From: Escherichia phage LF82-10
Reading direction: 5' to 3' (one strand)
Sequence record: PV660453
Length of the DNA stretch: 52,895 bases
Under the pieces are notes generated by a model, which was not told the origin of the DNA, ran no database searches, and saw nothing but the letters and a program-made list of their open reading frames with translations. Positions 1 to 52,895 of this stretch are shown one piece after another. How positions within the stretch are numbered: the stretch's first letter is position 1; every line of letters begins with the position of its first letter. The position numbers and the translations under genes are program-made.

Positions 1-555
1 ATGTCACATGAAGAAGATAACGAATGGAAAAGCACGAGCGGCGCAGCCAATGAAGCGATCAAGAAAGGGAACTTTAAAGCACTGTATAACAAGAAGTATG
101 GCGACTTGTTTACGGTTTCAAAAAACCATGCTTTCACGCCTGAGCAGCTTTTTGATATGGCTGTTAAATACTTCACCTGGGCGGAAGAGAACGCGCTTAA
201 AGCAGCGGAAACGGCAAGCTTTCAGGGCATTGTGACTGAGAACCTCGTGCATAAGGTGCGCGTATTCACCCTTAACGGACTGTGCCTATTTTGCGGAATC
301 ACAGCCAACGCGATCCACAACTGGCGCAAGCAACCCGGATTTGGTGACGTGGTGGAGTTTATCGACAACGTGATCTATGAGCAGAAATTCCAGCTTGCGG
401 CTAACGGCATCATCAACGCCAGCTTTATTGGCAAGGAGATCGGCATTGATAAAGCGCCGGAAATTAACGTTGCAGCGACGGCGGCGGCTTCTGTTTCAGC
501 GCCAACCACTGAGGAAGTTAAAGACGCGGTGCGTGATATCCTGGGGGAATTATGA
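1..555 (+). CDS. putative terminase small subunit
   Basis: ATG at 1 with SD AAGGAGGG at window end; 184 aa; stop overlaps next start (ATGA 552-555); assigned by position upstream of terminase large subunit only. Confidence 0.4.
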   Translation: MSHEEDNEWKSTSGAANEAIKKGNFKALYNKKYGDLFTVSKNHAFTPEQLFDMAVKYFTWAEENALKAAETASFQGIVTENLVHKVRVFTLNGLCLFCGITANAIHNWRKQPGFGDVVEFIDNVIYEQKFQLAANGIINASFIGKEIGIDKAPEINVAATAAASVSAPTTEEVKDAVRDILGEL

Positions 556-2141
556 TCCAGTGGGAAGACTTGACGGCGGCGCATAAAGCCGCCATTAAAG
601 CGATGAGTGAAACATCGTTCGAGAAGATGCTGCGGATCTGGTTCCAGTTATGCCAGGCGCAGAAGTTCCAAAGCAACTGGCACTTTACCTATCTGTGCTG
701 GAAGGTTGAGCAGATCATCAAGGGTGAGGCTCAAAACGTGATATTCAACATCACGCCAGGATCGGGCAAAACTGAAATCTTCTCTATCCACATGCCTGTT
801 TACGGAATGCTGAAGAGTCCGAAGGTTAGAAACCTAAACCTTTCGTTTTCCGATAGCCTCGTGAAAGATAACGGCATTCGCACGCGTGAGATCATCGGCT
901 CTGACGAATTCCAGGAGCTATGGCCTTGCAAGATGGCGAAAGCCAGCGGTGGAGATATCACGGCGCTAAACGACAACCAGAAAGCGTGGCTTACGCTAAC
1001 CTCCCGCGCCATTGGTGGGCAGGTAACGGGTAAGCGTGGCGGTTACATGGATGATCCTAACAAGCCGTGGGAGTTTACCGGGATGTTGACGCTTGACGAC
1101 CCGGATAAGCCAAAGGATATGTTTTCCGCGATCAAGCGCAAGGCCGCGCACACCTTGCTGAAGAACACCGTGCGATCGCGGCGAATGACAGACCGCACGC
1201 CATGTGTTGTGGTTCAGCAGCGCCTACACGTCAACGATTCAACATGGTTCTTGATGAATGGCGGTATGGGCGGTATGAAGTTTGAGCAGGTTATTATTCC
1301 GGCTCTCGTAACTGAGGAATATAGAGACACGCTTCCTGACTGGTTGAAAGAAGAGTTTGACAATGACGTTTTATCGTCCGATCCGGTCTATATTGACGGC
1401 GTGGCGCATTACTCGTTTTGGCCTGCAAAGGAAAGCGCTGAAAGCCTGTTAGCTTTGCGCGAAGCTGATCTCTACACGTTTGAATCTCAGTACCAGCAGA
1501 AGCCGATCGCGCTTGGTGGTAACGCGTTTAAAGCGGAATGGTTCAAGTATTACGGAGAAAGCGAGAAAGCTGATTTTCCAGTGCCTGACCGCTTCGAATA
1601 CCTGTTTACAACGGCTGATACCGCTCAGAAGGCCGAAGAGATTCACGACTTTTCAGTTTTCGTGTTGTGGGGTAAATATCGCGATCGAATCTATTTCGTC
1701 GATGGGATTCGCGGGAAGTGGGAGGCACCTGATCTGGAAAAGGCCGCGCTGGGCTTCTACAACGAGTCATTCCTGAAGGCTAAGAAGATGAAGGTTGCGA
1801 TCAGAAAGGTTTACATCGAAGACAAGGCGAGCGGAACGGGATTGATTCAGTCGATTAACAAGAAATTGCCGATCGACATTACGCCAGTTCAGCGAAACAC
1901 GGATAAGGTAACGCGAGCTATGGATGCAGCGCCGATACTCAAGTCCGGGCGAGTTGTATTCCCTGATGATCACCCAATGCTTACAGAAATGGAGGCGGAG
2001 TTGGTGGGGTTCACCTTCGACGATAGTCACCCTCACGACGATATAGTTGATAACGTGGTTGACGCGGCAAACTTCGAAATGAACTTGCTTGATGATCCGG
2101 TAGAGCGCATGAAACGCTTAGCAGGAATGAAGAAACAGTGA
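552..2141 (+). CDS. terminase large subunit
   Basis: 529 aa; Walker A-like motif ITPGSGKTE; size and position before portal gene. Confidence 0.8.
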   Translation: MIQWEDLTAAHKAAIKAMSETSFEKMLRIWFQLCQAQKFQSNWHFTYLCWKVEQIIKGEAQNVIFNITPGSGKTEIFSIHMPVYGMLKSPKVRNLNLSFSDSLVKDNGIRTREIIGSDEFQELWPCKMAKASGGDITALNDNQKAWLTLTSRAIGGQVTGKRGGYMDDPNKPWEFTGMLTLDDPDKPKDMFSAIKRKAAHTLLKNTVRSRRMTDRTPCVVVQQRLHVNDSTWFLMNGGMGGMKFEQVIIPALVTEEYRDTLPDWLKEEFDNDVLSSDPVYIDGVAHYSFWPAKESAESLLALREADLYTFESQYQQKPIALGGNAFKAEWFKYYGESEKADFPVPDRFEYLFTTADTAQKAEEIHDFSVFVLWGKYRDRIYFVDGIRGKWEAPDLEKAALGFYNESFLKAKKMKVAIRKVYIEDKASGTGLIQSINKKLPIDITPVQRNTDKVTRAMDAAPILKSGRVVFPDDHPMLTEMEAELVGFTFDDSHPHDDIVDNVVDAANFEMNLLDDPVERMKRLAGMKKQ

Positions 2142-2148
2142 TATAATC

Positions 2149-2176
2149 AGCCGGGCTAATAACCCGGCTTTTTTAT
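2149..2176 (+). terminator. intrinsic terminator-like hairpin between terminase and portal genes
   Basis: GCCGGG-CTAATAA-CCCGGC followed by TTTTTTATT. Confidence 0.5.
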
Positions 2177-2189
2177 TGAGGAAATCGCT

Positions 2190-3506
2190 ATGACTAAGCA
2201 GAAAAAGCCCGTCAAAATGGACTCGTACAACGAGACATTCAAGGGCGCAGGTACAGACCGCGCGCACAGCGGCCTAAACTATTATTACAACGTCACGCAG
2301 TTCTACATTGACAACCCGCTAGCCCGTAAGATTATCGACGTTATACCGGAGGAAATGGTTTTTCCTGGGTTCGGTATCGACGGCGAAACGGATGAGAAGG
2401 AATTTAAATCCCGATGGGATGCGCTGAAGATGAACGAGCAGATTGTTGAAGCGTTTGCGTGGGAACGCCTTTACGGTGGCTCAGCAATCGTGGCTGTGAT
2501 CAATGACCGCCGCGCGCTCACTTCGCCAGCCAAAGAGGGTGCCCCGCTTGAGTCTATCCGAGTGTACGAAAAGGAGCAGGTCAAGATCCAGACGCGAGAA
2601 ACCAACCCGCGTAATGTTCGCTACGGTATGCCGAAGACGTACACCATCAACCCTGGTGGCTCTATGCCTGAGTACGAGATCCACTATTCGCGAATCTACA
2701 TCAACGATGGTGATCGCGTGCCCGGTTCGGTTCGCCGTCAAAATGAGGGGTGGGGTGCTTCCGTTCTTTCTCGCGGAATGATTGATGCCATCACGGACTA
2801 TGACTACTGCGAAGAGCTTGCAACTCAGCTTTTACGCCGTAAGCAGCAAGCGGTGTGGAAGGCTCGCGGCCTGGCTGATTTATGCGATGATGATGAAGGG
2901 CGCTACGCGGCACGAATCAGGCTTGCTCAGGTTGACGATAACAGCGGCGTTGGGCGTGCGGTTGGTATTGATGCCACGGATGAAGAGTACGAAATCTTGA
3001 ACTCCGATATCAACGGCGTTGACGCTTTTCTTGATAAGAAAATGGATCGCATCGTGAACTATTCCGGCATCCATGAAATCATCCTGAAGAATAAGAACGT
3101 GGGCGGCGTTTCAGCGAGCCAAAACACGGCGCTTGAGACATTCTACAAGATGATTGACCGCCGCCGTAACGAGCGATACAGGCCGCTTCTGGAGTGGTTG
3201 TTGCCGTTCATGATTCAAGAGCAAGAATGGTCTATCCGGTTCGACCCTCTCTCTATGCCGTCAGAGAAAGAACAGGCTGAGACATTCGAGCGTTACACCA
3301 ATGCGGTTGACAAGCTGATCACGAATCAGGCTATTGACACCGAAGAGGCGCGCGATACACTTGAATCTGTTTCTGATGTGCTCAAGCTGAAATCCGGCTT
3401 GCCGAAGTTGCCGCCGCGCGATAAGACTGGCAAAGATCAGCAGGGTAAAGAGAAAGTAACCACACTGCCAAAAGGGGCTACAGATGAAGGTTCAGGGGAT
3501 AGCTAA
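2190..3506 (+). CDS. portal protein
   Basis: 438 aa directly after terminase; preceded by terminator hairpin 2149-2176. Confidence 0.7.
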   Translation: MTKQKKPVKMDSYNETFKGAGTDRAHSGLNYYYNVTQFYIDNPLARKIIDVIPEEMVFPGFGIDGETDEKEFKSRWDALKMNEQIVEAFAWERLYGGSAIVAVINDRRALTSPAKEGAPLESIRVYEKEQVKIQTRETNPRNVRYGMPKTYTINPGGSMPEYEIHYSRIYINDGDRVPGSVRRQNEGWGASVLSRGMIDAITDYDYCEELATQLLRRKQQAVWKARGLADLCDDDEGRYAARIRLAQVDDNSGVGRAVGIDATDEEYEILNSDINGVDAFLDKKMDRIVNYSGIHEIILKNKNVGGVSASQNTALETFYKMIDRRRNERYRPLLEWLLPFMIQEQEWSIRFDPLSMPSEKEQAETFERYTNAVDKLITNQAIDTEEARDTLESVSDVLKLKSGLPKLPPRDKTGKDQQGKEKVTTLPKGATDEGSGDS

Positions 3507-4248
3507 ACAGTGGCGCTATCCAGAAGCAAGCGAGCGGGAATTATCCCGCTCTCTGGCAACGTTCGCGGGTGAGCTTATCGTGTTTGCTCGCGATCAACTG
3601 GATAAGATGAAGTTTGACGCTAGCGCCGATGAGATAGATCAGGCAGAAAGCGAGCTTGAAGATTACGCCGCGTATCTGATCGCAGGTCTGATGGCCTTGC
3701 TTCCATCGCTGGCGCTGAAGATTTACCGCTTCAACTCGCAGCAGTTTATTGATGTTGCCAAATCTGCTGGCGGGAAAAAGAATCCGGTTGTGGTTCTGCT
3801 TATCGCTCTGGGATATAACGCTAACGAGCCGTGGTATCGTGAGAAAGAAGATAACTGGCTATCTCTCACAGAGGCAAGTTATCGTAAGCTGGCGAATGAT
3901 ATCATTGCTGACTGGTCTAACACCGTAAGGATGGAAAACGCCAAAGGCAAGAGCCGTGAGTATATCGACGATGTGATTGAGCAGCGTTACAAGGTGTATA
4001 CTGGCTGGACGGTAAACAGATCTCGTGGAATCGTTGCGACTTGGAATAGTTTACTGATGCGCGCGCGCCTGGAAGATTCAGGAGTGACGCATTATTTTTG
4101 GCATGGTAAACTTGACGAACGCGAGCGCCTTAAGCACTTGTTATGGGAGAACAAACGAATCGCCATAAACAGCGATCACGTATTCCCAGGTGAAGAATAC
4201 GGTTGCCGATGCTGGGCAACTCCTGACTTTTACAATATCGAGGAATGA
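3484..4248 (+). CDS. minor head protein (Mu F / SPP1 gp7-like head morphogenesis)
   Basis: 254 aa after portal; C-terminal FPGEEYGCRCWATPDF-type motif typical of Mu F-like proteins; overlaps portal stop. Confidence 0.5.
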   Translation: MKVQGIAKQWRYPEASERELSRSLATFAGELIVFARDQLDKMKFDASADEIDQAESELEDYAAYLIAGLMALLPSLALKIYRFNSQQFIDVAKSAGGKKNPVVVLLIALGYNANEPWYREKEDNWLSLTEASYRKLANDIIADWSNTVRMENAKGKSREYIDDVIEQRYKVYTGWTVNRSRGIVATWNSLLMRARLEDSGVTHYFWHGKLDERERLKHLLWENKRIAINSDHVFPGEEYGCRCWATPDFYNIEE

Positions 4249-5375
4249 AAATGACCACTAAACAACGCTATGATAGCGCACCAATCAAGGCACGATTCGA
4301 TTCAAACGGATATCTTCATGATGAGCCAATCATCGCGCGAATCGGCATTCAATCGTACATGAAACCAGATGGAACCATGCAGCGTGAATTTCGCCCGGCT
4401 AGCGAGGTATTCAGCGAGAAGTCAATGAAGTCTTTTCAAGGGATGCCGATTGTTGAAGGTCACAAGGAGATCACCGTTAAGAACGCGCGAGGTGAGGTTG
4501 TTGGCGCGGTGAGCGGAGCGGCGCGCCGTGACGGAATCGGCTTGCTGTGCCCGATCGTAATTCACGATGGTGAATCAATCGAAAGCGCCAAACGAGGCGA
4601 TGCTGCTGAATTATCCGTAGGCTACAAAACAAACGATATTCATCGCGCCGGGTGGGGCAACGTGGTTACTGGTGAGTACGTATTCAAAGACGATGCGGAA
4701 ATGATGGAGAAGATTTTCCCCAGCGGAACCACGATGAGTGACGAATGGGAAGAGTTCGACGTGCTTCAAACAAACATCGTGCCCAACCACATCGCGAAGG
4801 TTCACAAAGGCCGCGCCGGAATCGCTCGTTTAAACCTTGACGGCTCCGAGGAAATCAAGTACGATTCAAGCGTTGACAATCAACCATCAAAGGAAAATGT
4901 TATGACCGTTAAAATTAAGATCGACTCCGCAGAAGTGGAAGTAACACAGGATGTGGCAAACCACATCGAAGCGCTGAAGGCAACCGCAACGGCAGCCAAA
5001 ACAAAGGCTGATACTCTGGAAGCAGAGCGCGACTCACTGAAAGTTAAGGTTGACGGCCTCCCGGCACTGATTGAAGCCGCGATCGCCGAAGCGAAAACAA
5101 AAGCCGATGCAGAAAACGAAATCAAAACTTTCGCCACTGAAATTGGCGTTAAGTGTGACGGCCTGGATAACAAAGCGATTAAAGTTGCAGTTATCAAAGA
5201 GGTGTTAGGTATCGACGCAGCAGAGAAAAGCGATGCTTATATTGATCAGTCATTTGAAATCGCGCGCGATTCTGATAAGATGGCGGCTAATCGCGTTAAA
5301 ATCTCCGGCTCTAACGGCAAGGAAGACGGCGCTGATACTGGCATCCCTGATGCTCAGGCTCGTTTCCGCAAGTAA
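4245..5375 (+). CDS. capsid scaffolding protein (possibly protease-scaffold)
   Basis: 376 aa; C-terminal Ala/Lys/Glu-rich coiled-coil-like region (EALKATATAAKTKADTLEAERDSLKVKV); position between portal/MuF and capsid genes. Confidence 0.5.
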   Translation: MKMTTKQRYDSAPIKARFDSNGYLHDEPIIARIGIQSYMKPDGTMQREFRPASEVFSEKSMKSFQGMPIVEGHKEITVKNARGEVVGAVSGAARRDGIGLLCPIVIHDGESIESAKRGDAAELSVGYKTNDIHRAGWGNVVTGEYVFKDDAEMMEKIFPSGTTMSDEWEEFDVLQTNIVPNHIAKVHKGRAGIARLNLDGSEEIKYDSSVDNQPSKENVMTVKIKIDSAEVEVTQDVANHIEALKATATAAKTKADTLEAERDSLKVKVDGLPALIEAAIAEAKTKADAENEIKTFATEIGVKCDGLDNKAIKVAVIKEVLGIDAAEKSDAYIDQSFEIARDSDKMAANRVKISGSNGKEDGADTGIPDAQARFRK

Positions 5376-5433
5376 TAAAACAAGCGGCTGAAATATGCCG
5401 CTTCACTCTCTCTGAAGAAAAGGAAAAATAATC

Positions 5434-5967
5434 ATGGCACTTATTCAAGCAAGCTACACCGTTCACCGTTCAAAGGCATACGCTGGTATGCACGCCGACA
5501 CCTCAGCTTACAACATCGACGGCACTTGCTGCGCTGGTGTTGACAAACTCCCGGTTGGCGTATTCGTCGCACTCGATCCGGCTGGCGGCGTTGTTGACGG
5601 TCACAAGGTAGTAACCAACGTTATCGACACTGCGGCAAGCAACCCTAATCTGGTTGGCGCAACTCTGATGAGCCACGCTTATTCACCTGAAGGTGTTTAC
5701 GATGAAGGTTCAGCAGTGAACGTAATGACCGCCGGGCGCATTTGGGTGCTGTGTGCTAAGTCTTTGGCTGATGCAAACAAGGCATTCAACGTTCAGGTTA
5801 ACATTAACGCAAAAGGTGAAGTTGTTAACCCTGGCTCCGGCGCAATCGGCACTGTTTACACCACCACTGGCGAATGGCTGAAGACTGACGATCCGAATTA
5901 CGACCTGATCAAGGTTCAGCTTACACAGGCTCAGTTCCAGCTTCCGGCATCCGGTGGCGGCGCGTAA
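5434..5967 (+). CDS. hypothetical capsid accessory/decoration protein
   Basis: 177 aa between scaffold and major capsid gene (lambda D-like position); followed by strong terminator; function by synteny only. Confidence 0.3.
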   Translation: MALIQASYTVHRSKAYAGMHADTSAYNIDGTCCAGVDKLPVGVFVALDPAGGVVDGHKVVTNVIDTAASNPNLVGATLMSHAYSPEGVYDEGSAVNVMTAGRIWVLCAKSLADANKAFNVQVNINAKGEVVNPGSGAIGTVYTTTGEWLKTDDPNYDLIKVQLTQAQFQLPASGGGA

Positions 5968-5974
5968 TTAAACA

Positions 5975-5998
5975 GGGAGCTTCGGCTCCCTTTTTATT
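5975..5998 (+). terminator. intrinsic terminator
   Basis: GGGAGC-TTCG-GCTCCC then TTTTTATTT. Confidence 0.6.
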
Positions 5999-6019
5999 TA
6001 TGTCTACCACAAAAAGATA

Positions 6020-6047
6020 TTGACCGTTTAGCAAAAAGTGCTATTAT
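6020..6047 (+). promoter_or_regulatory. sigma70-like promoter of major capsid gene (TTGACC-16-TATTAT) with TAGCA-box in spacer
   Basis: hexamers at 6020-6025 and 6042-6047; box TAGCAAAAAGTGCTA at 6029-6043. Confidence 0.5.
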
Positions 6048-6090
6048 TGACGCGTGACCTAATCACGCATTCAATCAAAAGGAAAATGTT

Positions 6091-7044
6091 ATGACCATGA
6101 AACTTGATTCATTCGAGCAGAACGAAATTACGGTAGGCCTTCGCAAGATGGGTGTTGCGGCAAGCAAAGCGGATCGCCTGGGTATCTGGACTGTAGAGCA
6201 GATGAAGCAGACGCTTAAGCGTCAGTATGAAGCGGCTTATCCCGAAACATCAGCGCTGGCGCTCTTCCCGGTTACAACCGAAATTGCACCAACAACCCGC
6301 ATCTTCGAATACATGAAGATTGACGGCGTGACCATGGCGAAAATCATCGCGGATTATACTGACGATCTGCCTCTGGTTGATGCGACCCATAGCCTGGAAA
6401 CAGGCCGCGTACACCGCCTGGGTAACGCGTGGATGATTTCCATTGACGAAATCAAAACTGGTGCGGCGCTGGGTTCTTCCCTGTCTGACCGCAAGGCAAC
6501 ACTGGCGCGCGAAGCGCACGAAACGCTGGTGAATACTCTGGTGTTCCAGGGTTCCAAGCCTCACAAAATTCTGTCTGTGTTCGACAACCCGAACATCACC
6601 CGCGTAACTTCAGCGGCTGGCGCGTGGGCTGACCCTGAAAAGGCAAGCGACGAACTGACGGATCTGATTGAGAAAATGGAAACCCTGACCAAAGGCAAGC
6701 ACAAGATCACCGATATTGTGATCCCGCCTTCTCAGCGTAAGATCCTGGCTAAGCGCATGCCGGAAACCACGATGAGTTACTTGCAGTGGTTTGAGTCTCA
6801 GAACGGCGGTATCACAATTAGCTCAATCTCTGAGCTTGAAGATATCGACGGCATCGGTACCAAAGGCATTCTTGCCTACGAGAAAGACCCGATGAACATG
6901 AGCATCGAGATCCCGGAAGCATTCAACATGCTCCCAATGCAGCCTAAAGACCTGCATTTCAAAGTGCCTTGTACGTCCAAGACTACTGGCCTGATCGTTT
7001 ATCGTCCTCTGACGATTATCTTGCTGGTTGGCGTAGGTAAGTAA
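6091..7044 (+). CDS. major capsid protein
   Basis: 317 aa; own promoter (TTGACC-16-TATTAT, 6020-6047) and flanking terminators imply high expression; size and position. Confidence 0.65.
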   Translation: MTMKLDSFEQNEITVGLRKMGVAASKADRLGIWTVEQMKQTLKRQYEAAYPETSALALFPVTTEIAPTTRIFEYMKIDGVTMAKIIADYTDDLPLVDATHSLETGRVHRLGNAWMISIDEIKTGAALGSSLSDRKATLAREAHETLVNTLVFQGSKPHKILSVFDNPNITRVTSAAGAWADPEKASDELTDLIEKMETLTKGKHKITDIVIPPSQRKILAKRMPETTMSYLQWFESQNGGITISSISELEDIDGIGTKGILAYEKDPMNMSIEIPEAFNMLPMQPKDLHFKVPCTSKTTGLIVYRPLTIILLVGVGK

Positions 7045-7049
7045 GACGA

Positions 7050-7079
7050 AGCCCCTGATTAATTTCAGGGGCTTTTTTG
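7050..7079 (+). terminator. intrinsic terminator after major capsid gene
   Basis: AGCCCCTGA-TTAATT-TCAGGGGCT then TTTTTTG. Confidence 0.6.
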
Positions 7080-7147
7080 TTGACACGCTGCCGGAAAGTT
7101 TTGTATATTGACGGCTCACAAACAAGTAAACCAAAAGGTGAATTATC

Positions 7148-7414
7148 ATGGCTGCAAAGAAAAACGTAATGAAGAACATTGGCGCTTGCCTGGTGCGTAT
7201 CGGCATGGTGGATGTTAAGCCGAACGAAACGATTGAGCTGACAGACGAACAGCTAAATTCACAGGGTGTTAAATCCCTGCTACACCGTGAGGTTTTGGAG
7301 TTCGAAGATGATCCGAAGCGCACGCGTGAACTTCTCGAAGTGATTCGCAAGAAGGCGAAACCAAAAGAAGAGAAGACCATTGAACAGCGTGAGAAAGCGC
7401 CGGATATCGAATAA
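7148..7414 (+). CDS. hypothetical head protein
   Basis: 88 aa, ATG with SD AAGGTG, flanked by terminators. Confidence 0.35.
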   Translation: MAAKKNVMKNIGACLVRIGMVDVKPNETIELTDEQLNSQGVKSLLHREVLEFEDDPKRTRELLEVIRKKAKPKEEKTIEQREKAPDIE

Positions 7415-7417
7415 CCG

Positions 7418-7446
7418 AAAGGGGGCGTAATGCTCCCTTTTTTTAT
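7418..7446 (+). terminator. intrinsic terminator
   Basis: AAGGGGGCG-TAA-TGCTCCCTT then TTTTTTT. Confidence 0.6.
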
Positions 7447-7460
7447 ACCTGGAGGAAACC

Positions 7461-7868
7461 ATGAACGAAGATGAAATGAAGATCGCAGAGATTATGCGAA
7501 AGCTTGCGCCAGCGCTAAAGAACGTGCCAGATCAGACGATTGTTGTTTGGATTAACCTTGCGGAAATGTTCGTGTGTGCCAATAAGTTTGGCGACAAGTA
7601 TCACCAGGCCGTCGCACTCTATACGATGCACCTGATGTTCCTTGATGGCGCGATGAAGGGCGAGAAAGAAACTCTTGAGAGTTATTCACGTCGTGTAACG
7701 TCATTCACTCTGAGCGGTGAATTTTCCACGAGCTACGGGGCAGTGACCGCCAATAATACCGGGCGATCAATCCATGATACGCCATGGGGCAAAATGTACG
7801 ATATTCTCAACAAGAAAAAAGGCGGCGGGTTCGGCCTGATTTCAGGAATCAGAGGTTGTGGGCGATGA
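7461..7868 (+). CDS. head-tail connector protein (putative)
   Basis: 135 aa; SD GGAGGAAACC before ATG; synteny. Confidence 0.4.
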   Translation: MNEDEMKIAEIMRKLAPALKNVPDQTIVVWINLAEMFVCANKFGDKYHQAVALYTMHLMFLDGAMKGEKETLESYSRRVTSFTLSGEFSTSYGAVTANNTGRSIHDTPWGKMYDILNKKKGGGFGLISGIRGCGR

Positions 7869-8245
7869 TAAATTATGCAGAGATTCAGAATCTGACCGAT
7901 CAGGGGATCAACGCTTTTGCTGGTGATGGCGGAGAGTTCGACGTGATCTTAACTGGTGGCGGCGTGCGGGTTGGCGACGATGGAAAGGAAATTGTCGTGC
8001 CGCCTCGGATGGGCAAAGTGCATGGCGCGGTTCGTGCGATCTCCTATCGCTACATCGACGGCGAAAACATACGGTTCGGTGACAAGCGCGCATTCTTCTC
8101 GAACGTCACGCCGCTTGAGAATGGAATGATCGTAATCATCGACGGCGAGCACTGGCGCATAGTTGACACGCGCCCGGTTAACCCTACACAAACGCACGTT
8201 ATCGCATATCGTCCTATACTGCGAAAGGTTGCGGCTCATGTCTAA
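7865..8245 (+). CDS. head-tail adaptor / head closure (putative)
   Basis: ATG at 7865 overlaps upstream stop (ATGA); 126 aa; synteny. Confidence 0.4.
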   Translation: MINYAEIQNLTDQGINAFAGDGGEFDVILTGGGVRVGDDGKEIVVPPRMGKVHGAVRAISYRYIDGENIRFGDKRAFFSNVTPLENGMIVIIDGEHWRIVDTRPVNPTQTHVIAYRPILRKVAAHV

Positions 8246-8681
8246 TTACCAGGTGCGCAAGTTTCACGGTGATATTTCTCGTTGGATTCTGCGCACTCAG
8301 AAGGGGCTAGAGGACGTGGTTAGAGAGTTCGTTAAATCGGTTCACGCGGAGCTTGTAAAGACCTCACCAGTAGATACAGGGCGATTCCGAGCTAACTGGC
8401 AGATAACCTATAACCACGTACCGCTATACGCTCTCAATGAGTACGACAAAACCGGAGAGAAAACGATCGCGTCAGGGGTTCGAATTGCAAACGCGTTGCC
8501 GTTGGGCAGAGGTGGCGCGGTTACTTCAATCTACTTTTCGAACATGTTAATCTATGCCAACGCGCTCGAATACGGGCATTCACGGCAAGCGCCAGCGGGT
8601 GTGCTGGGGTTGGTGGCGATACGCTTACGATCTCACATGGCGGCGGCGATTAAACAATCAAGGATTAAAAATGGTTTATGA
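8238..8681 (+). CDS. tail completion / neck protein (putative)
   Basis: in-frame ATG (MSNYQV...) at 8238 within ORF-track 8163..8681; synteny. Confidence 0.4.
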   Translation: MSNYQVRKFHGDISRWILRTQKGLEDVVREFVKSVHAELVKTSPVDTGRFRANWQITYNHVPLYALNEYDKTGEKTIASGVRIANALPLGRGGAVTSIYFSNMLIYANALEYGHSRQAPAGVLGLVAIRLRSHMAAAIKQSRIKNGL

Positions 8682-9081
8682 TGATCTGGATATGTCAGAG
8701 GCGGCGCGCTCCGCTCTCTTCGCTGAGTTCAGGCCGCGATTCGCCATCATGGCTGAAAACGTGGATTTCACAGAGCCTAGCCAGGGTCAGACCTGGCTAA
8801 AGTTCGACTACATCCCGGCTGATAAGATCTACCGCACTATTGACCGCAAGTGCATTTCTTTGCTTGCCATGGTTCAGATCGGCATAGTGTTTGCGCCGGG
8901 CAAGGGCATGACTGAGGCGCGCACCATTGCGAAAGAGATTGCAAACTTTTTCAGTGATGGTAAAATTCTCAACGTGGGTTATGTTTATGAGGGCGCAAGT
9001 TCTAAACCCGTACAGAAATCAGAGCGCGGCTGGATGTTACCAGTACGCTTCACAATGCGATACGATGAAAAGGAGCAGTAA
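8671..9081 (+). CDS. tail terminator-like protein (putative)
   Basis: in-frame ATG (MVYDDLD...) at 8671 preceded by SD-like AGGATT; 136 aa; synteny. Confidence 0.4.
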   Translation: MVYDDLDMSEAARSALFAEFRPRFAIMAENVDFTEPSQGQTWLKFDYIPADKIYRTIDRKCISLLAMVQIGIVFAPGKGMTEARTIAKEIANFFSDGKILNVGYVYEGASSKPVQKSERGWMLPVRFTMRYDEKEQ

Positions 9082-9083
9082 TT

Positions 9084-9764
9084 ATGGCACTTCCTAACGG
9101 TTCACAGGTCTTCATTGAGCAGACACGATCCATAACCGAAGTTGAAGCAACGAGCATCACCAACTCGAAAGAGCCAGTTGCGACGGTTGCCGATATTGGC
9201 GATCTGGTAAATGGTGATTACGTGCTGGTTCTCGAATCAGTATGGGCAGGTCTGAAAAACCGCGTCCTTCGCGTCAAGTCTATTGATGCGCTGAAGGTAA
9301 CTCTTGAGGGTGACGGCAGCACGGACACGAGCAACATCAACAAGTTCCCGGCTGGCGGCGCATCAACGCTGGTGAAGATCACAAGCTGGATTGAAATCCC
9401 ATGTATCAGCGACATCGCCAAAACTGGTGGCGAACAGCAGTTTTACACCAAGCAGTGTTTAGCTGATGAGCGAGAGAAGCAAACGCCAACCTTCAAGTCT
9501 GCAACGTCGATCGGCTACACGTTCGATTTCGACTACGCAAACCCGATTACTCAACTCCTGATCGGTTACGACGAAGACGGCAAAACCCGCGCGATGCGTA
9601 TGTTCGTTCCAAAGGCGAGCTACCCGATCCGCACCTTCTCTGGCGTGCCATCGTTCGACGATGTGCCAAACACGGTGATGAACGAAGACGAAACAACCGT
9701 CCTCAACATTTCCCTTGATGGCAAGTATACGCACATGAAGGAATATGTTGCACCGACACCATAA
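9084..9764 (+). CDS. major tail protein
   Basis: 226 aa immediately upstream of the chaperone-tape measure block; followed by terminator 9768-9797. Confidence 0.6.
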   Translation: MALPNGSQVFIEQTRSITEVEATSITNSKEPVATVADIGDLVNGDYVLVLESVWAGLKNRVLRVKSIDALKVTLEGDGSTDTSNINKFPAGGASTLVKITSWIEIPCISDIAKTGGEQQFYTKQCLADEREKQTPTFKSATSIGYTFDFDYANPITQLLIGYDEDGKTRAMRMFVPKASYPIRTFSGVPSFDDVPNTVMNEDETTVLNISLDGKYTHMKEYVAPTP

Positions 9765-9767
9765 TCC

Positions 9768-9797
9768 GAAGGGGGGCTATTGCTCCCCTTTTTCTTT
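9768..9797 (+). terminator. intrinsic terminator after major tail gene
   Basis: GGGGGGC-TAT-TGCTCCCC then TTTTTCTTTT. Confidence 0.6.
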
Positions 9798-9840
9798 TGT
9801 GATTTAATACGCGAAACACAACCAATCAGAGGATTTAATT

Positions 9841-10158
9841 ATGTCATTCAAAGTTAAACTGTCCGAGCGCCTCCCTGACTTCCCGCTTGATGTGAAATTC
9901 AACCTTCCGAACGGCACCGAGGCCGAAATTAAATTCACCGTCAAATCACTGAAGGCAAGCGAAGTTCAGGAGCTTTACACCAAGGCTGGCGAGGGCACTG
10001 GCGCTGAGTTCATTACCGCGCTGGCTACCGGGTGGAACCTGGAGGATGAATTTAACGAAGCCAACCAGAACGAGCTGGTAGACAGCTACCCGGCTGTAGT
10101 TCTTGCGCTGGTTTCCGCATACATGGAAGCGCTAGCGGGGTATCGAGCAAAAAACTAA
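9841..10158 (+). CDS. tail assembly chaperone (lambda gpG-like)
   Basis: 105 aa, acidic; ends in slippery heptamer A_AAA_AAC (10149-10155) just before TAA; directly upstream of tape measure. Confidence 0.65.
   Translation: MSFKVKLSERLPDFPLDVKFNLPNGTEAEIKFTVKSLKASEVQELYTKAGEGTGAEFITALATGWNLEDEFNEANQNELVDSYPAVVLALVSAYMEALAGYRAKN
10149..10155 (+). other. -1 programmed ribosomal frameshift slippery heptamer A_AAA_AAC
   Basis: X_XXY_YYZ heptamer in frame of 9841..10158, 1 nt before its TAA; -1 frame is open into 10176..10469. Confidence 0.6.
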
Positions 10159-10175
10159 AAAGGGCAGTCGAGCTA

Positions 10176-10469
10176 ATGTATCGACGAGTGCCCACAGAAG
10201 CAGAGCTTGCCGATTACGGCCTGACAATGGAAGATTACCTAAATGAAGACCCTGAGATCTTAGAGTTTGATTCAGAGCTTTATGCGTCATGGGAAATGTT
10301 TTGCGCGATGCAAACACAGTGGCGATCTTCCGGCGTTGGCGCAATTGGCCTTGATTATAACGTGTTGCCTATGTTGTTCCGAATCTATAAAATAGAAGAC
10401 GAAGAACTAGCCTTAAACGACGTGCGAATCATGGAAGCGGAAGCGCTGAAACGTATGCACAAAAAATAA
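10176..10469 (+). CDS. tail assembly chaperone T-like segment (likely made as G-T fusion by -1 frameshift)
   Basis: ORF in -1 frame relative to 9841..10158; frame is open from slippery site 10152 through 10176. Confidence 0.55.
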   Translation: MYRRVPTEAELADYGLTMEDYLNEDPEILEFDSELYASWEMFCAMQTQWRSSGVGAIGLDYNVLPMLFRIYKIEDEELALNDVRIMEAEALKRMHKK

Positions 10470-10490
10470 GCGCCTTCGGGCGCTTTTCTT
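10468..10490 (+). terminator. terminator/attenuator hairpin before tape measure gene
   Basis: AAGCGCC-TTCG-GGCGCTT then TTCTT. Confidence 0.5.
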
Positions 10491-10503
10491 ATATGGGGGT
10501 TTT

Positions 10504-13203
10504 ATGACCGAACAGTATGCAGGTTTGAGCCTTGAAGTTGACGTGTCGCAGGTTGACAAAGCTGCGGTTTCGCTTGAGAACTTCGCGAAGGCGAATGACA
10601 CGGCTGCGAAGGGTGTTGATAAGTTTATCAACCAGGAGCAGGTTGCACGCCAGAAACAAAAGGAATACGTAGAGGAGATCAAGAAGGGTAACGCCGAGTT
10701 TGCCAGGATCGAGAAGGTCATTGACCCGGCAGTGTCAAAGATCAAGCAATTGCAAACCGCTGGCGCAGATCTCGAAAAGCTATGGCAGAAAGGGCTTGTG
10801 CCTGATGAGCGCTTTTTCCAGTTGGGTGACGTTATCGACACTCAGATCGGGGCGCTGAAGAAGTCACAGCAAGCACTGACTGAGGAAGGCCGCGCAGCAC
10901 TGGAAAACGCGAAGGCGAAAGCACAGGCGCAACGTGACGGCGATCGCTTCATCAAGCAGTTGCAGGAGCAAGCCAACGCCGCAACCATGACCAAGACCGA
11001 GATCTTAGAAATGAAGGCCGCGCAGTTGGGCGTTACGGCACAGGCCGCGCCACTGATCGCAGCCATGAACAAGCAGACTAGCGCCATCAATCTTGCTGGC
11101 ATTTCGGCTGGGCAGTACAACCAGGCAATGCGAATGCTTCCGGCGCAGATCACGGACGTTGTGACTTCATTAGCATCAGGGATGCCTGTTTGGCTTGTTG
11201 CCATCCAGCAGGGCGGCCAGATCAAGGACAGCTTCGGCGGAATCGGTAACACGTTCAAAGTGTTGTTGTCTTACCTCAATCCGCTTAATGTTGGCATTGG
11301 CCTGACGGTTGGCGCGCTGGGCGCTCTCATCTTCCAGGTTGTGAAGGCTCGCGGAGAGATTACGGCAGCGCAGAAAGCCGTTGCAGAGTCATTGGGCATG
11401 ACTGGTGATTACGCCGATAAGCTGGCGTTAAACCTTCGCAACATTGCTGACGCTTCAAAGCAGACAGCAGAGGAGGCGGCTAAGGCTTTCATTTCCACGA
11501 AAGATAAAGCGGCAGAGGCACAGGCCAAACTGATTGATGTTGGTTTCAGCTACGACGAAGCGCGCCAGATGGTTGAGAAGTACAAAGGATCGTCTGATTT
11601 CACTTTCCTTAACACGGAGATTGAGCGCCATCGCCTTGAGGTGCTGGGCATTAAAGATGCGTGGAGTGATGCGGCTGAGGAAGTCAAGAACTACTACACC
11701 GGGGCGAAGGAAGGCAAGCAAAGCGTAGCGCTGGGCGGCGCGATTGACCCTATCATCAAGATCATCGAGCGTGCCAAAAATCTCCAGGTTGAGACTAACA
11801 AGGCGCGAATCGAAGGTAACAAGATCGTAAATGATACCGTCAACCTCGTTGAAAAAGAGTACCTTGCAAGCAACCGCGTTGCTGCGGCTAAGAAGGCTCT
11901 TACTGAGGCCGAGAAGTACGCGAAAACAATCGCGGCATCCGGCAACGCTGAGGCGATCAAGCAGTCGAAAGAGCTGATTGAGATTCGCAAGAAGGAGATC
12001 AAGCAAGCTGAGGAGGCTGAAGCGAAGAAGAACAAGCCTAAGAAAGTTTCACAGGGCGCAATTGTTCGATCGCCTGAAGAGCAGCTTGACAAAGAGCTTT
12101 ACACGCTCAAAGCTCAGTTGAAGGTGTTGCAGGAGCATCAAAACATCGGTGAGCGCATTTCAAGCCAGCGTAAATCATTGTGGAGCGTTGAGGCTCAGAT
12201 CTCAATCCTTCAGGAAGCGCAGAGTAAGCGCCGATTGTCGAATGAGGAAAAGGCGTTGCTGACGAGCCAGCAAAAGGTGCTGGCGATGGCTCAGGAGAAA
12301 GCGGAGTTAGGCGATCAGATTTTGGCTCAAGAGAAGTTAAACGCTCTTAATGACAAATCGCTTGCCTTTGTGATCCAAATGAACCAGTCAGCACAAGCCC
12401 TCAACGAAACACGCGCCATGGGCAACCGTGAGGCAGAGCGTGCGGCGGCGAAGGCTAAGATCACCTCTGATTACATGGCGCAGGGTGGCGGCAAGGATGA
12501 TGCAGCGTTGCAGAAGATGATCAAAGCACAGGACGACTACTACGCGGCTGAAGATGCGAAGCGTGCAGACTGGTTAGCCGGGGCGAAAAACGCCTTTGCC
12601 AACTACGGTGACGCGGCAACGGATATGTACTCCAACGTTGGGCAGATTGCCAGCAGCGCGCTTAACGGAATGTCAGATATGATGGCGGAGTTTCTCATGA
12701 CGGGCAAAGCCAACTTTGAGGACTTCGCGAAGAGCATCATCAGCCAGATCATTAAGATGATCACACAGATGGTAATCTTTAACAGCATTTCCGGCATGAT
12801 GGGCGGCGGCGGTTGGTCATTCGCTGGTGCTGGTTTCTCTGGTGGTGGCTACACTGGCGACGGCGGGAAGTATCAGCCAGCCGGAACGGTTCACCGTGGC
12901 GAGTTTGTCATGACCAAGGAAGCAACAAAGAGGATTGGCGTTGACAACCTGTATCGACTGATGCGAGGCTATGCTAACGGCGGTTATGTTGGCGGCTCAT
13001 CTTCCGGCACTGGTGCTGGCGGTAGCTTCGGCGGCGGATTCTCTCTGACGATTGGCAGCATCCCGGTTGACGTGAACAACGGAGGCGATCCGAAAGGCAT
13101 GGAGCAGGGAATTAAGGCAATCTTCCAGCAGATGATTCAGGAGTCATGCGCGCAGGGAGGAGAGGTTTACAACTTCATTCAACAGAAAACAGGAGCGGGT
13201 TAA
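10504..13203 (+). CDS. tail tape measure protein
   Basis: 899 aa, Ala/Gln/Lys-rich coiled-coil-like N-terminal two-thirds, Gly-rich C-terminal part; position. Confidence 0.85.
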   Translation: MTEQYAGLSLEVDVSQVDKAAVSLENFAKANDTAAKGVDKFINQEQVARQKQKEYVEEIKKGNAEFARIEKVIDPAVSKIKQLQTAGADLEKLWQKGLVPDERFFQLGDVIDTQIGALKKSQQALTEEGRAALENAKAKAQAQRDGDRFIKQLQEQANAATMTKTEILEMKAAQLGVTAQAAPLIAAMNKQTSAINLAGISAGQYNQAMRMLPAQITDVVTSLASGMPVWLVAIQQGGQIKDSFGGIGNTFKVLLSYLNPLNVGIGLTVGALGALIFQVVKARGEITAAQKAVAESLGMTGDYADKLALNLRNIADASKQTAEEAAKAFISTKDKAAEAQAKLIDVGFSYDEARQMVEKYKGSSDFTFLNTEIERHRLEVLGIKDAWSDAAEEVKNYYTGAKEGKQSVALGGAIDPIIKIIERAKNLQVETNKARIEGNKIVNDTVNLVEKEYLASNRVAAAKKALTEAEKYAKTIAASGNAEAIKQSKELIEIRKKEIKQAEEAEAKKNKPKKVSQGAIVRSPEEQLDKELYTLKAQLKVLQEHQNIGERISSQRKSLWSVEAQISILQEAQSKRRLSNEEKALLTSQQKVLAMAQEKAELGDQILAQEKLNALNDKSLAFVIQMNQSAQALNETRAMGNREAERAAAKAKITSDYMAQGGGKDDAALQKMIKAQDDYYAAEDAKRADWLAGAKNAFANYGDAATDMYSNVGQIASSALNGMSDMMAEFLMTGKANFEDFAKSIISQIIKMITQMVIFNSISGMMGGGGWSFAGAGFSGGGYTGDGGKYQPAGTVHRGEFVMTKEATKRIGVDNLYRLMRGYANGGYVGGSSSGTGAGGSFGGGFSLTIGSIPVDVNNGGDPKGMEQGIKAIFQQMIQESCAQGGEVYNFIQQKTGAG

Positions 13204-13550
13204 TGGCACTTGATATTTTTAAATGGTGCGTGCAGTTGCAGAATGGCGGTGGCGTGATGAGCGTCACCAACAATGACAGGCAAGTGCAGTTTGGCAACGG
13301 TTTCCGGCAGGTAGGATCTGCTGGGTTCAACACGGAGCGGCGAGAGTATGCGATCGTCTATTTCGGTGAGGACTGGCGCGAGGTTCGGCAATTCCTGCGA
13401 GATCACCGATTGAAACCTTTCGCATTCACGCCACCAGAGGACACGATCGGAATATTCTTGCTGAAGCCTGACACTCTGGCAACCGCACCAAAGGGTAAAG
13501 GTTTGCTTGAGGTAACTTGCACACTTGTAGAACAATTCACAGCAGCGTAA
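13203..13550 (+). CDS. minor tail protein (lambda gpM-like)
   Basis: ATG 13203 overlaps tape measure stop (TAATG); 115 aa; synteny with L/K/I/J. Confidence 0.6.
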   Translation: MALDIFKWCVQLQNGGGVMSVTNNDRQVQFGNGFRQVGSAGFNTERREYAIVYFGEDWREVRQFLRDHRLKPFAFTPPEDTIGIFLLKPDTLATAPKGKGLLEVTCTLVEQFTAA

Positions 13551-13555
13551 AATAA

Positions 13556-13580
13556 AGCCTCCTAACGGGGGCTTTTTTAT
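13556..13580 (+). terminator. intrinsic terminator
   Basis: AGCCTCC-TAAC-GGGGGCT then TTTTTTATT. Confidence 0.55.
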
Positions 13581-13590
13581 TGGGGGTAAT

Positions 13591-14337
13591 ATGTCACCAG
13601 CATTTGAGAACGCACTAGCCAGTTTATACCCTGGCGAAATCATCACATTGATAGAGGTTGACGGCACCAAGTTTGGCGCGCAGGTCTACCGCTTCCACGG
13701 CGAAAACATCGCCTTTACTCCTGAAGAGATTCTTGCGGCTACTCAGCCGGGCGGAAGTCTTCAGCCGAAAACAATCACGTTCCAGGGTAACGAATACGGC
13801 GCGCGCCCGTTCGGGATTTCTGGCGTTAACTTCAACGGCAACGGCAAGGCAGGAAAGGTCACGCTCACGCTGTCAAACATTGATAGCCAGGTATCGGCGC
13901 TTATCCGCTCGTATAACGGGATGATGCAAGCGAAGGTCACTATCTGGATAACTCAGAAAGATTTGCTTGCCGACGATGGCACCGTTTCGCCAGGTGACTT
14001 CAGAAAGCTTGTGTACTTCATCGAGCGACCAAATTTTGTGGATCAGAACGTGGCGCGGTTCGAGCTTACCAGCCCATACGATATGGATGGCATCATGATC
14101 CCGGCGCGAATCACTCAGAGCGTTTGCTATTGGGCGCAGCGCGGTTGGTATCGCTCAGGTAAGGGTTGCAGCTACAACGGCAACCGATATTTCGATAAAG
14201 ACAACAATCCGACAGACGACCCAAGCCAGGACGTTTGCGCAGGAACAGCAACGGCGTGCAAGCTTCGCTTCGGCTCAGATCAGGAACTTGATTTCGGCGG
14301 TTGCGCAGTGGCTTCACTTGACAGAAGGAATCAATGA
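13591..14337 (+). CDS. minor tail protein (lambda gpL-like)
   Basis: 248 aa; C-terminal four-Cys cluster (C..C..C..C) as in gpL-type proteins; synteny. Confidence 0.7.
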   Translation: MSPAFENALASLYPGEIITLIEVDGTKFGAQVYRFHGENIAFTPEEILAATQPGGSLQPKTITFQGNEYGARPFGISGVNFNGNGKAGKVTLTLSNIDSQVSALIRSYNGMMQAKVTIWITQKDLLADDGTVSPGDFRKLVYFIERPNFVDQNVARFELTSPYDMDGIMIPARITQSVCYWAQRGWYRSGKGCSYNGNRYFDKDNNPTDDPSQDVCAGTATACKLRFGSDQELDFGGCAVASLDRRNQ

Positions 14338-15062
14338 TGTTACAGCCAAAAATTAAGATGGCAATCTTCGAACATGCGAAAGAGGTTTACCCGCACGAGT
14401 GTTGCGGCGTGGTGACTCAAAAGGGGCGAGTGCAGAAATATTGGCGAGTGGATAACGTACACTCTGATCCTGAAAATCATTTCCAGATGCATCCTGTGCA
14501 ATACGCCGAAATCGAAGACGACGCGGAGCTAACCACGATCGCCATCGTTCACAGTCACACAGGAGACGGTGCAACAACGCTACCGAGCGCGCACGACAAG
14601 TGCATAATGAATGAAATGCAAGTGCCATGGGTTATCGTTAGCTTGCCGGAGGGTGATTTGAGGGTTGTTAATCCAGAGTCAATCCCTCTGATTGGTAGAC
14701 CCTGGGCGCTTGGATCGTATGATTGCTGGGGGCTGGTGATGGCGTGGCACCGTGAGCAGGGCGTGATCTTGAATGACTTCAGAAAGCCCTACGAGTGGTG
14801 GAAGCCGGAGCATGGAGAAAACCTCTATCAAGAAAACTATCTTGCGGAGGGGTTCGTTGAAACAGGTAAAGATCCAGAGCCAGGGGATATGGTAATATTC
14901 CAGCTACAGGCTAACGTATGGAACCATGCGGGAATCTACGTGGGCAACAACCAAATCCTTCATCACGCATTCGGAAAGCTGTCAAGGCACGATATTTATT
15001 CTGGATGGTATCAGGATCACGCGGTAATGATTTGCAGACATAAGGACTTAAAACCATGCTGA
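14334..15062 (+). CDS. tail assembly protein (lambda gpK-like; JAB/MPN + NlpC/P60)
   Basis: 242 aa; JAMM-like HSHTGDGATTLPSAHD motif and C-terminal Cys/His region (YDCWGLV...NHAGIYVG...LHH) typical of NlpC/P60. Confidence 0.8.
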   Translation: MMLQPKIKMAIFEHAKEVYPHECCGVVTQKGRVQKYWRVDNVHSDPENHFQMHPVQYAEIEDDAELTTIAIVHSHTGDGATTLPSAHDKCIMNEMQVPWVIVSLPEGDLRVVNPESIPLIGRPWALGSYDCWGLVMAWHREQGVILNDFRKPYEWWKPEHGENLYQENYLAEGFVETGKDPEPGDMVIFQLQANVWNHAGIYVGNNQILHHAFGKLSRHDIYSGWYQDHAVMICRHKDLKPC

Positions 15063-15649
15063 AGACGATTAAACTTTCAGGCTCGTTGGGCAAACGCTTT
15101 GGCGTATTCCACAAATTTTGCGTAGACAGCTACCCGGAGGCAATTCGGGCGCTTTCATCCCAGGTTGAAGGATTTAAGGAATACATGCAAAGCGAGGTTG
15201 GATCGCGAATGAGCTACGCAATTTTTGTGGACGGCAAGAACATTGGCGCTACGGATGAGCACGCCTTCGCCATCGCGAAAGAGATTCGCATCATCCCGGT
15301 TCCGACTGGCTCAAAATCTGGCGGACTGTTTCAGATTGTGGTTGGCGCTGTGATCATGGTTGCGGCATTCTATACTGGCGGAGCGTCGCTGGCGCTAATG
15401 GGAACGTTCGCAACGTCAGCTTTCATGATGGGCGGTGCAATGGTGCTGGGCGGCGTGATGCAGATGATCTCACCGCAGCAGGGCGGAATGAAGATGGAAA
15501 TGCAGAGCAGCAAGAACAAGCCATCATACGCATTCGGCGGAGCAGTAAATACCACGGCGGCTGGCTATCCTTTGCCGCTACCATACGGACGACGAACGAA
15601 CGGCGGCGCGGTGTATTCAGCCGCGAGTGTTGCCGAAGATATGAGCTAA
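15056..15649 (+). CDS. tail assembly protein (lambda gpI-like)
   Basis: 197 aa with Gly/Ala/Met-rich hydrophobic C-terminal half; between K-like and J-like genes. Confidence 0.65.
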   Translation: MLKTIKLSGSLGKRFGVFHKFCVDSYPEAIRALSSQVEGFKEYMQSEVGSRMSYAIFVDGKNIGATDEHAFAIAKEIRIIPVPTGSKSGGLFQIVVGAVIMVAAFYTGGASLALMGTFATSAFMMGGAMVLGGVMQMISPQQGGMKMEMQSSKNKPSYAFGGAVNTTAAGYPLPLPYGRRTNGGAVYSAASVAEDMS

Positions 15650-15652
15650 CAG

Positions 15653-15678
15653 AAGCCCGCCTTGCGCGGGTTTTTTTT
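15653..15678 (+). terminator. intrinsic terminator before J-like gene
   Basis: AAGCCCGC-CTTG-CGCGGGTT then TTTTTTTT; followed by -10 TGTATAAT (15683-15690). Confidence 0.6.
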
Positions 15679-15726
15679 CGCCTGTATAATGGGTTCTTCT
15701 ATAAACCGCACGAAAAGGTAAACACA

Positions 15727-18700
15727 ATGAATAAAAAAGTGTTAGTGCATGGCTCAAAGGGTGGTTCACCAAAGCCGCACACGCCACAGGAAATGGAAGA
15801 CAACTTAATTTCAATCAACAAAATTAAGGTGCTTCTGGCTATTTCTGACGGTGAGATTGATCCTGATTTCAGCCTTAAAGATCTGTATCTCAATGACGTT
15901 CCTGTGCAGTCGAAAGAAGGAACGATGAACTACGATGGCGTGATTGCCGAGTTTAGACCGGGAACGCAAACGCAATCTTACATTCAGGGTTTTACTGACA
16001 CGGCAAGCGAGGTGACTGTAAACCGAGCGCTGAAGCAAGATAACCCTTTCATCTTCCCGGTAACGAACAAAAGCATTTCAGCGGTACGCGTTAAGATCTT
16101 CATGCCTCGCGGCGTAAAGACAGAATCAAATGGAGATATGGTTGGCGTTAGGGTTGAATACGCGATTGATTTCGCGGTTGATGGTGGATCATACCAGGAG
16201 GTTCTTAAGGACGTAATCGACGGTAAGACGATGAGCGGCTACGACAGAACCAAACGGATTAACCTTCCTGAATTCAACGATCAGGTATTGGTGCGCGTGC
16301 GTCGTGTAACGATGGATTCAACAGACGCAAGATTGATTGATGAGATCAGCGTGCAATCATATGCTCAAGTTGTCGATGCTAAATTCCGTTACCCCCTGAC
16401 CGGGCTGTTATACGTTGAGCTGAACAGCGCAATGTTCCCACAAATGCCAAATATCAGCGTCAAGAAAAAATGGAAGCTGGTGAAGGTTCCGAGCAACTAC
16501 GATCCAGTAGCGCGCGAGTATCACGGCACATGGGATGGCAGTTTTAAACAGGCATGGAGCAATAACCCTGCATGGGTGCTTTACGACTTGATCACCAATC
16601 AGAGATACGGACTCGACCAGCGCGAATTAGGGATTGATGTTGATAAGTGGAGCTTGTACGAAGCCGGGCAGTATTGCGATCAGCTCGTGCCGGACGGCAA
16701 AGGCGGAACAGAACCGCGCTACCTGTGCGACGTTGTGATTCAGTCTCAGATTGAAGCGTACACGCTAGTGCGTGATATTTGCTCTATCTTCCGTGGGATG
16801 AGCTTTTGGAACGGTGAAAGCCTATCTATCGTGATTGACAGGCCGCGTGATGCGTCTTACATCTTCACGAATGATAACGTGGTGGGCGGTTCATTCTCCT
16901 ACACGTTCGCCAGTGAAAAGAGCATGTACACAACATGCAACGTGACGTTTGACGATGAGCTGAACATGTACCAGCAGGACGTTGAAGCTGTGTTTGATCT
17001 GGATGCGTCTATTCGATTCGGGCACAACCCGACAAGCATAACGGCGATCGGATGCACGCGACGGAGTGAGGCAAACCGCCGAGGGCGCTGGATTCTGAAA
17101 ACGAACTTGCGCAGCACGACAGTTAGCTTTGCTACCGGGCTTGAAGGTATGATCCCAATGGTGGGCGATGTGATTGCGGTTGCGGATAACTTCTGGCAAA
17201 GCAATCTGACGCTTTCCCTTTCCGGGCGATTGATGGAGGTTTCAGGCATTCAGTGCTTCACTCACTTCCGAGTTGATGCGCGGCCAGGTGATTTCATTAT
17301 CGTTAACAAGCCTGATGGTAAGCCAGTGCGCCGCACGATTGCTAACGTATCAGCAGACGGAAAGACCATTGAACTAAATATCGGCTTCGGCTTTGCGGTT
17401 CAGCCAAACGCGGTATTCGCGATTGACCGTCAAGATCTGGCGCTTCAGCAGTATGTTGTTACCGGAATCAGCAAGGGTGATGGAGACGAGGAGTTTACTT
17501 ACTCGATCACGGCGGTTGAGTACGACCCGAACAAGTATGACGAGATTGATTACGGCGTTAACATCGACGACAGGCCGACGAGCATCATCGACCCTGACAA
17601 CATGCAGCCGCCAGAAAATATCAGCGTTTCGTCATATTCCAGGATCGTGCAGGGCATGAGCGTTGAGACGATGGTTATCGGGTGGGATAAGGCGCAGTAC
17701 GCGAGCACATACGATGTTCAATGGCGCAAGGATAATGGTAACTGGATTAACACTCCACGCACCGCAAACACAGAGGTTGAGGTTGAAGGCATCTATGCTG
17801 GCGTTTACCACGTCCGAGTAAGATCGACTTCAGCGGCTGGTAACTCTTCGCCATGGTCAAGCGTAGTGACGGTGAGCTTAACTGGCAAGGTTGGAAAGCC
17901 AGGAGCGCCGACGAGCATCACGGCGAGCACGGATGAGGTGTTTGGTATTCGCGTTAAGTGGGGTATGCCAGCAGGATCAGAGGACACGGCCTACATCGAG
18001 CTTCACCAGTCGAAAGACGGAACGCCGGACAATGCAAGCCTGTTAACGATGATTCCTTATCCTCAGTTTGAATACTGGCACGCGGTGCTCCCGGCTGGTT
18101 ATGTGAACTGGTATCGGGCGCGAGCAGTTGACCGAATCGGCAACGTCTCTGATTGGTCTGACTTCGCACGCGGCATGGCTTCGGATGATGTGGATCAGAT
18201 TTTGGACGTTATCAAGATTGACATTGAGGACAGCGAGATTTTCAAAGAGCTTGCCGAAAATGCAGTTGATACCGCCAACAAGATCAAAGACCAGGCGCAG
18301 ACGGATATTCAGAACGCATTAGCGAATGACTACAACCTGCAATGGACTCGCAAGCAGAACGGCGCACGTAAGGCCGAATACGGTCAAGCGGTGATTCTCA
18401 TTGCCAATGAGACAGAAGCTCGTGTAGCGGCGATTGAGGAGCTTAGAGCGTCAATCAATGACGATATCATTGCTCAAATCAAAACGATTCGAGAAGCGGT
18501 AGCAAATGAGGAGGAGGCACGAGTTAAGGCGGTTCAGGAGCTTGACGCTAAGTTTGCCGGGCAGATTGGAGACTTGCAGACAGCAACAGAGGCGAGCGTA
18601 TCGCGTCTGGATGAGGCGATCGCAAATGAGTCAGAGGCAAGAACTCAGGCAATTTCACAACTCGATGCGAAGTTCCAGGGCGTCATTGATGGAGTTAAGG

Positions 18701-19278
18701 CCGACACTGAAGCCAGCATTACGCGAGTTGATAAAGCCATTGCTAGCGAGACTCAAGCCAGGGTTGAGGCAGATACAGCGCTTGGTGTTCGGGTTGGTAA
18801 CACTGAATCCGCCATCACGCAAAAGCTTGATTCATGGATTCAGAACGGGCAGCCGGGAGCGTCGTATAACGTCAAGTTGGGTATCAAGTACAACGGGCAG
18901 GAGTATAGCGCAGGGATGGGGATGCAGTTGGTTAGCGATCAGTATGGCGTTAGATCGCAAATCCTGTTTGACGCTGACCGATTCGCAGTTGGCAAGATTG
19001 AGAATGGCTCTATTCGTCAGTTGCCGTTTGTGATTGAGGGTAATCAGGTATTCATTCGTGATGCGCTGATTAAAAACGGCTCCATCACTAACGCAATGAT
19101 CGGAAACGTCATTCAGTCAAACAACTATGTTGCTGGTTGGGCTGGTTGGAGAATGGACAAGAACGGAAACCTTGAGATTAACGGCAGCGCCGGAAACGGA
19201 AGGCTGACCATTAACAACAACATCATTGCCGTATATGATGGTAACGGTGTGTTAAGAGTTCGAATGGGATTGTTCTAA
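15727..19278 (+). CDS. tail tip host specificity protein (lambda gpJ-like)
   Basis: 1183 aa; largest tail gene after K/I; C-terminal ~22-aa tandem repeats (EARxxAxxxLDAKFxG); own extended -10 promoter after terminator. Confidence 0.85.
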   Translation: MNKKVLVHGSKGGSPKPHTPQEMEDNLISINKIKVLLAISDGEIDPDFSLKDLYLNDVPVQSKEGTMNYDGVIAEFRPGTQTQSYIQGFTDTASEVTVNRALKQDNPFIFPVTNKSISAVRVKIFMPRGVKTESNGDMVGVRVEYAIDFAVDGGSYQEVLKDVIDGKTMSGYDRTKRINLPEFNDQVLVRVRRVTMDSTDARLIDEISVQSYAQVVDAKFRYPLTGLLYVELNSAMFPQMPNISVKKKWKLVKVPSNYDPVAREYHGTWDGSFKQAWSNNPAWVLYDLITNQRYGLDQRELGIDVDKWSLYEAGQYCDQLVPDGKGGTEPRYLCDVVIQSQIEAYTLVRDICSIFRGMSFWNGESLSIVIDRPRDASYIFTNDNVVGGSFSYTFASEKSMYTTCNVTFDDELNMYQQDVEAVFDLDASIRFGHNPTSITAIGCTRRSEANRRGRWILKTNLRSTTVSFATGLEGMIPMVGDVIAVADNFWQSNLTLSLSGRLMEVSGIQCFTHFRVDARPGDFIIVNKPDGKPVRRTIANVSADGKTIELNIGFGFAVQPNAVFAIDRQDLALQQYVVTGISKGDGDEEFTYSITAVEYDPNKYDEIDYGVNIDDRPTSIIDPDNMQPPENISVSSYSRIVQGMSVETMVIGWDKAQYASTYDVQWRKDNGNWINTPRTANTEVEVEGIYAGVYHVRVRSTSAAGNSSPWSSVVTVSLTGKVGKPGAPTSITASTDEVFGIRVKWGMPAGSEDTAYIELHQSKDGTPDNASLLTMIPYPQFEYWHAVLPAGYVNWYRARAVDRIGNVSDWSDFARGMASDDVDQILDVIKIDIEDSEIFKELAENAVDTANKIKDQAQTDIQNALANDYNLQWTRKQNGARKAEYGQAVILIANETEARVAAIEELRASINDDIIAQIKTIREAVANEEEARVKAVQELDAKFAGQIGDLQTATEASVSRLDEAIANESEARTQAISQLDAKFQGVIDGVKADTEASITRVDKAIASETQARVEADTALGVRVGNTESAITQKLDSWIQNGQPGASYNVKLGIKYNGQEYSAGMGMQLVSDQYGVRSQILFDADRFAVGKIENGSIRQLPFVIEGNQVFIRDALIKNGSITNAMIGNVIQSNNYVAGWAGWRMDKNGNLEINGSAGNGRLTINNNIIAVYDGNGVLRVRMGLF

Positions 19279-19282
19279 TAGA

Positions 19283-19312
19283 AAAGGGAGCCTTGCGGCT
19301 CCCTCTTTTTTT
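19283..19312. terminator. bidirectional terminator between J-like gene and Cor-like gene
   Basis: GGGAGCC-TTGC-GGCTCCC flanked by A-run upstream and T-run downstream. Confidence 0.6.
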
Positions 19313-19643
19313 ACATCACTTTATTGTAGATAACCGGGCTTCGGCTGGTTTGCTGGGTAATCATGTCAAGCTTGTATTCAGCGCCGCGATTCCACTCGAA
19401 GCGTAGCGTATAAGTGTTTACGTCGCCGTAGCACATTACGTGTTTGAACTTGCGCAGGTGCTTATCAAATATCACGTTTGTGCTTTCTTCAATATTCACC
19501 GTCCGATCCTGGCAGTTTACAACCGCCACGGTTGAGCCAGTAAGAGACATTCTGGAAGCGTCAACCGGATATCCGATATTAACGTTCAAAGCCATAGCGT
19601 TTAAAGGAGCTAAGAGAGCCATAGCGAGCATGATTTTTTCCAT
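19311..19643 (-). CDS. secreted protein, possible Cor-like superinfection exclusion factor
   Basis: ATG at 19643 (SD GAGGAA); signal-peptide-like N-terminus MEKIMLAMALLAPLNAMA; sits right after the J-like gene on the opposite strand; function speculative. Confidence 0.3.
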   Translation of the reverse strand: MEKIMLAMALLAPLNAMALNVNIGYPVDASRMSLTGSTVAVVNCQDRTVNIEESTNVIFDKHLRKFKHVMCYGDVNTYTLRFEWNRGAEYKLDMITQQTSRSPVIYNKVM

Positions 19644-19702
19644 TGGTGTTTCCTCGATTCGTTTATTTAAATTGATTATATCCACCAATCAGGGCGCGTG
19701 CT

Positions 19703-19717
19703 TAGCAATTCGTGCTA
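19703..19717 (-). promoter_or_regulatory. TAGCA-box (TAGCACGAATTGCTA) upstream of Cor-like gene
   Basis: -10 TATAAT at 19675-19680 (minus), 37 bp from box start; adjacent to stop of 19718..20368. Confidence 0.55.
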
Positions 19718-20368
19718 TTAGTTCCACCCAAGGAATCGAGCCATTGGAATCTTTAGGTTTCCGCGACCGTTGAAAATATCATTAAACCCTCGCTGATTTC
19801 GTCTGATCCATGTAGTCTGCAACTCCGAGCCAGTCCAGCGCATGAGGTTGCCAGAGTAACCAGAGGCAACGCCATCCGTTGACATTTCACCCATGCAGGA
19901 CTCCCACAGAAAGAATGGGTTGTAACCAGGTGATACGCTGGCAACGTTACCCTCAAGAGGCCAATTCCCGGCAACCTCAAGGAAGCCAGTTACACGAGGC
20001 ATTGAGGCAGCGCCCAAAGCAGACCAGATCAGTTGCCCGGAACCGTCGAACACGTCAAGCACGCCAGATGGAAAGTTTGCGTTTCTGGTTGTCCTGATCA
20101 CGCGGATTGAGTTTGGTAGGAACATATCAGATCCCGGAAACCCCCACGCGCCGTTAGAAAGAAATTGCACCCAATGCAAATATCCGTCTTGCTTCCTCGT
20201 GTTTTGGTTTAGGTAAGCCAGTGAGCTTATGTTGCCAAAAGGTGTGTTTAGGTTGTAGTCACCAGTATTTAAATATGACGGGTTGAAAGATGAGTGGTAG
20301 ATCGTGTGTTTCTGATCTGAGTTAATCATCATCGCCCCGGCGTTATTGTATACCTCAAAACCAGGCAT
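19718..20368 (-). CDS. hypothetical protein (MPG-paralog A)
   Basis: 216 aa, Asn/Gly/Ser/aromatic-rich; SD GAGGGGG; N-terminus paralogous to the next gene. Confidence 0.45.
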   Translation of the reverse strand: MPGFEVYNNAGAMMINSDQKHTIYHSSFNPSYLNTGDYNLNTPFGNISSLAYLNQNTRKQDGYLHWVQFLSNGAWGFPGSDMFLPNSIRVIRTTRNANFPSGVLDVFDGSGQLIWSALGAASMPRVTGFLEVAGNWPLEGNVASVSPGYNPFFLWESCMGEMSTDGVASGYSGNLMRWTGSELQTTWIRRNQRGFNDIFNGRGNLKIPMARFLGWN

Positions 20369-20377
20369 ATTGCCCCC

Positions 20378-20677
20378 TCAGTTAAATTTGTAAATTTCGA
20401 TATCCATCGTCACATCGTTAAACGGGTTGCTTGTTGGTAGGTAGATAACATCAACAGCATTCTCACGCGTTACGCAAGCGTAAGCACTCCCTATGTAGAT
20501 GTTTGCGTATTTGATGCAAGCAAACGAGTTGTAACCGTTTATTCCGACAACAGCAAAAGACACGATCGAAGTCGAGCGCGGGAACACGATTTGCTGACGA
20601 TGCACAAAGCGAGTGCTGAAATCTCCGAGATCCACAATCAGATTTCCCGACCCATCCCATGCTTGTAAACCAGGCAT
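20378..20677 (-). CDS. hypothetical protein (MPG-paralog B)
   Basis: 99 aa; SD GAGGTGG; N-terminus MPGLQAWDGSGNLIVD aligns with MPGFEVYNNAGAMMIN of the downstream gene. Confidence 0.45.
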   Translation of the reverse strand: MPGLQAWDGSGNLIVDLGDFSTRFVHRQQIVFPRSTSIVSFAVVGINGYNSFACIKYANIYIGSAYACVTRENAVDVIYLPTSNPFNDVTMDIEIYKFN

Positions 20678-20795
20678 AATGCCACCTCGTGAGTTTGTTT
20701 GATTGAGTGCAAATAATACACCAGCGAGCAGACAAAATCAAAGTCAACATGTCGTTCCTGTAGTTAGCTGTTAAGAAAATCACTTTCCGGCGATT

Positions 20796-20814
20796 TCGAT
20801 ACACGCAACTACAG
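20796..20814 (+). repeat. direct repeat TCGATACACGCAACTACAG, copy 1
   Basis: identical 19-mer recurs at 21013-21031; related copy AATACGCACTACAAC at 42082-42096. Confidence 0.7.
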
Positions 20815-20838
20815 AAAACTACAGCGTTATACATTGCG

Positions 20839-20880
20839 TAAGTATATATATAATAAGGGTTTATCTAATATTATTATTAT
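20839..20880 (+). repeat. AT-rich element (TAAGTATATATA...GGTTT...ATCTAAT), copy A
   Basis: homologous to 41900-41950. Confidence 0.6.
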
Positions 20881-21012
20881 TACTATATTCATGTTGTAGT
20901 TAGTGTAACGGTATCGTTTGGTGATTCCCGGATATCTTTTCGAATAGTTGAGTTAATTGTGTGGTTATTAGGATGCCGATACCTGGCTACCCCTCCGCAA
21001 TCCGCGTTAAAA

Positions 21013-21031
21013 TCGATACACGCAACTACAG
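21013..21031 (+). repeat. direct repeat TCGATACACGCAACTACAG, copy 2
   Basis: identical to 20796-20814; preceded by CCCCTCCGCAATCCGC which recurs as CCCCTCCGAAATCCGC at 42056-42071. Confidence 0.7.
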
Positions 21032-21115
21032 TCAGCATTCATGCGGGTTTGAAGGGTGTTTTTTGTAACGAATGCCATTATCGACAAAAAATAACACTAA
21101 CGACACGTTATATAT

Positions 21116-21143
21116 TTGACAAAGCGAATGAACCGCGTATACT
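21116..21143 (+). promoter_or_regulatory. sigma70-like promoter TTGACA-16-TATACT for recombination operon
   Basis: near-consensus hexamers 30 bp upstream of 21174 start. Confidence 0.55.
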
Positions 21144-21173
21144 CAGCCACATCAACCACAACTGAGGAATAAA

Positions 21174-22232
21174 GTGATGAATCCAACAAGACCTGAATCA
21201 GATTTTTTCTGGTTCACCAGCGATGAAATGCCGAACGATTTTTACCACGACAAAGAGGCATGGACTTTTGATTTCGTATCAGGCTCCAGCCTTTGCGACA
21301 TTCACCAATCGTCACCCGCTTCATGGTTCTTCGCCAAAAACGAGATCACAAAGGCGCTTGAGTTTGGTACTCAGTCACACACCAACTTTGAATCGAAGTC
21401 GCTGTTTGATGCAACGTATCGACGCGCACCAGCCCCGGAAGACTTCGAAAACTTGATTACGTCTCAGGCAGCGCTGGCTACGAAGTTGAAATCATTCGGC
21501 CTGACTGGTACAAGCGGGAAGCAATATCCAGAGCTGATCAAAATGATGGTTGATTGCGGTGAAGATCTTAACGTGTTGTGGCTTATTGATATGATCGCAC
21601 AGTGCCAGGCTTGGGCTGATGGCGTTGAGTTGGTCAAGGCTGAGGATTACGACAAGTGCAAGATGATGCGCGCCGTTCTGGAATCAGTGCCGGAATACGC
21701 AATGATGATGGAAAGCCCAACGGCAATGCACGAGCTTTCATTGTTCGGAAAGATCAGCGGCGTTGACGTAAAAGTCAGACTTGACTACGTTGACACGGTT
21801 ACTGATCCAAACCTCATTCGTCATTTTGGGTACGATCCAGAGCTACACCCTGAAATCATTGTGATTATGGACTACAAAACGACGAGCAGCGCCAACCCGG
21901 CAGATTTTGACCGAAAGGCATTCGATCTTGGGTATTATCTGAAGATGGCATTGCAGCGTGATTTATTCGTCAAAGTGTACGATGAGAAGCGCCCCGTTTG
22001 CTTGGTTCTGCTTACACAGGAAAAGAAAGAGCCATTCTTGCCACTTGGAAGGCCAATGACGCGCGAGCAGCTTCTTTTAGGCCGCAAGCAGTATATGGGT
22101 GTCATTCACACTTACTCGATCTGCAAGGAATCAAACGTTTGGCCTGGCTATGCAAACGGCGCTCCTTTCGTTAGCCTTGAAACGCCTGACTACATCAAGC
22201 GCCAGCATAAGGATATTTTCGGCGGAGAGTAA
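21174..22232 (+). CDS. recombination exonuclease (PD-(D/E)XK, RecE/YqaJ-like)
   Basis: 352 aa; PD-(D/E)XK-like segment IVIMDYKTT; precedes Erf-like and SSB genes. Confidence 0.5.
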   Translation: MMNPTRPESDFFWFTSDEMPNDFYHDKEAWTFDFVSGSSLCDIHQSSPASWFFAKNEITKALEFGTQSHTNFESKSLFDATYRRAPAPEDFENLITSQAALATKLKSFGLTGTSGKQYPELIKMMVDCGEDLNVLWLIDMIAQCQAWADGVELVKAEDYDKCKMMRAVLESVPEYAMMMESPTAMHELSLFGKISGVDVKVRLDYVDTVTDPNLIRHFGYDPELHPEIIVIMDYKTTSSANPADFDRKAFDLGYYLKMALQRDLFVKVYDEKRPVCLVLLTQEKKEPFLPLGRPMTREQLLLGRKQYMGVIHTYSICKESNVWPGYANGAPFVSLETPDYIKRQHKDIFGGE

Positions 22233-22247
22233 TAGCACTAAAAGCTA
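22233..22247 (+). promoter_or_regulatory. TAGCA-box (TAGCACTAAAAGCTA) upstream of Erf-like gene
   Basis: starts 1 nt after exonuclease stop; -10 TATAAT at 22269-22274 within inverted repeat. Confidence 0.55.
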
Positions 22248-22311
22248 AACAAAAGCGGTGATGTTTGGTATAATCACCGCTCAATCAAACGAACGAAAAG
22301 AGGCATAAGCA

Positions 22312-22971
22312 ATGCGAACTTCAGAAAGTATTATCAATGTTTCAAAGGCTCTCATCGAGGCGAAAAAGAAATTTGCCATCGCCAAAAAATCCGGTTTTAA
22401 CAAACACCTCAACTCCCATTATTCAAACCTGACGGATGTATTGGAGGCGATCGAGCCAGCGCTGAAAGAGCTTGATTTGATGGTTATTCAGTCAAACCTT
22501 GAAAGCACGACAGATAAGGTTATGCACATCGAAACGCTGATCCTTCATACATCCGGCGAATGGCTTGCATTCCAGTACAACATGCCTATAGAGAAAATCC
22601 AGGCTCAGGCATACGGCTCAACAACATCATACGGGCGACGTTATGCACTTTGTGCCGCGCTCAGCATCACTCAGAGCGACGACGACGCAGAGATCGCGAA
22701 ACGCACCGCGTCGGATTACAAAAAGCTGGTAGCAGATTGCAACGATATCGAGGCGCTTGGAACCATTTACCAAAGTGCCAAGCAATCACTCGGAGCGGCA
22801 GAGTGGAAAATTGCAGAGGAGCATTTGCGCAAACGCAAAGCAGAATTGCAAGCCGGAACGGCGCGAGGATTTAACCCACCTCAAAAGCAGGAAGCGCCAA
22901 AGAAACAAAATCAGGTTGAAGAGAAGCCACAACATCCGGTAGACTCTCAAAACATCGAAGACTTTAACTAA
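22312..22971 (+). CDS. single-strand annealing protein (Erf-like)
   Basis: 219 aa; N-terminal region resembles Erf family; between exonuclease and SSB. Confidence 0.55.
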   Translation: MRTSESIINVSKALIEAKKKFAIAKKSGFNKHLNSHYSNLTDVLEAIEPALKELDLMVIQSNLESTTDKVMHIETLILHTSGEWLAFQYNMPIEKIQAQAYGSTTSYGRRYALCAALSITQSDDDAEIAKRTASDYKKLVADCNDIEALGTIYQSAKQSLGAAEWKIAEEHLRKRKAELQAGTARGFNPPQKQEAPKKQNQVEEKPQHPVDSQNIEDFN

Positions 22972-23012
22972 ACCAAAGGGGGCGAAAGCCCCCTCACTAA
23001 CAGGAAATCAAA

Positions 23013-23498
23013 ATGCCGCACATCATCACAGGTGAGATCAAAAAAGCCCCGTACACCAAAGACGGAAGCAACAATAACGGGCGATGGAAAATGTACATTG
23101 TCGATCTGAGTGAGCGCATGAAAGTGCGCAACCCTGACACACAGGCCGATGAAGTTGTTTACACAAACTACAAGGCAACCTTCTTTGCAAAAGAAAACGT
23201 CATGCAGTGGTACGATGAAGCGTTCCAGGTTGGCAAGGTAATCAGCGTAACGTGTGACACGCTGCAAATCACCAGCCGAGATCACAACGGCAATACGTAT
23301 CTTACGGCTGAAATGATCCGGCCTCAACTGACCTTCAGCCAGCGAGAGGCTCAGCAGCAGGGATGGGGGCAACCACAGCAGCCGCAAGGCAATCAGCAAC
23401 AAAGCCAGCACAGACCACCACAGCAGCGACCACAGCAGCGACCACAGCAGCAACAGCCACAGCAGGGAAATCAGTTTGACGATGACATTCCATTCTGA
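23013..23498 (+). CDS. ssb: single-stranded DNA-binding protein
   Basis: 161 aa ending in the canonical acidic SSB tail DDDIPF, preceded by Gln/Pro-rich linker. Confidence 0.8.
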   Translation: MPHIITGEIKKAPYTKDGSNNNGRWKMYIVDLSERMKVRNPDTQADEVVYTNYKATFFAKENVMQWYDEAFQVGKVISVTCDTLQITSRDHNGNTYLTAEMIRPQLTFSQREAQQQGWGQPQQPQGNQQQSQHRPPQQRPQQRPQQQQPQQGNQFDDDIPF

Positions 23499-23503
23499 CG
23501 GGT

Positions 23504-23536
23504 AAAAATAAAGGAGCCTTTCGGCTCCTTTTTTAT
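23504..23536. terminator. bidirectional terminator between ssb and tail fibre gene
   Basis: AAAAATAAA-GGAGCC-TTTC-GGCTCC-TTTTTTATTT. Confidence 0.6.
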
Positions 23537-25899
23537 TTCAGCAATAACGACTCAAGTTTAGCAAGGCGCTCTTCCATTTCCTCCATTCTGTTACCCATGT
23601 AAACCATAGCACAGGCCATATCAGTAAGCATGACGTTTGAATCAAGAGCTAGCGTATCGTCCTTAAATCCAGTCTCGATCTGCCTGGCAACGTACTCCTC
23701 ACCATTCTCGTTGACTCCGATAACATCTTCAAAGATCGGAGCGCCAGGGACTACTTTCACATACTGACTATCAACTTTATTCAAGTCCTGAGCAATCAGA
23801 CCGAATCTCTGTGTGTCAGATCCCTTATACTTGAACATGGTTGGGAGCCACTGCATTACGCGATCATAGCTCTCCTTTCCTTCGGTGTATTTGATATCCC
23901 ACTTAAGATCCCGGTCAGACGTTGGCGCTTTCTGGAATGTATACCCCCCATCCCATCCTCCACCCTGACCCCATGAGATAATATCTGATGATGGTGCATG
24001 GAATTCAAATCCGCGATGGTACGCACCATCACCAAGCATCTTAATTACTGCGCGAGGCCATCCGTTGTTCCCGCTAGAAATCATACCAAGAGAGGTATTC
24101 ATTCGATACCCGCCAGTTGATGTGGTTGCCCCTGAGATCAATGAAGCATATCCGGCATCATTACCCGTTACATCACCAGCAAAGAACGTACTCCCCATGT
24201 AATCATTTGGCTGCGCCCAACCTCCTTGAGTTAACTTACCAAGAAACCCCCTTGGAGAAGATATGTGACCGCCGTATGAGTTTATGAATTTAAACTCCTT
24301 CCAGTCACTTCCTTGGTTGTTCACTCCGATCTTGAAGTGATCAATATCAGTGCCACTACCGCGAACCCCCCCAATCTGCCAGTAACCAGAGTACCAGTTA
24401 CCTTGAACCAGGTTAACCCAACTATTAACAGAGCCATCACCAGCAGCGTTTTGAATCAGGATGTTTTTGTTTCCGCCACTCTGAGTTGAAACAACGATCG
24501 ATTTACCCTGCTTTGCCTCTACGTTTCCGTTTGTTGCAACCAGAGCGCCGCCGCTAATCGTTCCGACGGCTGTCAGCGATGCAACTCCGGTAATGTTCCC
24601 CGCCTCATCAAACTGATAGTAGTTCCCCTTTCCTCCAGCCGTGTTTGCCGTGTGAATCGTTGTCTTTACAACGCCGCCTTGTAGTTCATTGTAAAATCTT
24701 GAGTTTGATTGCAGCGTTGCGCCGTCAGCAGAAAGCCTTTTACTCTCAATCAGCCCCCCACTAGTTGCTGAGCCAAGTGTTGTAGCCTCCACGCCTCCAA
24801 ATCTCACCGCTTGACCCGAGCCGATACCAAGATTGTTTCTTGCTCCGTCAGCAGTTGTTGATCCAGTGCCACCAGATCCGATAGGGATCGGGATTACATT
24901 TCCGTTACTATCCTGCCACTGGAAAATCCCATCATCGCCAATCGTCAGCCTTTTTGTTCTATCTGGCGTGCTAATGTAGTTACGCGTTCCAATGTGGCGC
25001 AGCCAGTCAAGATCAAGGTTCGTCCTCGCGGCTTGTACGTCAGTAAGATCAGATAGGTTATTTGCCTTCTTTAGCTGTTCGTCAGGGTTAGCCGTTGCTG
25101 CGCGGTCTGCTTCAGCCTTGGCTCGTGCTGCATCGTCACGAGCGGCGGCGGCAGATTGCCCGGCGCTGGTTTCGCTGTTTGCTGCATTCGTCTCGCTTAC
25201 CCTGGCGGCATCCTTGCTGGCTCCGGCTTGGGTTGCGGCAACTTCGGCGGCTTGACGATGCGCGGCAGCTTCGCCGTTAGATTGAGCGGCTGAGCTTGCG
25301 CTATTACCCGCATTTGTCTCGCTAGTCTTCGCATTGAATGCAGAATCGGCGGCAGCGTTCTTTGCGCTTGTTGCGGTTGCAGCGTCAGCGGCGGAGCTAG
25401 ATGCAGATGCGGCAGCGGCGTTTTTATCTTGCTGTGCAGACTGAGCAGATCCGGCGGCGGCGTTCTTGCTTGCCTCAGCTTCGTTTGCGTTAACTTCAGT
25501 ACGATCAGCATCAACGCGAACGGCAGACTGAAGATCTTTCAGCTCTTGCAGGTTAAAGTTCTTGAAGAAATCCATAGCCTCCTCGATCACAGTTTCCTTG
25601 CTTTGGTAGTAGCGCAGAGTTTCAGCCACATCTTGAGCAAGGCCATCAACAGTGATTGAGTCATGCAGCAGGATTACATAGTTCGTACCATCCGGCACAA
25701 CTGCATCATCCGTTTGGATCGCTCGCATTTCCGTGTCACTCACGATCGCGGAAATAGTAACCAGCGTTAGTGGTTGAGTTAAAAACACCATCGTTGCCCC
25801 AACGCGAATCAGAGACAGCTTGTCTTGCCATTTCGTATCAACGCCAGTTACAACGCCGTTAGCGGCCAATCCCGCCGTTCCTCTACGATAAATCGCCAT
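23533..25899 (-). CDS. tail fibre with C-terminal intramolecular chaperone (S74-like) domain
   Basis: ATG at 25899 (SD AGGTG); Ala/Ser/Asn-rich low-complexity segment; C-terminal region (DRDLKWDIKY...LIAQDLNKV...LAKLESLL) resembles auto-cleaving fibre chaperone domains. Confidence 0.75.
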   Translation of the reverse strand: MAIYRRGTAGLAANGVVTGVDTKWQDKLSLIRVGATMVFLTQPLTLVTISAIVSDTEMRAIQTDDAVVPDGTNYVILLHDSITVDGLAQDVAETLRYYQSKETVIEEAMDFFKNFNLQELKDLQSAVRVDADRTEVNANEAEASKNAAAGSAQSAQQDKNAAAASASSSAADAATATSAKNAAADSAFNAKTSETNAGNSASSAAQSNGEAAAHRQAAEVAATQAGASKDAARVSETNAANSETSAGQSAAAARDDAARAKAEADRAATANPDEQLKKANNLSDLTDVQAARTNLDLDWLRHIGTRNYISTPDRTKRLTIGDDGIFQWQDSNGNVIPIPIGSGGTGSTTADGARNNLGIGSGQAVRFGGVEATTLGSATSGGLIESKRLSADGATLQSNSRFYNELQGGVVKTTIHTANTAGGKGNYYQFDEAGNITGVASLTAVGTISGGALVATNGNVEAKQGKSIVVSTQSGGNKNILIQNAAGDGSVNSWVNLVQGNWYSGYWQIGGVRGSGTDIDHFKIGVNNQGSDWKEFKFINSYGGHISSPRGFLGKLTQGGWAQPNDYMGSTFFAGDVTGNDAGYASLISGATTSTGGYRMNTSLGMISSGNNGWPRAVIKMLGDGAYHRGFEFHAPSSDIISWGQGGGWDGGYTFQKAPTSDRDLKWDIKYTEGKESYDRVMQWLPTMFKYKGSDTQRFGLIAQDLNKVDSQYVKVVPGAPIFEDVIGVNENGEEYVARQIETGFKDDTLALDSNVMLTDMACAMVYMGNRMEEMEERLAKLESLLLK

Positions 25900-25922
25900 T
25901 GTCAACACCTCTTGTTAGTAAA

Positions 25923-25937
25923 TAGCACGAATTGCTA
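25923..25937 (+). promoter_or_regulatory. TAGCA-box (TAGCACGAATTGCTA) over predicted start site of tail fibre transcript
   Basis: minus-strand -10 TATAAT at 25944-25949 lies upstream of box; operator-like position. Confidence 0.45.
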
Positions 25938-25965
25938 AAACGCATTATATCAGGCATTCAGGCAA

Positions 25966-25990
25966 TAAAAAACCCTCCGAAGAGGGTTGT
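25966..25990 (-). terminator. terminator for primase transcript (minus strand)
   Basis: minus-strand reading CAACCCTCTTCGGAGGGTTTTTT. Confidence 0.5.
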
Positions 25991-25998
25991 TGTTCGAT

Positions 25999-26934
25999 TT
26001 ACTCCAGTCTGTCAATAAGAGATTGCGGATCGTATAGCCTACGCTGCATCCCCTGGCGGAAATTGTCATTGTTCGGCAAGATTACCCTCAGATCCCGATC
26101 GTCAGCCATGCACAGGGTTTGGTAATCGGTAGACAGGCAAGCAACGCGAAGCTCACGATCTCCTTTGTATCGCCAAGCCACAATTTCAAGGTTCTCGGGC
26201 GTGAAAGTGACCCATACTTCCTGATTGGTTGCCGTCGCTACGCGATGCCCTTCGATTATGTCGCACACCAGATAAATAGAGCCAGTGCCAGCACCAAGCT
26301 TAACAACTGAACCGCGAGAATGATCGCGAGCCATAAAAGAATATTCCCCACTTTCATTAACAAACAGGATATTACACATTTCATCATCCAATCCTTCCGG
26401 TTGAGCGAGATAGCACGGATATGCATGAATAAGCGATTCTCCGCCATTCTCGCGAGGTTTTACGCCTACAATGAATGATTCATCCAATAGGCACTCATAA
26501 ACGCTTAGAGGCGTGCTGGCTCGCAATTCAGTGCGCTCCATAACAGCCATACAGGCATCGTGATCAACTTGCTTGCCAATATTGGCATCGGTTGTTCTCG
26601 CTATGCGCTTGTAAGCCTTCACGCGGTACTCTTGCGGAACCTTGCCCAAGAAGCGCCCCAGGATGTTAACCGCCTCGCTGTATGGCTCACCAGTCAGCTT
26701 CATGACCCAGCCAATGCCTTTATCGTTACCGCATGCGTTACAGATCGCCCCGCCGTCACCCTTCGACTCAAGGTTATCAGTCCAGCGGAAGCGGTCATTG
26801 CCGCCACAGTTTGGGCATGGCTGGTGTTTGCCATTGAATACGGTTGAGGGAAGAGCGCATATTGACTGCAACGCCTCGCGCCATAATCCTTTCATGTATG
26901 GCAAAACTTCCTCTTTCTGGTACATCATCGACAT
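25999..26934 (-). CDS. putative DNA primase
   Basis: 311 aa; N-terminal zinc ribbon CPNCGG-(x19)-CNACG like primase zinc-binding domains; adjacent to helicase module. Confidence 0.5.
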   Translation of the reverse strand: MSMMYQKEEVLPYMKGLWREALQSICALPSTVFNGKHQPCPNCGGNDRFRWTDNLESKGDGGAICNACGNDKGIGWVMKLTGEPYSEAVNILGRFLGKVPQEYRVKAYKRIARTTDANIGKQVDHDACMAVMERTELRASTPLSVYECLLDESFIVGVKPRENGGESLIHAYPCYLAQPEGLDDEMCNILFVNESGEYSFMARDHSRGSVVKLGAGTGSIYLVCDIIEGHRVATATNQEVWVTFTPENLEIVAWRYKGDRELRVACLSTDYQTLCMADDRDLRVILPNNDNFRQGMQRRLYDPQSLIDRLE

Positions 26935-26989
26935 CGCAAAAACTCCAGTATAAAAAAGGGTTGCACCGATTATGGCACAACCCGCGAGA

Positions 26990-27448
26990 TCATTGATTAG
27001 CTTTTCGTGCTTTCAGTGTTTTCCAGGATGGTTGCTCCGGCTTGGTTTCTAACTCTTCCTTTCTCACCACGCGCAGCATGTGACGCTTTTTGCATCGGAC
27101 TGTTAGCGGCTTGCCGTTGCCGTCGAATGACAGATCAGGGCGGCACCACGACGCGCGGAAACCTCCGCCATTTCGTTTATATGCGTTGTGCGCCAGTTGC
27201 GCGCCTCGCGCTGAAATCATGCCGCGTTGCCGCCACTCATAAACAACCTGAAGCGAAACGCGCAATTCTTTCGCCAGCTTTGCAGGTGAGCCGTAGAATT
27301 CAAGGATGGTATCTAATCTAGCCTTAAGCCCGGCCTTTACTTCGTCTCGTAAAACATAGTAACCTACTGGACGTTTTCGGCGCTTAGCGTCACTTCCGCG
27401 CTTCGTTCCATTGTTCCCATTAAGCGTGCGTTTATCTACGGTTTCCAT
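26990..27448 (-). CDS. Cro/CI-type HTH DNA-binding protein (candidate regulator)
   Basis: 152 aa, basic; HTH-like segment LAKELRVSLQVVYEWRQRGMIS; its leader contains a TAGCA-box. Confidence 0.55.
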   Translation of the reverse strand: METVDKRTLNGNNGTKRGSDAKRRKRPVGYYVLRDEVKAGLKARLDTILEFYGSPAKLAKELRVSLQVVYEWRQRGMISARGAQLAHNAYKRNGGGFRASWCRPDLSFDGNGKPLTVRCKKRHMLRVVRKEELETKPEQPSWKTLKARKANQ

Positions 27449-27461
27449 AATTATTCCTCAA

Positions 27462-27476
27462 TAGCATTTTTTGTTA
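27462..27476 (+). promoter_or_regulatory. TAGCA-box variant (TAGCATTTTTTGTTA) in divergent HTH-helicase control region
   Basis: -10 TGTATTAT 27496-27503 for helicase at +36; same box lies between minus-strand -10 (27499-27504) and the HTH gene SD. Confidence 0.55.
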
Positions 27477-27540
27477 AAACTGGATTGTTGAGGCGTGTAT
27501 TATATCAATCAAACGAACGAACATCAAAGGCATTAACACG

Positions 27541-29610
27541 ATGAAAATCAAGAGCATCAAGAAGCAGATTGAGGAGTTAGGCGAGGATAAGATCGCAGAG
27601 CTTCAAAAGAAATTCACTTTTGGTGACATTGTTCCTTATGCGTATCAGTGCGTCATGTACGACGAGATCGCAAAGCGCATTTCCGCATACAAACACCCAT
27701 TCTTTGTTAAGGCTTCCGTGTCGGCTGGCAAAACAGTTGGGTTTGCCATGGTGGCGGCGCGGTGCAGGGAAATGACTAGCGCAAAGTTTCCAAAGGGTTT
27801 ATCAATGGCAATCCTCGCTCGCCAGGGTGAGATCGTATCTCAGGATAGCCAGGAGCTAACAAACTTCGGCGTGCCGAATAGCGTTTACTGCGCCGGGCTT
27901 GGTACTAAATCTGCATACTTCCCGATCGTCGTTGGCTCTGAGGGTTCAGTTGCAAACGGGCTTTTCAAGGCTCTCGGAGACTTCGCGCCAATGGTTGTCG
28001 GCATCGACGAATGTCACCAGGTGGATTGGGAAGACCTTGCAGACTCGATCGAGAAGAACGAAAGCTATGAGGAAATGAGCAGACCAAAGGATGAGGCTTA
28101 CATGATCAATGGCGAAGTAGTCGATCGCGGGTTGAAGATATCAAGCCTCATGGAAACCCTGGGAACAGTTGCACCAGGTGCCGGGCGCTCTCAGTACACG
28201 ATAATCATTCGTGAGTTGCAGCGTCGATGCCTGGAAGTTCACGGAAAGGAACTACGCATATTCGGCATGACTGGTTCAGAGTTTCGCGGCACAACTCCGA
28301 TCCTTGTTGAGAATATGAAACTCAAAGGCTTCTGGCGCGAGCAGGTAACGAACATTGATACGAACTACCTCATTGAGTTTGGCTCGGTTGTTCCAACCGT
28401 CTTCGGCTCAACTGGCGGGTTAGGCTACGATCTGGAAGAGTTCAAAGCGTCAAGCGAAGATGGAACAAAAGACTTTGACGCGAAAGTAATGAAGAAGATG
28501 GAGGAGAAGATCCACAAGGATGCTTCCATGACGGCAAGAATTATGGCGGCGGTTGTGGAGGAAGCGAAGAAGCGAAACGGCGTTCTAATTACTTGCTCAG
28601 GGCAACGACACTGTAAAGAGGCGGCTAGTTACCTGCCTGAAGGCTCAACGTATGCGATCATTACTGAGAAGACCGGAACGAAACAGCGCCAGCAAATCCT
28701 TGATGATGCAAACCAGGGAAAGATAAAGTACATCTTCCAGGTTGTGGCATTGACGACTGGCGTTAACGTGCCGTTTTGGGATTTCTCCGTGATACTCCGT
28801 AAGATTGGCTCTCTCACATTGCTGATACAGTTGCTTGGGCGCGGAATGCGACTTTTAAAGGCGTGGCAAATCGCAATGGGGATGGTGAAGACAGATCACC
28901 TTGTTTGGGATTTTGCCGGAACTATGGACGAATTAGGCCAACTTTACTTTGACCCGATTCTTGAGGAAGCTCAGTATCAACGCCGTTTCGACTCGAAGAA
29001 GGAGCCTAAAAAATGCCCTATTTGCGGTCATGAAAACAGTTTCTTTGCTCGTCGCTGTATCAGTCGGGATTTGAACGGAAACAGATGTGAGTATTTCTGG
29101 AAGTCGAGAACGTGCGAGGATCAGGTTGACGATCGAACCGGGAAAGTTATTGTGAAGGGTTGCGGTGTTCAAAATGATGTTGTAGCTCGAATCTGTAGGG
29201 GTTGTGATGCTAGCCTAACAGATCCCAACGCCAACTTAACCGGGAAGGCGTACACAAAAAACGACTGGTGCCAGGTTCTCAGCTTTGAGGTTGGGCTTAC
29301 CAAAAACCAGACCGGGATCATTTATAAATATCGCTTGCGTGATATGCTCGGAGAGGAGTTTAACGCATACGAGAAGTTTTTCCCTGAGTCTCAGGCTCAG
29401 GTATGCCACACGATATGGAAAACAAAAGGCGTGCTTCCACACGTTCACGATTCGAAAGTGGCAAAGCTTATGGCAGCATACAGGAGCGCGCGCCTGATCT
29501 TACAAAACGCGCACCACATCGCGCACCCGGTACGGGTTACGCATCGCAAAAACGCAAAGGGCGAAGATATCATTTCGCGCAAGGACTTCGGTCTTAATGA
29601 GGGCTTATGA
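27541..29610 (+). CDS. ATP-dependent DNA helicase (SF2, DExH)
   Basis: 689 aa; Walker A SVSAGKTVG, DECH box (GIDECHQV); C-terminal Cys-rich zinc-finger-like cluster. Confidence 0.8.
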   Translation: MKIKSIKKQIEELGEDKIAELQKKFTFGDIVPYAYQCVMYDEIAKRISAYKHPFFVKASVSAGKTVGFAMVAARCREMTSAKFPKGLSMAILARQGEIVSQDSQELTNFGVPNSVYCAGLGTKSAYFPIVVGSEGSVANGLFKALGDFAPMVVGIDECHQVDWEDLADSIEKNESYEEMSRPKDEAYMINGEVVDRGLKISSLMETLGTVAPGAGRSQYTIIIRELQRRCLEVHGKELRIFGMTGSEFRGTTPILVENMKLKGFWREQVTNIDTNYLIEFGSVVPTVFGSTGGLGYDLEEFKASSEDGTKDFDAKVMKKMEEKIHKDASMTARIMAAVVEEAKKRNGVLITCSGQRHCKEAASYLPEGSTYAIITEKTGTKQRQQILDDANQGKIKYIFQVVALTTGVNVPFWDFSVILRKIGSLTLLIQLLGRGMRLLKAWQIAMGMVKTDHLVWDFAGTMDELGQLYFDPILEEAQYQRRFDSKKEPKKCPICGHENSFFARRCISRDLNGNRCEYFWKSRTCEDQVDDRTGKVIVKGCGVQNDVVARICRGCDASLTDPNANLTGKAYTKNDWCQVLSFEVGLTKNQTGIIYKYRLRDMLGEEFNAYEKFFPESQAQVCHTIWKTKGVLPHVHDSKVAKLMAAYRSARLILQNAHHIAHPVRVTHRKNAKGEDIISRKDFGLNEGL

Positions 29611-30026
29611 TTACTGACAAGGGCGATTATCTTGAATATTACACCCCTGATAAGGGGTGTACCCTGAAGGAAGAGACTCACCAGGTTAACGGCGTTTCGT
29701 GGCTAAAGTACCACTACCCAAACCTGATGTTTTGGCACACGGTCAACGAGGGGCAGAAGCACATAAACACAGCCCTAAAAGATGAGCAAGCCGGGCTTAA
29801 GAAAGGTGTCAGCGACTTCGTATTTCTGATTGGTCATTTCGATCGGAAATATTGCTTTGGGGCTATTGAGCTGAAGCGCACCAACAAGAGCGGAAAGTAC
29901 AAGGCATCACCAGTCAGTAAGGAGCAGAAAGCTTTCCTTCTCGGTGTGCGTGAACGTGGGGGGTTCGCGGCTGTGGCTTACGGATTCGAGGAGTTGAAGA
30001 AAGCCGTTGAGGACATGATGAAATAG
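29607..30026 (+). CDS. VRR-NUC domain nuclease
   Basis: 139 aa; PD-(D/E)XK-like core (DFVFLIG...GAIELK) consistent with VRR-NUC; overlaps helicase stop. Confidence 0.55.
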   Translation: MITDKGDYLEYYTPDKGCTLKEETHQVNGVSWLKYHYPNLMFWHTVNEGQKHINTALKDEQAGLKKGVSDFVFLIGHFDRKYCFGAIELKRTNKSGKYKASPVSKEQKAFLLGVRERGGFAAVAYGFEELKKAVEDMMK

Positions 30027-30038
30027 CACTATTTGCTA
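30024..30038 (+). promoter_or_regulatory. TAGCA-box (TAGCACTATTTGCTA) upstream of dam
   Basis: TAG is stop of VRR-NUC gene; -10 CATAAT 30061-30066 after hairpin TGCCGG/CCGGCA. Confidence 0.55.
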
Positions 30039-30096
30039 AACCTGTGCCGGAACAATCCGGCATAATGCAACTACACAAACAAACAGGAATGAGATC

Positions 30097-30810
30097 ATGA
30101 TTGACGAGAACGATAAAGACACAATGACGTTTGAAGAAATGGAGCACGGCTTGTATTCAACTCGCGCACTGGTTGCCGGGTGCCACTACCAGCCAGTGAA
30201 GCCGGAAACGTACTATCGCGTTTCAGGGCATCGTTACGTTGGCAGCAAAACGCCTGACGTTGTGCGTGACTTGTGGGCAACCGATCGCGAATTGATTTCG
30301 TGGATGGAAGAGCGTTACGGAAAGTATGATATCGACGCAGCGGCAAGCGCGAATAATGCCGTGTGCGAAAAGTTCTACGACGAGCAACGTAACTGCCTGA
30401 AAATCTGGTGGGGAAAGAATAAGCACATCTGGCTTAACCCTCCGTACTCACATCCTGATCCATTCGTGAAGAAGGCCATTGAGCAGATGGAGCATGACAA
30501 CCAGATTGATATGCTTCTTCCTGGCGACAACTCAACGGCATGGTTTGCAGAGGCGCGCAAAAACGCTGCTGAGATCATCTGGATTGAGGCTGAGATCACA
30601 GAGATTGACCAGCAGGAATATTGCCGAACCGGGCGACTCGCTTTTATTTCCGGCCTAACCGGAAAGCCAGTTGACGGCAACAACAAAGGGAGTGTGATTT
30701 TCATCATGCGCAAACTGAAAGAGGGTGAGACGCAACAAACACACTATGTGAGCGTTTCTGAGATCTGCCCAGGCGTAAGCCGCAAGAAACCACGTAAACG
30801 GAGCGTTTAA
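30097..30810 (+). CDS. dam: DNA N6-adenine methyltransferase (phage Dam-type)
   Basis: 237 aa; catalytic NPPY motif (WLNPPYSHP). Confidence 0.8.
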   Translation: MIDENDKDTMTFEEMEHGLYSTRALVAGCHYQPVKPETYYRVSGHRYVGSKTPDVVRDLWATDRELISWMEERYGKYDIDAAASANNAVCEKFYDEQRNCLKIWWGKNKHIWLNPPYSHPDPFVKKAIEQMEHDNQIDMLLPGDNSTAWFAEARKNAAEIIWIEAEITEIDQQEYCRTGRLAFISGLTGKPVDGNNKGSVIFIMRKLKEGETQQTHYVSVSEICPGVSRKKPRKRSV

Positions 30811-30812
30811 AA

Positions 30813-31025
30813 ATGGCTACTGCATTCGGACTGTATAAGGCAAAAGTTATTCGCGCTCTGATGGCGGCTGGATTCAAGCACAACGCGGAGGAATTCGCTG
30901 ATTGCCTTGATATGAGCTTTGACGAGATCAAGCATCTTCACCACACGCAATGGGGAGAATCAATCAAGCGCGATCTCGAAGAGTACCGGAAAGAGAATCC
31001 GCACGAATTCGCAACACAGCACTAA
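30813..31025 (+). CDS. hypothetical protein
   Basis: 70 aa ORF, ATG immediately after dam. Confidence 0.4.
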   Translation: MATAFGLYKAKVIRALMAAGFKHNAEEFADCLDMSFDEIKHLHHTQWGESIKRDLEEYRKENPHEFATQH

Positions 31026-31031
31026 TTGCTA
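31017..31031 (+). promoter_or_regulatory. TAGCA-box variant (CAGCACTAATTGCTA)
   Basis: -10 TATTAT 31054-31059 after hairpin ACCCGG/CCGGGT. Confidence 0.5.
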
Positions 31032-31087
31032 AACGTACCCGGCGAAAGTCGGGTATTATTATTTTACACCAACAAGAGGAATCACCC

Positions 31088-31336
31088 ATGAAAACCAAAC
31101 TCACCATCAAAGACACCATGAGCACTTACAACTTTACTGAGTCTCGCGGTAAAGTGCTGATGCCTCACATGCTGAAGCTTGCACAGCAGACCGCGCGCGA
31201 GTCCATTGAGCTTGGATCTGATGGCGGCCTTCATGAGGTGATTTCAGTTGTATACCTCCGCGCAGCGTATGGTCACTTGGAGGTTTCCACCCTTGAGCAA
31301 ATGGCGGAGGCGTTCGATCTGTATGGTAATAGTTGA
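31088..31336 (+). CDS. hypothetical protein
   Basis: 82 aa; SD AGAGGAA; downstream of box/-10 at 31017-31059. Confidence 0.45.
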   Translation: MKTKLTIKDTMSTYNFTESRGKVLMPHMLKLAQQTARESIELGSDGGLHEVISVVYLRAAYGHLEVSTLEQMAEAFDLYGNS

Positions 31337-31556
31337 AGAGGGTAAACGCGCCGTTTGGGAGCACTGCAAAGAGGCTGGCATTGACGGCGACATAGCGCTA
31401 ATCGCAAAGTATTTCGATATCAAGGATATTTGCCTGATCTACAATGGCAAAATGACCTACATCGAAGATAGGCCGCGAAAGATGGTTAGGATCGCGGTAG
31501 CCACCAAGCCGGATAAAGACGTAGCGGCGTACATCAAGGAAACAAAGAAAAAATGA
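31323..31556 (+). CDS. hypothetical protein
   Basis: in-frame ATG (MVIVEEGK...) within ORF-track 31248..31556; 77 aa. Confidence 0.35.
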   Translation: MVIVEEGKRAVWEHCKEAGIDGDIALIAKYFDIKDICLIYNGKMTYIEDRPRKMVRIAVATKPDKDVAAYIKETKKK

Positions 31557-31810
31557 ACCTCCCGCACCTGGATTTCAACCCGCATGATTACGATGAATAC
31601 TCAGGGCAGGTAACAGACGGCGATTACCGAATGATTCCGTTCGCTGACTGGTTGCCTCCTGACTTTGAAGACGTTCTATGCAGTCGAGGCGGCGCGTTCA
31701 AACTGATGTACTTTAGCCCGGCTACTGGTATGATGGTTCCCAGCGAAACAGAATGCGCAAGCGAAGCGCTTGAACCTTCACAGCTCACTATATGGTTGAA
31801 AAAGATTTGA
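31553..31810 (+). CDS. hypothetical acidic protein
   Basis: 85 aa, Asp/Glu-rich; ATG overlaps upstream stop. Confidence 0.4.
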   Translation: MNLPHLDFNPHDYDEYSGQVTDGDYRMIPFADWLPPDFEDVLCSRGGAFKLMYFSPATGMMVPSETECASEALEPSQLTIWLKKI

Positions 31811-31893
31811 TGCGCTGTTTAATTCCTGTATTATTACCGCCGATTATCGGTTTTATTATTATCTATCAACTAATTATGAGTTAAGGATTTGTT

Positions 31894-33030
31894 ATGTCAC
31901 TGAAGAAAATCACCGACGAGCAGTTAAACGCCGAGCGAGAGTCGGGTAAAACTTACCGCCAGATCGCGGAAGAGTACGGAATGAACATACGCACCGTCGA
32001 GGCTCGCGGCGCACGCCTGGCTAAGAAAGGTTTCGGTCACGGTAACGGCGATGCATCGCGATTTGTTCCAGAAGGCTTCATGGTTAAGGGCACATCAACC
32101 ATGCACCGCGCGAACGGAGAGGTTATCGTTAGCTGGACGAAAACCAATCAGGATCATGAGAAGTTAGCCGCCATGCTTGAGCACGCGATCGAGGCGTTTT
32201 GCGTTGAGCTTCCACGCGCAGCCGCTACACCTTCCAACGTTGGTGAGGTGATGGAGAACCAGCTCGCGCTTTATCCTGTATTCGATCTGCATATCGGTGC
32301 AATGGCTCATAAGCATGAGTGCGGCGAGAACTACTCAACCGATATTGCCGAGAAGGTTTTGGGCGATTTCTTCAAGTACGCTGTGAACGTTGCGCCGAAG
32401 GCGAAGAAGGCGGTTGTGCTGGTTGGCGGTGACTACCTCCACTCTGACGGCCTGGACGCTGTAACACCCGCAAGCGGTCACGTTCTGGATCAGGACTCAC
32501 GTTACGCTAAGCTGGTTCACGTTGCCATTCGCTCACTCCGTCGCGGCGTTGCGCTTCTGCTTGATAAGCATGAAGAGATTGAGATCCAGATTATCGAAGG
32601 CAACCACGATCAGGCGGGTATGATTTGGCTACGCGCTGCAATGGCGGCATACTTCGAAGATGAGCCGCGCGTCACGGTTGACACATCGCCTATGATCCTT
32701 CACCGTACCAAGTGGGGCAAAACGCTGTTAGGCTACACTCACGGTCACACGATGAAGAAAGCAGAAACCCGCCTCCAGGCGCTGGCTACTGACTTCCGTT
32801 CTGAGTTCGGCACGAGTGAATTCGTTTATACTCACTCAGGGCATTGGCATCACCAGACGCTTACAGAGCACACCTTAGGCATTGACGAGGTTCACGGTCA
32901 GTTAGGTGCCAAAGATGCGTATGCGGCTCGCGGTGGATGGCGCTCATATCGCCAGGCGGCGGTAATTGTCTATGATAAAGAATTTGGCGAGGTAGGCCGA
33001 TTCGTTTATCGTCCTCAGATGAGCAAATAG
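31894..33030 (+). CDS. HTH domain fused to calcineurin-like metallophosphoesterase
   Basis: 378 aa; N-terminal HTH-like KTYRQIAEEYGMNIRTVEARGARL; phosphoesterase motifs DLH, GGDYLHSD, GNHD, HGH, GHWH in canonical order. Confidence 0.7.
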   Translation: MSLKKITDEQLNAERESGKTYRQIAEEYGMNIRTVEARGARLAKKGFGHGNGDASRFVPEGFMVKGTSTMHRANGEVIVSWTKTNQDHEKLAAMLEHAIEAFCVELPRAAATPSNVGEVMENQLALYPVFDLHIGAMAHKHECGENYSTDIAEKVLGDFFKYAVNVAPKAKKAVVLVGGDYLHSDGLDAVTPASGHVLDQDSRYAKLVHVAIRSLRRGVALLLDKHEEIEIQIIEGNHDQAGMIWLRAAMAAYFEDEPRVTVDTSPMILHRTKWGKTLLGYTHGHTMKKAETRLQALATDFRSEFGTSEFVYTHSGHWHHQTLTEHTLGIDEVHGQLGAKDAYAARGGWRSYRQAAVIVYDKEFGEVGRFVYRPQMSK

Positions 33031-33042
33031 CACTTTTTGTTA
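33028..33042 (+). promoter_or_regulatory. TAGCA-box (TAGCACTTTTTGTTA)
   Basis: TAG is stop of 31894..33030; -10 TATACT 33065-33070 after hairpin AGCCGA/TCGGCT. Confidence 0.55.
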
Positions 33043-33099
33043 AAAGCCGATCGCGTTGGTCGGCTATACTCATTTCATCAACTCAGAGGAGTAACGGAA

Positions 33100-33204
33100 A
33101 TGAAATCTATCTTAATCAACGTGGTCTGTTTTGCATTGGGCGCTGGCGTAGTTGCTTCCAGCCTTTGGGTTATCAATCTCGCTTCAGTATTCAAGGGCTT
33201 CTAA
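33100..33204 (+). CDS. small hydrophobic peptide (34 aa)
   Basis: ATG with SD GAGGAG; single predicted TM segment; below ORF-track size cut-off. Confidence 0.3.
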   Translation: MKSILINVVCFALGAGVVASSLWVINLASVFKGF

Positions 33205-33378
33205 ATGAAAGTTAAATGTATTCGCAATGACTCTAAATCGCTCCCGTTCCATGTGAACCAGTTTTACTCTATCGGGTTCGATCACGGCGGCGGGAACTTC
33301 GAAATTTATGACGGTTGCGGCTCCTGTATTATTGCCCCGCTAAATGGGCATTATCTGGAATTCGTTATCGTCAAATAA
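33205..33378 (+). CDS. hypothetical small protein (MKxKC-family)
   Basis: 57 aa; TAAATG coupling to upstream peptide; N-terminus MKVKCIRN shared with 45397..45762. Confidence 0.4.
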   Translation: MKVKCIRNDSKSLPFHVNQFYSIGFDHGGGNFEIYDGCGSCIIAPLNGHYLEFVIVK

Positions 33379-33404
33379 AGCAACACATTCATCACCTTAC
33401 CTAT

Positions 33405-33445
33405 CGGGAGCCTTTTACGGCTCCCTTTTTTGCTTCTTTTTTATT
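33405..33445 (+). terminator. intrinsic terminator before lysis cassette
   Basis: CGGGAGCC-TTTTAC-GGCTCCC then TTTTTTGCTTCTTTTTT. Confidence 0.6.
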
Positions 33446-33510
33446 CCGAGCCGGGTTACAATCCTTTTACTAACTAAATATTGACATTCAAAGAGTTTAA
33501 GGATCTGATC

Positions 33511-33729
33511 ATGAGGGAAGTAATCAATGCAGTAACCAGCGCCACAGGCGGCGCGTCACTAACCGGAGCGGCTACAGGTCAGTTAGTTATTGCTGGCGCA
33601 ACGTTCGTGCTATTCGTTGGCTTCGGTGTTTGGGGTGCTTACTGGAAATACCAGGACAGCAAAGCAATTCGTGAAGCCCTCAAATCCGGCAATCTGGAAG
33701 AGGCGATCAAACTAAACGGGAAAAAGTAA
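33511..33729 (+). CDS. holin (pinholin-like)
   Basis: 72 aa from ATG 33511; Gly/Ala-rich TM1 and hydrophobic TM2; immediately upstream of SAR endolysin. Confidence 0.6.
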
Positions 33730-33730
33730 C

Positions 33731-34216
33731 ATGAAGAGATTAGTAGCCGGGGCTGCATTCGGTGCAGCTCTCGCCTTAACGCCTCCCCTGGTGGAGCAGG
33801 TTGAAGGCATTCATTACGATCCATACAAAGACATTGCCGGGATCTGGACGGTGTGCGCTGGCATTACCGGGAGCGATGTAGTGCTAGGGAAGCGATATAC
33901 TCAGCGCGAGTGCGATGCGTTGCTTTTCAAGCATATCGAGATCGCAAGGAAGGAAGTTGACAAGCGCGTAAACTATCCGATCCCGGACACGATGCGCGCA
34001 GCAATGTACAGCTTCACGTTTAACGCTGGCACTGGCGCTTTTCGTGGCTCTACAATGCTGAAGCTTATCAATCAGGGCAAGTTGCCTGAGGCATGTAATC
34101 AGCTTTGGAGCTGGACTTACTACACCAACCCGAAGACCGGGAAAAAAGAGAAGTCGAAGGGGTTGAAGAACCGCCGCGCCTTTGAATACAACTACTGCAT
34201 GAAGGAATTAAAATGA
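33731..34216 (+). CDS. SAR endolysin (GH24 lysozyme, phage P21 R-like)
   Basis: 161 aa; N-terminal Gly/Ala-rich signal-anchor-release segment; E-D-T catalytic region [23 protein letters not shown] and [13 protein letters not shown] resemble P21 lysozyme from memory. Confidence 0.85.
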
Positions 34217-34644
34217 AACGCGTAAGCAACTCAATGCTGATCTTCGTAACCATCCTCGTGTTCGTTGCAGTGACTTCGCTATCTGGTTGCTCAACGGCTG
34301 GCGCTCTGACTGGTTTGATCGGCAGCAAGCCGGAAATCTCAGCACAGGCCGGAGCGGAAAACACGAAACAGACGGTTGGCCTAAACAACAAAGTGGATCA
34401 GTCAAGCGAGGTGGAAACCACGATTCGTGATTCAAAGGTTGGAAAGGTTGACAGCTCTAACGGAAAGAAGACCAGCGCATCAAGCATCACGGCTGAAACC
34501 ATCAAGGCCGACAAGATCGAGATTCGCAATAGTGATGGAGAGGCGTTTGGTATTGCGGCTGGTTTCTTCGTCGCTGGTCTGATTGCAGGTTCAAGCGCCG
34601 TTGCATACTTAGCAACGAGACGCAGAAACAACAAAGGAGCCTAA
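34213..34644 (+). CDS. unimolecular spanin (u-spanin)
   Basis: 143 aa; N-terminal lipoprotein signal with lipobox LSGC and C-terminal TM segment ([21 protein letters not shown]) followed by RRRNNKGA; architecture as in T1 gp11. Confidence 0.7.
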
Positions 34645-34660
34645 CGGCTCCTTTTTTATT
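34634..34660. terminator. bidirectional terminator between spanin gene and leftward accessory operon
   Basis: AAAGGAGCC-TAAC-GGCTCC-TTTTTTATT; overlaps both stop codons. Confidence 0.6.
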
Positions 34661-34850
34661 TGTAACGCTTTGCCAGTATCAGAAGTTCACCAGCATCATT
34701 GCACAACGTGTGCTCATCCTTCTTCCCGGCTCGCATCGAACTATTCAGCAGTGACAGCAGGGCGTAATTTAACTCGTCCTCCGTCACCCCTTGAGAGGCG
34801 CAAGCCTCAATAATCGCGTTGATTAGGTTTTGAGCAACCAAAAAGTTCAT
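34656..34850 (-). CDS. hypothetical protein
   Basis: in-frame ATG (MNFLVAQ...) at 34850; 64 aa; last gene of leftward accessory operon. Confidence 0.35.
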   Translation of the reverse strand: MNFLVAQNLINAIIEACASQGVTEDELNYALLSLLNSSMRAGKKDEHTLCNDAGELLILAKRYK

Positions 34851-35169
34851 CGTCGCTGAGCTTGTCAATATTCATCATCTCCCATGTGTAACGATCCTCT
34901 TCACCGCCGTAACAGTTGAAATCAAATTCAAAGGGGCGCTTCTGCGCCCCCTTGCTCCAGTACCAGAGGTTTACGCCGTCAAGGTAGCCCAACCCCATCA
35001 TCCTTGCAACAAACTCCTTAGAAGCGCTTGAGGCGAAGTAACGAGGGGTTACGTTAGCGGCCTTTGCAAGCCGCTCGCACTCGTGATGCTTGAAAATGAA
35101 TTGCGCCAAGTGTTGGCGGTTGAATTTCGTGTAACTCTCACAGAACTTATACAGATCCAGAAGGAACAT
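34807..35169 (-). CDS. hypothetical protein
   Basis: 120 aa; ATG 2 nt after upstream stop. Confidence 0.4.
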   Translation of the reverse strand: MFLLDLYKFCESYTKFNRQHLAQFIFKHHECERLAKAANVTPRYFASSASKEFVARMMGLGYLDGVNLWYWSKGAQKRPFEFDFNCYGGEEDRYTWEMMNIDKLSDDELFGCSKPNQRDY

Positions 35170-35171
35170 GA

Positions 35172-36758
35172 TTACCCCAGCAAGCGTGGATTAACGTAAA
35201 TCTTATCACCGATCAGGCAAGTGTAATTCTTCTCGTCAAGCATCGGCAGCAAGTGATCTTTGATTCGTGTCATTGTTCCGGCCTGGCCTTCGAATGGTCG
35301 AACCTTGCGCGCGGCCTCGTAAAGCGCCCGAAGACCAACAACGCCCTTCCCCTGCTTTCCGCTCTTGATCAGCAAGTCAATAAGCTTGTTCATTTCTGCT
35401 GAATCGCCAGCGTGCCCGGCAGACGACGCGGAAGAAAGATAGGTCTTGCTCAGCTCGTTAAACATGATCACGGCCTCCTGCATTGTGTCAAGCTCAATCT
35501 CTCGACTCTTCGGCGCATTGCTTCCGTTTGGTGAGAACCAGTTACGGATCACATGCAGAACCGACGCGATACGAATCGCCTGTTTATCGAACTTGCCCAG
35601 CGCACCGCGTAACATGGTGTGCGAGTATTTCCCGCCGTCTGCCAAGTGTGGCTCCATCGCCTGGCGTGCGTTGTTAAGGTACTTCATCGCGCTCTTGCTC
35701 ACCGTGAGCTTAACGTCAACCTCACTCATGATGGCGTGTATCAGCTTGAAGTAATCAGCTTTCAGGCCGCCGTCAATAGGCTCGTAAGTTGACTCGCCAT
35801 TGTCATTCACGAAAACACGCTCACCAAGGAATGACTTCTCACGAACCAGCAAGAAACGCTCAGAAACACCGATACCGCGCGCACCTGCATTCATGATCGC
35901 GTTGATTGTCTCGTCCTGCGCGATAACCGAAATACAACCCATAGCCACGAATGACATGTTGTTATCAGCGTTCGCACGAGCGATAGACACGTTCCCTGCA
36001 TCCCATGCTTTCAGCACAAGCTCGCTGTTTGTCTTCTTCGAACCGTCACCATACGTCATGCCCAACAGGCTGTTAACGGATGTCGCTTCGTCCGAGATCA
36101 CAGCGAAGTTGCCTTGACGGTTGTTAATGCGTGCCAAGCCTTCAGGCGTGGTATCTGAAACAGGGAAAACGATATCGCAAAGGCGCTCAAGCTTCTCTTC
36201 AAGATCCTCTTTCTCCTCAAACAGCGAGGCCATTTCAGATGGCGCTTTCTCCTGTTTCATTTCCTTCGCCAGCGCAGACAGTTTGGCGAGAATCTTTTTA
36301 CGCTCACGCTTACGAGCCTCGTTGAGTCGCTCAGTCTCCGCGATCATTGGCGCGATGGATAGCGAGTTGATTGCGGATTTCCCCGTTGATGGTGGCTGAC
36401 TGGTTACAACGTAGAGCGCAGTTGGTTGTTGCGTTCCGTGATAGTCAACCGTGAACCTACCCAGCATGGCGGCAGACACGCAACCTACAAAGTGCATATA
36501 GGCTGAAGACTCAGGGAATTGAACCGATCTCGCGGCGTTGCGTGAGAGCTTGCCGACCACATCACTATCGTTGCCCAGGGAAATAACAGGATATTTATCA
36601 TTACCTGAATCAATCTCTACCGGAGCCTTCCAGAAGGATTGGGATTGACGATATCCATTCGCATTTATGGCAACGCGGAGCGGCGGCAACCCTTCGGCCT
36701 TTGCAACCTCGATCACTTGTTCCGGCGAAAGTTTATCATCATTGAAAATATCGAACAT
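35172..36758 (-). CDS. large P-loop-like protein of unknown function
   Basis: 528 aa; strong SD AAGGAG; deviant Walker A-like TSQPPSTGKS; own box/-10 promoter (36815-36829 / 36786-36791). Confidence 0.5.
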   Translation of the reverse strand: MFDIFNDDKLSPEQVIEVAKAEGLPPLRVAINANGYRQSQSFWKAPVEIDSGNDKYPVISLGNDSDVVGKLSRNAARSVQFPESSAYMHFVGCVSAAMLGRFTVDYHGTQQPTALYVVTSQPPSTGKSAINSLSIAPMIAETERLNEARKRERKKILAKLSALAKEMKQEKAPSEMASLFEEKEDLEEKLERLCDIVFPVSDTTPEGLARINNRQGNFAVISDEATSVNSLLGMTYGDGSKKTNSELVLKAWDAGNVSIARANADNNMSFVAMGCISVIAQDETINAIMNAGARGIGVSERFLLVREKSFLGERVFVNDNGESTYEPIDGGLKADYFKLIHAIMSEVDVKLTVSKSAMKYLNNARQAMEPHLADGGKYSHTMLRGALGKFDKQAIRIASVLHVIRNWFSPNGSNAPKSREIELDTMQEAVIMFNELSKTYLSSASSAGHAGDSAEMNKLIDLLIKSGKQGKGVVGLRALYEAARKVRPFEGQAGTMTRIKDHLLPMLDEKNYTCLIGDKIYVNPRLLG

Positions 36759-36814
36759 GTTAAAAACTCCTTGTTTGGTTGCTCAATGATAGAGCAACCA
36801 ATGATAGTGCGTTT

Positions 36815-36829
36815 TGGCAAAAAGTGCTA
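36815..36829 (-). promoter_or_regulatory. TAGCA-box (TAGCACTTTTTGCCA) upstream of 528-aa gene
   Basis: -10 TATCAT at 36786-36791 (minus). Confidence 0.5.
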
Positions 36830-36833
36830 TTGG

Positions 36834-37250
36834 TTATAAATATTTTGCTTCAAATGTTGTGCCGTCTGCGATCGAAAATCCAACCTCCTCGCGGTAAAGG
36901 TTCCACGGTGAGCCGTCCTCGTCAAAGATAAGCCCGGCAACCCCACCAAGCGCCCTGCCTGAATCCACCTGGTAGCGCTTGCCAACCTTAAAGGATTTCT
37001 TCATTGGGTTCTTGTGATCCAGCGTCATGCACTTCAGGGTTTTAGTTTTCATCTCAACGAATGTTGCAGCAACGACGCCATCCGATGAAACGAAAATATC
37101 ACCGCTTACGCCAACCGAAAGCACGATCTTAGCCTTGCCCTTGCCGATTGAAATGTTGCCTTCATCGTCAACTTTCGCCTTATACATGTGGTTAGCGTTG
37201 AAGGTTTTAGTTAATGACATGGTGCATTTGATCTTGATTGACTTTGACAT
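36834..37250 (-). CDS. hypothetical protein (IKIKCT N-terminus, MKxKC-family)
   Basis: in-frame ATG at 37250 (MSKSIKIKCT...), SD AGGA; 138 aa. Confidence 0.45.
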   Translation of the reverse strand: MSKSIKIKCTMSLTKTFNANHMYKAKVDDEGNISIGKGKAKIVLSVGVSGDIFVSSDGVVAATFVEMKTKTLKCMTLDHKNPMKKSFKVGKRYQVDSGRALGGVAGLIFDEDGSPWNLYREEVGFSIADGTTFEAKYL

Positions 37251-37307
37251 TTTTAGTTCCTCGTTGTTGGTGTGAATGAATAATAACAAAACCCGCCGAA
37301 GCGGGTT

Positions 37308-37322
37308 TAACAAAAAGTGCTA
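37308..37322 (-). promoter_or_regulatory. TAGCA-box (TAGCACTTTTTGTTA)
   Basis: TAG is stop of 37320..38012; followed by hairpin CCCGCTTCGGCGGG and -10 TATTAT 37280-37285 (minus). Confidence 0.55.
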
Positions 37323-38012
37323 TTTGTAACGGTTGTACTGGAAGACGGCGCGAGCGAATCCGCGCGGAGTTAGGGAGCGGAGTTGCTTAGTCTTCGCAGA
37401 CTTTCCGCCGAGGAACTTCCAGCCCCAAAAGAAATGCAAGCCTTCCTCTTTTGGTAATGGTGCCTTCTCTGGCTCGCGGAAACCGTTGCCATGCCAGATG
37501 CAAGTTTTTTTCGTGTAGCCGTCTCGCAGTGGCATTTTGGGGTGCCAGGAGCCTTCACGCGCATCGACGTATTGCCCGAAGTCACGAGGATGGAAATAGA
37601 ATTTAGGCTTGCCCAGGTTTTCCGGCTTTGACATTGCCCCTACCGGGTTTTCAATCATCCACGGGATCTGGTAGCGTTCGCCAATCTCAATGACAACCTT
37701 TGCACACTCAAGCGCATATTTCATTTCGGCGTCGTCTCTCTCGTGCTGCGCGCCAGATTGGGCAAACAGAGTGCAATCCGGGAAGCCAAAAACGATATCA
37801 GGCTTGGGCAACCCCAGGATCTCAGCCTTTGTGATGAAATCCTTATCAATCCACGTATTCACATATCGGATATTTGGGTGATTCATCTTCACGGCGTACT
37901 CGCCATGATTGCCGGAGTCAGCGTTGAAGCATATCACCTGACAACCAACCTCAGCCCAAGGCAATCCCATAATGCCGGAGCCGTCAAACAGCGACCATAC
38001 AACACGCTTCAT
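37320..38012 (-). CDS. short C5-cytosine methyltransferase-like SAM-dependent protein
   Basis: 230 aa; motif I-like LFDGSGIMG, motif IV-like GFPDC (Pro-Cys region), motif VI-like ENPVG; no room for a normal target-recognition domain; stop TAG embedded in box 37308-37322. Confidence 0.5.
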   Translation of the reverse strand: MKRVVWSLFDGSGIMGLPWAEVGCQVICFNADSGNHGEYAVKMNHPNIRYVNTWIDKDFITKAEILGLPKPDIVFGFPDCTLFAQSGAQHERDDAEMKYALECAKVVIEIGERYQIPWMIENPVGAMSKPENLGKPKFYFHPRDFGQYVDAREGSWHPKMPLRDGYTKKTCIWHGNGFREPEKAPLPKEEGLHFFWGWKFLGGKSAKTKQLRSLTPRGFARAVFQYNRYK

Positions 38013-38230
38013 TCTGCCACCTCTTCAAATTTAGCCACGCCCAGGATTACCCATCCTTTATGGTGCATAGTAACCGCTTGCCACTCGAATGAGCCGTTGC
38101 GGCGCTTCTCATCGCCAGTGATCACAGCATCACCGCCAACCTTCACGGCATCGTAGATTTTACCTTTCGTGAAGTGTGGCTTTTGCTTCTTATCGGTTGG
38201 CGAAACAGCGCCAGTACATTTCAGTTTCAT
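38009..38230 (-). CDS. hypothetical small protein (MKLKCT, MKxKC-family)
   Basis: 73 aa; SD AAGGA; stop overlaps next start (ATGA). Confidence 0.45.
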   Translation of the reverse strand: MKLKCTGAVSPTDKKQKPHFTKGKIYDAVKVGGDAVITGDEKRRNGSFEWQAVTMHHKGWVILGVAKFEEVAE

Positions 38231-38239
38231 TGCAGATCC

Positions 38240-38479
38240 TTAAAATGGAATTTCATCTTTGCAAGCTTGACATACTTTCTCAGGCGTGCATGAGCAGTTA
38301 TAAGCGCAAACAGAAACCGGATTATTGCCGATAACCTTGCTTTCTGATTGGTGATCCATTCCACCAAGAGCATCATCAAGCTCTATGCACCCATAGGCAA
38401 CCATCATTGCCCACTCGTCGTTAAGCCCGGCATCCTTAGCCGCGCGGTGGCGGCTCCAGAAGTTATTGACGTTCTTCAT
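38240..38479 (-). CDS. hypothetical Cys-containing small protein
   Basis: in-frame ATG (MKNVNNFW...) with SD GGGAG inside ORF-track 38240..38770; 79 aa. Confidence 0.35.
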   Translation of the reverse strand: MKNVNNFWSRHRAAKDAGLNDEWAMMVAYGCIELDDALGGMDHQSESKVIGNNPVSVCAYNCSCTPEKVCQACKDEIPF

Positions 38480-38705
38480 TCTCGCGCTCCCGATCCTGAT
38501 AGCCGATTTCAACGAGCGCGGAGCCAGCAGCCTCGACGAATTCCATGTTGCAGCACATAAAGAAAAGTTCCTTGTATTGCTGAGGAACATCAAGCGCATC
38601 GATAATCTCTCTTGCGCGATCTTCATCGATATCGTTGCGATATAGCCCGATCTGGCGCGAATGCATACGGAACGTCGCGCCAGCTTCAATCTTGTTGATA
38701 GCCAT
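38463..38705 (-). CDS. hypothetical protein
   Basis: 80 aa; ATG directly after upstream stop codons, SD GGAG. Confidence 0.4.
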   Translation of the reverse strand: MAINKIEAGATFRMHSRQIGLYRNDIDEDRAREIIDALDVPQQYKELFFMCCNMEFVEAAGSALVEIGYQDRERENEERQ

Positions 38706-38708
38706 TTA

Positions 38709-38933
38709 TTAGCTCCAGGAGTTGATAAACATTGCGTTACCTTCAAGAACCTGAATAACTTCAAACTCACTGTATTTCGTCAGGCCGGAACCTGGGGTTT
38801 TGCCAACCACAAAGGAGCCATCACGGCGAGCGGTAATGCAAATCTGAGTCAGGCCGGATGCGCGATCCAATTTCACGCGAACGGAGCCAGTTTTATCCAG
38901 GTGTGCCATGATATTTGCGGTTTTAACTTTCAT
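38709..38933 (-). CDS. hypothetical protein
   Basis: start placed at in-frame ATG (MKVKTANIM...) with SD AAGGAA; downstream of box 38992-39006. Confidence 0.4.
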   Translation of the reverse strand: MKVKTANIMAHLDKTGSVRVKLDRASGLTQICITARRDGSFVVGKTPGSGLTKYSEFEVIQVLEGNAMFINSWS

Positions 38934-38991
38934 CTTCATTTCCTTGTTTGTTGGTGTAACTGCATTATTGCAGATCACGCCGATTTAGTTT

Positions 38992-39006
38992 TAACAAAAA
39001 GTGCTA
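38992..39006 (-). promoter_or_regulatory. TAGCA-box (TAGCACTTTTTGTTA)
   Basis: TAG is stop of 39004..39351; weak -10 AATAAT at 38964-38969 (minus). Confidence 0.5.
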
Positions 39007-39351
39007 TTTGATGCCGTCAAAGGTTGTGTATTTCAGGTTCACACTGACCTTGCCATCATCGAAATGGAAAGCGGGAGCCTCAAAGCGGATGATGTTATTC
39101 ATCGTTCCGGCCTCTACGTAGCGTCGTGCGCCATTTCTCATGGGGATAACGCTGACTCTCTTTGCCGCATCGAATGGATTTGAAACGCCAAAGTATCGAC
39201 ATACAGCGCCGCGCAACGCCTCATCTTCATGCTTATGCATATCACGGATGAGGCGATTTTTAGCGTCCATCATCACATCATAGCTTGCACAGCTAGAGCC
39301 GATGTTGCTATATTCGCGCATTCCGCCAACCTTGAATTGATTGTTGTTCAT
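39004..39351 (-). CDS. hypothetical protein
   Basis: 115 aa; stop TAG embedded in box 38992-39006. Confidence 0.4.
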   Translation of the reverse strand: MNNNQFKVGGMREYSNIGSSCASYDVMMDAKNRLIRDMHKHEDEALRGAVCRYFGVSNPFDAAKRVSVIPMRNGARRYVEAGTMNNIIRFEAPAFHFDDGKVSVNLKYTTFDGIK

Positions 39352-39596
39352 GGTAACTTTACCTCGTTGTATTCACAGAATTCGATTACATATTCACAGC
39401 TATCGGTTGACTCAGTGCCGCGCAGAACATCACAGCCGCCATCACTACCCAAGAAGGCCGGGCATGAAGCGCACAGCGCGCCGCCGCAATTCGATTCGAC
39501 GATTGACATTCCGTTACACCTTCCGCCGCCGAATCGGTGCGGAAAGTCATAGGCGCGGCAGTCGCACGTAACCTGGTGTCGCTTACGCTTTTGCAT
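39348..39596 (-). CDS. cysteine-rich small protein
   Basis: 82 aa with ~10 Cys in CxC / CxxC-like spacing. Confidence 0.4.
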   Translation of the reverse strand: MQKRKRHQVTCDCRAYDFPHRFGGGRCNGMSIVESNCGGALCASCPAFLGSDGGCDVLRGTESTDSCEYVIEFCEYNEVKLP

Positions 39597-39807
39597 CTGC
39601 CAGCCACTTAGCGTATTTTGCGCGCTGATTCATTGAGCAGGTGATCCCCTCTTCCTTCATGTTGCTCGCGCGGTAGATCTCAACCTGTGATTCCGTGTTT
39701 AACTTGCCATCACGAACGTAAACGGAGCCACGGAAGGTGTGGAAAACTACATCTTTCATGGTTGCAGCCAGCGCCAGGAATTCAGACTTTTTCATCATAT
39801 GTGCCAT
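39583..39807 (-). CDS. hypothetical protein
   Basis: 74 aa; downstream of box 39867-39881 and -10 CATAAT. Confidence 0.4.
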   Translation of the reverse strand: MAHMMKKSEFLALAATMKDVVFHTFRGSVYVRDGKLNTESQVEIYRASNMKEEGITCSMNQRAKYAKWLADAKA

Positions 39808-39866
39808 TTGCTTATCTCCGTTTCGTTTTAGTGGTTACATTATGCCGGGTTTCCGCCCGGCACGTT

Positions 39867-39881
39867 TAGCAATTAGTGCTA
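39867..39881 (-). promoter_or_regulatory. TAGCA-box (TAGCACTAATTGCTA)
   Basis: abuts stop of 39882..40088; -10 CATAAT 39839-39844 (minus) after hairpin. Confidence 0.55.
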
Positions 39882-40088
39882 TCAGATTGATTCGATTACC
39901 GCGTGGAAATCTTTGCGGGTTTTGCAGTCTGCCAGGCGTGCATAACATGCTTTAGCGTAGTCAGTATCGGCCTGAGTTTCGAAGATGCCACACTCTTTGG
40001 CGATAGCTTTTAATGTACGCTTTCCGCTTTCGATATCAGCCTTGATGCCGTTGATGGTGTTGATGTCGATGATGTTAAGAGTTGTCAT
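39882..40088 (-). CDS. hypothetical protein
   Basis: 68 aa; downstream of box 40155-40169. Confidence 0.4.
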   Translation of the reverse strand: MTTLNIIDINTINGIKADIESGKRTLKAIAKECGIFETQADTDYAKACYARLADCKTRKDFHAVIESI

Positions 40089-40154
40089 TTTGCTATCCTT
40101 TTGTGTGCTTCGTTTCGATGGAGTAATAATAGCAAAAGCCAGATCGGGAGTTTT

Positions 40155-40169
40155 AGCAAAAAGTGCTAT
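40155..40169 (-). promoter_or_regulatory. TAGCA-box (TAGCACTTTTTGCTA)
   Basis: -10 TATTAT 40126-40131 (minus). Confidence 0.5.
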
Positions 40170-40230
40170 TTTCCCGATCCGGCGCGCGGAACATCTGCCC
40201 CATGGTTTGGGGTGTTAACCAGTCAGAGCG

Positions 40231-40659
40231 TCATGCGTAATAAAGCCCTGATGTTAGTTTCTCAACGTCAACCTTCGCCTTGTACGGCTTATCACACCCA
40301 AGGCACCAGGCTATATAATCAGCGCCATGATCACAAGACGAAATCCAGACGCGCCATTGCTTTGACCCGGCGTGCCAGCGATACAGAACCTTGTAATCCT
40401 CACTATGGAAGTAAACGCCATCATCATCATCGCGGATGATATGCCCACGCTCAAACAGCTTGAAGCGCTTCACGGTTTCGATGATGTAGCGCGCCTGAGG
40501 GTTAGCGCTCCCGGTTTTGTACACGCGCCCGGCTGACATTTTGCCTTCACTATCACTGATGCGAACCATCGTCATTCCACCATCGACGTGCTGACGGGTA
40601 ACAGTGGCACCACGGCTTTTGGCGAACTCCAGCGCCTTGATCAGATGTTTGTTTTTCAC
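40231..40659 (-). CDS. hypothetical protein
   Basis: 142 aa ORF. Confidence 0.4.
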   Translation of the reverse strand: MKNKHLIKALEFAKSRGATVTRQHVDGGMTMVRISDSEGKMSAGRVYKTGSANPQARYIIETVKRFKLFERGHIIRDDDDGVYFHSEDYKVLYRWHAGSKQWRVWISSCDHGADYIAWCLGCDKPYKAKVDVEKLTSGLYYA

Positions 40660-40871
40660 GCTTTATTCCTCGTTAATTTGAAAGTCAATTCAACCTCGCC
40701 CACAACCTCCGCCATCCCATGATTTACCATGTAACGAAACTCTTCATAGGTAAATGCGGTTTGCGCTGGCAGGCCATCCATGATGCGCATACAAGGCAAC
40801 TCACTGTAGCGCGTCATTGGGATCGCGTACTCGCGCCCGGTTGTCTTAATGCGGATAAGTTTCATTTTCAT
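40656..40871 (-). CDS. hypothetical protein
   Basis: 71 aa; stop overlaps downstream start. Confidence 0.4.
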   Translation of the reverse strand: MKMKLIRIKTTGREYAIPMTRYSELPCMRIMDGLPAQTAFTYEEFRYMVNHGMAEVVGEVELTFKLTRNKA

Positions 40872-41026
40872 TGCGCCTCCATCTCCTCAACTGAACCACA
40901 GTACCCTTTCTCATTGTTGATCTCATCCTCACGAGCAACCGCATCACTCTCTTTAAGCCATACGCTATCAACCTCTGAGTCTCCGCCACTAAAGAACTCG
41001 TGACGCATCACAACGTATACGATCAT
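40868..41026 (-). CDS. hypothetical small protein
   Basis: start placed at in-frame ATG (MIVYVV...) adjacent to upstream stop; acidic C-terminus; weak. Confidence 0.25.
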   Translation of the reverse strand: MIVYVVMRHEFFSGGDSEVDSVWLKESDAVAREDEINNEKGYCGSVEEMEAQ

Positions 41027-41271
41027 AACCACTCCATTGCTTTGATGATGCACTCTGCCTGTGAGCCGATAAACGAGTTGTCTTTGGTATCAGCTCTCCA
41101 CTGACGCGATCCTTTTGCCACCTGGGTGCACGTAATCATAACGCCACCACGATAACCAACCTTGAACGCGTTTGATGTCTTGCCATTACTGCGCTTACGG
41201 AAATGGTCAGTAACGATTACTCCGTTGTCAGTTGCAGCGTCGATTGCTTGCTGAATGGTTAACTTGCTCAT
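41023..41271 (-). CDS. hypothetical basic protein
   Basis: 82 aa, 3 nt after upstream stop. Confidence 0.4.
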   Translation of the reverse strand: MSKLTIQQAIDAATDNGVIVTDHFRKRSNGKTSNAFKVGYRGGVMITCTQVAKGSRQWRADTKDNSFIGSQAECIIKAMEWL

Positions 41272-41274
41272 AAA

Positions 41275-41514
41275 TTACCCCTTGATAGTCAGGCCGAAAG
41301 CCTCAACCAGAATGTCACTTGCAGCGTGCATTTCGCAACGAGCAACCTCACGGTCATCAAAATTCTCTACAGCGTACATCACAACACCACGAGCCTGATC
41401 AGCTTCTACAAACTGGTTGCAACGGTCATTCAGTTCTTTCGCTAACTCAGCGTCAAAATCAGCCGTTACGCCTTCGATAAACTCCGCCTCGGTGATGATG
41501 TTCATGTAGCGCAT
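41275..41514 (-). CDS. hypothetical acidic protein (first gene of leftward accessory operon)
   Basis: 79 aa; downstream of box 41575-41589 and -10 TATAGT. Confidence 0.4.
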   Translation of the reverse strand: MRYMNIITEAEFIEGVTADFDAELAKELNDRCNQFVEADQARGVVMYAVENFDDREVARCEMHAASDILVEAFGLTIKG

Positions 41515-41574
41515 TGCTGTTTCCTCAGTTCGTTTCGTTGAGATAACTATAGCCGAAACATCCTGAGTGGTTTT

Positions 41575-41589
41575 AGCAAAAAGTGCTAT
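41575..41589 (-). promoter_or_regulatory. TAGCA-box (TAGCACTTTTTGCTA), first of leftward accessory operon
   Basis: -10 TATAGT 41546-41551 (minus). Confidence 0.55.
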
Positions 41590-41602
41590 TGATTCGATTT
41601 AT

Positions 41603-41664
41603 CCAATTATTCCATTATTCCAACTATTCTGGAATATTCCTGAATAACCGAATATCTGGAATAG
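41603..41664. repeat. cluster of GGAATA/TATTCC motifs including perfect palindrome GGAATATTCC (41631-41640)
   Basis: ATTATTCCA x2, GGAATATTCC, CTGGAATAG in 62 bp; GGAATAATTGGAATAG recurs at 42931-42946. Confidence 0.6.
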
Positions 41665-41709
41665 TCAAAATGACTATGGCTCTCCGTTCGTTTTAGCGAA
41701 CAAACGTTC

Positions 41710-41730
41710 GATGTGATGTGATGTGATGTG
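41710..41730 (+). repeat. (GATGT)4 microsatellite
   Basis: GATGTGATGTGATGTGATGTG. Confidence 0.8.
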
Positions 41731-41899
41731 AATGAGGGTGAGGAGGCGATCAGATCTGATCCCGAAACTTTTTCCCTCACCGCACGATTTGCTAATGAAT
41801 TGTCGTGCCTGTAGTTGTATGTTGTGTTTTACGTTTTCCGTGGAAATCGGTACGCGCTACTACGCGGAATAACAATGTTATGCTTTATATATAGATATA

Positions 41900-41950
41900 T
41901 AAGTATATATAAAATAAAGGTTTTTTATTATATATATTATCTAATTTCAT
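41900..41950 (+). repeat. AT-rich element (TAAGTATATATA...GGTTTTTT...ATCTAAT), copy B
   Basis: homologous to 20839-20880. Confidence 0.6.
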
Positions 41951-42162
41951 AACACTTTATAACGTGTTGTGTTTGTTCCGCCGGACGCGGAGTGATTGAT
42001 ATGTTTCGCGGCCTATTTATGCCTATATTGTGAAATATGGGTAGGGGGATATATACCCCTCCGAAATCCGCAACAAACGCTTAATACGCACTACAACCCA
42101 GCAGGAATGCACCATGTAGAGGAGATTTTGTTGATAATGGCAATAATCGACACAAATTAATC

Positions 42163-42191
42163 TTGACTACAATTAAGCTTTTCCGCATTAT
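42163..42191 (+). promoter_or_regulatory. sigma70-like promoter TTGACT-17-CATTAT for rightward accessory operon
   Basis: hexamers at 42163-42168 and 42186-42191, 33 bp upstream of 42224. Confidence 0.55.
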
Positions 42192-42223
42192 GGCGGCTCA
42201 ACCAATCAGATGAGGTATCACCC

Positions 42224-42721
42224 ATGACACTTGCAGAAGTATTGCGCTATATGGCAACCGAAGCCATGAAATCCCCTGAGAAGGAGATCACCGTGCCAGT
42301 GTGGCAAATCCTGGTTCAGGCACACAATCTGGACGCTGACGAGCGCCGCGCATTACAGGCAGACTTTGACAAGCGCGTTGAGCTGGTAGCAAGTGAGAAG
42401 CGCCTGACCAACTCGTACATCACCAACACCTGCAACCGCATGAAGGAAATGATCGCGGCTGACCTATCCATCACCACAAAGCGTGGCGAGGACGACGGCG
42501 GGAATCGGACGCTCACCCTGGGCGTTAAGCCCGGCGCAATGAAGCTGGGCAGTCGGAGCAAGTCGGAGAACATCGCGGCGAAGAATGCAGTGCAGGATTT
42601 TGCCCGGCGCATCATGGAGATTGCCCCAGCACTAGATAGCCTGAGCGATGATCGCGTTGCTGGTGCCGTCGATGGCGTGCGCATGATGAAAGAGCTGATT
42701 GCCAGGGAGGCCGGACTATGA
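42224..42721 (+). CDS. hypothetical protein (first gene of rightward accessory operon)
   Basis: 165 aa; SD GAGGT; downstream of sigma70-like promoter TTGACT-17-CATTAT (42163-42191). Confidence 0.45.
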   Translation: MTLAEVLRYMATEAMKSPEKEITVPVWQILVQAHNLDADERRALQADFDKRVELVASEKRLTNSYITNTCNRMKEMIAADLSITTKRGEDDGGNRTLTLGVKPGAMKLGSRSKSENIAAKNAVQDFARRIMEIAPALDSLSDDRVAGAVDGVRMMKELIAREAGL

Positions 42722-42930
42722 AGCTTCGAATAGCTATCGTTTCCGTTGTGCTGCCATTCAGCGGCGAGCGCAAAAACACATACGCCGTTCAAAAGCGGAT
42801 CGGCTTCTTCTGGTGGCAGACGCTTACCCTGTGTGACAGCTTGCCCCAGGCGCGCCACTATGTACGCCACACCCTGGAAGATCGCAGTGGTGAAAAGCTG
42901 GTCAAGGTTCTGAATCGTTATTCCTCTTGA
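42718..42930 (+). CDS. hypothetical protein
   Basis: 70 aa; ATGA coupling. Confidence 0.35.
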   Translation: MKLRIAIVSVVLPFSGERKNTYAVQKRIGFFWWQTLTLCDSLPQARHYVRHTLEDRSGEKLVKVLNRYSS

Positions 42931-42945
42931 ATGGAATAATTGGAA

Positions 42946-42960
42946 TAGCACGAACTGCTA
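42946..42960 (+). promoter_or_regulatory. TAGCA-box (TAGCACGAACTGCTA)
   Basis: preceded by GGAATA repeats; -10 CATAAT 42983-42988 inside palindrome GGGGCTATGCCATAATAGCCCC. Confidence 0.55.
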
Positions 42961-43019
42961 AAACACCAGATCGGGGCTATGCCATAATAGCCCTACACCA
43001 ACAAAACGAGGTTAGCACA

Positions 43020-43235
43020 ATGGAAACTGTAACAATCGGCGCTAAGCCGCCATCATTTGACAACTTCCCGTCGCAATTCGTTGAGGATGAATACGGTGAC
43101 GAAACAGAGGTGTCTTTAATTCACTCGTCAGGCAACAAGTCTGTACTCATGGAAAGCGGCAACATGATTTTCACGCCAGATCAGGCGCGCGAACTGGCTG
43201 CGGCTCTCATCAAGGCGGCTGAGGTGTGCGAATGA
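43020..43235 (+). CDS. hypothetical acidic protein
   Basis: in-frame ATG (METVTIG...) after box 42946-42960; 71 aa, Asp/Glu-rich. Confidence 0.4.
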   Translation: METVTIGAKPPSFDNFPSQFVEDEYGDETEVSLIHSSGNKSVLMESGNMIFTPDQARELAAALIKAAEVCE

Positions 43236-43441
43236 AGTTCAAAACTACATACGTATCACCGCGCGCTCGCGTTGCATTCAACCTGCGCAAGGGTATGACA
43301 TACGACGCTGAGAAGATTGGCAATCAGATTTCGGTGCGCGTGCCTATCGGTAGGCTCATCATCAAGCTCCAGGGAGAGAGGTTCATGAGTCGCTCAATGA
43401 CGGGCGAATTACTCGCGGCATGGGAGGAAGTGAAAAAATGA
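43232..43441 (+). CDS. hypothetical protein
   Basis: ATG 43232 overlaps upstream stop (ATGA); 69 aa. Confidence 0.4.
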   Translation: MKFKTTYVSPRARVAFNLRKGMTYDAEKIGNQISVRVPIGRLIIKLQGERFMSRSMTGELLAAWEEVKK

Positions 43442-43746
43442 TGATTTTGAATGACCGAGAGGAGCTACAGGAAGCCGTGAGACTGGCGCTAAAATCAGAC
43501 GTGCCATTTATCGAAGTTGTGCTTTGCGTGGCTGCCAGCCTCGATGTACGGCCCCGTGTGGCTGCTTTCATGGTTCACTCTAACACCTTCGATATGGCTG
43601 GCACATTCCAGGGTGATAAATTCCTTGAATTCTTGATGCAGCTAACCGATAAGTTCGAAGCCATGCATCCTGACCGGATAAGCGCCAGTGGGCAGATCCT
43701 GATCGAGGAGTTCACCAACTTTGTGATTCGCGGTACATGGCGATAG
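43438..43746 (+). CDS. hypothetical protein
   Basis: ATG 43438 overlaps upstream stop; 102 aa; stop TAG embedded in box 43744-43758. Confidence 0.4.
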   Translation: MMILNDREELQEAVRLALKSDVPFIEVVLCVAASLDVRPRVAAFMVHSNTFDMAGTFQGDKFLEFLMQLTDKFEAMHPDRISASGQILIEEFTNFVIRGTWR

Positions 43747-43758
43747 CACTTTTTGTTA
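43744..43758 (+). promoter_or_regulatory. TAGCA-box (TAGCACTTTTTGTTA)
   Basis: TAG is stop of upstream gene; -10 CATACT 43781-43786 after hairpin TGCCGG/CCGGCA. Confidence 0.55.
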
Positions 43759-43816
43759 AACGTGTGCCGGGCTAATCCGGCATACTGTCACCACACCAAC
43801 CAATCAAGAAGTCAAC

Positions 43817-44095
43817 ATGAAGACGTTAAAAGAGATTTTGGCAGAAATTGACGAGGCTGCGCTCAAGGATAATGACGACGAGGCCACAACAAGCAAGAAG
43901 ATCCTGACTTGCGGAGCCACTCACATTGCGCAAGATGCAGACGGCGCAGTATTCGCATTCAGGGGTAAGCCAACCGCCACGAAAATTGAGGATATGACGG
44001 AGTGGTTTAGCGGCGAAAAAGGTGAAGTGCTGTTATTCTGCGCAGACCTGGAAAAGCCAGAAGATTGGACGCAGTGCATTTGGGAGCTGCCATAA
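43817..44095 (+). CDS. hypothetical protein
   Basis: 92 aa. Confidence 0.4.
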   Translation: MKTLKEILAEIDEAALKDNDDEATTSKKILTCGATHIAQDADGAVFAFRGKPTATKIEDMTEWFSGEKGEVLLFCADLEKPEDWTQCIWELP

Positions 44096-44415
44096 TGAAA
44101 AAGTTTGTCGGATCGTGTTTGCTGGTTTCTGTCCTGGCGCTGGCGTTCATCGCTCTCGCAGGGTGTGACGACTCAACCCGCGTGCCTCGTGAGCAGCGTA
44201 GCAAGGTGCGGGTCACAACGGCTGAATCCGGGCGCGTGCAGGTGCGCAAGATCAGCGAATTCCGTGACGACCTGGCTTATGACAGCTATCGAGGCGTGTA
44301 CATCATCACGGACACTGAAACCGGGCAGGAGTTCATAGGCGTTAGCGGTGTTGGTATCAGTGCTATCGGGCAACACAATTGCGGCAAAAACTGCTGGAAG
44401 AAAGATGAGAGATAG
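44095..44415 (+). CDS. putative lipoprotein
   Basis: ATG overlaps upstream stop (TAATG); signal peptide with lipobox LAGC. Confidence 0.5.
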   Translation: MKKFVGSCLLVSVLALAFIALAGCDDSTRVPREQRSKVRVTTAESGRVQVRKISEFRDDLAYDSYRGVYIITDTETGQEFIGVSGVGISAIGQHNCGKNCWKKDER

Positions 44416-44427
44416 CACTTTTTGTTA
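44413..44427 (+). promoter_or_regulatory. TAGCA-box (TAGCACTTTTTGTTA)
   Basis: TAG is stop of lipoprotein gene; -10 CATAAT 44450-44455. Confidence 0.55.
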
Positions 44428-44484
44428 AAACTGCCCGGAGCGATTCGGGCATAATGATTTCACACCAAACGAGAGGAAGTGAAA

Positions 44485-45099
44485 ATGTTTAAATTAGTTC
44501 GCGGCGTAACAACTCCAAATGACATTCTTATCCATGTTGCATCCGGCGCACGCTATGACGTTCCTGACAACACCAAACAGGTTGCAGTAGATCAGGATGG
44601 AGAAATATACGCCTATGAATCCGGCATGGCTAAAGTAGAGCACGGGCACACCGGATGGAGTGATAACGGATATGATGGTTTTGTCAAGTGCATCGGTAAG
44701 ATTCCGAGCGATCAGGAAAACATGCCGAAAGGTGTATTCCCTGGATGGCTGGACTCATTGACAAGCATCGACGCGCTTAAGCTTTCGCCGGAATACGCCC
44801 CGCTAGGCAGTAAGAAAAAGATTGAGATCGCAACACCCGTTCGCATTGGCGGCTCACAACTCCGCGCTCGTGTCACGGAATATCTTGACCGCAAGATGAA
44901 GGATAACGTTGTCGGATCTGTTCGGGCGCGCCACTTCCTTTCTGACATTCGAAGCGAGGGCTTCACGTTCGAGAACTACCGCACAGCCGATCTCGTCCTG
45001 GCTCTGGTTACTATCGGGTGCGATCTCAAGCTGGCTCGTGACTATGCAGCATTCCGCGCCATTGATGATGCGGTTCACTTTGTGCGAGGTGAGGCATGA
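44485..45099 (+). CDS. hypothetical protein
   Basis: 204 aa from ATG 44485, SD GAGGAAG. Confidence 0.45.
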   Translation: MFKLVRGVTTPNDILIHVASGARYDVPDNTKQVAVDQDGEIYAYESGMAKVEHGHTGWSDNGYDGFVKCIGKIPSDQENMPKGVFPGWLDSLTSIDALKLSPEYAPLGSKKKIEIATPVRIGGSQLRARVTEYLDRKMKDNVVGSVRARHFLSDIRSEGFTFENYRTADLVLALVTIGCDLKLARDYAAFRAIDDAVHFVRGEA

Positions 45100-45227
45100 A
45101 CCTAACAACTCTTGAGGCGATCATTGTCGCTACCGCTGGCTTACTCGTTGCTGGCATCATCATTGAGCAAATTGCCTATACCTGGTTGCAGATTGTTAAG
45201 CGCCGGAAGGAGAAAGGTGATGATTAA
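45096..45227 (+). CDS. small hydrophobic peptide (43 aa)
   Basis: ATGA coupling to upstream gene; one TM segment followed by KRRKEK. Confidence 0.3.
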   Translation: MNLTTLEAIIVATAGLLVAGIIIEQIAYTWLQIVKRRKEKGDD

Positions 45228-45324
45228 TGCAATCGGCGCGGCATGTCTTCTTGCTTCCGTCACTGTGGTTGCGGTTGGCGCTGTTTGGCTAATGGCAAAA
45301 ATATTGCGTGAGATTGACGAATAG
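45220..45324 (+). CDS. small hydrophobic peptide (34 aa)
   Basis: ATG overlapping upstream stop; one TM segment; stop TAG embedded in box 45322-45336; alternative is a 70-aa TTG-initiated ORF 45112..45324. Confidence 0.25.
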   Translation: MINAIGAACLLASVTVVAVGAVWLMAKILREIDE

Positions 45325-45336
45325 CACGAATTGCTA
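45322..45336 (+). promoter_or_regulatory. TAGCA-box (TAGCACGAATTGCTA)
   Basis: -10 TATCAT 45359-45364 inside inverted repeat CGGCATG/CATGCCG. Confidence 0.55.
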
Positions 45337-45396
45337 AAACGGCATGGCTCCTGAGTGGTATCATGCCGTTACACCAAACAAACAGGAGTCACCCAA

Positions 45397-45762
45397 ATGA
45401 AAGTTAAATGCATTAGTTCAGACGTTTTGCTTGATGGTTACTACACCCCAGGTAGAGTCTACCGATTAAGGCGAGAAAGGGGCAAAAGCTATAGAACCGT
45501 TAAATCAAACAGAGGCGTTGATCTTGGTGTTATCCACGACCCATTAAAAAGAGGTCGGTTTTTCGTTGCTGGATTTGAACGTTGTGTGTTTGATTCGGCT
45601 CCGCACCGATTCGTGAAGCGCAACCAAAGCGCCGCGCTGGGGCAGATTGAGATCGACTATACGCGATGCAAGCGCAGCATTCGCAATCAGGCTCGCAACA
45701 TCGCAAAAGAGCACTTCTCGTGCGGCAAGCTTGAGAAGATTGCGCGAGGCTATAAGCGATAG
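45397..45762 (+). CDS. hypothetical basic protein (MKVKCI, MKxKC-family)
   Basis: 121 aa from ATG 45397, SD CAGGAG. Confidence 0.45.
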   Translation: MKVKCISSDVLLDGYYTPGRVYRLRRERGKSYRTVKSNRGVDLGVIHDPLKRGRFFVAGFERCVFDSAPHRFVKRNQSAALGQIEIDYTRCKRSIRNQARNIAKEHFSCGKLEKIARGYKR

Positions 45763-45774
45763 CACTTTTTGCTA
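45760..45774 (+). promoter_or_regulatory. TAGCA-box (TAGCACTTTTTGCTA)
   Basis: -10 TATAGT 45797-45802 inside inverted repeat AAGGGCA/TGCCCTT. Confidence 0.55.
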
Positions 45775-45842
45775 AAACTTCCGCAAGGGCATTTGATATA
45801 GTGCCCTTATTGAAGCAGAGCAAACCAATCAGAGGATTCAAC

Positions 45843-46052
45843 ATGGCAATACCAACATTTACCCGTAAGCAGTTTACCGAGTTCTTCCGCCTGGTTAACA
45901 TGAGCGGCAGCCCGCACCAGATGGATCGCATCACTAGCCGCCTTGAAATGCCCAAGTTCGTTGAGGCAGTCGGGCGCAAGAATTGCAATAGCATGTGGGC
46001 GCTGATTAATGGCGGCGTTACACCATCAACCTTAGACCCGGAGATCAAATAA
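45843..46052 (+). CDS. hypothetical protein
   Basis: 69 aa, SD AGAGGA. Confidence 0.4.
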   Translation: MAIPTFTRKQFTEFFRLVNMSGSPHQMDRITSRLEMPKFVEAVGRKNCNSMWALINGGVTPSTLDPEIK

Positions 46053-46417
46053 TGCGCATTCGTTTATTAAACCCGTCAATCTATACCGGAATGGAGCTGA
46101 GCAAATACAACTCAGATCCTATGCACGACGAAAGCAACTACCCGGTTATTGTTGAAGCGTCAGAGAAGGATCACAACGGCTTTGAATTCACAGGCCGGGC
46201 GCATGTAAGCTACAAGGAGCTTGATCGCGTATTCCCATACGGATTCGAGCGCGACAAGTGCGAACCTGGGAAGGGCATTGGCTGGTGGAATAACCCGGTA
46301 AAACGAGACGCTAAAACGCCTCAAATCTCATGGGAGCCAGTATCACCGTTTGACTACTGGAACAAGCTGAAATCATCCCGCCCGGTTGGTGACGTGGTTC
46401 CGGCGGGGTACTTATGA
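46052..46417 (+). CDS. hypothetical protein
   Basis: 121 aa; TAATG coupling. Confidence 0.4.
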   Translation: MRIRLLNPSIYTGMELSKYNSDPMHDESNYPVIVEASEKDHNGFEFTGRAHVSYKELDRVFPYGFERDKCEPGKGIGWWNNPVKRDAKTPQISWEPVSPFDYWNKLKSSRPVGDVVPAGYL

Positions 46418-46665
46418 GAAAATTAACCCGCGATGAGGAGCGTTTTAAATCGTGCCTCAAGAAGTCAAAGCAGAAGGCTATCATCATGGATCGCAACTCA
46501 TCCGGTCAAGCCTTCTGGCATTTCCCGGACGTTGAGCAAACGGGATGGCACCCGGACACTATACGAGATCTCATGCGTGATGATCTTGTTGAGTTCGGGT
46601 TAATGGATAGTGGGCACCCTAACGGACAGCCGCGATACAGTAACGCAAAGTGGATAGGGGGTTGA
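46414..46665 (+). CDS. hypothetical protein
   Basis: 83 aa; ATGA coupling. Confidence 0.4.
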   Translation: MRKLTRDEERFKSCLKKSKQKAIIMDRNSSGQAFWHFPDVEQTGWHPDTIRDLMRDDLVEFGLMDSGHPNGQPRYSNAKWIGG

Positions 46666-46666
46666 T

Positions 46667-46855
46667 ATGCAGATCTACAAATCGCCAGGCGGAGCAAGAT
46701 ATGTCGTTGTTGATGGCGTTGTTTACTGCAAGCCAGCAGATGGAAGCATGGTTTACAGGCCGCGCATGACGGTTGAGCGATATCTTGAGCTTATCGCTGG
46801 CGGTCTTCTGACATTCCATTGCGTTATTCGCCCGGTAATGTTCAAAAAGCACTAA
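46667..46855 (+). CDS. hypothetical protein
   Basis: 62 aa. Confidence 0.35.
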   Translation: MQIYKSPGGARYVVVDGVVYCKPADGSMVYRPRMTVERYLELIAGGLLTFHCVIRPVMFKKH

Positions 46856-46861
46856 TTGCTA
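46847..46861 (+). promoter_or_regulatory. TAGCA-box variant (AAGCACTAATTGCTA)
   Basis: -10 TATAGT 46884-46889 inside inverted repeat AAGAGGCA/TGCCTCTT. Confidence 0.5.
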
Positions 46862-46927
46862 AAACTTGCTAAGAGGCATTTGTTATAGTGCCTCTTGTCG
46901 AGTTAACACAAATACAGAGGATTTGAA

Positions 46928-47632
46928 ATGAGCATTCAACGCTACTACCCTGAAGTGAAGTACACAGTGCGGGAAACTCGCGTTAATATGGCTCCACACG
47001 AGCGCGGAAGCTATGTGACCTATGAATCACACATCGAAGAATTGCGCCGCGTACAGGCCGAATTAGACGCCTTAAAAGCGATGCAAAAAAGCGATTTTTT
47101 CTATCACCTAAAGCCAGTCTTCGAAAAGGCGCTTGAAGAGGCGATTGCTATCGTCGTGAAGCAAGCCAGCCAATCAGTTTTCAAGGTTGACGCTGAGGCG
47201 CTAATTGCTGCTGACGTTGGCCGTTGGATGGAGAAGCACATGAACGAGCGCGCCGGATTTGCAACTGGCAGCCTGTTTGTGGGTGATGTAGAGGTTGATT
47301 TCGACAACAACAAAGTCAAGATCACCGATGCGCTAATCAAGAGCGGCGTTGTGACTGAAAGCGAATTATTCTCTTTCCCTAAGGCACGAAAGAACATTGT
47401 CGTTTGCACAAGCGCCGATGAAGGTAGCGGTTTCACTATTGGAAAGAAATACGCATTCGATCGCAATGAAGGGAACATTATCCGAATCTGCCAGGATGAT
47501 TTTGTTTCAGATCTCGCAGAGGATGATTGCTGGATTGCAAGCCGCCGCCGAAACCTGGTAAGCGGTGAATTCAGATACTTCTTACAGGGGCATACAGAAG
47601 GCAAGCGCGCATCTTTCGAGATCGTTGAATAG
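46928..47632 (+). CDS. hypothetical protein
   Basis: 234 aa; contains internal CT...GKKY motif of the MKxKC family; stop TAG embedded in box. Confidence 0.45.
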   Translation: MSIQRYYPEVKYTVRETRVNMAPHERGSYVTYESHIEELRRVQAELDALKAMQKSDFFYHLKPVFEKALEEAIAIVVKQASQSVFKVDAEALIAADVGRWMEKHMNERAGFATGSLFVGDVEVDFDNNKVKITDALIKSGVVTESELFSFPKARKNIVVCTSADEGSGFTIGKKYAFDRNEGNIIRICQDDFVSDLAEDDCWIASRRRNLVSGEFRYFLQGHTEGKRASFEIVE

Positions 47633-47644
47633 CACGAATTGTTA
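47630..47644 (+). promoter_or_regulatory. TAGCA-box (TAGCACGAATTGTTA)
   Basis: -10 TATCAT 47667-47672 inside inverted repeat GGCATGTG/CATGTGCC. Confidence 0.55.
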
Positions 47645-47702
47645 AACGGGCATGTGTTCCGACTGGTATCATGTGCCAACACAAACAAGCAAGGGGCTTT
47701 AA

Positions 47703-47870
47703 ATGTTCGAAGAAAAGAAACACAGGCCGGAACAAGCTTACTCAAGGGTATCACGCACCGTTAAAGAGCGTAGGCGCTGGGTTAAGTATTTCATGAATCA
47801 AGGCCACACCAGATCGGTTGCGATTGGCCTGGCTAAGTGGGCAACAAACAACTACAACGGGAAAAACTGA
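47703..47870 (+). CDS. hypothetical basic small protein
   Basis: 55 aa; stop overlaps next start; below ORF-track cut-off. Confidence 0.3.
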   Translation: MFEEKKHRPEQAYSRVSRTVKERRRWVKYFMNQGHTRSVAIGLAKWATNNYNGKN

Positions 47871-48502
47871 TGAACTTTCAAATGTACACTATGATCAAGC
47901 ATCACTTACTTACTCATCCAGATCAGCCAGTCTACATCTTCGACTATGACGGCACGCTTTCGGATGGCTCTCACCGACTGGACAAGTTGCCAACAAAAGA
48001 TTTGCACCTCACCGAAAGCTGGGAAGAGTTCAATCGCCTTGCTTCATTCGATGAGCCGATCGAAACAACCATTCAGGTGATGAATTCACTTTATAAGGCT
48101 GGCGCTTTCGTTATCGTGTTAACCGGGCGCGCCGATAGCGTTGTTGAAGAGTCAACACAATGGCTGCATGATGCTGGGGCGAAATATACAGTGATGGTGA
48201 TGCGTGGGCGTGACGACAATCGCAAGGACACGATCATCAAGGAGGAATTCTTGCGCTACATCGGACTTGAGCGAATTACAGCGGCGTGGGATGATAGCCC
48301 AAAAGTGATCGAGCATTTCCGATCGCTGGGCATCACAACCTACCAGGTTTGTGATTATGGCGATAAGACTCACGCGCATCTACAGTCACACGGCGTGAAA
48401 GATGCTGGCGGAGAGTGTGAGCATATTTGGGAGCGTCACAGTATTGGTGACGATTATTATGAATGCTGTGTTTCATGCGGCAGATCAAGAGGCATTAAGT
48501 AA
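47870..48502 (+). CDS. HAD-family phosphatase (T4 Pnk 3'-phosphatase-domain-like)
   Basis: 210 aa; HAD motif I FDYDGTL; later segments (VLTGRAD, RGRDDNRKDTIIKEEF, AWDDSPKVIEHFRSLGITTYQV) resemble the T4 polynucleotide kinase phosphatase domain from memory. Confidence 0.6.
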   Translation: MNFQMYTMIKHHLLTHPDQPVYIFDYDGTLSDGSHRLDKLPTKDLHLTESWEEFNRLASFDEPIETTIQVMNSLYKAGAFVIVLTGRADSVVEESTQWLHDAGAKYTVMVMRGRDDNRKDTIIKEEFLRYIGLERITAAWDDSPKVIEHFRSLGITTYQVCDYGDKTHAHLQSHGVKDAGGECEHIWERHSIGDDYYECCVSCGRSRGIK

Positions 48503-49110
48503 TGGCAACTATCATCATTCTGAATGCGCCGCCGCGCGCCGGGAAAGACACGATCGCGAAAATCATCGACGAGCAATACGGCTTGCCAGTTGTGAGCTTC
48601 AAAACTCCGATGTTCAACATTGCTCGCGGCATCTTGGGCGAAGCGGATTTTAAAGAGTTCATGGCGGTTTACGAAACAGACCGCAAGGACACACAGCCGT
48701 TAAGTATTCTGCATGGCAGCACTTGCCGCGAGTTTATGATCTGGATTAGCGAATCCGTGATTAAGCCTCATTTCGGCAAGAAGCATTTCGGCTGGCTTAT
48801 GGCTGATTTGCTCAGCGAAATGGAGGATGATGTTGATCTCACAATTTGCAGCGATGGCGGGTTCCCGGATGAGGTAGAGGCGTTGATTGACTTCGGGCAC
48901 CGTGTCAAGCTGGTTCGTATGCACCGTGAAGGCTTCGACTTCTCGAAAGATAGCCGTGACTACATCTACCTTTCCGAAGAGTACAAGAGCAAGCCTGGTG
49001 TTGTTGAGTTCGATCTGACATTGCAGGACGGTTGCCCTAATCTGGCTGCTGAGACTATCGCGTCATTGTTCATTGCCCATCATAAACCAGATAACGAGAT
49101 CCCTTGGTAA
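48502..49110 (+). CDS. P-loop kinase (T4 gp1 dNMP-kinase-like)
   Basis: 202 aa; Walker A LNAPPRAGKDT and later ICSDGGFPDEVEA resemble T4 dNMP kinase; start overlaps phosphatase stop (TAATG). Confidence 0.55.
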   Translation: MATIIILNAPPRAGKDTIAKIIDEQYGLPVVSFKTPMFNIARGILGEADFKEFMAVYETDRKDTQPLSILHGSTCREFMIWISESVIKPHFGKKHFGWLMADLLSEMEDDVDLTICSDGGFPDEVEALIDFGHRVKLVRMHREGFDFSKDSRDYIYLSEEYKSKPGVVEFDLTLQDGCPNLAAETIASLFIAHHKPDNEIPW

Positions 49111-49111
49111 A

Positions 49112-49126
49112 TAGCACTTTTTGTTA
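49112..49126 (+). promoter_or_regulatory. TAGCA-box (TAGCACTTTTTGTTA) fused to terminator-like hairpin
   Basis: 41 bp identical (inverted) to 37282-37322; hairpin CCCGCTTCGGCGGG 49129-49142 then TTTTGTTATTC. Confidence 0.5.
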
Positions 49127-49183
49127 AACCCGCTTCGGCGGGTTTTGTTATTCTTGCTTTAACGAAACGAAATGGAGTGAAGA

Positions 49184-49414
49184 ATGAAAACTTTATCAGA
49201 GCTGAAGTCGATCGCGGCTGACTTGCAGGAGCGAATGAAGCCACTAAACCACAAGCTGGAAAACTCGCGCATTACTATAGCCTCAAGAATGTCTATCGAG
49301 TGCTCACTGCGCGAACTTAAAATCATGTGGCATGATGCCATGTGCGACGTTCACGCTCACCCTGAGTACGAAGGTGAGTTTAAATTCCAGAAAGAAAACA
49401 ACCCATACCGATAA
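49184..49414 (+). CDS. hypothetical protein
   Basis: 76 aa. Confidence 0.4.
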   Translation: MKTLSELKSIAADLQERMKPLNHKLENSRITIASRMSIECSLRELKIMWHDAMCDVHAHPEYEGEFKFQKENNPYR

Positions 49415-49424
49415 GGATTCAATA

Positions 49425-49721
49425 ATGAACACTATCAAAAAGTTGACTCCAAACATGGCAACCAAAATCAAGTACGAGATCCCGGAGGATGGCACATTCT
49501 TAGCCGTCTGGACTTATCGCGAGATCCCGTACTCCGGTACTTATCAATGGCGAAACGGCGAGCTTGCCGTGTGGGTTGATGGCGTTGGCTGGGAAATTGC
49601 CGGGCATGGAGCGGCGGAGGACTATTACGATTTCAACTGCCTCGTGTCTATGGCTAGTGGTGAGAATTACGGCGGTGCTTGTCACTTTGTTGCGGTTGTA
49701 GTGGTTGAGGAAACAGCGTGA
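49425..49721 (+). CDS. hypothetical protein
   Basis: 98 aa from in-frame ATG (MNTIKK...). Confidence 0.4.
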   Translation: MNTIKKLTPNMATKIKYEIPEDGTFLAVWTYREIPYSGTYQWRNGELAVWVDGVGWEIAGHGAAEDYYDFNCLVSMASGENYGGACHFVAVVVVEETA

Positions 49722-49891
49722 AGACTTTTATTATTTTCCTAGTTGGCGCTTGCATGGTTAGCGTTTCTGATAACTTCACAGTTTTCGTTGGCGCTGCGAT
49801 GGTGTCGTGGGCTTACTACCGATGCGGAAAGGCTGACGGAATAGCGGAAGGTAAACGCCAGGCGCTGGCATCCGGCACTAAGTTAAAGTAG
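49718..49891 (+). CDS. small membrane protein (GTG start)
   Basis: 57 aa, two hydrophobic segments; GTGA overlap with upstream stop; TAG embedded in box 49889-49903. Confidence 0.25.
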   Translation: MKTFIIFLVGACMVSVSDNFTVFVGAAMVSWAYYRCGKADGIAEGKRQALASGTKLK

Positions 49892-49903
49892 CACGATTTG
49901 TTA
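49889..49903 (+). promoter_or_regulatory. TAGCA-box (TAGCACGATTTGTTA)
   Basis: -10 TGGTATAAT 49923-49931 inside inverted repeat GGGGAT/ATCCCC. Confidence 0.55.
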
Positions 49904-49961
49904 AAAGGGGATTCGTCCTGACTGGTATAATCCCCACATCAACCAAGCAGAGGAAACGATC

Positions 49962-50414
49962 ATGAAATTAGTTTGCACATCATCACGCGTCAAAAGCTTC
50001 ACCGTTGGAAAGAAATATGAAAGCCGCACAGTCGAGCATTACGGAATTGTTACGCACGAGGTGGACGGAGACACCGCTTGCGGCTGGGTGATTAACGATG
50101 GCCTGAGCATTTGCGGAGCTGATCACTCAAACCCAATGGCAACTTTCCGCAAGGATAAGAGCATGATGAAGATGCTTGTTCGCGCATTCGTATTGGTTGC
50201 AAAGGCTCGCGGTTGGGGTGATAGCAAGAGCGGGGCTTACAAATCCTGGAGCGGCACACCTTACAAAAACTCCAGAGATTGGGCGCGAGCTATTGCCTTC
50301 AGCTACGATGTTGGGAGTGTTGCGCGCGAGATAATTGATGAAGATCCTAACGTGAAACTCATCGACCAGGAAGCGGTAAACCTGTTTGCCGAAAACGAGA
50401 TCGACAACTGGTAA
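49962..50414 (+). CDS. hypothetical protein (MKLVCT, MKxKC-family)
   Basis: 150 aa; SD GAGGAA. Confidence 0.45.
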   Translation: MKLVCTSSRVKSFTVGKKYESRTVEHYGIVTHEVDGDTACGWVINDGLSICGADHSNPMATFRKDKSMMKMLVRAFVLVAKARGWGDSKSGAYKSWSGTPYKNSRDWARAIAFSYDVGSVAREIIDEDPNVKLIDQEAVNLFAENEIDNW

Positions 50415-50476
50415 TTTGCGCAAGGCCGTTTATAATAGCGGCCTTACTCAGACAAACCAATCAGAAGGAAATCACC

Positions 50477-50905
50477 ATGAAATTACGTTGCACATTCCTT
50501 GAGCCAGCTTTCGCAAAAGCTCTGGCTGAGTTCTACACCATCGGCAAAACTTACGCCGCATCCATCAAGCCGGGATCAAAGGTTGGCGCTGTGCTGGTGG
50601 AGTCAAACGAAGGCAATGAAGGCGATCAGCTTGCAGCAGTTCCGAGCCGCTCAGGGTTCGAGGTTCAAATTAAGAACCAAATTCCGATCGCAAAGTTCGA
50701 GGTTGTTGGCAAGCGTGCGGTGAAGCTTGTTAAGACTGAGAAGCGCGTAACGCTGAAACTTGATGGCGTGGGGAAATCAGATAAGCGCCGATTCCGCCGT
50801 GTTTGCCGCCAGTATCGAAAGTTGAAATTCATCAACCCTGGATTCTATTATGATCTGGAATCCGATCGCCACATGGCTAAACTTGCGCGACATCACCGCC
50901 GATAG
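50477..50905 (+). CDS. hypothetical basic protein (MKLRCT, MKxKC-family)
   Basis: 142 aa; SD AGAAGGAA. Confidence 0.45.
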   Translation: MKLRCTFLEPAFAKALAEFYTIGKTYAASIKPGSKVGAVLVESNEGNEGDQLAAVPSRSGFEVQIKNQIPIAKFEVVGKRAVKLVKTEKRVTLKLDGVGKSDKRRFRRVCRQYRKLKFINPGFYYDLESDRHMAKLARHHRR

Positions 50906-50917
50906 CACTTTTTGCTA
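50903..50917 (+). promoter_or_regulatory. TAGCA-box (TAGCACTTTTTGCTA)
   Basis: -10 TATAGT 50940-50945 inside inverted repeat CGGGGTT/AACCCCATCG. Confidence 0.55.
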
Positions 50918-50978
50918 AAACTCGAAATCGGGGTTGCGATATAGTAACCCCATCGAAACGCAACGGAGCAAACGAAAA

Positions 50979-51209
50979 ATGAAAAAGTACCCAACTGCGA
51001 TGATTATCCGCACCACTAACCGCGTAGAAGCCGATGCACTCACCCTGGCCGAATGTGGTTTCAAGGTTGGTGATATCATCGAGCTTGACGGATGCTACTG
51101 CGACGGCACAGCAAGTGCAAAAGCGATTCGCGAAGGGCTTGGGATTCGCGTAGGCGATAACGTCAGCCTTGAGGCTTGCGAATATGTTGTTGTGGAGGGT
51201 TCTATATGA
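50979..51209 (+). CDS. hypothetical protein
   Basis: 76 aa from in-frame ATG (MKKYPT...). Confidence 0.4.
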   Translation: MKKYPTAMIIRTTNRVEADALTLAECGFKVGDIIELDGCYCDGTASAKAIREGLGIRVGDNVSLEACEYVVVEGSI

Positions 51210-51511
51210 TTTGGGTTCACACTTACGGCGTGGGCAAGTTCGGCAAGCGCATTATAAAAACCATCCACGAGAGCGCCGAAAGCGCTGAGGACTCACAAAA
51301 AGTCCTTGGTGGAACGGTTGAGCAGTTCATGAGCACAGAAGAGGTTGCGATCGAGAAATACCATATCGCCAACGCTGCGCGCCAGGAAGTTAGCGATATC
51401 ATTGACGACTTCAGCAAGCACGATCCGGCATCCTACGGTTCGCCGGGATGGGATGCGAAAAAGCTGAAGGCGTGCAACATGATCAACCAGATTATCGAAG
51501 GGGATTTTTGA
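51206..51511 (+). CDS. hypothetical protein
   Basis: 101 aa; ATGA coupling. Confidence 0.4.
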   Translation: MIWVHTYGVGKFGKRIIKTIHESAESAEDSQKVLGGTVEQFMSTEEVAIEKYHIANAARQEVSDIIDDFSKHDPASYGSPGWDAKKLKACNMINQIIEGDF

Positions 51512-51745
51512 ATGTTCGGACTGAGTGAGCCGCACTGGAACATAGTTAAGAGCCAGGCGCGAAAGCTGAATGAAGCGGTTAAAGCAATGCCGGAGAAAGA
51601 TCGCAAAAATGACCGCCTGATGATTCAGGTTATCGACAAGCATCACCAGCCGATCGCCACCATCATTGAGCGCTTGAAATTCACTTGGACGGCTGGATAT
51701 TTAGCCGGGCGCGTGGGAAATAAAACTAACGGAGATTATGAGTAA
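51512..51745 (+). CDS. hypothetical protein
   Basis: 77 aa. Confidence 0.4.
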   Translation: MFGLSEPHWNIVKSQARKLNEAVKAMPEKDRKNDRLMIQVIDKHHQPIATIIERLKFTWTAGYLAGRVGNKTNGDYE

Positions 51746-51927
51746 TGGCAGGATTTGACAGCACGAAAAAAGACGCTACGCAAGAAGAGTGGAAGGAACA
51801 GCTTGATTGCATCGTCGAACTAAACGGCTACAACCCTGATTTCATCCCTGATTCATGGCTTGATGCATATGATGGCGGCGCTGAAGTGGCTGATTTCTTT
51901 TACGATAACTATGACTCGGAGGAATAA
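51745..51927 (+). CDS. highly acidic small protein
   Basis: 60 aa, ~30% Asp/Glu with aromatic residues; TAATG coupling. Confidence 0.4.
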   Translation: MAGFDSTKKDATQEEWKEQLDCIVELNGYNPDFIPDSWLDAYDGGAEVADFFYDNYDSEE

Positions 51928-52133
51928 TGTTTAAGCATCTGCCAAAGAAAGGCGAAATCATTCGCTGTGATTCAGTAGTTGGAGCCGCGCCGTTTATGGT
52001 TGGCGTTGAGTACACCGTTGAACATGTTGATCGCAAAGTTGGTCACATCTACGTTTACGGTGACGAAGGCAACCTCGAGGCGATCGACTACCCGCAAGAC
52101 GCTGTACACGGAAAGTTTTCAAAAGTTGATTGA
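51927..52133 (+). CDS. hypothetical protein
   Basis: 68 aa; TAATG coupling. Confidence 0.4.
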   Translation: MFKHLPKKGEIIRCDSVVGAAPFMVGVEYTVEHVDRKVGHIYVYGDEGNLEAIDYPQDAVHGKFSKVD

Positions 52134-52297
52134 CGACACCTTCGCTGAGTGGTAAATTAAAAAGCGTAGACAGAAGAGGCGCTTAGAGCGCAACGGGCAT
52201 CACGTTTGATGCAACTTAGTTTACAGCGTCATTGATGGCGCTTTCATTCGGTGCATAGTGGTAAGCACGCCGTAGACCCGTAAGCGGCACAAATTCA

Positions 52298-52385
52298 GGA
52301 AGGTTGGCAGAGTGGACGATCGCGCACGGTTGCTAACCGTCAAGCCGGAAACGGCTCAAGGGTTCGAATCCCTTACCTTCCACCA
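52298..52385 (+). tRNA. type II tRNA, probably tRNA-Ser (anticodon GCU)
   Basis: perfect 7-bp acceptor stem GGAAGGT/ACCTTCC, discriminator A and encoded CCA; T-arm AAGGG-TTCGAAT-CCCTT; long variable arm GCCG-GAAA-CGGC; anticodon loop TTGCTAA; one C-C mismatch at base of anticodon stem. Confidence 0.7.
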
Positions 52386-52400
52386 ATCAAAGAGGTTTGC

Positions 52401-52580
52401 ATGTTTGATGTTAAACTCACTATCTTGTTAATGGGGCGCTCATGCGCATCATGCAAGCAACACTTCGAGTGCACCGTTGAGGCGGAAACATCCGAAGATG
52501 CCGTGTCAAAGGCAAAGGCAATGGCGGGAGCCGATCCCACTACTCACAAGTTTTTAGTTAACTACGTAAGGAAAAAGTAA
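52401..52580 (+). CDS. hypothetical Cys-containing small protein
   Basis: 59 aa; SD AGAGG; below ORF-track cut-off. Confidence 0.3.
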   Translation: MFDVKLTILLMGRSCASCKQHFECTVEAETSEDAVSKAKAMAGADPTTHKFLVNYVRKK

Positions 52581-52581
52581 A

Positions 52582-52815
52582 ATGCTGAATTCAATTTTGT
52601 TTATCGTCCTGGGTGTGATTATTGGCGTTATCGTCGTTGTTGCGTGGGCTGGCCTGTGGTCGCGAAAGCTACTGGCAAAGAACCAATTCGCCTCAGCGCG
52701 CTTCGATACGAAATCAAAAGAATGGCGCATTTGCGGCAAGTACGCAAAGATCGCACAGGAGTTGGTAGACATTCGCGAAGGACGAAAGCCTGGCGCGATT
52801 AAGTACATCGACTGA
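52582..52815 (+). CDS. small membrane protein
   Basis: 77 aa; N-terminal TM segment LFIVLGVIIGVIVVVAWAGLW; followed by terminator 52820-52843. Confidence 0.45.
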   Translation: MLNSILFIVLGVIIGVIVVVAWAGLWSRKLLAKNQFASARFDTKSKEWRICGKYAKIAQELVDIREGRKPGAIKYID

Positions 52816-52819
52816 TAAA

Positions 52820-52843
52820 CAACCCGCTTCGGCGGGTTTTTTT
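52820..52843 (+). terminator. intrinsic terminator at end of rightward accessory operon
   Basis: AACCCGCTTCGGCGGG then TTTTTTT. Confidence 0.6.
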
Positions 52844-52855
52844 GCGTCTGCAATC

Positions 52856-52864
52856 TGGTATAAT
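52856..52864 (+). promoter_or_regulatory. extended -10 promoter (TGGTATAAT) for terminase operon
   Basis: follows terminator 52820-52843; precedes SD and the ATG at position 1. Confidence 0.5.
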
Positions 52865-52895
52865 CGAACCTCATCAACAAAGGAGGGAAGGAACA

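Follow-up and report, generated by a model that had tools for sequence, protein, structure and literature searches.

The late region of the phage in sequence record PV660453 carries a series of hairpins that resemble transcription terminators, and this raises the question of how the structural genes lying downstream of them are expressed. A sequence-only reading of the window (the whole stretch of DNA analysed, 52,895 nucleotides) had described a single late operon interrupted by such hairpins, and had proposed either partial termination or antitermination as the solution. The phage has 100% identity to LF82-12 and ~75% nucleotide identity to Vilniusvirus; by its sequence it is a T1-like member of the Drexlerviridae with a collinear late region. 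Orthologues in phage T1 were identified for 20 of 21 late genes (32-79% amino acid identity), and none was detectable there for ORF 7148. Throughout, T0 to T9 refer to hairpins, and phages of similar name are called phage T1 and phage T7.

We scanned the + strand of positions 1-19312 for perfect stems with at least five core pairs, at least four GC pairs and at least seven T in nine nucleotides. This strict scan returned exactly nine sites, each a GC-rich hairpin with an immediate T tract, whereas 30 Markov simulations averaged 0.03 and never gave more than 1; a loose scan returned 34 sites versus 23.0 +/- 4.3 in shuffles. The nine hairpins are given below with two further stem-loops, one upstream of TerS (T0) and one after the protease gene; where two ranges are given, the first includes the T tract.

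52821-52843, + strand: T0, AACCCGC-TTCG-GCGGGTT followed by seven T, upstream of TerS.
2149-2177 (stem-loop 2149-2169), + strand: T1, after TerL (terminase large subunit); 7-bp stem, 7-nt loop, TTTTTTATT, -13.0 kcal/mol.
5383-5402, + strand: hairpin after the protease gene; -12.2 kcal/mol, without a T tract on the + strand.
5974-6001 (stem-loop 5974-5991), + strand: T2, after the decoration-like gene; AGGGAGC-TTCG-GCTCCCT, TTTTATTTAT, -13.0 kcal/mol.
7048-7083 (stem-loop 7048-7075), + strand: T3, after the major capsid gene; 11-bp stem, TTTTTTGTT, -20.1 kcal/mol, z-score -6.3.
7418-7446 (stem-loop 7418-7440), + strand: T4, after the small ORF 7148-7414; -14.7 kcal/mol.
9768-9801 (stem-loop 9768-9791), + strand: T5, after the major tail gene; 10-bp stem, TTTTTCTTTT, -17.8 kcal/mol.
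10468-10494 (stem-loop 10468-10485), + strand: T6, after the chaperone T part; interrupted tail TTTTCTTAT, -11.8 kcal/mol.
13554-13582 (stem-loop 13554-13575), + strand: T7, after the gpM-like gene; -13.3 kcal/mol.
15653-15678 (stem-loop 15653-15673), + strand: T8, after the gpI-like gene; loop CTTGC, eight T, -13.8 kcal/mol.
19285-19312 (stem-loop 19285-19304), both strands: T9, after the J-like gene; bidirectional, -15.9 kcal/mol.

T0 closes the preceding early unit and lies outside the range 2149-19312. The hairpin after the protease gene was ruled out as a canonical terminator because it has no + strand T tract; Vilniusvirus and XT34 retain it with different stems, and it is absent where the flanking genes abut.

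All nine hairpins fall within intergenic DNA, which makes up 3.4% of the region, and each begins -2 to +7 nt from the upstream stop codon, co-directional with the gene that it follows. Stems have 7-11 pairs and loops 4-7 nt, dimensions proper to terminator stem-loops, and all nine have at least seven T in the 9 nt past the GC core. On the opposite strand only T6 and T9 also pass the strict scan, T9 being located between gene J (+) and convergent minus-strand genes. Free energies, which had been proposed as a check, range from -11.8 to -20.1 kcal/mol (ViennaRNA), with z-scores against shuffles of -2.9 to -6.3; T3 is the strongest of the nine by this measure, and T6, which overlaps the stop codon that ends the T reading frame of the chaperone, is the weakest and has the poorest T tract. 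Median energies of non-Streptomyces bacterial terminators are -13.3 to -16.8 (PMC12207403). The nine sites therefore carry every sequence property of intrinsic (Rho-independent) terminators, and we infer that they terminate transcription. Strict scan, folding and intergenic placement bear out the terminator hairpins described in the sequence-only reading, and its positions for them (after terminase, capsid, tail, chaperone, gpM-, gpI- and J-like genes) were all recovered and assigned coordinates. A d'Aubenton-Carafa-style d-score was set aside, as its value depends on where stem and tail are split.

Nine other Drexlerviridae have a hairpin and T tract at the same junctions, with differing stems in which pairing is kept: in total, 82 of the tested junction-by-genome combinations, across 10 genomes and at least five genera. 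T2, T3, T6, T7 and T8 are each kept in 10 of 10 genomes, and T1 in nine. Between five and seven different stems occur at eight of the nine junctions (seven at T2) and three at the ninth. Compensatory double changes separate seven of eight pairs at the capsid junction, four of seven at J and one of eight at gpM, where T7 has a compensatory U-G to G-C change. Junctions of the window that have no hairpin also have no canonical one in the relatives, bar a few matches apparently inside coding sequence. An alignment of the decoration junction mis-registers unrelated stems and yields no consensus fold; folding genome by genome gives a hairpin in every one.

The GenBank record of phage T1 (NC_005833) bears 'regulatory: terminator' features at all nine junctions and at the position of T0 (8322-8344). 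They follow the homologues of TerL, the decoration-like and major head genes, a small ORF, and the homologues of major tail, chaperone T, gpM, gpI and J, and also precede TerS. This phage thus resembles phage T1 in family, gene order and terminator-bearing junctions, but its stem sequences are unlike those of phage T1. For the late region of phage T1, a layout of 'transcriptons' bounded by terminators has been described (Roberts, Martin and Kropinski 2004, as cited in PMC11447400); in phage TLS, transcriptons were not confirmed under stricter promoter criteria (PMC11447400), and four T1-like phages were assigned 18-21 terminators and 5-10 promoters (PMC4070988). The literature searched yielded no transcript map (3' or 5' ends) for Drexlerviridae or phage T1. 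The terminator layout is real, conserved in the family and already known; annotated in phage T1 since 2004, it is modest as a discovery.

If the terminators act, downstream genes could be reached by new initiation or by read-through. The sequence-only reading implied one operon without re-initiation; this is probably overstated, as promoter-like elements follow or sit inside four to five of the hairpins. The candidates are as follows.

52856-52864, + strand: promoter-like element of the extended -10 type, TGGTATAAT, with the TerS ATG (window position 1; circular genome) 31 nt downstream.
2118-2147, + strand: possible promoter TTAGCA-18-TGaTATAAT, its -10 ending 1 nt before hairpin T1.
6020-6047, + strand: promoter-like TTGACC-16-TGcTATTAT before the major capsid gene, with identical geometry in Vilniusvirus and XT34.
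7080-7109, + strand: promoter-like TTGACA-18-TATATT, beginning in the T tract of T3, before ORF 7148.
15662-15690, + strand: promoter-like element nested in T8, before gene J; -35 TTGCGC in the loop and 3' arm, 17-nt spacer including the T tract, -10 TATAAT.

Putative sigma-70 promoters are good for four units (TerS, capsid, ORF 7148 and J) and doubtful for two (portal and chaperone), and no candidate was found for the units that begin at 7461, 10504 and 13591, nor any promoter downstream of or overlapping T4, T6 and T7. The element in T8, TTGCG(C/G)-17-TATAAT, is present in 10 of 10 genomes, phage T1 included. Upstream of ORF 7148, TTGACA-17-TATATT/TACATT is kept in Vilniusvirus and XT34 despite differing spacer sequence. 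Within the capsid element, the spacer and -10 include a reverse-oriented copy of the family's 19-nt palindromic repeat (6026-6044). The TerS element has no -35 hexamer at 17 nt, and a promoter function is suggested for it by its sequence. Before portal, a -10-like hexamer lies just 5' of hairpin T1 in five lineages, and the -35 is inside coding sequence and not conserved; transcription would begin within the 5' arm of the hairpin, and we consider this promoter doubtful. At T5, the loop TTGCTC (9780-9785) lies 17 nt before TTTAAT (9803-9808), and a loop TTGC, 17 nt and a -10-like hexamer recur in all lineages; a promoter here before the chaperone genes is likewise doubtful because TTTAAT lacks the -11 A. 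A TTGTAG-17-TAAAAT match before T7 was not counted, its -35 being in coding sequence and its -10 containing a stop codon.

The layout of these elements differs within the family. Both phage T1 and Tempevirinae keep a predicted promoter nested in the gpM terminator; this phage's clade has lost it and, unlike phage T1, carries separate putative consensus promoters ahead of the capsid gene and of ORF 7148. The late promoters predicted here have a constitutive appearance and do not account for late timing.

At four junctions the gap between stem and next ATG is only 15-20 nt and holds the Shine-Dalgarno sequence and ATG of an essential gene: T1 (portal, 20 nt), T4 (20 nt, leaving no space for a promoter), T6 (tape measure, 18 nt) and T7 (gpL, 15 nt). 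The genes downstream of these hairpins therefore need read-through, with a promoter whose start site lies inside the hairpin as a possible alternative at T1. The proposal of partial termination or antitermination is supported for the hairpins at 2149, 7418, 10468 and 13554, but it overlooked putative re-initiation elsewhere. The four belong to the weaker half (-11.8 to -14.7 kcal/mol), T3, T5 and T9 being the strongest.

We consider it probable that intrinsic terminators of host RNA polymerase divide the late region into approximately nine short 'transcripton' units, and that re-initiation together with leaky termination reaches the downstream genes. Sigma-70-type promoters after or inside hairpins would re-initiate transcription before TerS, the major capsid gene, ORF 7148 and J, and incomplete termination would let some polymerases pass T1, T4, T6, T7 and probably T5, which leave no promoter space. 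The outcome would be graded mRNA dosage, presumably setting stoichiometry: the major capsid gene would stand alone as a unit, served by a near-consensus promoter and closed by the strongest hairpin, and the tail genes from 7461 to gpI would have as many as four attenuators in succession ahead of them. Stabilisation of the 3' ends of terminated mRNAs may be a further effect of the hairpins. Partial termination within an operon sets subunit ratios at the E. coli rplL-rpoB attenuator and at T-phi of phage T7. The late region would resemble these in that distal genes of a polycistronic unit are expressed at lower dosage through partial intrinsic termination, but they are single sites, whereas here a chain of nine is interleaved with putative promoters, some nested in a terminator.

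Such leakiness probably needs no dedicated factor because every hairpin begins so close to a stop codon. A ribosome that terminates just behind the polymerase would mask the 5' arm of a stop-adjacent hairpin, and occlusion of this kind is a plausible factor-free source of read-through. Across the family the distance from stop codon to GC core has a median of 6 nt and is at most 10 nt in 73 of 82 cases. In E. coli, tR2 was 'almost fully repressed' a few bp past a stop codon and reached ~0.9 efficiency only beyond ~30 bp (PMC4824070), and the median distance from coding sequence to termination point is 48 nt (PMC12207403). The lambda tR2 reporter series (Li et al. 2016, PMC4824070) is similar in that a hairpin lies a few nt past a translated ORF, but it is an engineered reporter with one terminator, whereas in this phage occlusion is presumed. 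Compactness alone could put hairpins near stop codons. Occlusion would also fail to explain T6, if the T frame that it follows is rarely translated, as analogy with the lambda G/GT frameshift suggests, and T3 and T5 look like efficient terminators, which counts against leakiness. With four attenuators in series between the promoter at 7080 and gpL, K and I, ~0.2% of transcripts would be left if each were 80% efficient; the attenuators would therefore have to be quite leaky or actively suppressed, and a factor-based mechanism stays alive.

That mechanism, factor-dependent antitermination, we regard as unlikely. Efficient terminators would hold the structural genes off early, until a phage product unlike N, Q, gp39, p7 or put RNA made host polymerase resistant, and read-through of the nine conserved terminators would itself be the early-to-late switch. 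It would supply both a passage through the four terminators that precede essential genes without promoter space, sparing gpL, K and I from starvation by serial attenuation, and the timing device that promoters of constitutive appearance leave wanting; the phage also encodes ~50 small proteins of unknown function among which a factor could lie. However, the claim that no N/Q-like antiterminator is recognisable was upheld by PHROGs, Pfam and Rfam scans: no N-, Q-like or other known antiterminator was matched by ~50 non-structural ORFs against PHROGs or by 10 against Pfam. The only regulatory match was to phrog_2856, 'transcriptional regulator' (26990-27448, minus strand), with weak Cro/HTH similarity and no relative in a PDB sequence search. 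Rfam at gathering threshold gave no antitermination RNA in the whole window, only a tRNA-Ser; at E <= 1, positions 1-20000 gave only a sub-threshold trp-leader match overlapping hairpin T1, which probably reflects its likeness to a terminator. No late promoter is followed by a long leader in which a loading site might lie (late leaders are ~25-40 nt), although nut, QBE and put sites are themselves short and poorly modelled. A processive polymerase would make the conserved internal promoters superfluous, and the hairpins that need read-through are the weaker ones.

Lambda and N15 encode Q, which is used to read through late-operon hairpins. Their tail module is homologous to that of this phage, and both have hairpins resembling terminators at junctions of the same types, following the decoration (D), major capsid (E), gpI and J genes (in lambda at 6101, 7163, ~15465 and 18920; in N15 as stem-loops annotated after genes 7, 8, 13 and 20), which favours antitermination. 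There are also differences: lambda has 2-4 such sites against nine here, these lie 10-33 nt from the stop codon against 0-8 nt here, several hairpins are without a good T tract, and a Q or N homologue was not found in the scanned ORFs of this phage. It seems to us quite unlikely that Drexlerviridae switch from early to late expression by an unrecognised means of antitermination or processivity, such as a small early protein or a polymerase modification unlike N, Q, gp39 or p7, with the nine terminators as checkpoints; if true, a strictly lytic model phage would have arrived at Q-like logic independently.

It is very unlikely that the hairpins act mainly after transcription, as 3' stabilisers or processing boundaries that set mRNA half-lives along a long late transcript. 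The two most stable hairpins do follow the genes of the two most abundant virion proteins (major capsid and major tail), no T tract accompanies the conserved hairpin that follows the protease gene, and the N15 capsid and tail tube genes are followed by hairpins without one. A stabiliser needs no T tract, however, and the nine sites and 82 orthologous ones keep a T-rich tract 3' of the stem on the transcribed strand. Terminated transcripts would gain 3' protection anyway, which makes stabilisation an added benefit to terminators of host polymerase more than an alternative to them.

The stems themselves are less uniform than had been claimed. A GGGAGCC...GGCTCCC-type stem was said to be common to all nine, and occurs only at 5974 (GGGAGC) and 19285 (GGGAGCC); the stems at 7418 and 9768 are related (GGGGGC/GCTCCC) and the other five are unrelated. 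Pairs sharing at least 6 nt of the 5' arm number two among the nine versus 0.47 in shuffles (100 of 5000 reach this), and genome-wide nine versus 0.68 (0 of 5000, significant). Reuse of related GC-rich stems is therefore supported for the genome as a whole, but for the nine it extends to just two to four. It is hardly credible that the hairpins are chiefly DNA-level module boundaries, whether palindromes shared for phage recombination or incidental ones, for although stem families recur in the window (GGAGCC five times, CCCGC four times) and the decoration and J junctions share a stem inside one genome and differ between genomes, most stems are restricted to one junction, and orientation-specific T tracts, stop-proximal placement and compensatory changes are RNA-level signatures.

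Phage T1 is a classic T phage, and Drexlerviridae are common in phage-therapy collections, the LF82 set included. The conserved terminator chain offers a testable framework for how widely differing capsid, tail and tail-tip amounts could be set without a phage polymerase or known antiterminator, and compact terminator-promoter cassettes could serve synthetic biology as insulating parts. As a minor observation, 84 nt of PV660455 are deleted from PV660453 after position 25460.

A GC-rich hairpin followed immediately by a + strand T tract occupies eight of the 11 intergenic gaps between the late genes, and a ninth hairpin with a T tract lies 3' of gene J. The late region (1-19278) is collinear and on the + strand.

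Late gene order and predicted terminators (ViennaRNA folding energies)
First half of the late region, +: TerS, TerL, portal, head morphogenesis, protease, decoration-like, major capsid, small ORF
Second half of the late region, +: five connector/tail-completion genes, major tail, chaperones G/T, tape measure, gpM, L, K, I, J
2149, +: T1, after TerL, -13.0 kcal/mol
5974, +: T2, after the decoration-like gene, -13.0 kcal/mol
7048, +: T3, after major capsid, -20.1 kcal/mol
7418, +: T4, after ORF 7148, -14.7 kcal/mol
9768, +: T5, after major tail, -17.8 kcal/mol
10468, +: T6, after chaperone T, -11.8 kcal/mol
13554, +: T7, after the gpM-like gene, -13.3 kcal/mol
15653, +: T8, after the gpI-like gene, -13.8 kcal/mol
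19285, +: T9, after the J-like gene, -15.9 kcal/mol
52821: T0, a tenth terminator, 5' of TerS across the circular junction

The energies of the nine late hairpins are ordinary for bacterial terminators, for which medians of -13 to -17 kcal/mol have been reported (PMC12207403), and their folding z-scores range from -2.9 to -6.3 (ViennaRNA). A strict scan of the + strand of the late region returned exactly these nine sites, against a mean of 0.03 in Markov-simulated sequence, and all nine fall within the non-coding 3.4% of the region. Scan and energies thus bear out the sequence-only reading that the late operon contains at least nine hairpins with T tracts. One additional late intergenic gap, 3' of the protease gene, holds a hairpin (5383-5402, -12.2 kcal/mol) that lacks a + strand T tract; it is kept with other stems in Vilniusvirus and the comparison phage XT34, is missing where the flanking genes abut, and may be an mRNA stabiliser or processing site.

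The phage belongs to the Drexlerviridae (T1-like phages); over its first 20 kb it matches Escherichia phage LF82-12, -19, -40 and -11 at 100% identity, and its identity to Vilniusvirus phages (NBD2, for example) is about 75%. We compared orthologues of 21 late genes in nine other Drexlerviridae (three Vilniusvirus, two Nouzillyvirus, three Henuseptimavirus and phage T1; 30-92% amino acid identity) and scored conservation on the DNA 3' of each late-gene stop codon. Hairpin and T tract were found at the nine junctions in essentially all 10 genomes, the window included, and the junctions that are hairpin-less in the window have no canonical hairpin in the nine relatives either, save for a few apparently intra-coding matches. 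Across lineages there are five to seven stem variants at eight junctions and three at the ninth, with compensatory double changes (RNAalifold) in 7 of 8 pairs at the capsid junction, 4 of 7 at the J junction and 1 of 8 at the gpM junction. In the GenBank record of phage T1 (NC_005833) each of the nine junctions, and T0 as well, bears the annotation 'rho-independent transcriptional termination site'. Given this conservation, covariation and annotation, the hairpins are genuine, subject to selection and previously recorded; they are conserved predicted intrinsic terminators and attenuators that belong to the transcripton layout known from T1, in which short transcription units are bounded by terminators. 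Four T1-like phages have 18-21 terminators and 5-10 promoters (PMC4070988); for TLS, 21 intergenic terminators are reported, and transcriptons could not be confirmed under strict promoter criteria (PMC11447400). No Drexlerviridae transcript map turned up in the literature searched.

A single GGGAGCC-type stem, which the sequence-only reading had assigned to all nine, was not recovered: GGGAGC(C) is limited to T2 and T9, T4 and T5 have GGGGGC/GCTCCC in common, and the stems of the remaining five are unrelated. Sharing among the nine is marginal (2 pairs against 0.47 expected, reached by 100 of 5000 shuffles). Among the 18 terminator-like hairpins of the genome sharing is clear, with 9 pairs where 0.68 are expected and none of 5000 shuffles reaching that number; it traces to two families, GGAGCC (present five times) and CCCGC (four times). 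Within any one genome the decoration junction and the J junction have the same stem, and this stem differs between genomes: AGGGAGC(C) in the window, and an identical 22-mer, AAAGGAGCCGAAAGGCTCCTTT, in Vilniusvirus NBD2, KLB19 and HazelMika.

Recurring stems
5974 and 19285: window
23510 and 34633: window
37292, 49129, 52823 and 15656: window
7813-7863 and 21215-21265: comparison record L002

Such recurrence within a genome, with co-change between genomes, is suggestive of gene conversion, or of terminator cassettes having been copied.

At T1, T4, T6 and T7 only 15-20 nt separate the stem from the next ATG, so that the portal gene, the genes from 7461 to major tail, the tape measure and gpM genes, and gpL/K/I would need polymerase read-through. 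The argument that complete termination would block downstream late genes is therefore upheld at these four sites, which are in the weaker half of the nine by folding energy; T6 is the weakest and has the poorest T tract. All nine hairpins start between -2 and +7 nt relative to the stop codon, and family-wide the distance from stop codon to GC core has a median of 6 nt and does not exceed 10 nt in 73 of the 82 cases. The distance from CDS to termination point is roughly 22-36 nt in the window, against a median of 48 nt in E. coli (PMC12207403). At such stop-codon distances the terminator tR2 is nearly completely repressed in E. coli, with an efficiency of ~0.9 only past ~30 bp, because the terminating ribosome sequesters its 5' arm (PMC4824070). 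A terminating ribosome covering the 5' arm would make the late terminators leaky without a dedicated factor. T6, lying 3' of the T frame, is presumably exempt from this occlusion. The chaperone genes (9841-10469) have a G/GT layout, with the second frame (10176-10469) at -1 relative to the first and its stop codon overlapped by T6; by analogy with lambda G/GT, ribosomes would enter the T frame only through a rare frameshift, and most transcripts would thus meet T6 without a ribosome in that frame.

The main rival to leakage by ribosome occlusion is an unrecognised phage antiterminator, which we consider unlikely. Serial attenuation argues for some suppression, as four sites with an assumed efficiency of 80% each would leave ~0.2% of transcripts, and lambda and N15 override terminator-like hairpins at the same junction types by means of Q. 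No antiterminator was found among about 50 non-structural ORFs compared with PHROGs and 10 compared with Pfam, in agreement with the earlier remark that no N/Q-like protein is recognisable, and an Rfam search returned nothing relevant to antitermination; these missing matches are weak evidence, since such proteins are small and diverse. The sole regulatory match was a 'transcriptional regulator' (phrog_2856; 26990-27448, minus) with weak Cro/HTH similarity and no PDB relative.

Terminator-like hairpins in lambda and N15
6097-6120, 7163-7180, 15463-15490, 18917-18945: lambda (L012), after D, E, I and J
5980-6004, 7053-7073, 9596-9613, 15307-15330: N15 (L013), after genes 7, 8, 13 and 20

Together these lie 3' of decoration, major capsid, major tail, gpI and J genes, but they are fewer than in the window and more distant from the stop codon, and a T tract is missing in some. 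The punctuation seen in lambda-like late operons may predate the T1 family.

Besides any leakage through ribosome occlusion, promoter-like elements accompany several hairpins.

Predicted promoters
6020-6047, +: capsid promoter TTGACC-16-TGcTATTAT, 28 nt 3' of T2
7080-7109, +: promoter before ORF 7148, TTGACA-18-TATATT, beginning within the T tract of T3
15662-15690, +: gene J promoter nested in T8, -35 TTGCGC in loop/3' arm, 17-nt spacer, -10 TATAAT
3' of T0, +: TerS promoter-like extended -10 TGGTATAAT, read from the sequence

Vilniusvirus and XT34 have the capsid and ORF 7148 elements with conserved hexamers and spacing and variable spacer sequence, and the T8-nested element, whose spacer includes the T tract, is present in 10/10 genomes. 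All lineages also show nesting at the major-tail junction (in the window as TTTAAT, without the -11 A), and phage T1 and Tempevirinae show it at the gpM junction, where the window lacks it. A -10-like hexamer lies directly 5' of terminator T1 in five lineages (TTAGCA-18-TATAAT in the window); a portal promoter here is doubtful, because its -35 is unconserved coding sequence. The predicted promoter-in-terminator nesting and the stop-codon proximity are details not met in the literature searched. Partial termination is a reasonable inference for four to five hairpins, but the sequence-only reading overlooked the conserved internal promoters and the phage T1 annotation.

A 19-nt repeat, ATAGCACnnnTTGnTAAAA, which was reported in TLS without an assigned function (PMC11447400), is present in 26 copies in the window against 1.6 expected. 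Its core is an imperfect palindrome, TAGCA-N5-TG(C/T)TA, and a -10-like hexamer, often TGn-extended, lies exactly 19 nt past the repeat at 19 of 26 sites in the window and 15 of 24 in phage T1 (L005), with an ATG ~55 nt past the motif.

Repeat sites
19700-50920: about 21 co-directional sites, e.g. 22232, 30023, 44412, 49888; minus, 41589, 39882, 19718
6026-6044: the late operon's only copy, reversed, inside the capsid promoter (spacer and -10)
25922-25940: second inverted copy, reversed relative to the minus-strand tail-fibre gene, just 3' of a TATAAT before that gene
e.g. 44431-44455, 39840-39863 (minus), 49907-49935, 45340-45370: inverted repeats between repeat and -10

With the 19-nt spacing the centre of the palindrome would fall at about -42, as it does in class II activator sites. 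Only the two inverted copies adjoin structural genes, and both overlap the core promoter region, so one protein could activate early/middle promoters and occlude late ones; the predicted HTH protein at 26990-27448 could be the binder. The 19-nt interval, with or without a -10, is usually a GC-rich inverted repeat; its hairpin lies 5' of the -10 at some sites and holds the -10 within its loop at others, and only at 49126 and 37289 (minus) does a copy have a T tract and qualify as a terminator.

Relative to PV660455 (LF82-12), 84 nt (28 codons, in frame) are missing from the window at ~25461, within the tail-fibre gene (23533-25899, minus), so that window coordinates past 25460 are offset by -84 nt; the two show no other difference over the anchors compared. 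A tRNA-Ser (anticodon GCT) lies at 52298-52385, just 5' of the last early genes and terminase, and NBD2 has a tRNA-Ser at the equivalent position.

Follow-up and report, generated by a model that had tools for sequence, protein, structure and literature searches.

T1-like phages probably fire about 22 early and middle promoters through stress activators of the host, a reading drawn from sequence. The window analysed here comprises 52,895 nucleotides of Escherichia phage LF82-10, a T1-like phage virtually identical to Escherichia phage LF82-12. A 20-bp site that recurs in it matches the binding site of MarA, SoxS and Rob and lies at the position of that site in the E. coli micF promoter, which makes the use of host stress activators probable. 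We consider it moderately probable that the modules carrying the site are micF-type sigma70 promoters dependent on a host activator, each with a hairpin by which the upstream transcript is probably terminated.

The repeated box and its promoter modules

An earlier note on this DNA had described 24 copies of a 15-bp box, 16 on the plus strand, 7 on the minus strand and one in the major capsid promoter (6029-6043). The relaxed palindrome pattern of the box recovered this same set, with 24 matches versus 1.18 in shuffles, and the exact motif TAGCACNNNTTGYTA gave 18 matches versus 0.00 expected (100 dinucleotide shuffles of the window); both counts bear out the existence of the repeat. Degenerate copies outside that set were found at 15705-15724 (tail J gene), 26994-27013 (minus strand, primase gene) and 41779-41798. 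In 170 kb of unrelated viral DNA, the only matches were seeded ones. The structural half of the window (1-19278) holds just 2 box matches, and 19279-52895 holds 21.

Together with its flanks, the box forms an asymmetric 20-mer, ATAGCAC-nnW-TTG-Y-TAAA(A/C), which begins 1 nt before the box. Box position 3 is invariably G, whereas C or T stands at its mirror position 13; C6 and T10, likewise invariant, are non-complementary, and the conserved 3' flank AAA(A/C) has no complementary 5' flank. The quasi-palindromic reading of the earlier note is therefore not supported. The complete asymmetric 20-mer is retained even where copies point backward relative to the local gene.

Twenty-two copies are all oriented toward the gene they precede, and each is followed by a -10-like hexamer (TATAAT, CATAAT, TATAGT, TATCAT, TATTAT and similar, many with an upstream TG). 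These modules, from 20-mer to -10, and a degenerate copy are:

19675..19718, minus, before gene 19311..19643: ATAGCACGAATTGCTAAGCA, 18-bp gap, TATAAT
22232..22274, plus, before Erf gene 22312..22971: perfect marbox consensus, 17-bp gap, TGgTATAAT in the loop and 3' arm of a hairpin
27461..27503, plus, before helicase gene 27541..29610: ATAGCATTTTTTGTTAAAAC, 17-bp gap, TATTAT overlapping the divergent sigma70-like promoter of the Cro-like regulator gene
30023..30066, plus, before dam methylase gene 30097..30810: perfect consensus, 18-bp gap with hairpin, CATAAT
31016..31059, plus: ACAGCACTAATTGCTAAACG, perfect consensus, TATTAT; hairpin 31035-31056 passes the terminator scan
33027..33070, plus, after the 378-aa exonuclease gene, whose stop is the box TAG: gap 18, TATACT
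36786..36830, minus, before 528-aa DUF3987 helicase gene 35172..36758: ATAGCACTTTTTGCCAAAAC, gap 19, TATCAT in hairpin loop
37280..37323, minus: perfect consensus, TGtTATTAT; canonical terminator hairpin AAACCCGCTTCGGCGGGTTT within gap
38964..39007, minus: gap 18, AATAAT
39839..39882, minus: perfect consensus, gap 18, CATAAT
40126..40169, minus: gap 18, TGcTATTAT
41546..41589, minus, first leftward unit beside a 630-bp non-coding region: gap 18, TATAGT
42945..42988, plus: ATAGCACGAACTGCTAAAAC, gap 18, CATAAT
43743..43786, plus: perfect consensus, CATACT
44412..44455, plus: gap 18, CATAAT
45321..45364, plus: gap 18, TGgTATCAT in hairpin loop
45759..45802, plus: gap 18, TGaTATAGT in hairpin loop
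46846..46889, plus: AAAGCACTAATTGCTAAAAC, gap 18, TGtTATAGT in hairpin loop
47629..47672, plus: perfect consensus, TGgTATCAT
49111..49154, plus: perfect consensus, TGtTATTCT; terminator hairpin 49126-49145 in gap
49888..49931, plus: GTAGCACGATTTGTTAAAAG, gap 18, TGgTATAAT
50902..50945, plus: gap 18, TATAGT in hairpin loop
26964..27013, minus, degenerate box before primase gene 25999..26934: AAAGCACGAAAAGCTAATCA, 2 mismatches, gap 19, CATAAT in terminator-hairpin loop

The gap between 20-mer and -10 hexamer is 18 bp in 19 of the 22 modules, 17 bp in two (22232, 27461) and 19 bp in one (36811), equal to the 36-38 bp from box start to -10 given previously for 22 copies. A box centred near -42 that replaces the -35 element in about 22 promoter modules, and that serves almost every early, middle and accessory unit, is supported; of the earlier interpretation, this promoter-module part finds support, but the quasi-palindrome and the proposed phage readers do not. 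The stop of the upstream gene is, as had been claimed, usually part of the box or next to it: in 12-13 copies the upstream ORF ends on the TAG within the box, in about 5 others a TAA or TGA precedes the box by at most 6 nt, and an internal TAA is used in 2. Downstream start codons are located 67-84 nt past the start of the 20-mer. Hairpins are in excess at the modules, 3' of the box, and the same hairpin sequence is present at 37289-37308 and 49126-49145. Sigma70 promoters with -35 and -10 elements were not above chance in the region from 19 to 53 kb, which speaks for a host activator. The TG-extended -10 found in many copies could work activator-free, which counts against a host activator.

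Correspondence with the marbox and the micF promoter

The published soxbox/marbox consensus is AYNGCACNNWNNRYYAAAYN (PMC2064960). The 20-mers of the window fit it without a mismatch at 9 sites and with one mismatch at 14, compared with 0.02 and 0.76 sites in shuffles. A typical copy, GCACTTTTTGCTAAA, matches the ChIP-derived marbox definition gcannwwntgnnaaa (PMC12052159) at all specified positions. The variable phage positions are the degenerate positions of the marbox (8-9 any base, 10 A or T only, 14 C or T only). Counting against a host activator, phage T2, A3, T11 and T12 are invariant beyond what the consensus demands, and position 19 is mostly A rather than Y, with A also found there in micF. 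The phage site and the marbox of the mar promoter itself, ATGCCACGTTTTGCTAAATC, agree at 16 of 20 positions.

In the E. coli micF promoter, the model class II promoter for Rob, SoxS and MarA, a gap of exactly 18 bp separates the forward marbox ACAGCACTGAATGTCAAAAC from the -10 hexamer TAGAAT, and 18 bp is the dominant gap among 246 family-wide instances of the phage module. The micF marbox is centred at -41.5 (PMC9638938). If the conserved A is taken as +1, GCAC has its G at -47 and its A at -45, two positions that Rob contacts in the cryo-EM complex (PMC9178005). The 20-bp asymmetric site is common to the phage and to E. coli class II marbox/soxbox/robbox promoters (micF, and also lpxC P2, lpxL P1 and rfaY P1). 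Phage modules and micF-type promoters alike have a GCAC 'A site' and a YAAA 'B site', placed forward over the -35 position and 18 bp from the -10, with a poor -35 and a good -10. In contrast to the scattered, degenerate sites of E. coli, about 22 near-consensus sites are packed into 34 kb of a virulent phage, with a stop codon embedded in the site and a hairpin filling the gap. The phage sites further differ in the four additional invariant positions, and their binding by MarA, SoxS or Rob is predicted from the sequence.

The box would be the core of a consensus marbox (soxbox/robbox), bound by monomers of the enterobacterial AraC-family proteins MarA, SoxS and Rob; RamA is the corresponding AraC-family activator in Klebsiella and Salmonella. 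In a class II arrangement, the activator would occupy about -50 to -31 and recruit host RNA polymerase through contacts with the alpha C-terminal domain and with region 4 of sigma70, substituting for a -35 element, which none of the 22 forward modules has in usable form. Given this micF-type architecture, the early and middle units would probably be driven by host RNA polymerase with a host activator. The predicted start is the conserved A, 7 nt past the -10 hexamer; the leader behind it would be CA-rich and lead to a Shine-Dalgarno sequence, with the ATG about 75 nt past the site. Since a class II promoter works without a -35, the 18-bp gap would be free, and it would be taken by a hairpin of variable sequence, probably terminating or stabilising the upstream transcript. 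With the TAG of the site doubling as the upstream stop, the whole would be an all-in-one intergenic cassette of about 75 bp.

Rob would be the likeliest activator because it is constitutively abundant, its high constitutive expression having been reported (PMC9178005). Against this reading, little MarA or SoxS is present in unstressed cells, and most Rob stays sequestered until it binds a ligand. In the text and supplement of a Keio-collection screen with the T1-like phage LL5, rob, marA and soxS gave no hit, and Rob alone is therefore not strictly required for laboratory plaque formation.

Family-wide conservation and copies at late promoters

The site and gap are identical in T1, Webervirus (Klebsiella), Warwickvirus, Braunvirinae, Tempevirinae and an Erwinia phage, and are thus invariant over five Drexlerviridae lineages and the Erwinia phage, though core proteins are just 50-70% identical. 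A search of related phage genomes, which the earlier note had proposed as a check, found the same box with motif and spacing unchanged. Such invariance is consistent with a conserved host partner.

The box is the 21-nt intergenic direct repeat aaATAGCACnnnTTGnTAAAA described in phage TLS in 2024 and also noted in T1, Rtp and Rogue1, and is hence already known as a repeat (PMC11447400). Both have the same consensus and the same central triplet groups (TTT, GAA, AAA), are intergenic and co-oriented with transcription, and lie about 76 nt before start codons. The TLS paper found only three sigma70 promoters and listed a stoperator, enhancer site or UP element as possible functions of the repeat; the fixed -10 spacing, marbox match, hairpins and late-promoter copies are without mention in it (PMC11447400).

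Further copies are located at promoters of late genes:

6020..6047, plus: major capsid gene promoter, TTGACC-16-TATTAT
15683..15724, plus: tail J gene promoter region, promoter TGTATAAT (15683-15690), then box variant ACCGCACGAAAAGGTAAACA (15705-15724)
25922..25952, minus: tail-fibre gene promoter region, TGaTATAAT at 25944-25952 (minus)

A perfect-consensus 20-mer (6025-6044) lies backward inside the spacer of the capsid promoter, an occluding position, and this arrangement is also present in T1. The tail-fibre 20-mer (25922-25941) lies backward across the predicted +1 region and is conserved in T1 (34902-34921), and the tail J variant follows the predicted +1 and precedes the ATG at 15727, an arrangement conserved in T1 and Erwinia phage Snitter. 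The occluding copies suggest that the box-binding protein, the same as at the forward modules, would also hold down late genes. MarA and SoxS repress where a marbox overlaps the promoter spacer, for example at pbpG (PMC12052159). The capsid copy is likewise in the -35/-10 spacer, whereas those of the tail-fibre and tail J genes are at +1 or beyond it, and occlusion in the phage is predicted from box position. Activation by MarA from unusual positions is also possible (PMC12781870).

Candidate phage proteins and alternative explanations

No AraC- or MarA-like phage protein was found by tblastn, by phmmer, or by Pfam on 19 proteins. Two phage proteins had been put forward as readers of the box, and neither proposal is supported. 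A DNA repair exonuclease family is the match for the 378-aa protein (31894..33030), its sigma-r4 match being only marginal. The 152-aa protein (26990..27448) is a single-HTH Cro-like regulator of the T1 gp23 family, for which a predicted model (pLDDT 86.6) and a PDB profile search gave one Cro-type HTH and no AraC or MarA match. In contrast to the invariant DNA site, its predicted recognition helix varies more within the family than any other segment (mean top-residue frequency 0.48, compared to 0.83 in the N-terminal region and 0.75 in the C-terminal core). The regulator occurs in 5 of 5 other genomes checked, with 55-70% identity, and its gene has its own sigma70-like promoter (TTGATG-17-TGnTATAAT). 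The presence of a conserved regulator with its own sigma70-type promoter in every genome checked counts against the host-activator reading.

It is possible, but rather unlikely, that a phage protein, mainly this regulator, binds TAGCA-N5-TGCTA as a dimer, activating from -42 and repressing where the box overlaps core promoters, with the marbox resemblance due to coincidence or mimicry. The 10-bp distance between the half-sites is typical of HTH dimers, the regulator's conservation fits such a role, it could be made first from its own promoter, and a factor changing in level during infection would naturally account for both early activation and late occlusion. Against this stand the asymmetry of the site and its orientation with transcription, a single Cro-type HTH of a class known as repressors, and a variable recognition helix facing an invariant site; a chance marbox match of about 22 bits with exact micF spacing would also be very unlikely. 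T4 middle promoters (MotA box and AsiA) similarly have a conserved box in place of the -35, and an activator brings the sigma70 polymerase of the host to an ordinary -10. The MotA box (TGCTT) has its centre at about -30, and its readers are the phage proteins MotA and AsiA, whereas the box described here is centred at about -41 to -42 and has no evident phage activator.

Activator-independent extended -10 promoters, with the box as an oriented roadblock ('stoperator'), UP-like element for the alpha C-terminal domain or upstream termination helper, are options named in the TLS paper (PMC11447400), and we regard them as improbable. G occupies the TG position in 69% of the 246 instances, a box-less TGGTATAAT promoter serves the terminase operon, and the box is always at gene ends with a hairpin after it. 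However, UP elements are A/T-rich and the invariant core here is GCAC, a roadblock or terminator helper needs no fixed 18-bp distance to the -10, and none of these roles explains the position-by-position marbox match. Least probable, and in our view very unlikely, is that the cassette (box, hairpin, -10 and leader) is mainly a recombination substrate for shuffling accessory genes, with transcription secondary. Most small accessory genes are flanked by about 45-75 bp of near-identical sequence, accessory gene content varies among relatives, and the shared hairpin noted above fits such exchange. The PeSL cassettes of T4-type phages are likewise short repeats with an early promoter and stem-loop between small accessory genes, but have another sequence and ordinary sigma70 early promoters. 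Recombination leaves unexplained the invariance at exactly the marbox positions, the fixed -10 spacing and the late-promoter copies, and it is compatible with the host-activator reading rather than an alternative to it.

The box and its spacing in T1-like phages

With one mismatch allowed, the palindrome-style pattern recovered all 24 copies described in the earlier note, against 1.18 expected, and TAGCACNNNTTGYTA had 18 matches in the window as against 0 in 100 dinucleotide shuffles. The fixed distance to a -10 element also held, a -10-like hexamer lying 36-38 bp from the box start in 22 aligned copies. Together with its flanks the box forms an asymmetric 20-mer, A-TAGCAC-nnW-TTG-Y-TAAA(A/C), which begins one nucleotide before the box, and the gap between this 20-mer and the -10 hexamer in the copy alignment is 18 bp in 19 of the 22, 17 bp in two, and 19 bp in one. 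All 22 canonical copies are directed at the next gene, with the downstream start codon 67-84 nt past the start of the 20-mer. Upstream stop codons coincide with the box as had been described: the TAG of the box is the stop of the upstream ORF in 12-13 copies, and ~7 further copies have a different stop codon abutting or within the box. The observation is confirmed in every particular, and there is good support for the box as upstream element of ~22 promoters at the class II position. Canonical sigma70 promoters with -35 and -10 elements did not exceed chance frequency in 19-53 kb of the window.

The repeat itself is already known. A 2024 re-annotation of phage TLS reported a 21-nt direct repeat, aaATAGCACnnnTTGnTAAAA, at 18 intergenic places, oriented along transcription with start codons about 76 nt downstream, and the same repeat in T1, Rtp, and Rogue1 (PMC11447400). 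Only three sigma70-like promoters were found in TLS; the authors suggested stoperators, enhancer sites, or UP elements, and named the function of the repeat among the open questions on T1-like phages (PMC11447400). The box in the window shares the TLS consensus, the intergenic location, the direction along transcription, and the distance to start codons. Searches of the literature with motif strings and keywords returned the TLS paper as sole match, as did queries combining marbox with bacteriophage and queries on Drexlerviridae transcript mapping, and no paper linking Drexlerviridae with MarA, SoxS, Rob, or RamA was found. Reading the repeat as a marbox, the site of these host AraC-family activators, is new in the searched literature.

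When viral contigs were scanned, 7-25 copies per contig were found only in T1-like genomes of 41-52 kb, TLS and Rtp included, and singletons elsewhere. The site was also looked for in five more genomes, complete or nearly so: T1, Klebsiella Webervirus cp25, Warwickvirus brachmannus, Braunvirinae T145P1, and Tempevirinae A123. The box, for which a search of related phages had been proposed, was present in all five and in Erwinia phage Snitter. Each of the five carries 13-21 sites within one mismatch of the consensus, with a common core, ATAGCACnnnTTGyTAAA, and a dominant gap of 18 bp; 170 kb of unrelated viral DNA yielded no matches beyond seeded ones. Between these genomes and the window, identity of the capsid, helicase, and primase proteins is only 46-69%, and the invariance of the site despite such divergence suggests a very conserved partner.

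Over its first 25 kb the window matches Escherichia phage LF82-12 and siblings with complete or near-complete identity, identity to vB_EcoS_NBD2 and Klebsiella T1-like phages is ~75%, and the gene layout in the annotated LF82-12 record is of the T1 type. The window is 84 bp shorter than that record (PV660455.1), at about 23533-25999, in the tail-fibre gene or its 5' region, and the record places the tail-fibre gene start 75 nt upstream of the window's ORF start. The A123 genome (MG065669.1, 'Campylobacter phage A123', UNVERIFIED) is a Tempevirinae genome with 15 marbox-type sites spaced 17-18 bp as in E. coli phages, and its Campylobacter host label looks doubtful. In T1 a perfect-consensus box at 8362-8381 lies 14 nt before the small terminase ATG, which leaves no room for a -10 hexamer; where T1 has this box, the terminase operon in the window has a box-less TGGTATAAT promoter (52848-52856).

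Resemblance to the marbox and the micF promoter

The published soxbox/marbox consensus is AYNGCACNNWNNRYYAAAYN (PMC2064960), and a ChIP-derived definition of the marbox is gcannwwntgnnaaa (PMC12052159). A typical phage copy, GCA-CT-TT-T-TG-CT-AAA, satisfies the latter completely. Scanning the window with the consensus 20-mer gave 9 perfect sites versus 0.02 in shuffles and 14 one-mismatch sites versus 0.76, the single mismatch being nearly always A at position 19, where micF likewise has A. Among 246 unique family-wide instances, variation falls on the degenerate positions of the consensus and keeps to its allowed bases: any base at positions 8-9, A/T at position 10, and C/T at position 14, the last being constrained by the family-wide search pattern and independently C/T only within the window. 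The marbox of the mar promoter in the K-12 genome, ATGCCACGTTTTGCTAAATC, is identical to the phage site at 16/20 positions.

At class II marbox promoters a forward site overlaps the -35 position (PMC12052159), and in micF, the model promoter of this class, the site is centred at -41.5 (PMC9638938). On the K-12 genome (NC_000913.3) the micF site, ACAGCACTGAATGTCAAAAC, lies exactly 18 bp from the -10 hexamer TAGAAT, which is the phage spacing, and the phage has TAAAAC or TAAACN at the -35 position, as in micF. Copies in the window combine the consensus, forward orientation, -35 overlap, and spacing of class II marbox promoters with a weak or absent -35 and a usable -10. Seven bases after the -10 hexamer, at offset 50 of the 20-mer, an A is conserved in 71% of the 246 instances, and we infer that it is the phage +1. 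Counted from this A, the G and A of GCAC fall at -47 and -45, where Rob makes its base contacts in a cryo-EM activation complex (PMC9178005). The class II geometry defines the main promoter type of the family even if the marbox reading is wrong.

The earlier note had described the box as quasi-palindromic. Its inverted half-sites TAGCA and TGCTA are real, but symmetric conservation is absent: G3 is invariant while position 13, its mirror, may be C or T, the invariant C6 and T10 are not complementary to each other, and the conserved 3' AAA(A/C) has no complementary 5' partner. Because the backward copies at the capsid and tail-fibre genes retain the complete asymmetric 20-mer, the AAA block must be part of the site and not promoter context. 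A palindromic operator for a dimeric HTH protein fails on this asymmetric conservation and on the strict co-orientation with transcription, and the two together favour a monomeric MarA-type reader with two HTH motifs over a symmetric dimer.

Several other readings of the box were rejected. The sigma54 (-24/-12) consensus is TGGCAC-N5-TTGC, with GG and GC 10 bp apart; TAGCAC-N3-TTGC gives AG-N8-GC, in which the spacing is 2 bp short and A stands where G is required, and the fixed -10 hexamer downstream would be superfluous for sigma54. The MotA box of T4 middle promoters is centred at about -30, 11-13 bp from the -10, and here TTGYTA ends 22 bp before the -10, with the box centre at about -42. 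Sites for IHF, CRP, FNR, and lambda CII (TTGC-N6-TTGC) were mismatched in spacing or half-sites.

Candidate readers of the box

The position-by-position match, the geometry identical to that of micF, the invariance across the family, and the lack of a suitable phage protein argue for a reader supplied by the host, and on these grounds we lean slightly towards MarA, SoxS, or Rob. Searches for an AraC/MarA-like phage protein by tblastn and phmmer, with MarA and SoxS queries, gave nothing better than E = 0.4, and no AraC or HTH_18 Pfam domain was found among 19 phage proteins. Several points weigh against a host activator: in unstressed cells there is little MarA or SoxS, and Rob is sequestered; the extended -10 elements at many copies might suffice alone; and rob, marA, and soxS were not reported in the Keio screen of the T1-like phage LL5, a screen that reported only strong defects, the three genes being mutually redundant.

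The main rival is the phage's own 152-aa Cro-like regulator (26990..27448, minus strand), of the T1 gp23 family, which had been proposed earlier as reader of the box. It is present in all five compared genomes, its family is limited to T1-like genomes, and its gene has a promoter of its own:

27527..27499, minus strand: promoter of the Cro-like regulator, TTGATG-17-TGnTATAAT, sigma70-like

The protein has weak Cro, YdaS, and HTH_17 matches only, its PDB profile matches are Cro proteins, and the AlphaFold model (pLDDT 86.6) finds its best structural matches by Foldseek in Xfaso1 and N15 Cro. As the model with Foldseek and the PDB profile search yielded Cro proteins only, a hidden double-HTH protein was rejected. 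Mean top-residue frequency in the family drops from 0.83 in the N-terminal region and 0.75 in the C-terminal core to 0.48 in the predicted recognition helix, the least conserved segment; such variability fits poorly with an invariant DNA target. With a single Cro-type HTH and a variable recognition helix, this protein is unsupported as reader, and the same applies to the 378-aa protein (31894..33030) proposed alongside it, whose sigma-r4 Pfam match is marginal (E = 0.007). A sigma-r4-like reader at the N-terminus of the latter was discarded, the whole protein matching a DNA repair exonuclease PHROG.

In the alignment of the regulator family there is a nearly invariant Gly/Asn-rich N-terminal segment, DKRTxNGNNGTxR...GYYVLKDEVKAGLxARL, and the regulator's first 20 or so residues were modelled at low confidence (pLDDT 52-56). 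Within 27449-27540 the helicase box promoter (plus strand, -10 at 27498-27503) and the regulator promoter share one A/T hexamer on opposite strands. The two probably compete, since the box lies within the regulator's predicted 5' leader.

Reading the box as a marbox in micF geometry makes the question left open by the TLS authors experimentally simple and cheaply testable. If correct, most promoters of a virulent phage family would depend on a host stress regulon that is not essential, that of MarA/SoxS/Rob, the controller of AcrAB-TolC efflux and antibiotic tolerance. This would bear on Drexlerviridae phage therapy and phage-antibiotic interactions, on host-range prediction by the MarA, SoxS, Rob, or RamA family member in the host, and on the design of compact synthetic stop/terminator/promoter cassettes.

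Hairpins, leaders and late promoters

A strong hairpin was found between the site and the start region in 18 of the 22 promoter modules. The mean MFE of the modules was -12.5 kcal/mol, versus -6.8 kcal/mol in random background windows (p = 1e-7), and the hairpins had a mean z-score of -3.6 versus shuffles; the stem sequence differs from copy to copy. The hairpin lies within the 18-bp gap in eight modules, and ten have the -10 hexamer in its loop or 3' arm, so only readthrough RNA from upstream could form the complete hairpin. The terminator scan was passed by three of the 22 module hairpins (31035-31056, 37289-37308, and 49126-49145) and also by that of the degenerate primase copy (26958-26983), and equivalent hairpins in the T1 record are annotated as rho-independent terminators. 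On the simplest reading, the phage would end or protect the upstream transcript in the spacer that a class II promoter leaves free.

The terminator hairpin AAACCCGCTTCGGCGGGTTT occurs in two cassettes on opposite strands, at 37289-37308 (minus) and 49126-49145 (plus), and a near-copy, AACCCGCTTCGGCGGGTT, is found at 52821-52838, upstream of the terminase promoter; the repetition suggests cassette duplication or exchange. Predicted transcripts start with the conserved A and continue into a G/U-poor leader, ACACCAAC(A)A... or A(T/A)CGAAACGAA.... These leaders, which run for 14-25 nt up to the Shine-Dalgarno and begin at offset +50 (for example 30073-30096, 31066-31087, 42995-43019, and 50952-50978), may be a translation or stability element.

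Some copies are placed differently with respect to late promoters. In the capsid promoter, TTGACC-16-TATTAT, the spacer is filled by a perfect backward 20-mer; at the tail-fibre promoter, TGaTATAAT, a backward copy lies over the predicted +1; and at the tail J gene a forward box variant follows a TGTATAAT promoter and precedes the ATG. These three copies are conserved in T1, as is that of the J gene in Snitter. MarA and SoxS repress from such positions, as at pbpG (PMC12052159), and MarA can also activate from unusual positions (PMC12781870).

A bolder and rather improbable extension is that almost the whole early/middle programme is wired to host MarA/SoxS/Rob (or RamA), that the same site occludes the late promoters, and that activator availability serves as the early-to-late timer. 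Such a timer might run on titration of the activator, with about 25 sites on each of hundreds of replicating genomes, or on decay of MarA and SoxS, both unstable, once the host is shut off. In that case phage gene expression should rise with bile salts, salicylate, or redox drugs and in multidrug-resistant mutants with mar/sox/rob up, under conditions that also raise the receptor for TolC-dependent relatives, and antibiotic-resistance regulation would be tied directly to phage susceptibility.

The window also contains a 630-bp non-coding divergent region (41589-42223). TATTCCA/TGGAATA repeats form an inverted cluster there at 41602-41666, and two more lie at 42932-42947, just upstream of the 42945 box; a similar cluster of four TGGAATA copies is present in T1 at 48749-48797. 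The region further holds (GATGT)4 at 41710-41730 and, at 41880-41945, an AT-rich TATATA block. These elements could be operators of the Cro-like regulator, or an origin or terminal region.

Follow-up and report, generated by a model that had tools for sequence, protein, structure and literature searches.

The two small open reading frames (ORFs) that lie between the tail tube and tape measure genes of Escherichia phage LF82-10 very probably give rise to a fusion of both frames, made by −1 ribosomal frameshifting at the heptamer A_AAA_AAC. We infer that the slip takes place on the ribosome. A minority of ribosomes would slip back one base on the heptamer, just before the TAA codon, and would continue in the −1 frame to 10469. 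Two products would be expected, namely a "G-like" chaperone of 105 aa and 11.6 kDa and a "GT-like" fusion of 209 aa and about 23 kDa (9841..10155 + 10155..10469), which has a DUF1799 domain at its C-terminus. The window denotes here the whole stretch of DNA that was analysed, 52,895 nucleotides in length (sequence record PV660453), and G and T denote the upstream ORF and the segment read in the −1 frame, respectively (Table 1). A preliminary description of this DNA had proposed a G/GT-type −1 programmed frameshift at the junction of the two ORFs, and the genomic comparisons support that proposal, as the hallmarks are all present and appear to be conserved across T1-like phages. Sites of this kind are known and conserved; the present one is missing from the public annotation of the phage and looks real but ordinary.

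Table 1. Coordinates of the tail chaperone junction of LF82-10 and of its neighbouring genes.
Feature	Position	Strand	Basis or remark
Major tail (tube) protein gene, upstream neighbour	9084..9764	+	Pfam Phage_tail_3, E 1.6e-47
Upstream chaperone ORF ("G" analogue), normal termination product, 105 aa	9841..10158	+	ORF list, Pfam, PHROG, AF2 model
Slippery heptamer A_AAA_AAC (GCA AAA AAC); core A_AAR read by tRNA-Lys	10149..10155	+	Sequence
Stop codon TAA of the upstream ORF	10156..10158	+	Abuts the heptamer
−1 frame segment ("T" analogue), read after the shift	10155..10469	+	Translation, Pfam, PHROG
Candidate frameshift stimulator, predicted RNA hairpin	10162..10193	+	Fold prediction
ATG, start of a separate CDS in GenBank	10176..10178	+	Most likely an internal Met
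Tape measure protein gene, downstream neighbour	10504..13203	+	Pfam TMP_2, E 1e-34; Tape_meas_lam_C, E 3.8e-25

The chaperone region of LF82-10

The upstream ORF ends in the codons CGA GCA AAA AAC TAA, and the heptamer stands in the zero frame of ATG 9841 in the X_XXY_YYZ phase, with the stop codon directly 3′ of it. The earlier placement of the heptamer immediately before this stop is exact to the base. The junction reads ...TAT CGA GCA AAA AAC TAA AAA GGG CAG TCG AGC TAA TGT..., and the second entry of the ORF list (10176..10469, 97 aa) uses the −1 frame when the first is taken as zero. Translated from 10149, the −1 frame gives KKLKRAVELMYRR...HKK, written also as KKLKRAVELMYRRVPTEAEL...HKK, and contains no stop before 10467. 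Translation thereby bears out the earlier statement that this frame is open from the slip site into the downstream ORF; the open stretch begins no later than 100 nt before the G stop and extends to 10469. No ATG, GTG, or TTG occurs in this stretch before 10176. In-frame heptamers are also found elsewhere in the window, at 29256 (AAAAAAC) and 28716 (GGGAAAG), both in the ORF 27541..29610, at 30411 (GGGAAAG) in the ORF 30097..30810, and at 120 (AAAAAAC) in the ORF 1..555; some heptamers of the window are of the G_GGA_AAG and A_AAA_AAG types that are shifty in E. coli.

The gene order of the region is Phage_tail_3, Phage_TAC_4, DUF1799, and tape measure. Two small ORFs thus lie between the tube and tape measure genes, as in the G/GT class (Xu, Hendrix & Duda 2004). 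Two further features of that class are present, namely a −1 frame that runs on without a stop past the end of the first ORF, in the window and in 58/58 junctions of relatives, and an in-phase slippery sequence in the overlap that is conserved in the relatives. The upstream ORF matches Pfam Phage_TAC_4 (PF08748) over its full length (E 1.9e-28, 99.6 bits against a cut-off of 21.1), and the downstream ORF matches DUF1799 (PF08809; E 7.8e-13, 48.9 bits against a cut-off of 26). The upstream ORF also matches PHROG 569 and PHROG 17368, the latter being a fused G+T family of 213 positions on which G aligns at 4-107 and T at 117-211. The pair belongs to the T1-like tape measure chaperone family, given that both Pfam cut-offs are exceeded and that the two ORFs are colinear with PHROG 17368.

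An AF2 model of G (pLDDT 76) matches predicted structures labelled "tape measure chaperone" in BFVD, with E values from 1.7e-9, and among these model-to-model matches are fused forms of 210-268 aa. A comparison of the same model with the PDB gave nothing significant, the HK97 chaperone 2OB9 appearing at E 2.6 and TMq 0.35, and a PDB sequence search with the G profile and the T segment gave nothing meaningful. A homologue search with the fused 209-aa query returned only three T-like proteins with N-terminal extensions and is uninformative on natural fusions. Terminator-like GC hairpins followed by T tracts bracket the chaperone pair, one after the major tail gene (9768-9791, plus strand) and the other where the T ORF gives way to the tape measure gene (10468-10485, both strands); a rho-independent terminator is annotated in the T1 record at the equivalent place after the T ORF. 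These hairpins might set the transcript ratio of the tube, chaperone, and tape measure genes.

Between 9000 and 10600, the window is 100% identical to Escherichia phages LF82-11, LF82-12, LF82-19, and LF82-40, and 73-78% identical to TH27 (Nouzillyvirus) and NBD2 (Vilniusvirus), both of which are Drexlerviridae, that is, T1-like siphophages. The GenBank record of LF82-11 gives the two small ORFs as separate CDS, both named "tail length tape measure protein", and the same name is attached to both chaperone ORFs in GenBank PV660454 and RefSeq NC_031050, with no ribosomal-slippage join. This name, a mislabel of both chaperone CDS, is inherited from PHROG family names.

Conservation of the junction in T1-like relatives

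The relatives comprised 80 IMG/VR loci encoding G homologues of 44-66% amino-acid identity, together with T1, U136B, NBD2, IMGroot, TH27, TH21, and three metagenomic relatives (68-76% identity). These gave 58 distinct junction sequences, which fall into 19 lineages (<85% nucleotide identity). A T-like ORF is in the −1 frame in all 58 junctions, the exceptions being four loci with A5 in place of A6. The G stop abuts the slip site in every junction and is TAA in 56 and TGA in 2. The slip site is AAAAAAC in 43 of the 58 junctions, A_AAA_GUY/GCC in 10 (Webervirus-like), and A_AAG_GUC in 5 (Rtp-like), and the core A_AAR is common to 58/58, with AAA or AAG as the Lys codon throughout. In one further relative (L093), the site is A_AAA_AAA and G ends in Lys-Lys instead of Lys-Asn; this predicted slip site differs only at the Z position, which the slip rule permits. 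TGA rather than TAA was also noted as the adjacent stop in individual loci (L016, L018, and L091).

Two features of these alignments bear on what is under selection. The codon before Lys specifies Val, Ala, or Thr, all of which are four-fold degenerate, and its third base is A in 19/19 lineages, as compared with 2-8 of the 19 at four neighbouring four-fold sites that served as a control; selection therefore acts here on the nucleotide and not on the protein. In the −1 frame, the peptide L-K-R-A-V-Y/E-L is conserved from the stop codon on across the 58 junctions with free variation at third positions, where Arg is encoded by CGG/AGG/CGC, Ala by GCG/GCT/GCA/GCC, Val by GTT/GTC/GTA/GTG, and Leu by CTG/CTA/CTC/CTT/TTA. 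Synonymous change of this kind marks a sequence as translated, and the peptide concerned precedes every possible start. Between the upstream stop of the T frame and +60 nt past the G stop, no ATG, GTG, or TTG is present in 26 of the 58 junctions. A Shine–Dalgarno (SD) core of at least 4 nt within 4-12 nt of a candidate T start was likewise sought in all 58 and found only for a TTG at +50 in one locus (L069). Taken together, the frame, the stop, the slip-site bases, the peptide, and the start codons leave a −1 shift at the Lys codon as the only simple reading.

The Webervirus-like loci (L006, L068-L087) have GCA AAA GUY UAA and the Rtp-like loci (L035-L040) have GCA AAG GUC UAA, and both groups keep the −1 arrangement and the adjacent stop although the tandem heptamer is missing. 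This implies slippage of a single tRNA-Lys on A_AAR. The four loci with A5 (GTAAAAAC) instead of A6 at the slip site are L007 (Salmonella phage 36), L025, L043, and L083, in which T is in the +1 frame and G is longer by about 17-19 codons. For L007 and L083, the A5 run is probably a homopolymer sequencing error, because other indels lie nearby.

A candidate stimulator is predicted downstream of the heptamer. RNAfold places a hairpin that starts 6 nt after the heptamer, with an MFE of −15.1 kcal/mol for 10156-10203. Its outer stem GGGCA/UGCCC runs from G10162-C10193 to A10166-U10189 and is followed by a 3-nt bulge and an inner stem GUCGA/UCGAC (G10167-C10185 to A10171-U10181, plus two more pairs), closed by the loop UAAU, and the AUG at 10176 lies in and next to this loop. 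When the window was recoded synonymously with the −1 frame protein kept, 3.7% of the recodings folded as well (z −1.7), a moderate signal. The same test gave a strong signal in T1/Tls-like lineages (z −2.6 to −4.8) and none in the Rtp-like, L055, L082, and L085 lineages. The pair equivalent to A10166-U10189 is G-C in TH27, TH21, T1, L093, and L094 and U-A in L091, so that compensatory pairs and some covariation are seen. In a gapless alignment of 33 sequences, 73% of cells pair, against 67% in shuffles (0/500 of which reached this value) and 38-54% in slid controls. These comparisons support a lineage-variable stem-loop, and its stimulatory role is a conjecture. A universal downstream hairpin was rejected, as the hairpin is absent in several lineages.

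An Rfam scan of 9700-10600 found no frameshift-element family and gave only a sub-threshold ctRNA match on the terminator hairpin. Upstream of the heptamer, by 8 nt, is a GGGG run (10137-10140) that recalls the upstream SD-like stimulator of dnaX and that forms part of the sequence as the Ala-Gly codon pair of a conserved ALAG motif. GCGGGG was considered as an SD-like stimulator and dropped, since the Gly codon varies freely among relatives (GGC/GGG/GGT/GGA); on this comparison, the GGGG run is probably not a conserved element.

Proposed origin of the fusion and the ATG at 10176

In the proposed mechanism, the core step would be the re-pairing of the tRNA-Lys on AAA 10150-10152 with the overlapping AAA 10149-10151. 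In this phage, the tRNA-Asn on AAC may move to AAA at the same time. Such a tandem slip, which retains Asn, would give the Glu-C junction peptide ALAGYRAKNLKRAVE, and slippage of Lys in the P site only would give ALAGYRAKKLKRAVE (...AKKLKRAVE). The adjacent stop codon and the hairpin would be expected to raise the efficiency of the shift. A stop codon in the next position would slow A-site decoding, and a hairpin at the typical spacing of 6 nt would favour the shift. The efficiency is presumably low and, like that of lambda, in the range of a few per cent. According to a review, ribosomes of E. coli shift far less readily on A_AAA_AAC than on A_AAA_AAG, a point that weighs against the frameshift, and A_AAG is prone to shifting in its own right; the former fits a low fusion yield such as the G:GT ratio of about 30:1 in lambda, and the latter fits the A_AAG variant of the Rtp-like lineage. 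By analogy with lambda, the G part would bind the tape measure protein and the T part would recruit the tail tube protein. No experimental demonstration of a GT fusion in any T1-like phage was found in the searchable literature, and the database annotations are predictions.

Judged from LF82-10 as a single sequence, the site goes only weakly beyond chance and is only suggestive. AAAAAAC occurs 9 times in the window as against 14 expected from shuffles; it is not enriched, and the string alone is therefore without weight. The ORFs of at least 100 aa on both strands contain 30 canonical in-frame heptamers. For in-frame X_XXY_YYZ heptamers, the rate in the window's long ORFs is 0.0016 per codon, and the expectation for the 33-codon overlap is about 0.05, with far fewer directly against the stop. 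The number of such heptamers and the lack of enrichment would suit a heptamer that arose by chance, with an A-rich string that merely encodes the C-terminal Lys-Asn of G and has no role in recoding. Such a reading is nevertheless scarcely credible, as it leaves unexplained the invariant A at the preceding four-fold site in 19/19 lineages, the fact that the −1 frame is conserved like coding sequence on both sides of the stop, and the missing T start codons in relatives. It is the conservation of position, frame, and slip-site bases in the relatives that takes the site beyond chance. A fusion could also arise by transcriptional slippage, in which RNA polymerase would lengthen the A6 run by one A and both ORFs would be read from such mRNAs without a change of frame. 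In favour of this are the homopolymeric nature of the site, with its six A, and the four public relatives with A5, which point to instability of run length, at least in sequencing. Efficient transcriptional slippage in bacteria, however, needs runs of about 8-9 or more, longer than the A6 run, and in sister lineages the same −1 relation is retained over no more than A4 (GCA AAA GUU) or A3 (GCA AAG GUC). At these A4 and A3 sites, slippage of the polymerase is implausible whereas slippage of tRNA-Lys on A_AAR is not, and we regard a transcriptional origin as highly improbable.

The remaining alternatives concern the ATG at 10176, which the preliminary description had treated as the start of the second ORF. 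It lies 17 nt after the G stop, and the only SD-like bases, AAGG, are 12 nt upstream and inside the hairpin stem. Met is found at this position only in this phage, NBD2, L091, and L093. The closest relatives, TH27 and TH21, have Leu, as does L094, and in T1 and most lineages the residue is Leu, Tyr, Phe, Gln, or Thr. The seven codons before Met are CTA AAA AGG GCA GTC GAG CTA in the window, CTG AAA AAG GCT GTC GAG TTG in L091, ATA AAG CGG GCG GTC GAG CTG in L093, and CTA AAG CGG GCT GTA ACG CTG in NBD2; the Met-bearing group thus keeps L/I-K-R/K-A-V-E/T-L ahead of Met through synonymous changes. Because the residue varies, the upstream peptide is kept, and the SD-like AAGG is in a stem, the ATG is most likely a lineage-specific internal Met of the fusion and probably not a start, although a 97-aa T protein may arise from it to a minor extent by independent or coupled initiation in this phage and the few relatives with Met. 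If the two ORFs were instead separate genes, the second would be translated from ATG 10176 by a weak SD sequence or by re-initiation after TAA, and the heptamer would be irrelevant. The position of the ATG and of AAGG, the Met common to NBD2, L091, and L093, and the two CDS annotated in the LF82-11 record are all in keeping with separate genes. Against them are the Leu in the closest relatives and in L094, the 26 family junctions that have no start codon in the T frame, and the burial of both the SD-like bases and the AUG in the predicted hairpin. Moreover, a conserved peptide ahead of the ATG makes no sense for an untranslated spacer, and the slip-site bases stay conserved. Two separate genes are therefore distinctly unlikely. 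It is also unlikely that the ATG is a second start used beside the frameshift, which would yield G, GT, and free T in this sub-lineage, with a single tRNA-Lys shift as the slip element of the family. Were it so, the hairpin would both stimulate slippage and throttle initiation, and A_AAR next to the stop, rather than the full tandem heptamer, would be the essential slip element of the family. LF82-11, NBD2, and two metagenomic relatives make up the sub-lineage with Met in the hairpin loop.

Relation to known systems and implications

The predicted fusion by −1 frameshifting is best compared with phage T1 (GenBank AY216660, CPTT1_038/039), whose proteins are homologous to those of LF82-10 (53% identity for G and 60% for T). 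T1 shares GCA AAA AAC TAA AAA GGG C exactly (GCAAAAAACTAAAAAGGGC), with the same −1 relation of the two ORFs. In both phages, the tail tube gene precedes the site and the tape measure gene follows it, and the 5′ arm of the hairpin is at the same place. T1 differs in having no ATG after the junction, where the window has one at +20, and in its hairpin, of which the inner part is different and one outer pair is G-C in T1 and A-U in the window. In the records of T1 and U136B, the homologous joined CDS is named "tape measure chaperone, frameshift product", the T1 annotation being a prediction, and the conserved frameshift is also reported for Stevie and Skenny, two T1-like phages, in the papers that describe their genomes.

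In lambda, the G and G-T proteins are produced by a −1 frameshift at G_GGA_AAG (Levin 1993; Xu, Hendrix & Duda 2004, 2013), and the chaperones are absent from virions (review). The arrangement of a tube gene, two small ORFs, and a tape measure gene is the same as in the window, for which two products with a common N-terminus are likewise predicted, the second ORF being entered through a −1 shift shortly before the first one stops. The lambda heptamer differs from A_AAA_AAC, and the stop of the window directly follows the heptamer whereas the annotated G and T CDS in the lambda record overlap by 19 nt. The proteins differ as well, lambda G and T being PF06894 (Phage_TAC_2) and PF06223 (Phage_tail_T) and the window ORFs matching PF08748 and PF08809 only. 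An hhalign comparison of the G alignment with lambda G gave a probability of 0.06%, that is, no detectable sequence similarity. The earlier designation of the site as "lambda-type" is accordingly apt for the mechanism and the gene position but not for the proteins, which are Phage_TAC_4 and DUF1799 and not Phage_TAC_2 and Phage_tail_T. As judged by these sequence comparisons, the site belongs to the general G/GT frameshift class and not to the protein families of lambda.

Tail chaperone frameshifts at AAAAAAC have been predicted for gp12/13 of Acinetobacter phage Loki and for the haloarchaeal virus HCTV-2. In Loki, also a prediction, AAAAAAC is followed at once by the stop of the first chaperone ORF, as it is in the window; Loki and HCTV-2 differ in being unrelated phages with unrelated hosts. 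The frameshift in dnaX of E. coli (A_AAA_AAG) has in common with the model for the window a tRNA-Lys slip on an A-run and a stem-loop a few nt downstream. It differs in its A-site codon, which is AAG as compared with AAC (Asn) in the window, in its biological purpose, and in having an upstream SD-like stimulator, of which the window has no conserved counterpart.

The main value of the finding lies in correct annotation, as the records of this phage and of its sister isolates list two separate CDS. The predicted 209-aa fusion, probably indispensable if tails are to reach their correct length, is lost from an annotation of this kind. Where T1-like therapeutic phages are engineered or recoded, the heptamer, the position of the stop codon, and probably the hairpin up to 10193 should be left intact.

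Follow-up and report, generated by a model that had tools for sequence, protein, structure and literature searches.

A probable YncD-type host-recognition cassette, with a candidate superinfection-exclusion gene, downstream of the J-like tail-tip gene of Escherichia phage LF82-10

What is the role of the three small leftward genes that lie directly behind the J-like tail-tip gene of Escherichia phage LF82-10? An initial annotation, made from the sequence alone, read them as a tandemly duplicated pair of Asn/Gly/aromatic-rich proteins together with a box-driven gene for a small secreted, Cor-like protein, and suggested that the block may act in receptor blocking or superinfection exclusion. We arrive at a different picture. 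The block and the last ~66 codons of the J-like gene probably form a horizontally exchangeable host-recognition cassette, namely the YncD variant of the published 'RBP locus downstream of gpJ' (RBP, receptor-binding protein), in which two tail-tip proteins would bind YncD and the third would be an exclusion factor.

The window analyzed here (the whole stretch of 52,895 nucleotides, record PV660453) belongs to a T1-like siphovirus and is 100% identical to the LF82 phages LF82-11, LF82-12, LF82-19, and LF82-40. Its J-like tail-tip gene (15727-19278, plus strand) encodes 1183 aa, and right after it the minus strand bears three open reading frames, so that the proposed leftward three-gene layout is borne out. 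Farthest from J is S (20378..20677, minus strand), encoding a 99-aa beta-sandwich protein and candidate tail-tip adaptor or accessory protein. It is followed by L (19718..20368, minus strand), whose 216-aa all-beta product is a candidate receptor-binding protein with YncD as its predicted target, and by X (19311..19643, minus strand; annotated CDS XUQ13447), encoding a 110-aa precursor of a small exported protein, which is a candidate superinfection-exclusion or receptor-masking factor. All three were entered as hypothetical proteins in GenBank PV660454. The richness in Asn, Gly, and aromatic residues also holds, both for L (10.6%, 11.6%, and 13.9%, respectively) and for S (8.1%, 7.1%, and 14.1%).

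The arrangement of signals around these genes separates S and L from X. S and L are arranged for translational coupling, the TGA stop codon of S lying inside the GAGGGGG ribosome-binding site of L, 9 nt before its ATG. The region upstream of the S-L operon (20678..20741, minus strand) holds only a weak sigma-70-like site (TTGATT-17-TATTAT) and is poorly conserved among relatives; a sigma-70 promoter scan around the block gave 4 sites against 3.9 expected, which is chance level. X starts at the ATG at 19643, with GAGGA as its ribosome-binding site; a TTG farther upstream, at 19688, is not the start. In the gap that separates J from the convergent X, a terminator scan located a GC-rich hairpin (19285..19304) with an 8-bp stem, including 6 GC pairs, and a subsequent T run; on the minus strand, TTTTCT comes after it. 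It is a probable bidirectional intrinsic terminator.

The relatives of the block tell most about its identity. In the Drexlerviridae, receptor specificity has been assigned to the locus downstream of gpJ, where a YncD-specific family is recognized. YncD is given as the terminal receptor of Bas10 (IsaakIselin) and Bas11 (JohannLBurckhardt), and for IME347 deletion of yncD abolishes both infection and adsorption, which are restored by complementation. Homologs of S, L, and X are all present in these three YncD-dependent phages, in the same position, order, and orientation (Maffei et al. 2021, PMC8594841; bioRxiv 10.64898/2026.04.02.716166) and with 49-90% amino acid identity. For L, the identity amounts to 89.8% with Bas11, 66.7% with IME347, and 59.9% with Bas10 at 100% coverage, well within a family limit set at more than 30% identity and near-full coverage; for S it is 49-85% and for X 59-89%. 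The position agrees as well, with J ending at 19278 and the block spanning 19311-20677. Judged by these homologs, the block matches the published locus in its YncD type, and the 60-90% identity of L to three tested phages is the ground for the YncD assignment. The locus type is already known, and LF82-10 would be a further YncD-type case. Members of the L and S families are present in phages of other hosts too (Cronobacter, Pantoea, and Acinetobacter), so the fold family is wider than the YncD specificity.

Nucleotide identity across all three genes is 84%, both to Bas11 and to Klebsiella phages. The backbone of Bas11 differs, with J and the flanks only about 50-75% identical to LF82-10, and the cassette has therefore moved by recombination. 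A scan in 60-nt windows places the borders of the exchanged segment: identity to Bas11 is 47-72% ahead of 19080, then climbs to 65-97% (in most cases at least 75%) as far as 20699, and drops to 38-55% past 20700. The last ~66 codons of J (19081..19278, plus strand) fall within this mosaic segment and are inherited together with the cassette. The C-terminal 44 aa of J were rejected as a marker of a cassette-specific partner, as they recur in 899 phage records, and the receptors of these phages are of many types.

Are S and L, then, the products of a recent tandem duplication? Their shared N-termini are real but short. Among 17,458 possible pairs of 14-residue windows, two tie for the best score, namely S1-14 with L1-14 and S4-17 with L104-117, and the N-terminal or the internal pairing is also the top match in IME347, HK639, and PJNS034. 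What is shared is a motif of about 11-14 residues (phi-x-phi-[YWF]-[DN]-x-x-G-x-phi-phi), for which hhalign of the motif region gives P values of 0.0009-0.004. A regular expression of this pattern, partly circular because it was built from these same sequences, matches S at residue 4 and L at residues 4 and 104; the six-frame stop-free segments, which amount to 44,427 aa, contain just two other matches. The copies are LQAWDGSGNLI at the N-terminus of S (residues 4-14; 20636..20668, minus strand), FEVYNNAGAMM at the N-terminus of L (residues 4-14; 20327..20359, minus strand), and LDVFDGSGQLI inside L (residues 104-114; 20027..20059, minus strand), the last being the copy to which both BLASTP and hhalign match the N-terminus of S best. 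A looser copy occupies the final 18 aa of J, IIAVYDGNGVLRVRMGLF (19222-19275, plus strand).

Beyond this motif, the pairwise alignment that was to settle the matter yields nothing significant. With BLASTP, S and L align at E=1.7, and hhalign of the two family profiles reaches a probability of 5%; with extended families this becomes 1-23%, with only 11-41 columns around the motif aligned. From 1.84 billion proteins, an S-family HMM retrieved 42 clusters, with 38 proteins that are 66-116 aa long and mostly match over their full length, plus three large multi-repeat proteins, and no L-type protein of about 216 aa. These searches, including those with the halves of L, lead us to reject full-length paralogy. 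The similar ribosome-binding regions had also been taken as a sign of duplication. They are indeed alike in LF82-10, where 30/49 nt are identical across the ribosome-binding and start regions; this likeness is peculiar to this phage, dropping to 25-26/49 in Bas10, Bas11, and Henu7 and to 11-18/49 in distant phages. Since it fades in relatives, we regard it as local and largely coincidental, all the more as, in Bas10 and Bas11, residue 2 (P or S) of one gene does not covary with that of the other. As far as sequence comparison can tell, a recent tandem duplication is not supported.

A much older one is possible, if doubtful. A unit of ~100 aa, consisting of a hairpin plus a beta-sandwich, might have been duplicated to give a one-unit S and a two-unit L, which then diverged beyond detection except for the hairpin. 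The 99-aa plus ~216-aa combination occurs as a pair even in an Acinetobacter N4-like podovirus, and with the pair present in phages that distant, any duplication must be ancient and undetectable beyond the motif. Apart from the absence of any significant S/L comparison outside the motif and of an L-type protein among the HMM matches, the N-half and C-half of L compare with P=0.057, and the matches that S and L have in common to generic beta-sandwiches are weak evidence. This origin would be compatible with a receptor-binding cassette. We infer that the motif is a beta-hairpin docking element joining the parts of the cassette rather than the trace of a recent duplication. Residues G3 to D8 of S are invariant across the S family alignment (A2). 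In the monomer model of L, residues 1-19 have a pLDDT below 50 and residues 104-114 one of about 70, lower than the flanking regions; the first of these would suit a segment that takes on order only when it meets a partner, and the tail-proximal parts of the Oekolampad RBP and of pb5 are likewise poorly ordered.

The same layout returns where the rest of the sequence does not. The locus gp32-gp31-cor of T1 (FhuA type; also in Bas07, N15, HK022, and phi80) follows the same architecture of J, a gene of ~100 aa, a gene of ~220-230 aa, and a small exported protein. Its gp32 carries GISTWDANG at the same place as the S motif, and gp31 carries MAIWDASGKLV at residue 113, equivalent to residues 104-114 of L, in addition to a looser copy at its N-terminus. 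In both phages, a pair of ~100-aa and ~220-aa genes thus follows the tail-tip gene, with the motif N-terminal in the small protein and at about residues 105-115 in the large one. Beyond the motif, there is no detectable sequence homology of gp32 and gp31 to S and L, only 13 and 10 columns being aligned (P 0.0013 and 0.11, respectively). The combination of pair and motif layout is found in T1-like phages of the YncD and FhuA types, lambdoid HK639-like phages, and the N4-like Acinetobacter phage. T1 differs in orientation, its pair reading rightward and cor leftward, whereas all three genes are leftward in LF82-10.

Several lines of evidence indicate what S and L are. Neither has a signal peptide or a membrane segment (maximum 19-mer hydropathy 1.38 for S and 0.96 for L). 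HK639 has J, S, and L on a single strand, and S overlaps the stop codon of J there; in KW1E_UTAR, they are all on the plus strand together with a lateral tail fiber gene, S and L lying between J and the fiber gene. The Acinetobacter podovirus Presley has a tail protein gene followed by genes for 106 and 224 aa, while PJNS034 carries the pair without an adjoining tail gene. Searches of Pfam, NCBIfam, and PDB sequences with S, L, and X gave nothing meaningful; for L, neither the alignment profile (A1) against PDB sequences nor Foldseek of the model against the PDB found anything. The predicted model of L appears closest to a solved phage receptor-binding protein (9RPT chain C). Taken together, the missing export and membrane signals, the tail-operon placement in HK639 and KW1E_UTAR, and the apparent fold resemblance of L fit virion receptor-binding proteins. 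In the literature we found no usable virion proteomics of these phages (including NBD2), and the paper on FhuA attachment treats J itself as the RBP, leaving gp31 and gp32 unmentioned.

Of the two, S allows another assignment, which we consider unlikely: it could be an assembly chaperone for L that stays outside the virion, much like tail-fiber assembly proteins, with L alone attaching to J. S is a small protein whose gene always directly precedes L and is translationally coupled to it, and published descriptions name such partners only 'accessory proteins'. On the other hand, S carries at its N-terminus the same motif as L and the end of J, and its predicted fold resembles receptor-binding and tailspike beta-sandwich domains, neither of which is decisive.

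A related system with a solved structure is that of Rtp44 and the Oekolampad RBP (LptD type; Dunbar et al., bioRxiv 10.1101/2025.07.07.663478; PDB 9RPT). It has a single RBP of ~310 aa, compared to the pair of 99 and 216 aa in LF82-10, and its locus consists of the exclusion factor (Rtp45 or SE_Oeko) followed by the RBP, with LptDE as the receptor. L has no sequence similarity to Rtp44 (hhalign with A1, 0.1% probability). The experimentally confirmed gene rtp44 of Rtp is leftward too, and such an orientation is therefore normal for RBP genes in this family. The pair of pb5 and Llp in T5 (FhuA) shows very weak structural likeness and has a different genome location and different protein sizes.

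By its sequence, X is a secreted protein, as had been proposed. Its signal peptide (residues 1-18, MEKIMLAMALLAPLNAMA; 19590..19643, minus strand) has a hydrophobic core with a Kyte-Doolittle value of 2.48 (11-mer), S and L having no comparable segment, and an A-x-A site with predicted signal-peptidase I cleavage after A-M-A and directly before LNV. Residues A16, M17, and A18 are nearly invariant in the family alignment (A3). The mature protein (~92 aa, about 10.6 kDa, pI 8.7) is a conserved domain with invariant C44 and C71. No lipobox occurs in X or in any of its 12 Drexlerviridae-type homologs, where A-M-A is followed by L/F-N and no Cys, whereas the homologs in HK639 and LLS, whose genes and the tail genes lie on opposite strands, are lipoproteins with the lipoboxes LVAG|C and LASG|C.

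The description of X as box-driven was confirmed. Its promoter-like element (19675..19714, minus strand) consists of the 13-mer box CACGAATTGCTAA (19702-19714), 22 nt, and TATAAT (19675-19680). With up to 2 mismatches, the box has 14 copies in the window against 1.8 expected, a number reached in 0/100 shuffles, and 11/14 sites have the same layout directly after a stop codon. The identified downstream genes include those for DNA methyltransferase and primase and a small ORF before the PNK gene, besides other small ORFs. No copy precedes S or L. Box and -10-like hexamer are kept upstream of X in Bas10, Bas11, Henu7, and IME347, the box of Bas10, Bas11, and IME347 being the same as in LF82-10. 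The exact string TTGGTGGATATAAT, by contrast with the 13-mer, is not repeated and was rejected as the element.

The label Cor-like proved half right. X does sit in the position of cor, given the T1 order of J, gp32 (101 aa), gp31 (229 aa), and cor, and it is, like Cor and Llp, a small exported protein adjoining the RBP genes after J, so that position and probable function agree. The sequence does not: hhalign sets the probability for A3 and T1 Cor at 1.3% and aligns no more than MKK, and the lipobox with an acylated N-terminal cysteine is missing. X further shows no sequence similarity to Rtp45 or to any PDB sequence, Pfam and NCBIfam return nothing, and the sole PHROGs match is phrog_25729 (function unknown). 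Cor of T1, Rtp45, and Llp are all lipoproteins, whereas X is predicted to be soluble in LF82-10; Cor goes with FhuA as the receptor and X with the YncD type, and Rtp45 is about 6 kDa compared to the 10.6 kDa of mature X. Two of these factors attach to the receptor from its periplasmic side, Rtp45 to LptD and Llp to FhuA. By analogy, X probably blocks the YncD receptor, and it is a plausible candidate superinfection-exclusion factor.

Quite unlikely, in our estimate, is that X has another periplasmic role (lysis timing, envelope remodeling, or anti-defense) and is linked to the RBP genes incidentally. Such a role would suit a protein that is unlike any known exclusion protein, is not a lipoprotein in LF82-10, and is unlinked from S and L in KW1E_UTAR, KLB22, and KLB16. 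Yet X keeps company with S and L even where unlinked (29 kb off in KW1E_UTAR), and its homologs, found in 43 phage records, are confined to Escherichia and Klebsiella phages. It also lies inside the co-transferred mosaic segment, and in HK639 and LLS it is an opposite-strand lipoprotein exactly where T1 and Bas07 carry cor.

For the host-recognition cassette, these observations suggest the following course of events. S and L would be made as cytoplasmic proteins from one translationally coupled leftward message and would assemble onto the J trimer at its distal end, the hairpin motif of S, L, and J serving as the docking element. The receptor, the outer-membrane TonB-dependent transporter YncD, would then be bound by L, with S acting as an adaptor or accessory subunit. 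X would be transcribed separately, from the genome-wide promoter-like box common to replication genes and other small genes, exported by Sec, and cleaved by signal peptidase I, and would probably form a disulfide bond. By binding YncD from the periplasmic side, it may stop infected cells and debris from adsorbing phages of this receptor type, a task that it would share with Llp, Cor, and Rtp45.

That the whole block is instead an exclusion or receptor-blocking module, with both MPG proteins acting at the envelope next to secreted X, seems very improbable: the T1 annotation of gp32 as 'outer membrane protein' and gp31 as 'membrane associated protein', the assumption of the KanT1 authors that cor-adjacent proteins relate to exclusion, and the common orientation of S, L, and X opposite to the tail operon speak for it, but S and L lack export and membrane segments as well as the X-driving box, lie within the tail operon of HK639 and KW1E_UTAR, include in L a predicted fold that appears closest to a solved RBP, and share their leftward orientation with rtp44, so that only X fits the role once proposed for all three.

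A broader reading can be offered tentatively. The hairpin motif might be a general plug-and-socket code by which swappable two-protein receptor-binding cassettes dock onto J-like tips, and X might be the first periplasmic factor to exclude phages from a TonB-dependent transporter as a soluble protein rather than a lipoprotein. If true, lipoprotein and soluble forms of one X domain would exist in temperate and virulent phages. More practically, LF82 is a Crohn's-disease pathobiont, and its phages are candidates for therapy. The cassette most likely dictates the use of YncD, which predicts the route to resistance (loss of yncD) and also which phages can be combined without a common receptor. Its boundaries, 19080-20700 including the tip of J, would mark the segment that has to be transferred as a whole if a T1-like phage is to be given a new target. 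The YncD-type RBP with its putative exclusion partner is the least studied of the four receptor modules of the Drexlerviridae.

The window shows the gene order of a T1-like siphovirus (Drexlerviridae), in which the tail genes lead to a J-like tail-tip gene (15727-19278, plus strand), followed by three leftward genes and then by exonuclease VIII, Erf, SSB, and a leftward lateral tail fibre. The three leftward genes, namely S (20378-20677, 99 aa), L (19718-20368, 216 aa), and X (19311-19643, 110 aa), are all listed as hypothetical in GenBank. The X start was placed at the ATG at 19643, which has a GAGGA ribosome-binding site ahead of it, and an upstream TTG was rejected. Over 19200-20900, identity to Escherichia phages LF82-11, -12, -19, and -40 is 100%; all three genes share 82-84% identity with JohannLBurckhardt (Bas11) and Klebsiella phages Samwise, Skenny, and mtp17-21, and the nucleotide match of IsaakIselin (Bas10) and Henu7 to this stretch is only partial. 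Compared with PV660454 (LF82-11), 84 bp (28 in-frame codons) are missing from the window's lateral tail fibre gene (23533-25908, minus strand), the gap falling at a 7-bp overlap around 25454-25460, so that window coordinates past ~25.46 kb are 84 lower than those of the record.

The BASEL study assigned the terminal-receptor specificity of Drexlerviridae phages to allelic "bona fide RBP loci" just downstream of gpJ, which are encoded together with cognate exclusion proteins, and in its table Bas10 and Bas11 have the outer-membrane transporter YncD as receptor. For IME347, yncD deletion abolishes infection and adsorption, both are restored by complementation, and infection is TonB-independent. 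Full-length homologs of L, S, and X are present in Bas11 (89.8%, 84.8%, and 89.1% identity, respectively), IME347 (66.7%, 49.0%, and 58.6%), and Bas10 (59.9%, 63.7%, and 85.2%), in the same gene order as in the window. YncD is thus very probably the receptor of this phage as well. All L-family proteins (P0001-P0022) bear the precomputed Pfam label PF28254.1, so a curated family for L apparently exists.

The initial annotation described the block largely correctly and proposed that it may act in receptor blocking or superinfection exclusion. Such a role fits one gene, X, whereas the gene order around S and L in other phages suggests that these two are virion proteins. In the temperate phage HK639, J, S, and L lie on the same strand, with S overlapping the J stop codon and L overlapping that of S, and in KW1E_UTAR, J, S, L, and the lateral tail fibre gene all run rightward. 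T1 displays a similar layout, where J is followed by gp32 (101 aa, N-terminus MAYGISTWDANG), gp31 (229 aa, N-terminus MSYGAFIDVNGNPF, with MAIWDASGKLV at residue 113), and cor on the opposite strand; Bas07 shares this arrangement. Presley, an N4-like phage of Acinetobacter, likewise has overlapping 106- and 224-aa genes carrying the same motifs as S and L, behind a large tail protein that ends in ...LITVYDDNNVLRVRMGLW. Neither a signal peptide nor a membrane segment was detected in S or L. That they run leftward is no exception among RBP genes of this phage family, since the LptD-type RBP gene rtp44 does so too. L is therefore probably the RBP; a place for S in the virion is proposed more tentatively. 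In Cronobacter phage ENT39118, an S homolog of ~95 aa (~3706-3993, plus strand), missing from the GenBank annotation, begins at the stop codon of the J gene. PJNS034 (65.7 kb) is an exception to the synteny found elsewhere, as its S and L homologs (3714-4666) lie amid small ORFs and genes for DNA polymerase and exonuclease, with no tail gene adjoining.

The N-terminal likeness of S and L, which had been taken as a sign of tandem duplication, is real: among 17,458 possible pairs of 14-residue windows, S1-14 versus L1-14 and S4-17 versus L104-117 tie for the best score, and an N-terminal or internal pairing is also top-ranked in IME347, HK639, and PJNS034. It reflects a short beta-hairpin motif, phi-x-phi-[YWF]-[DN]-x-x-G-x-phi-phi, with three clear copies (S residue 4, L residues 4 and 104) and a looser one at the C-terminal end of J (IIAVYDGNGVLRVRMGLF). 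Only two further matches occur in the 44,427 aa of the six-frame translation, a count that is partly circular as the expression was built from the same sequences. Past the motif, pairwise comparison of the proposed paralogs gave nothing significant (BLASTP E 1.7; hhalign probability 5%, and 1-23% for the extended families, with the motif region alone aligned every time). An S-family HMM run against 1.84 billion representative proteins retrieved 42 clusters, 38 of them proteins of 66-116 aa (mostly full-length matches) and three large multi-repeat proteins, and no L-type protein was among them. The similar SD regions, also read as a trace of duplication, fade in relatives: the ribosome-binding and start regions agree at 30/49 nt in the window, 25-26/49 in Bas10, Bas11, and Henu7, and at background level in distant relatives. 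A recent tandem duplication is therefore unsupported, and an ancient one is conceivable. Separately, the S profile hits five repeated stretches of very large proteins, namely P0069, P0070 (about 1,955 aa), and P0079 (1,380 aa), through its beta-sandwich body (positions ~28-94); Pfam scans of P0069 and P0079 found Big_1 bacterial Ig-like domains in the former and no hits in the latter.

L shows no sequence similarity to Rtp44. In the fold models, its low-confidence motif segments resemble the tail-proximal part that the Oekolampad study describes as poorly ordered in the Oekolampad RBP, as in pb5. The fold evidence is supportive, not decisive, because the underlying alignments are shallow and the beta-sandwich matches generic.

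X is indeed secreted as initially suggested, to judge from its classical Sec signal peptide (MEKIMLAMALLAPLNAMA/LN) with a near-invariant A-M-A site and without a cysteine; the mature domain holds two invariant cysteines. In HK639 and LLS its homologs are encoded on the other strand from the tail genes and carry lipoboxes (LVAG/C and LASG/C, respectively), thus matching cor of T1 and Bas07 in placement and type. The HK639 homolog (6036-6398, minus strand, lipoprotein) is absent from the GenBank annotation. Forty-three phage records, from Escherichia and Klebsiella phages only, have X along with S and L, even where it lies far from them (about 29 kb in KW1E_UTAR, 16 kb in KLB22 and KLB16). The KW1E_UTAR homolog (1982-2752) is annotated as 256 aa, of which only the last ~80 aa form the conserved domain, preceded by an internal signal peptide (…AALVFSSLVSPAQA/EV); either the protein is a fusion or its start has been annotated too far upstream. 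No similarity of X to Cor, Rtp45, PDB sequences, Pfam, or NCBIfam was detectable. On balance, we lean slightly toward X being an exclusion factor.

The description of X as box-driven holds: the 13-mer box CACGAATTGCTAA has 14 copies in the window (at most 2 mismatches) versus 1.8 expected, one of them upstream of X. There, in the 74-bp L-X gap, it immediately follows the L stop codon, with TATAAT 22 nt further on. Eleven of the 14 copies stand directly after a stop codon (19702, 25926, 26997, 30027, 31020, 39866, 42949, 45325, 46850, 47633, and 49892), the weaker copies being at 20585, 33661, and 41783; none precedes S or L. At most of the 11 sites, a -10-like hexamer follows after 22 nt, in many cases with a GC-rich hairpin in between, and the next start codon about 70 bp further; at 25926 a terminator-like hairpin replaces the hexamer. 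Genes identified 3' of the box include a DNA methyltransferase, a primase, a small ORF followed by a polynucleotide kinase gene, and other small ORFs. The spacing of box and hexamer does not match a standard sigma-70 -35/-10 promoter, so the box appears to be a promoter or processing element specific to the phage. Box and hexamer upstream of X are kept in Bas10, Bas11, Henu7, and IME347. What lies between them is a GC-rich inverted repeat (AGCCCCG-N4-6-CGGGGCT) in Bas10, Henu7, and IME347, and a different, non-palindromic spacer of equal length in the window and Bas11. X is thus predicted to be transcribed separately from S and L, and a hairpin at 19285-19304 probably ends both the J and X transcripts.

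Nucleotide identity to Bas11 is 65-97% (mostly 75% or more) over 19080-20699 and 38-72% on either side, a step which argues that J's final ~66 codons move between phages as one unit with X, L, and S. Among 5,426 complete E. coli genomes, only 3, each of pig origin, contain the HK639-type S-L-X cassette as prophage DNA, at 82-93% identity.

In the mechanism we propose, S and L would share a single message with coupled translation and attach to the distal J trimer, where L would bind the extracellular face of YncD and S would bridge or stabilise the assembly. The hairpin motifs would serve as docking elements, a role we regard as rather doubtful. X would be made with the box-driven gene set and, once exported, would bind YncD from the periplasm and put this receptor out of use for arriving phages, on the model of Llp with FhuA and Rtp45 with LptD. 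The block belongs to a locus type that comparative genomics has described before. What apparently goes beyond the literature found is the recurring hairpin motif, the ~100 aa plus ~220 aa architecture common with T1 gp32/gp31, the model-based structural link between L and the LptD-type RBP, the soluble versus lipoprotein dichotomy of X, and the exact mosaic boundaries, J tip included.
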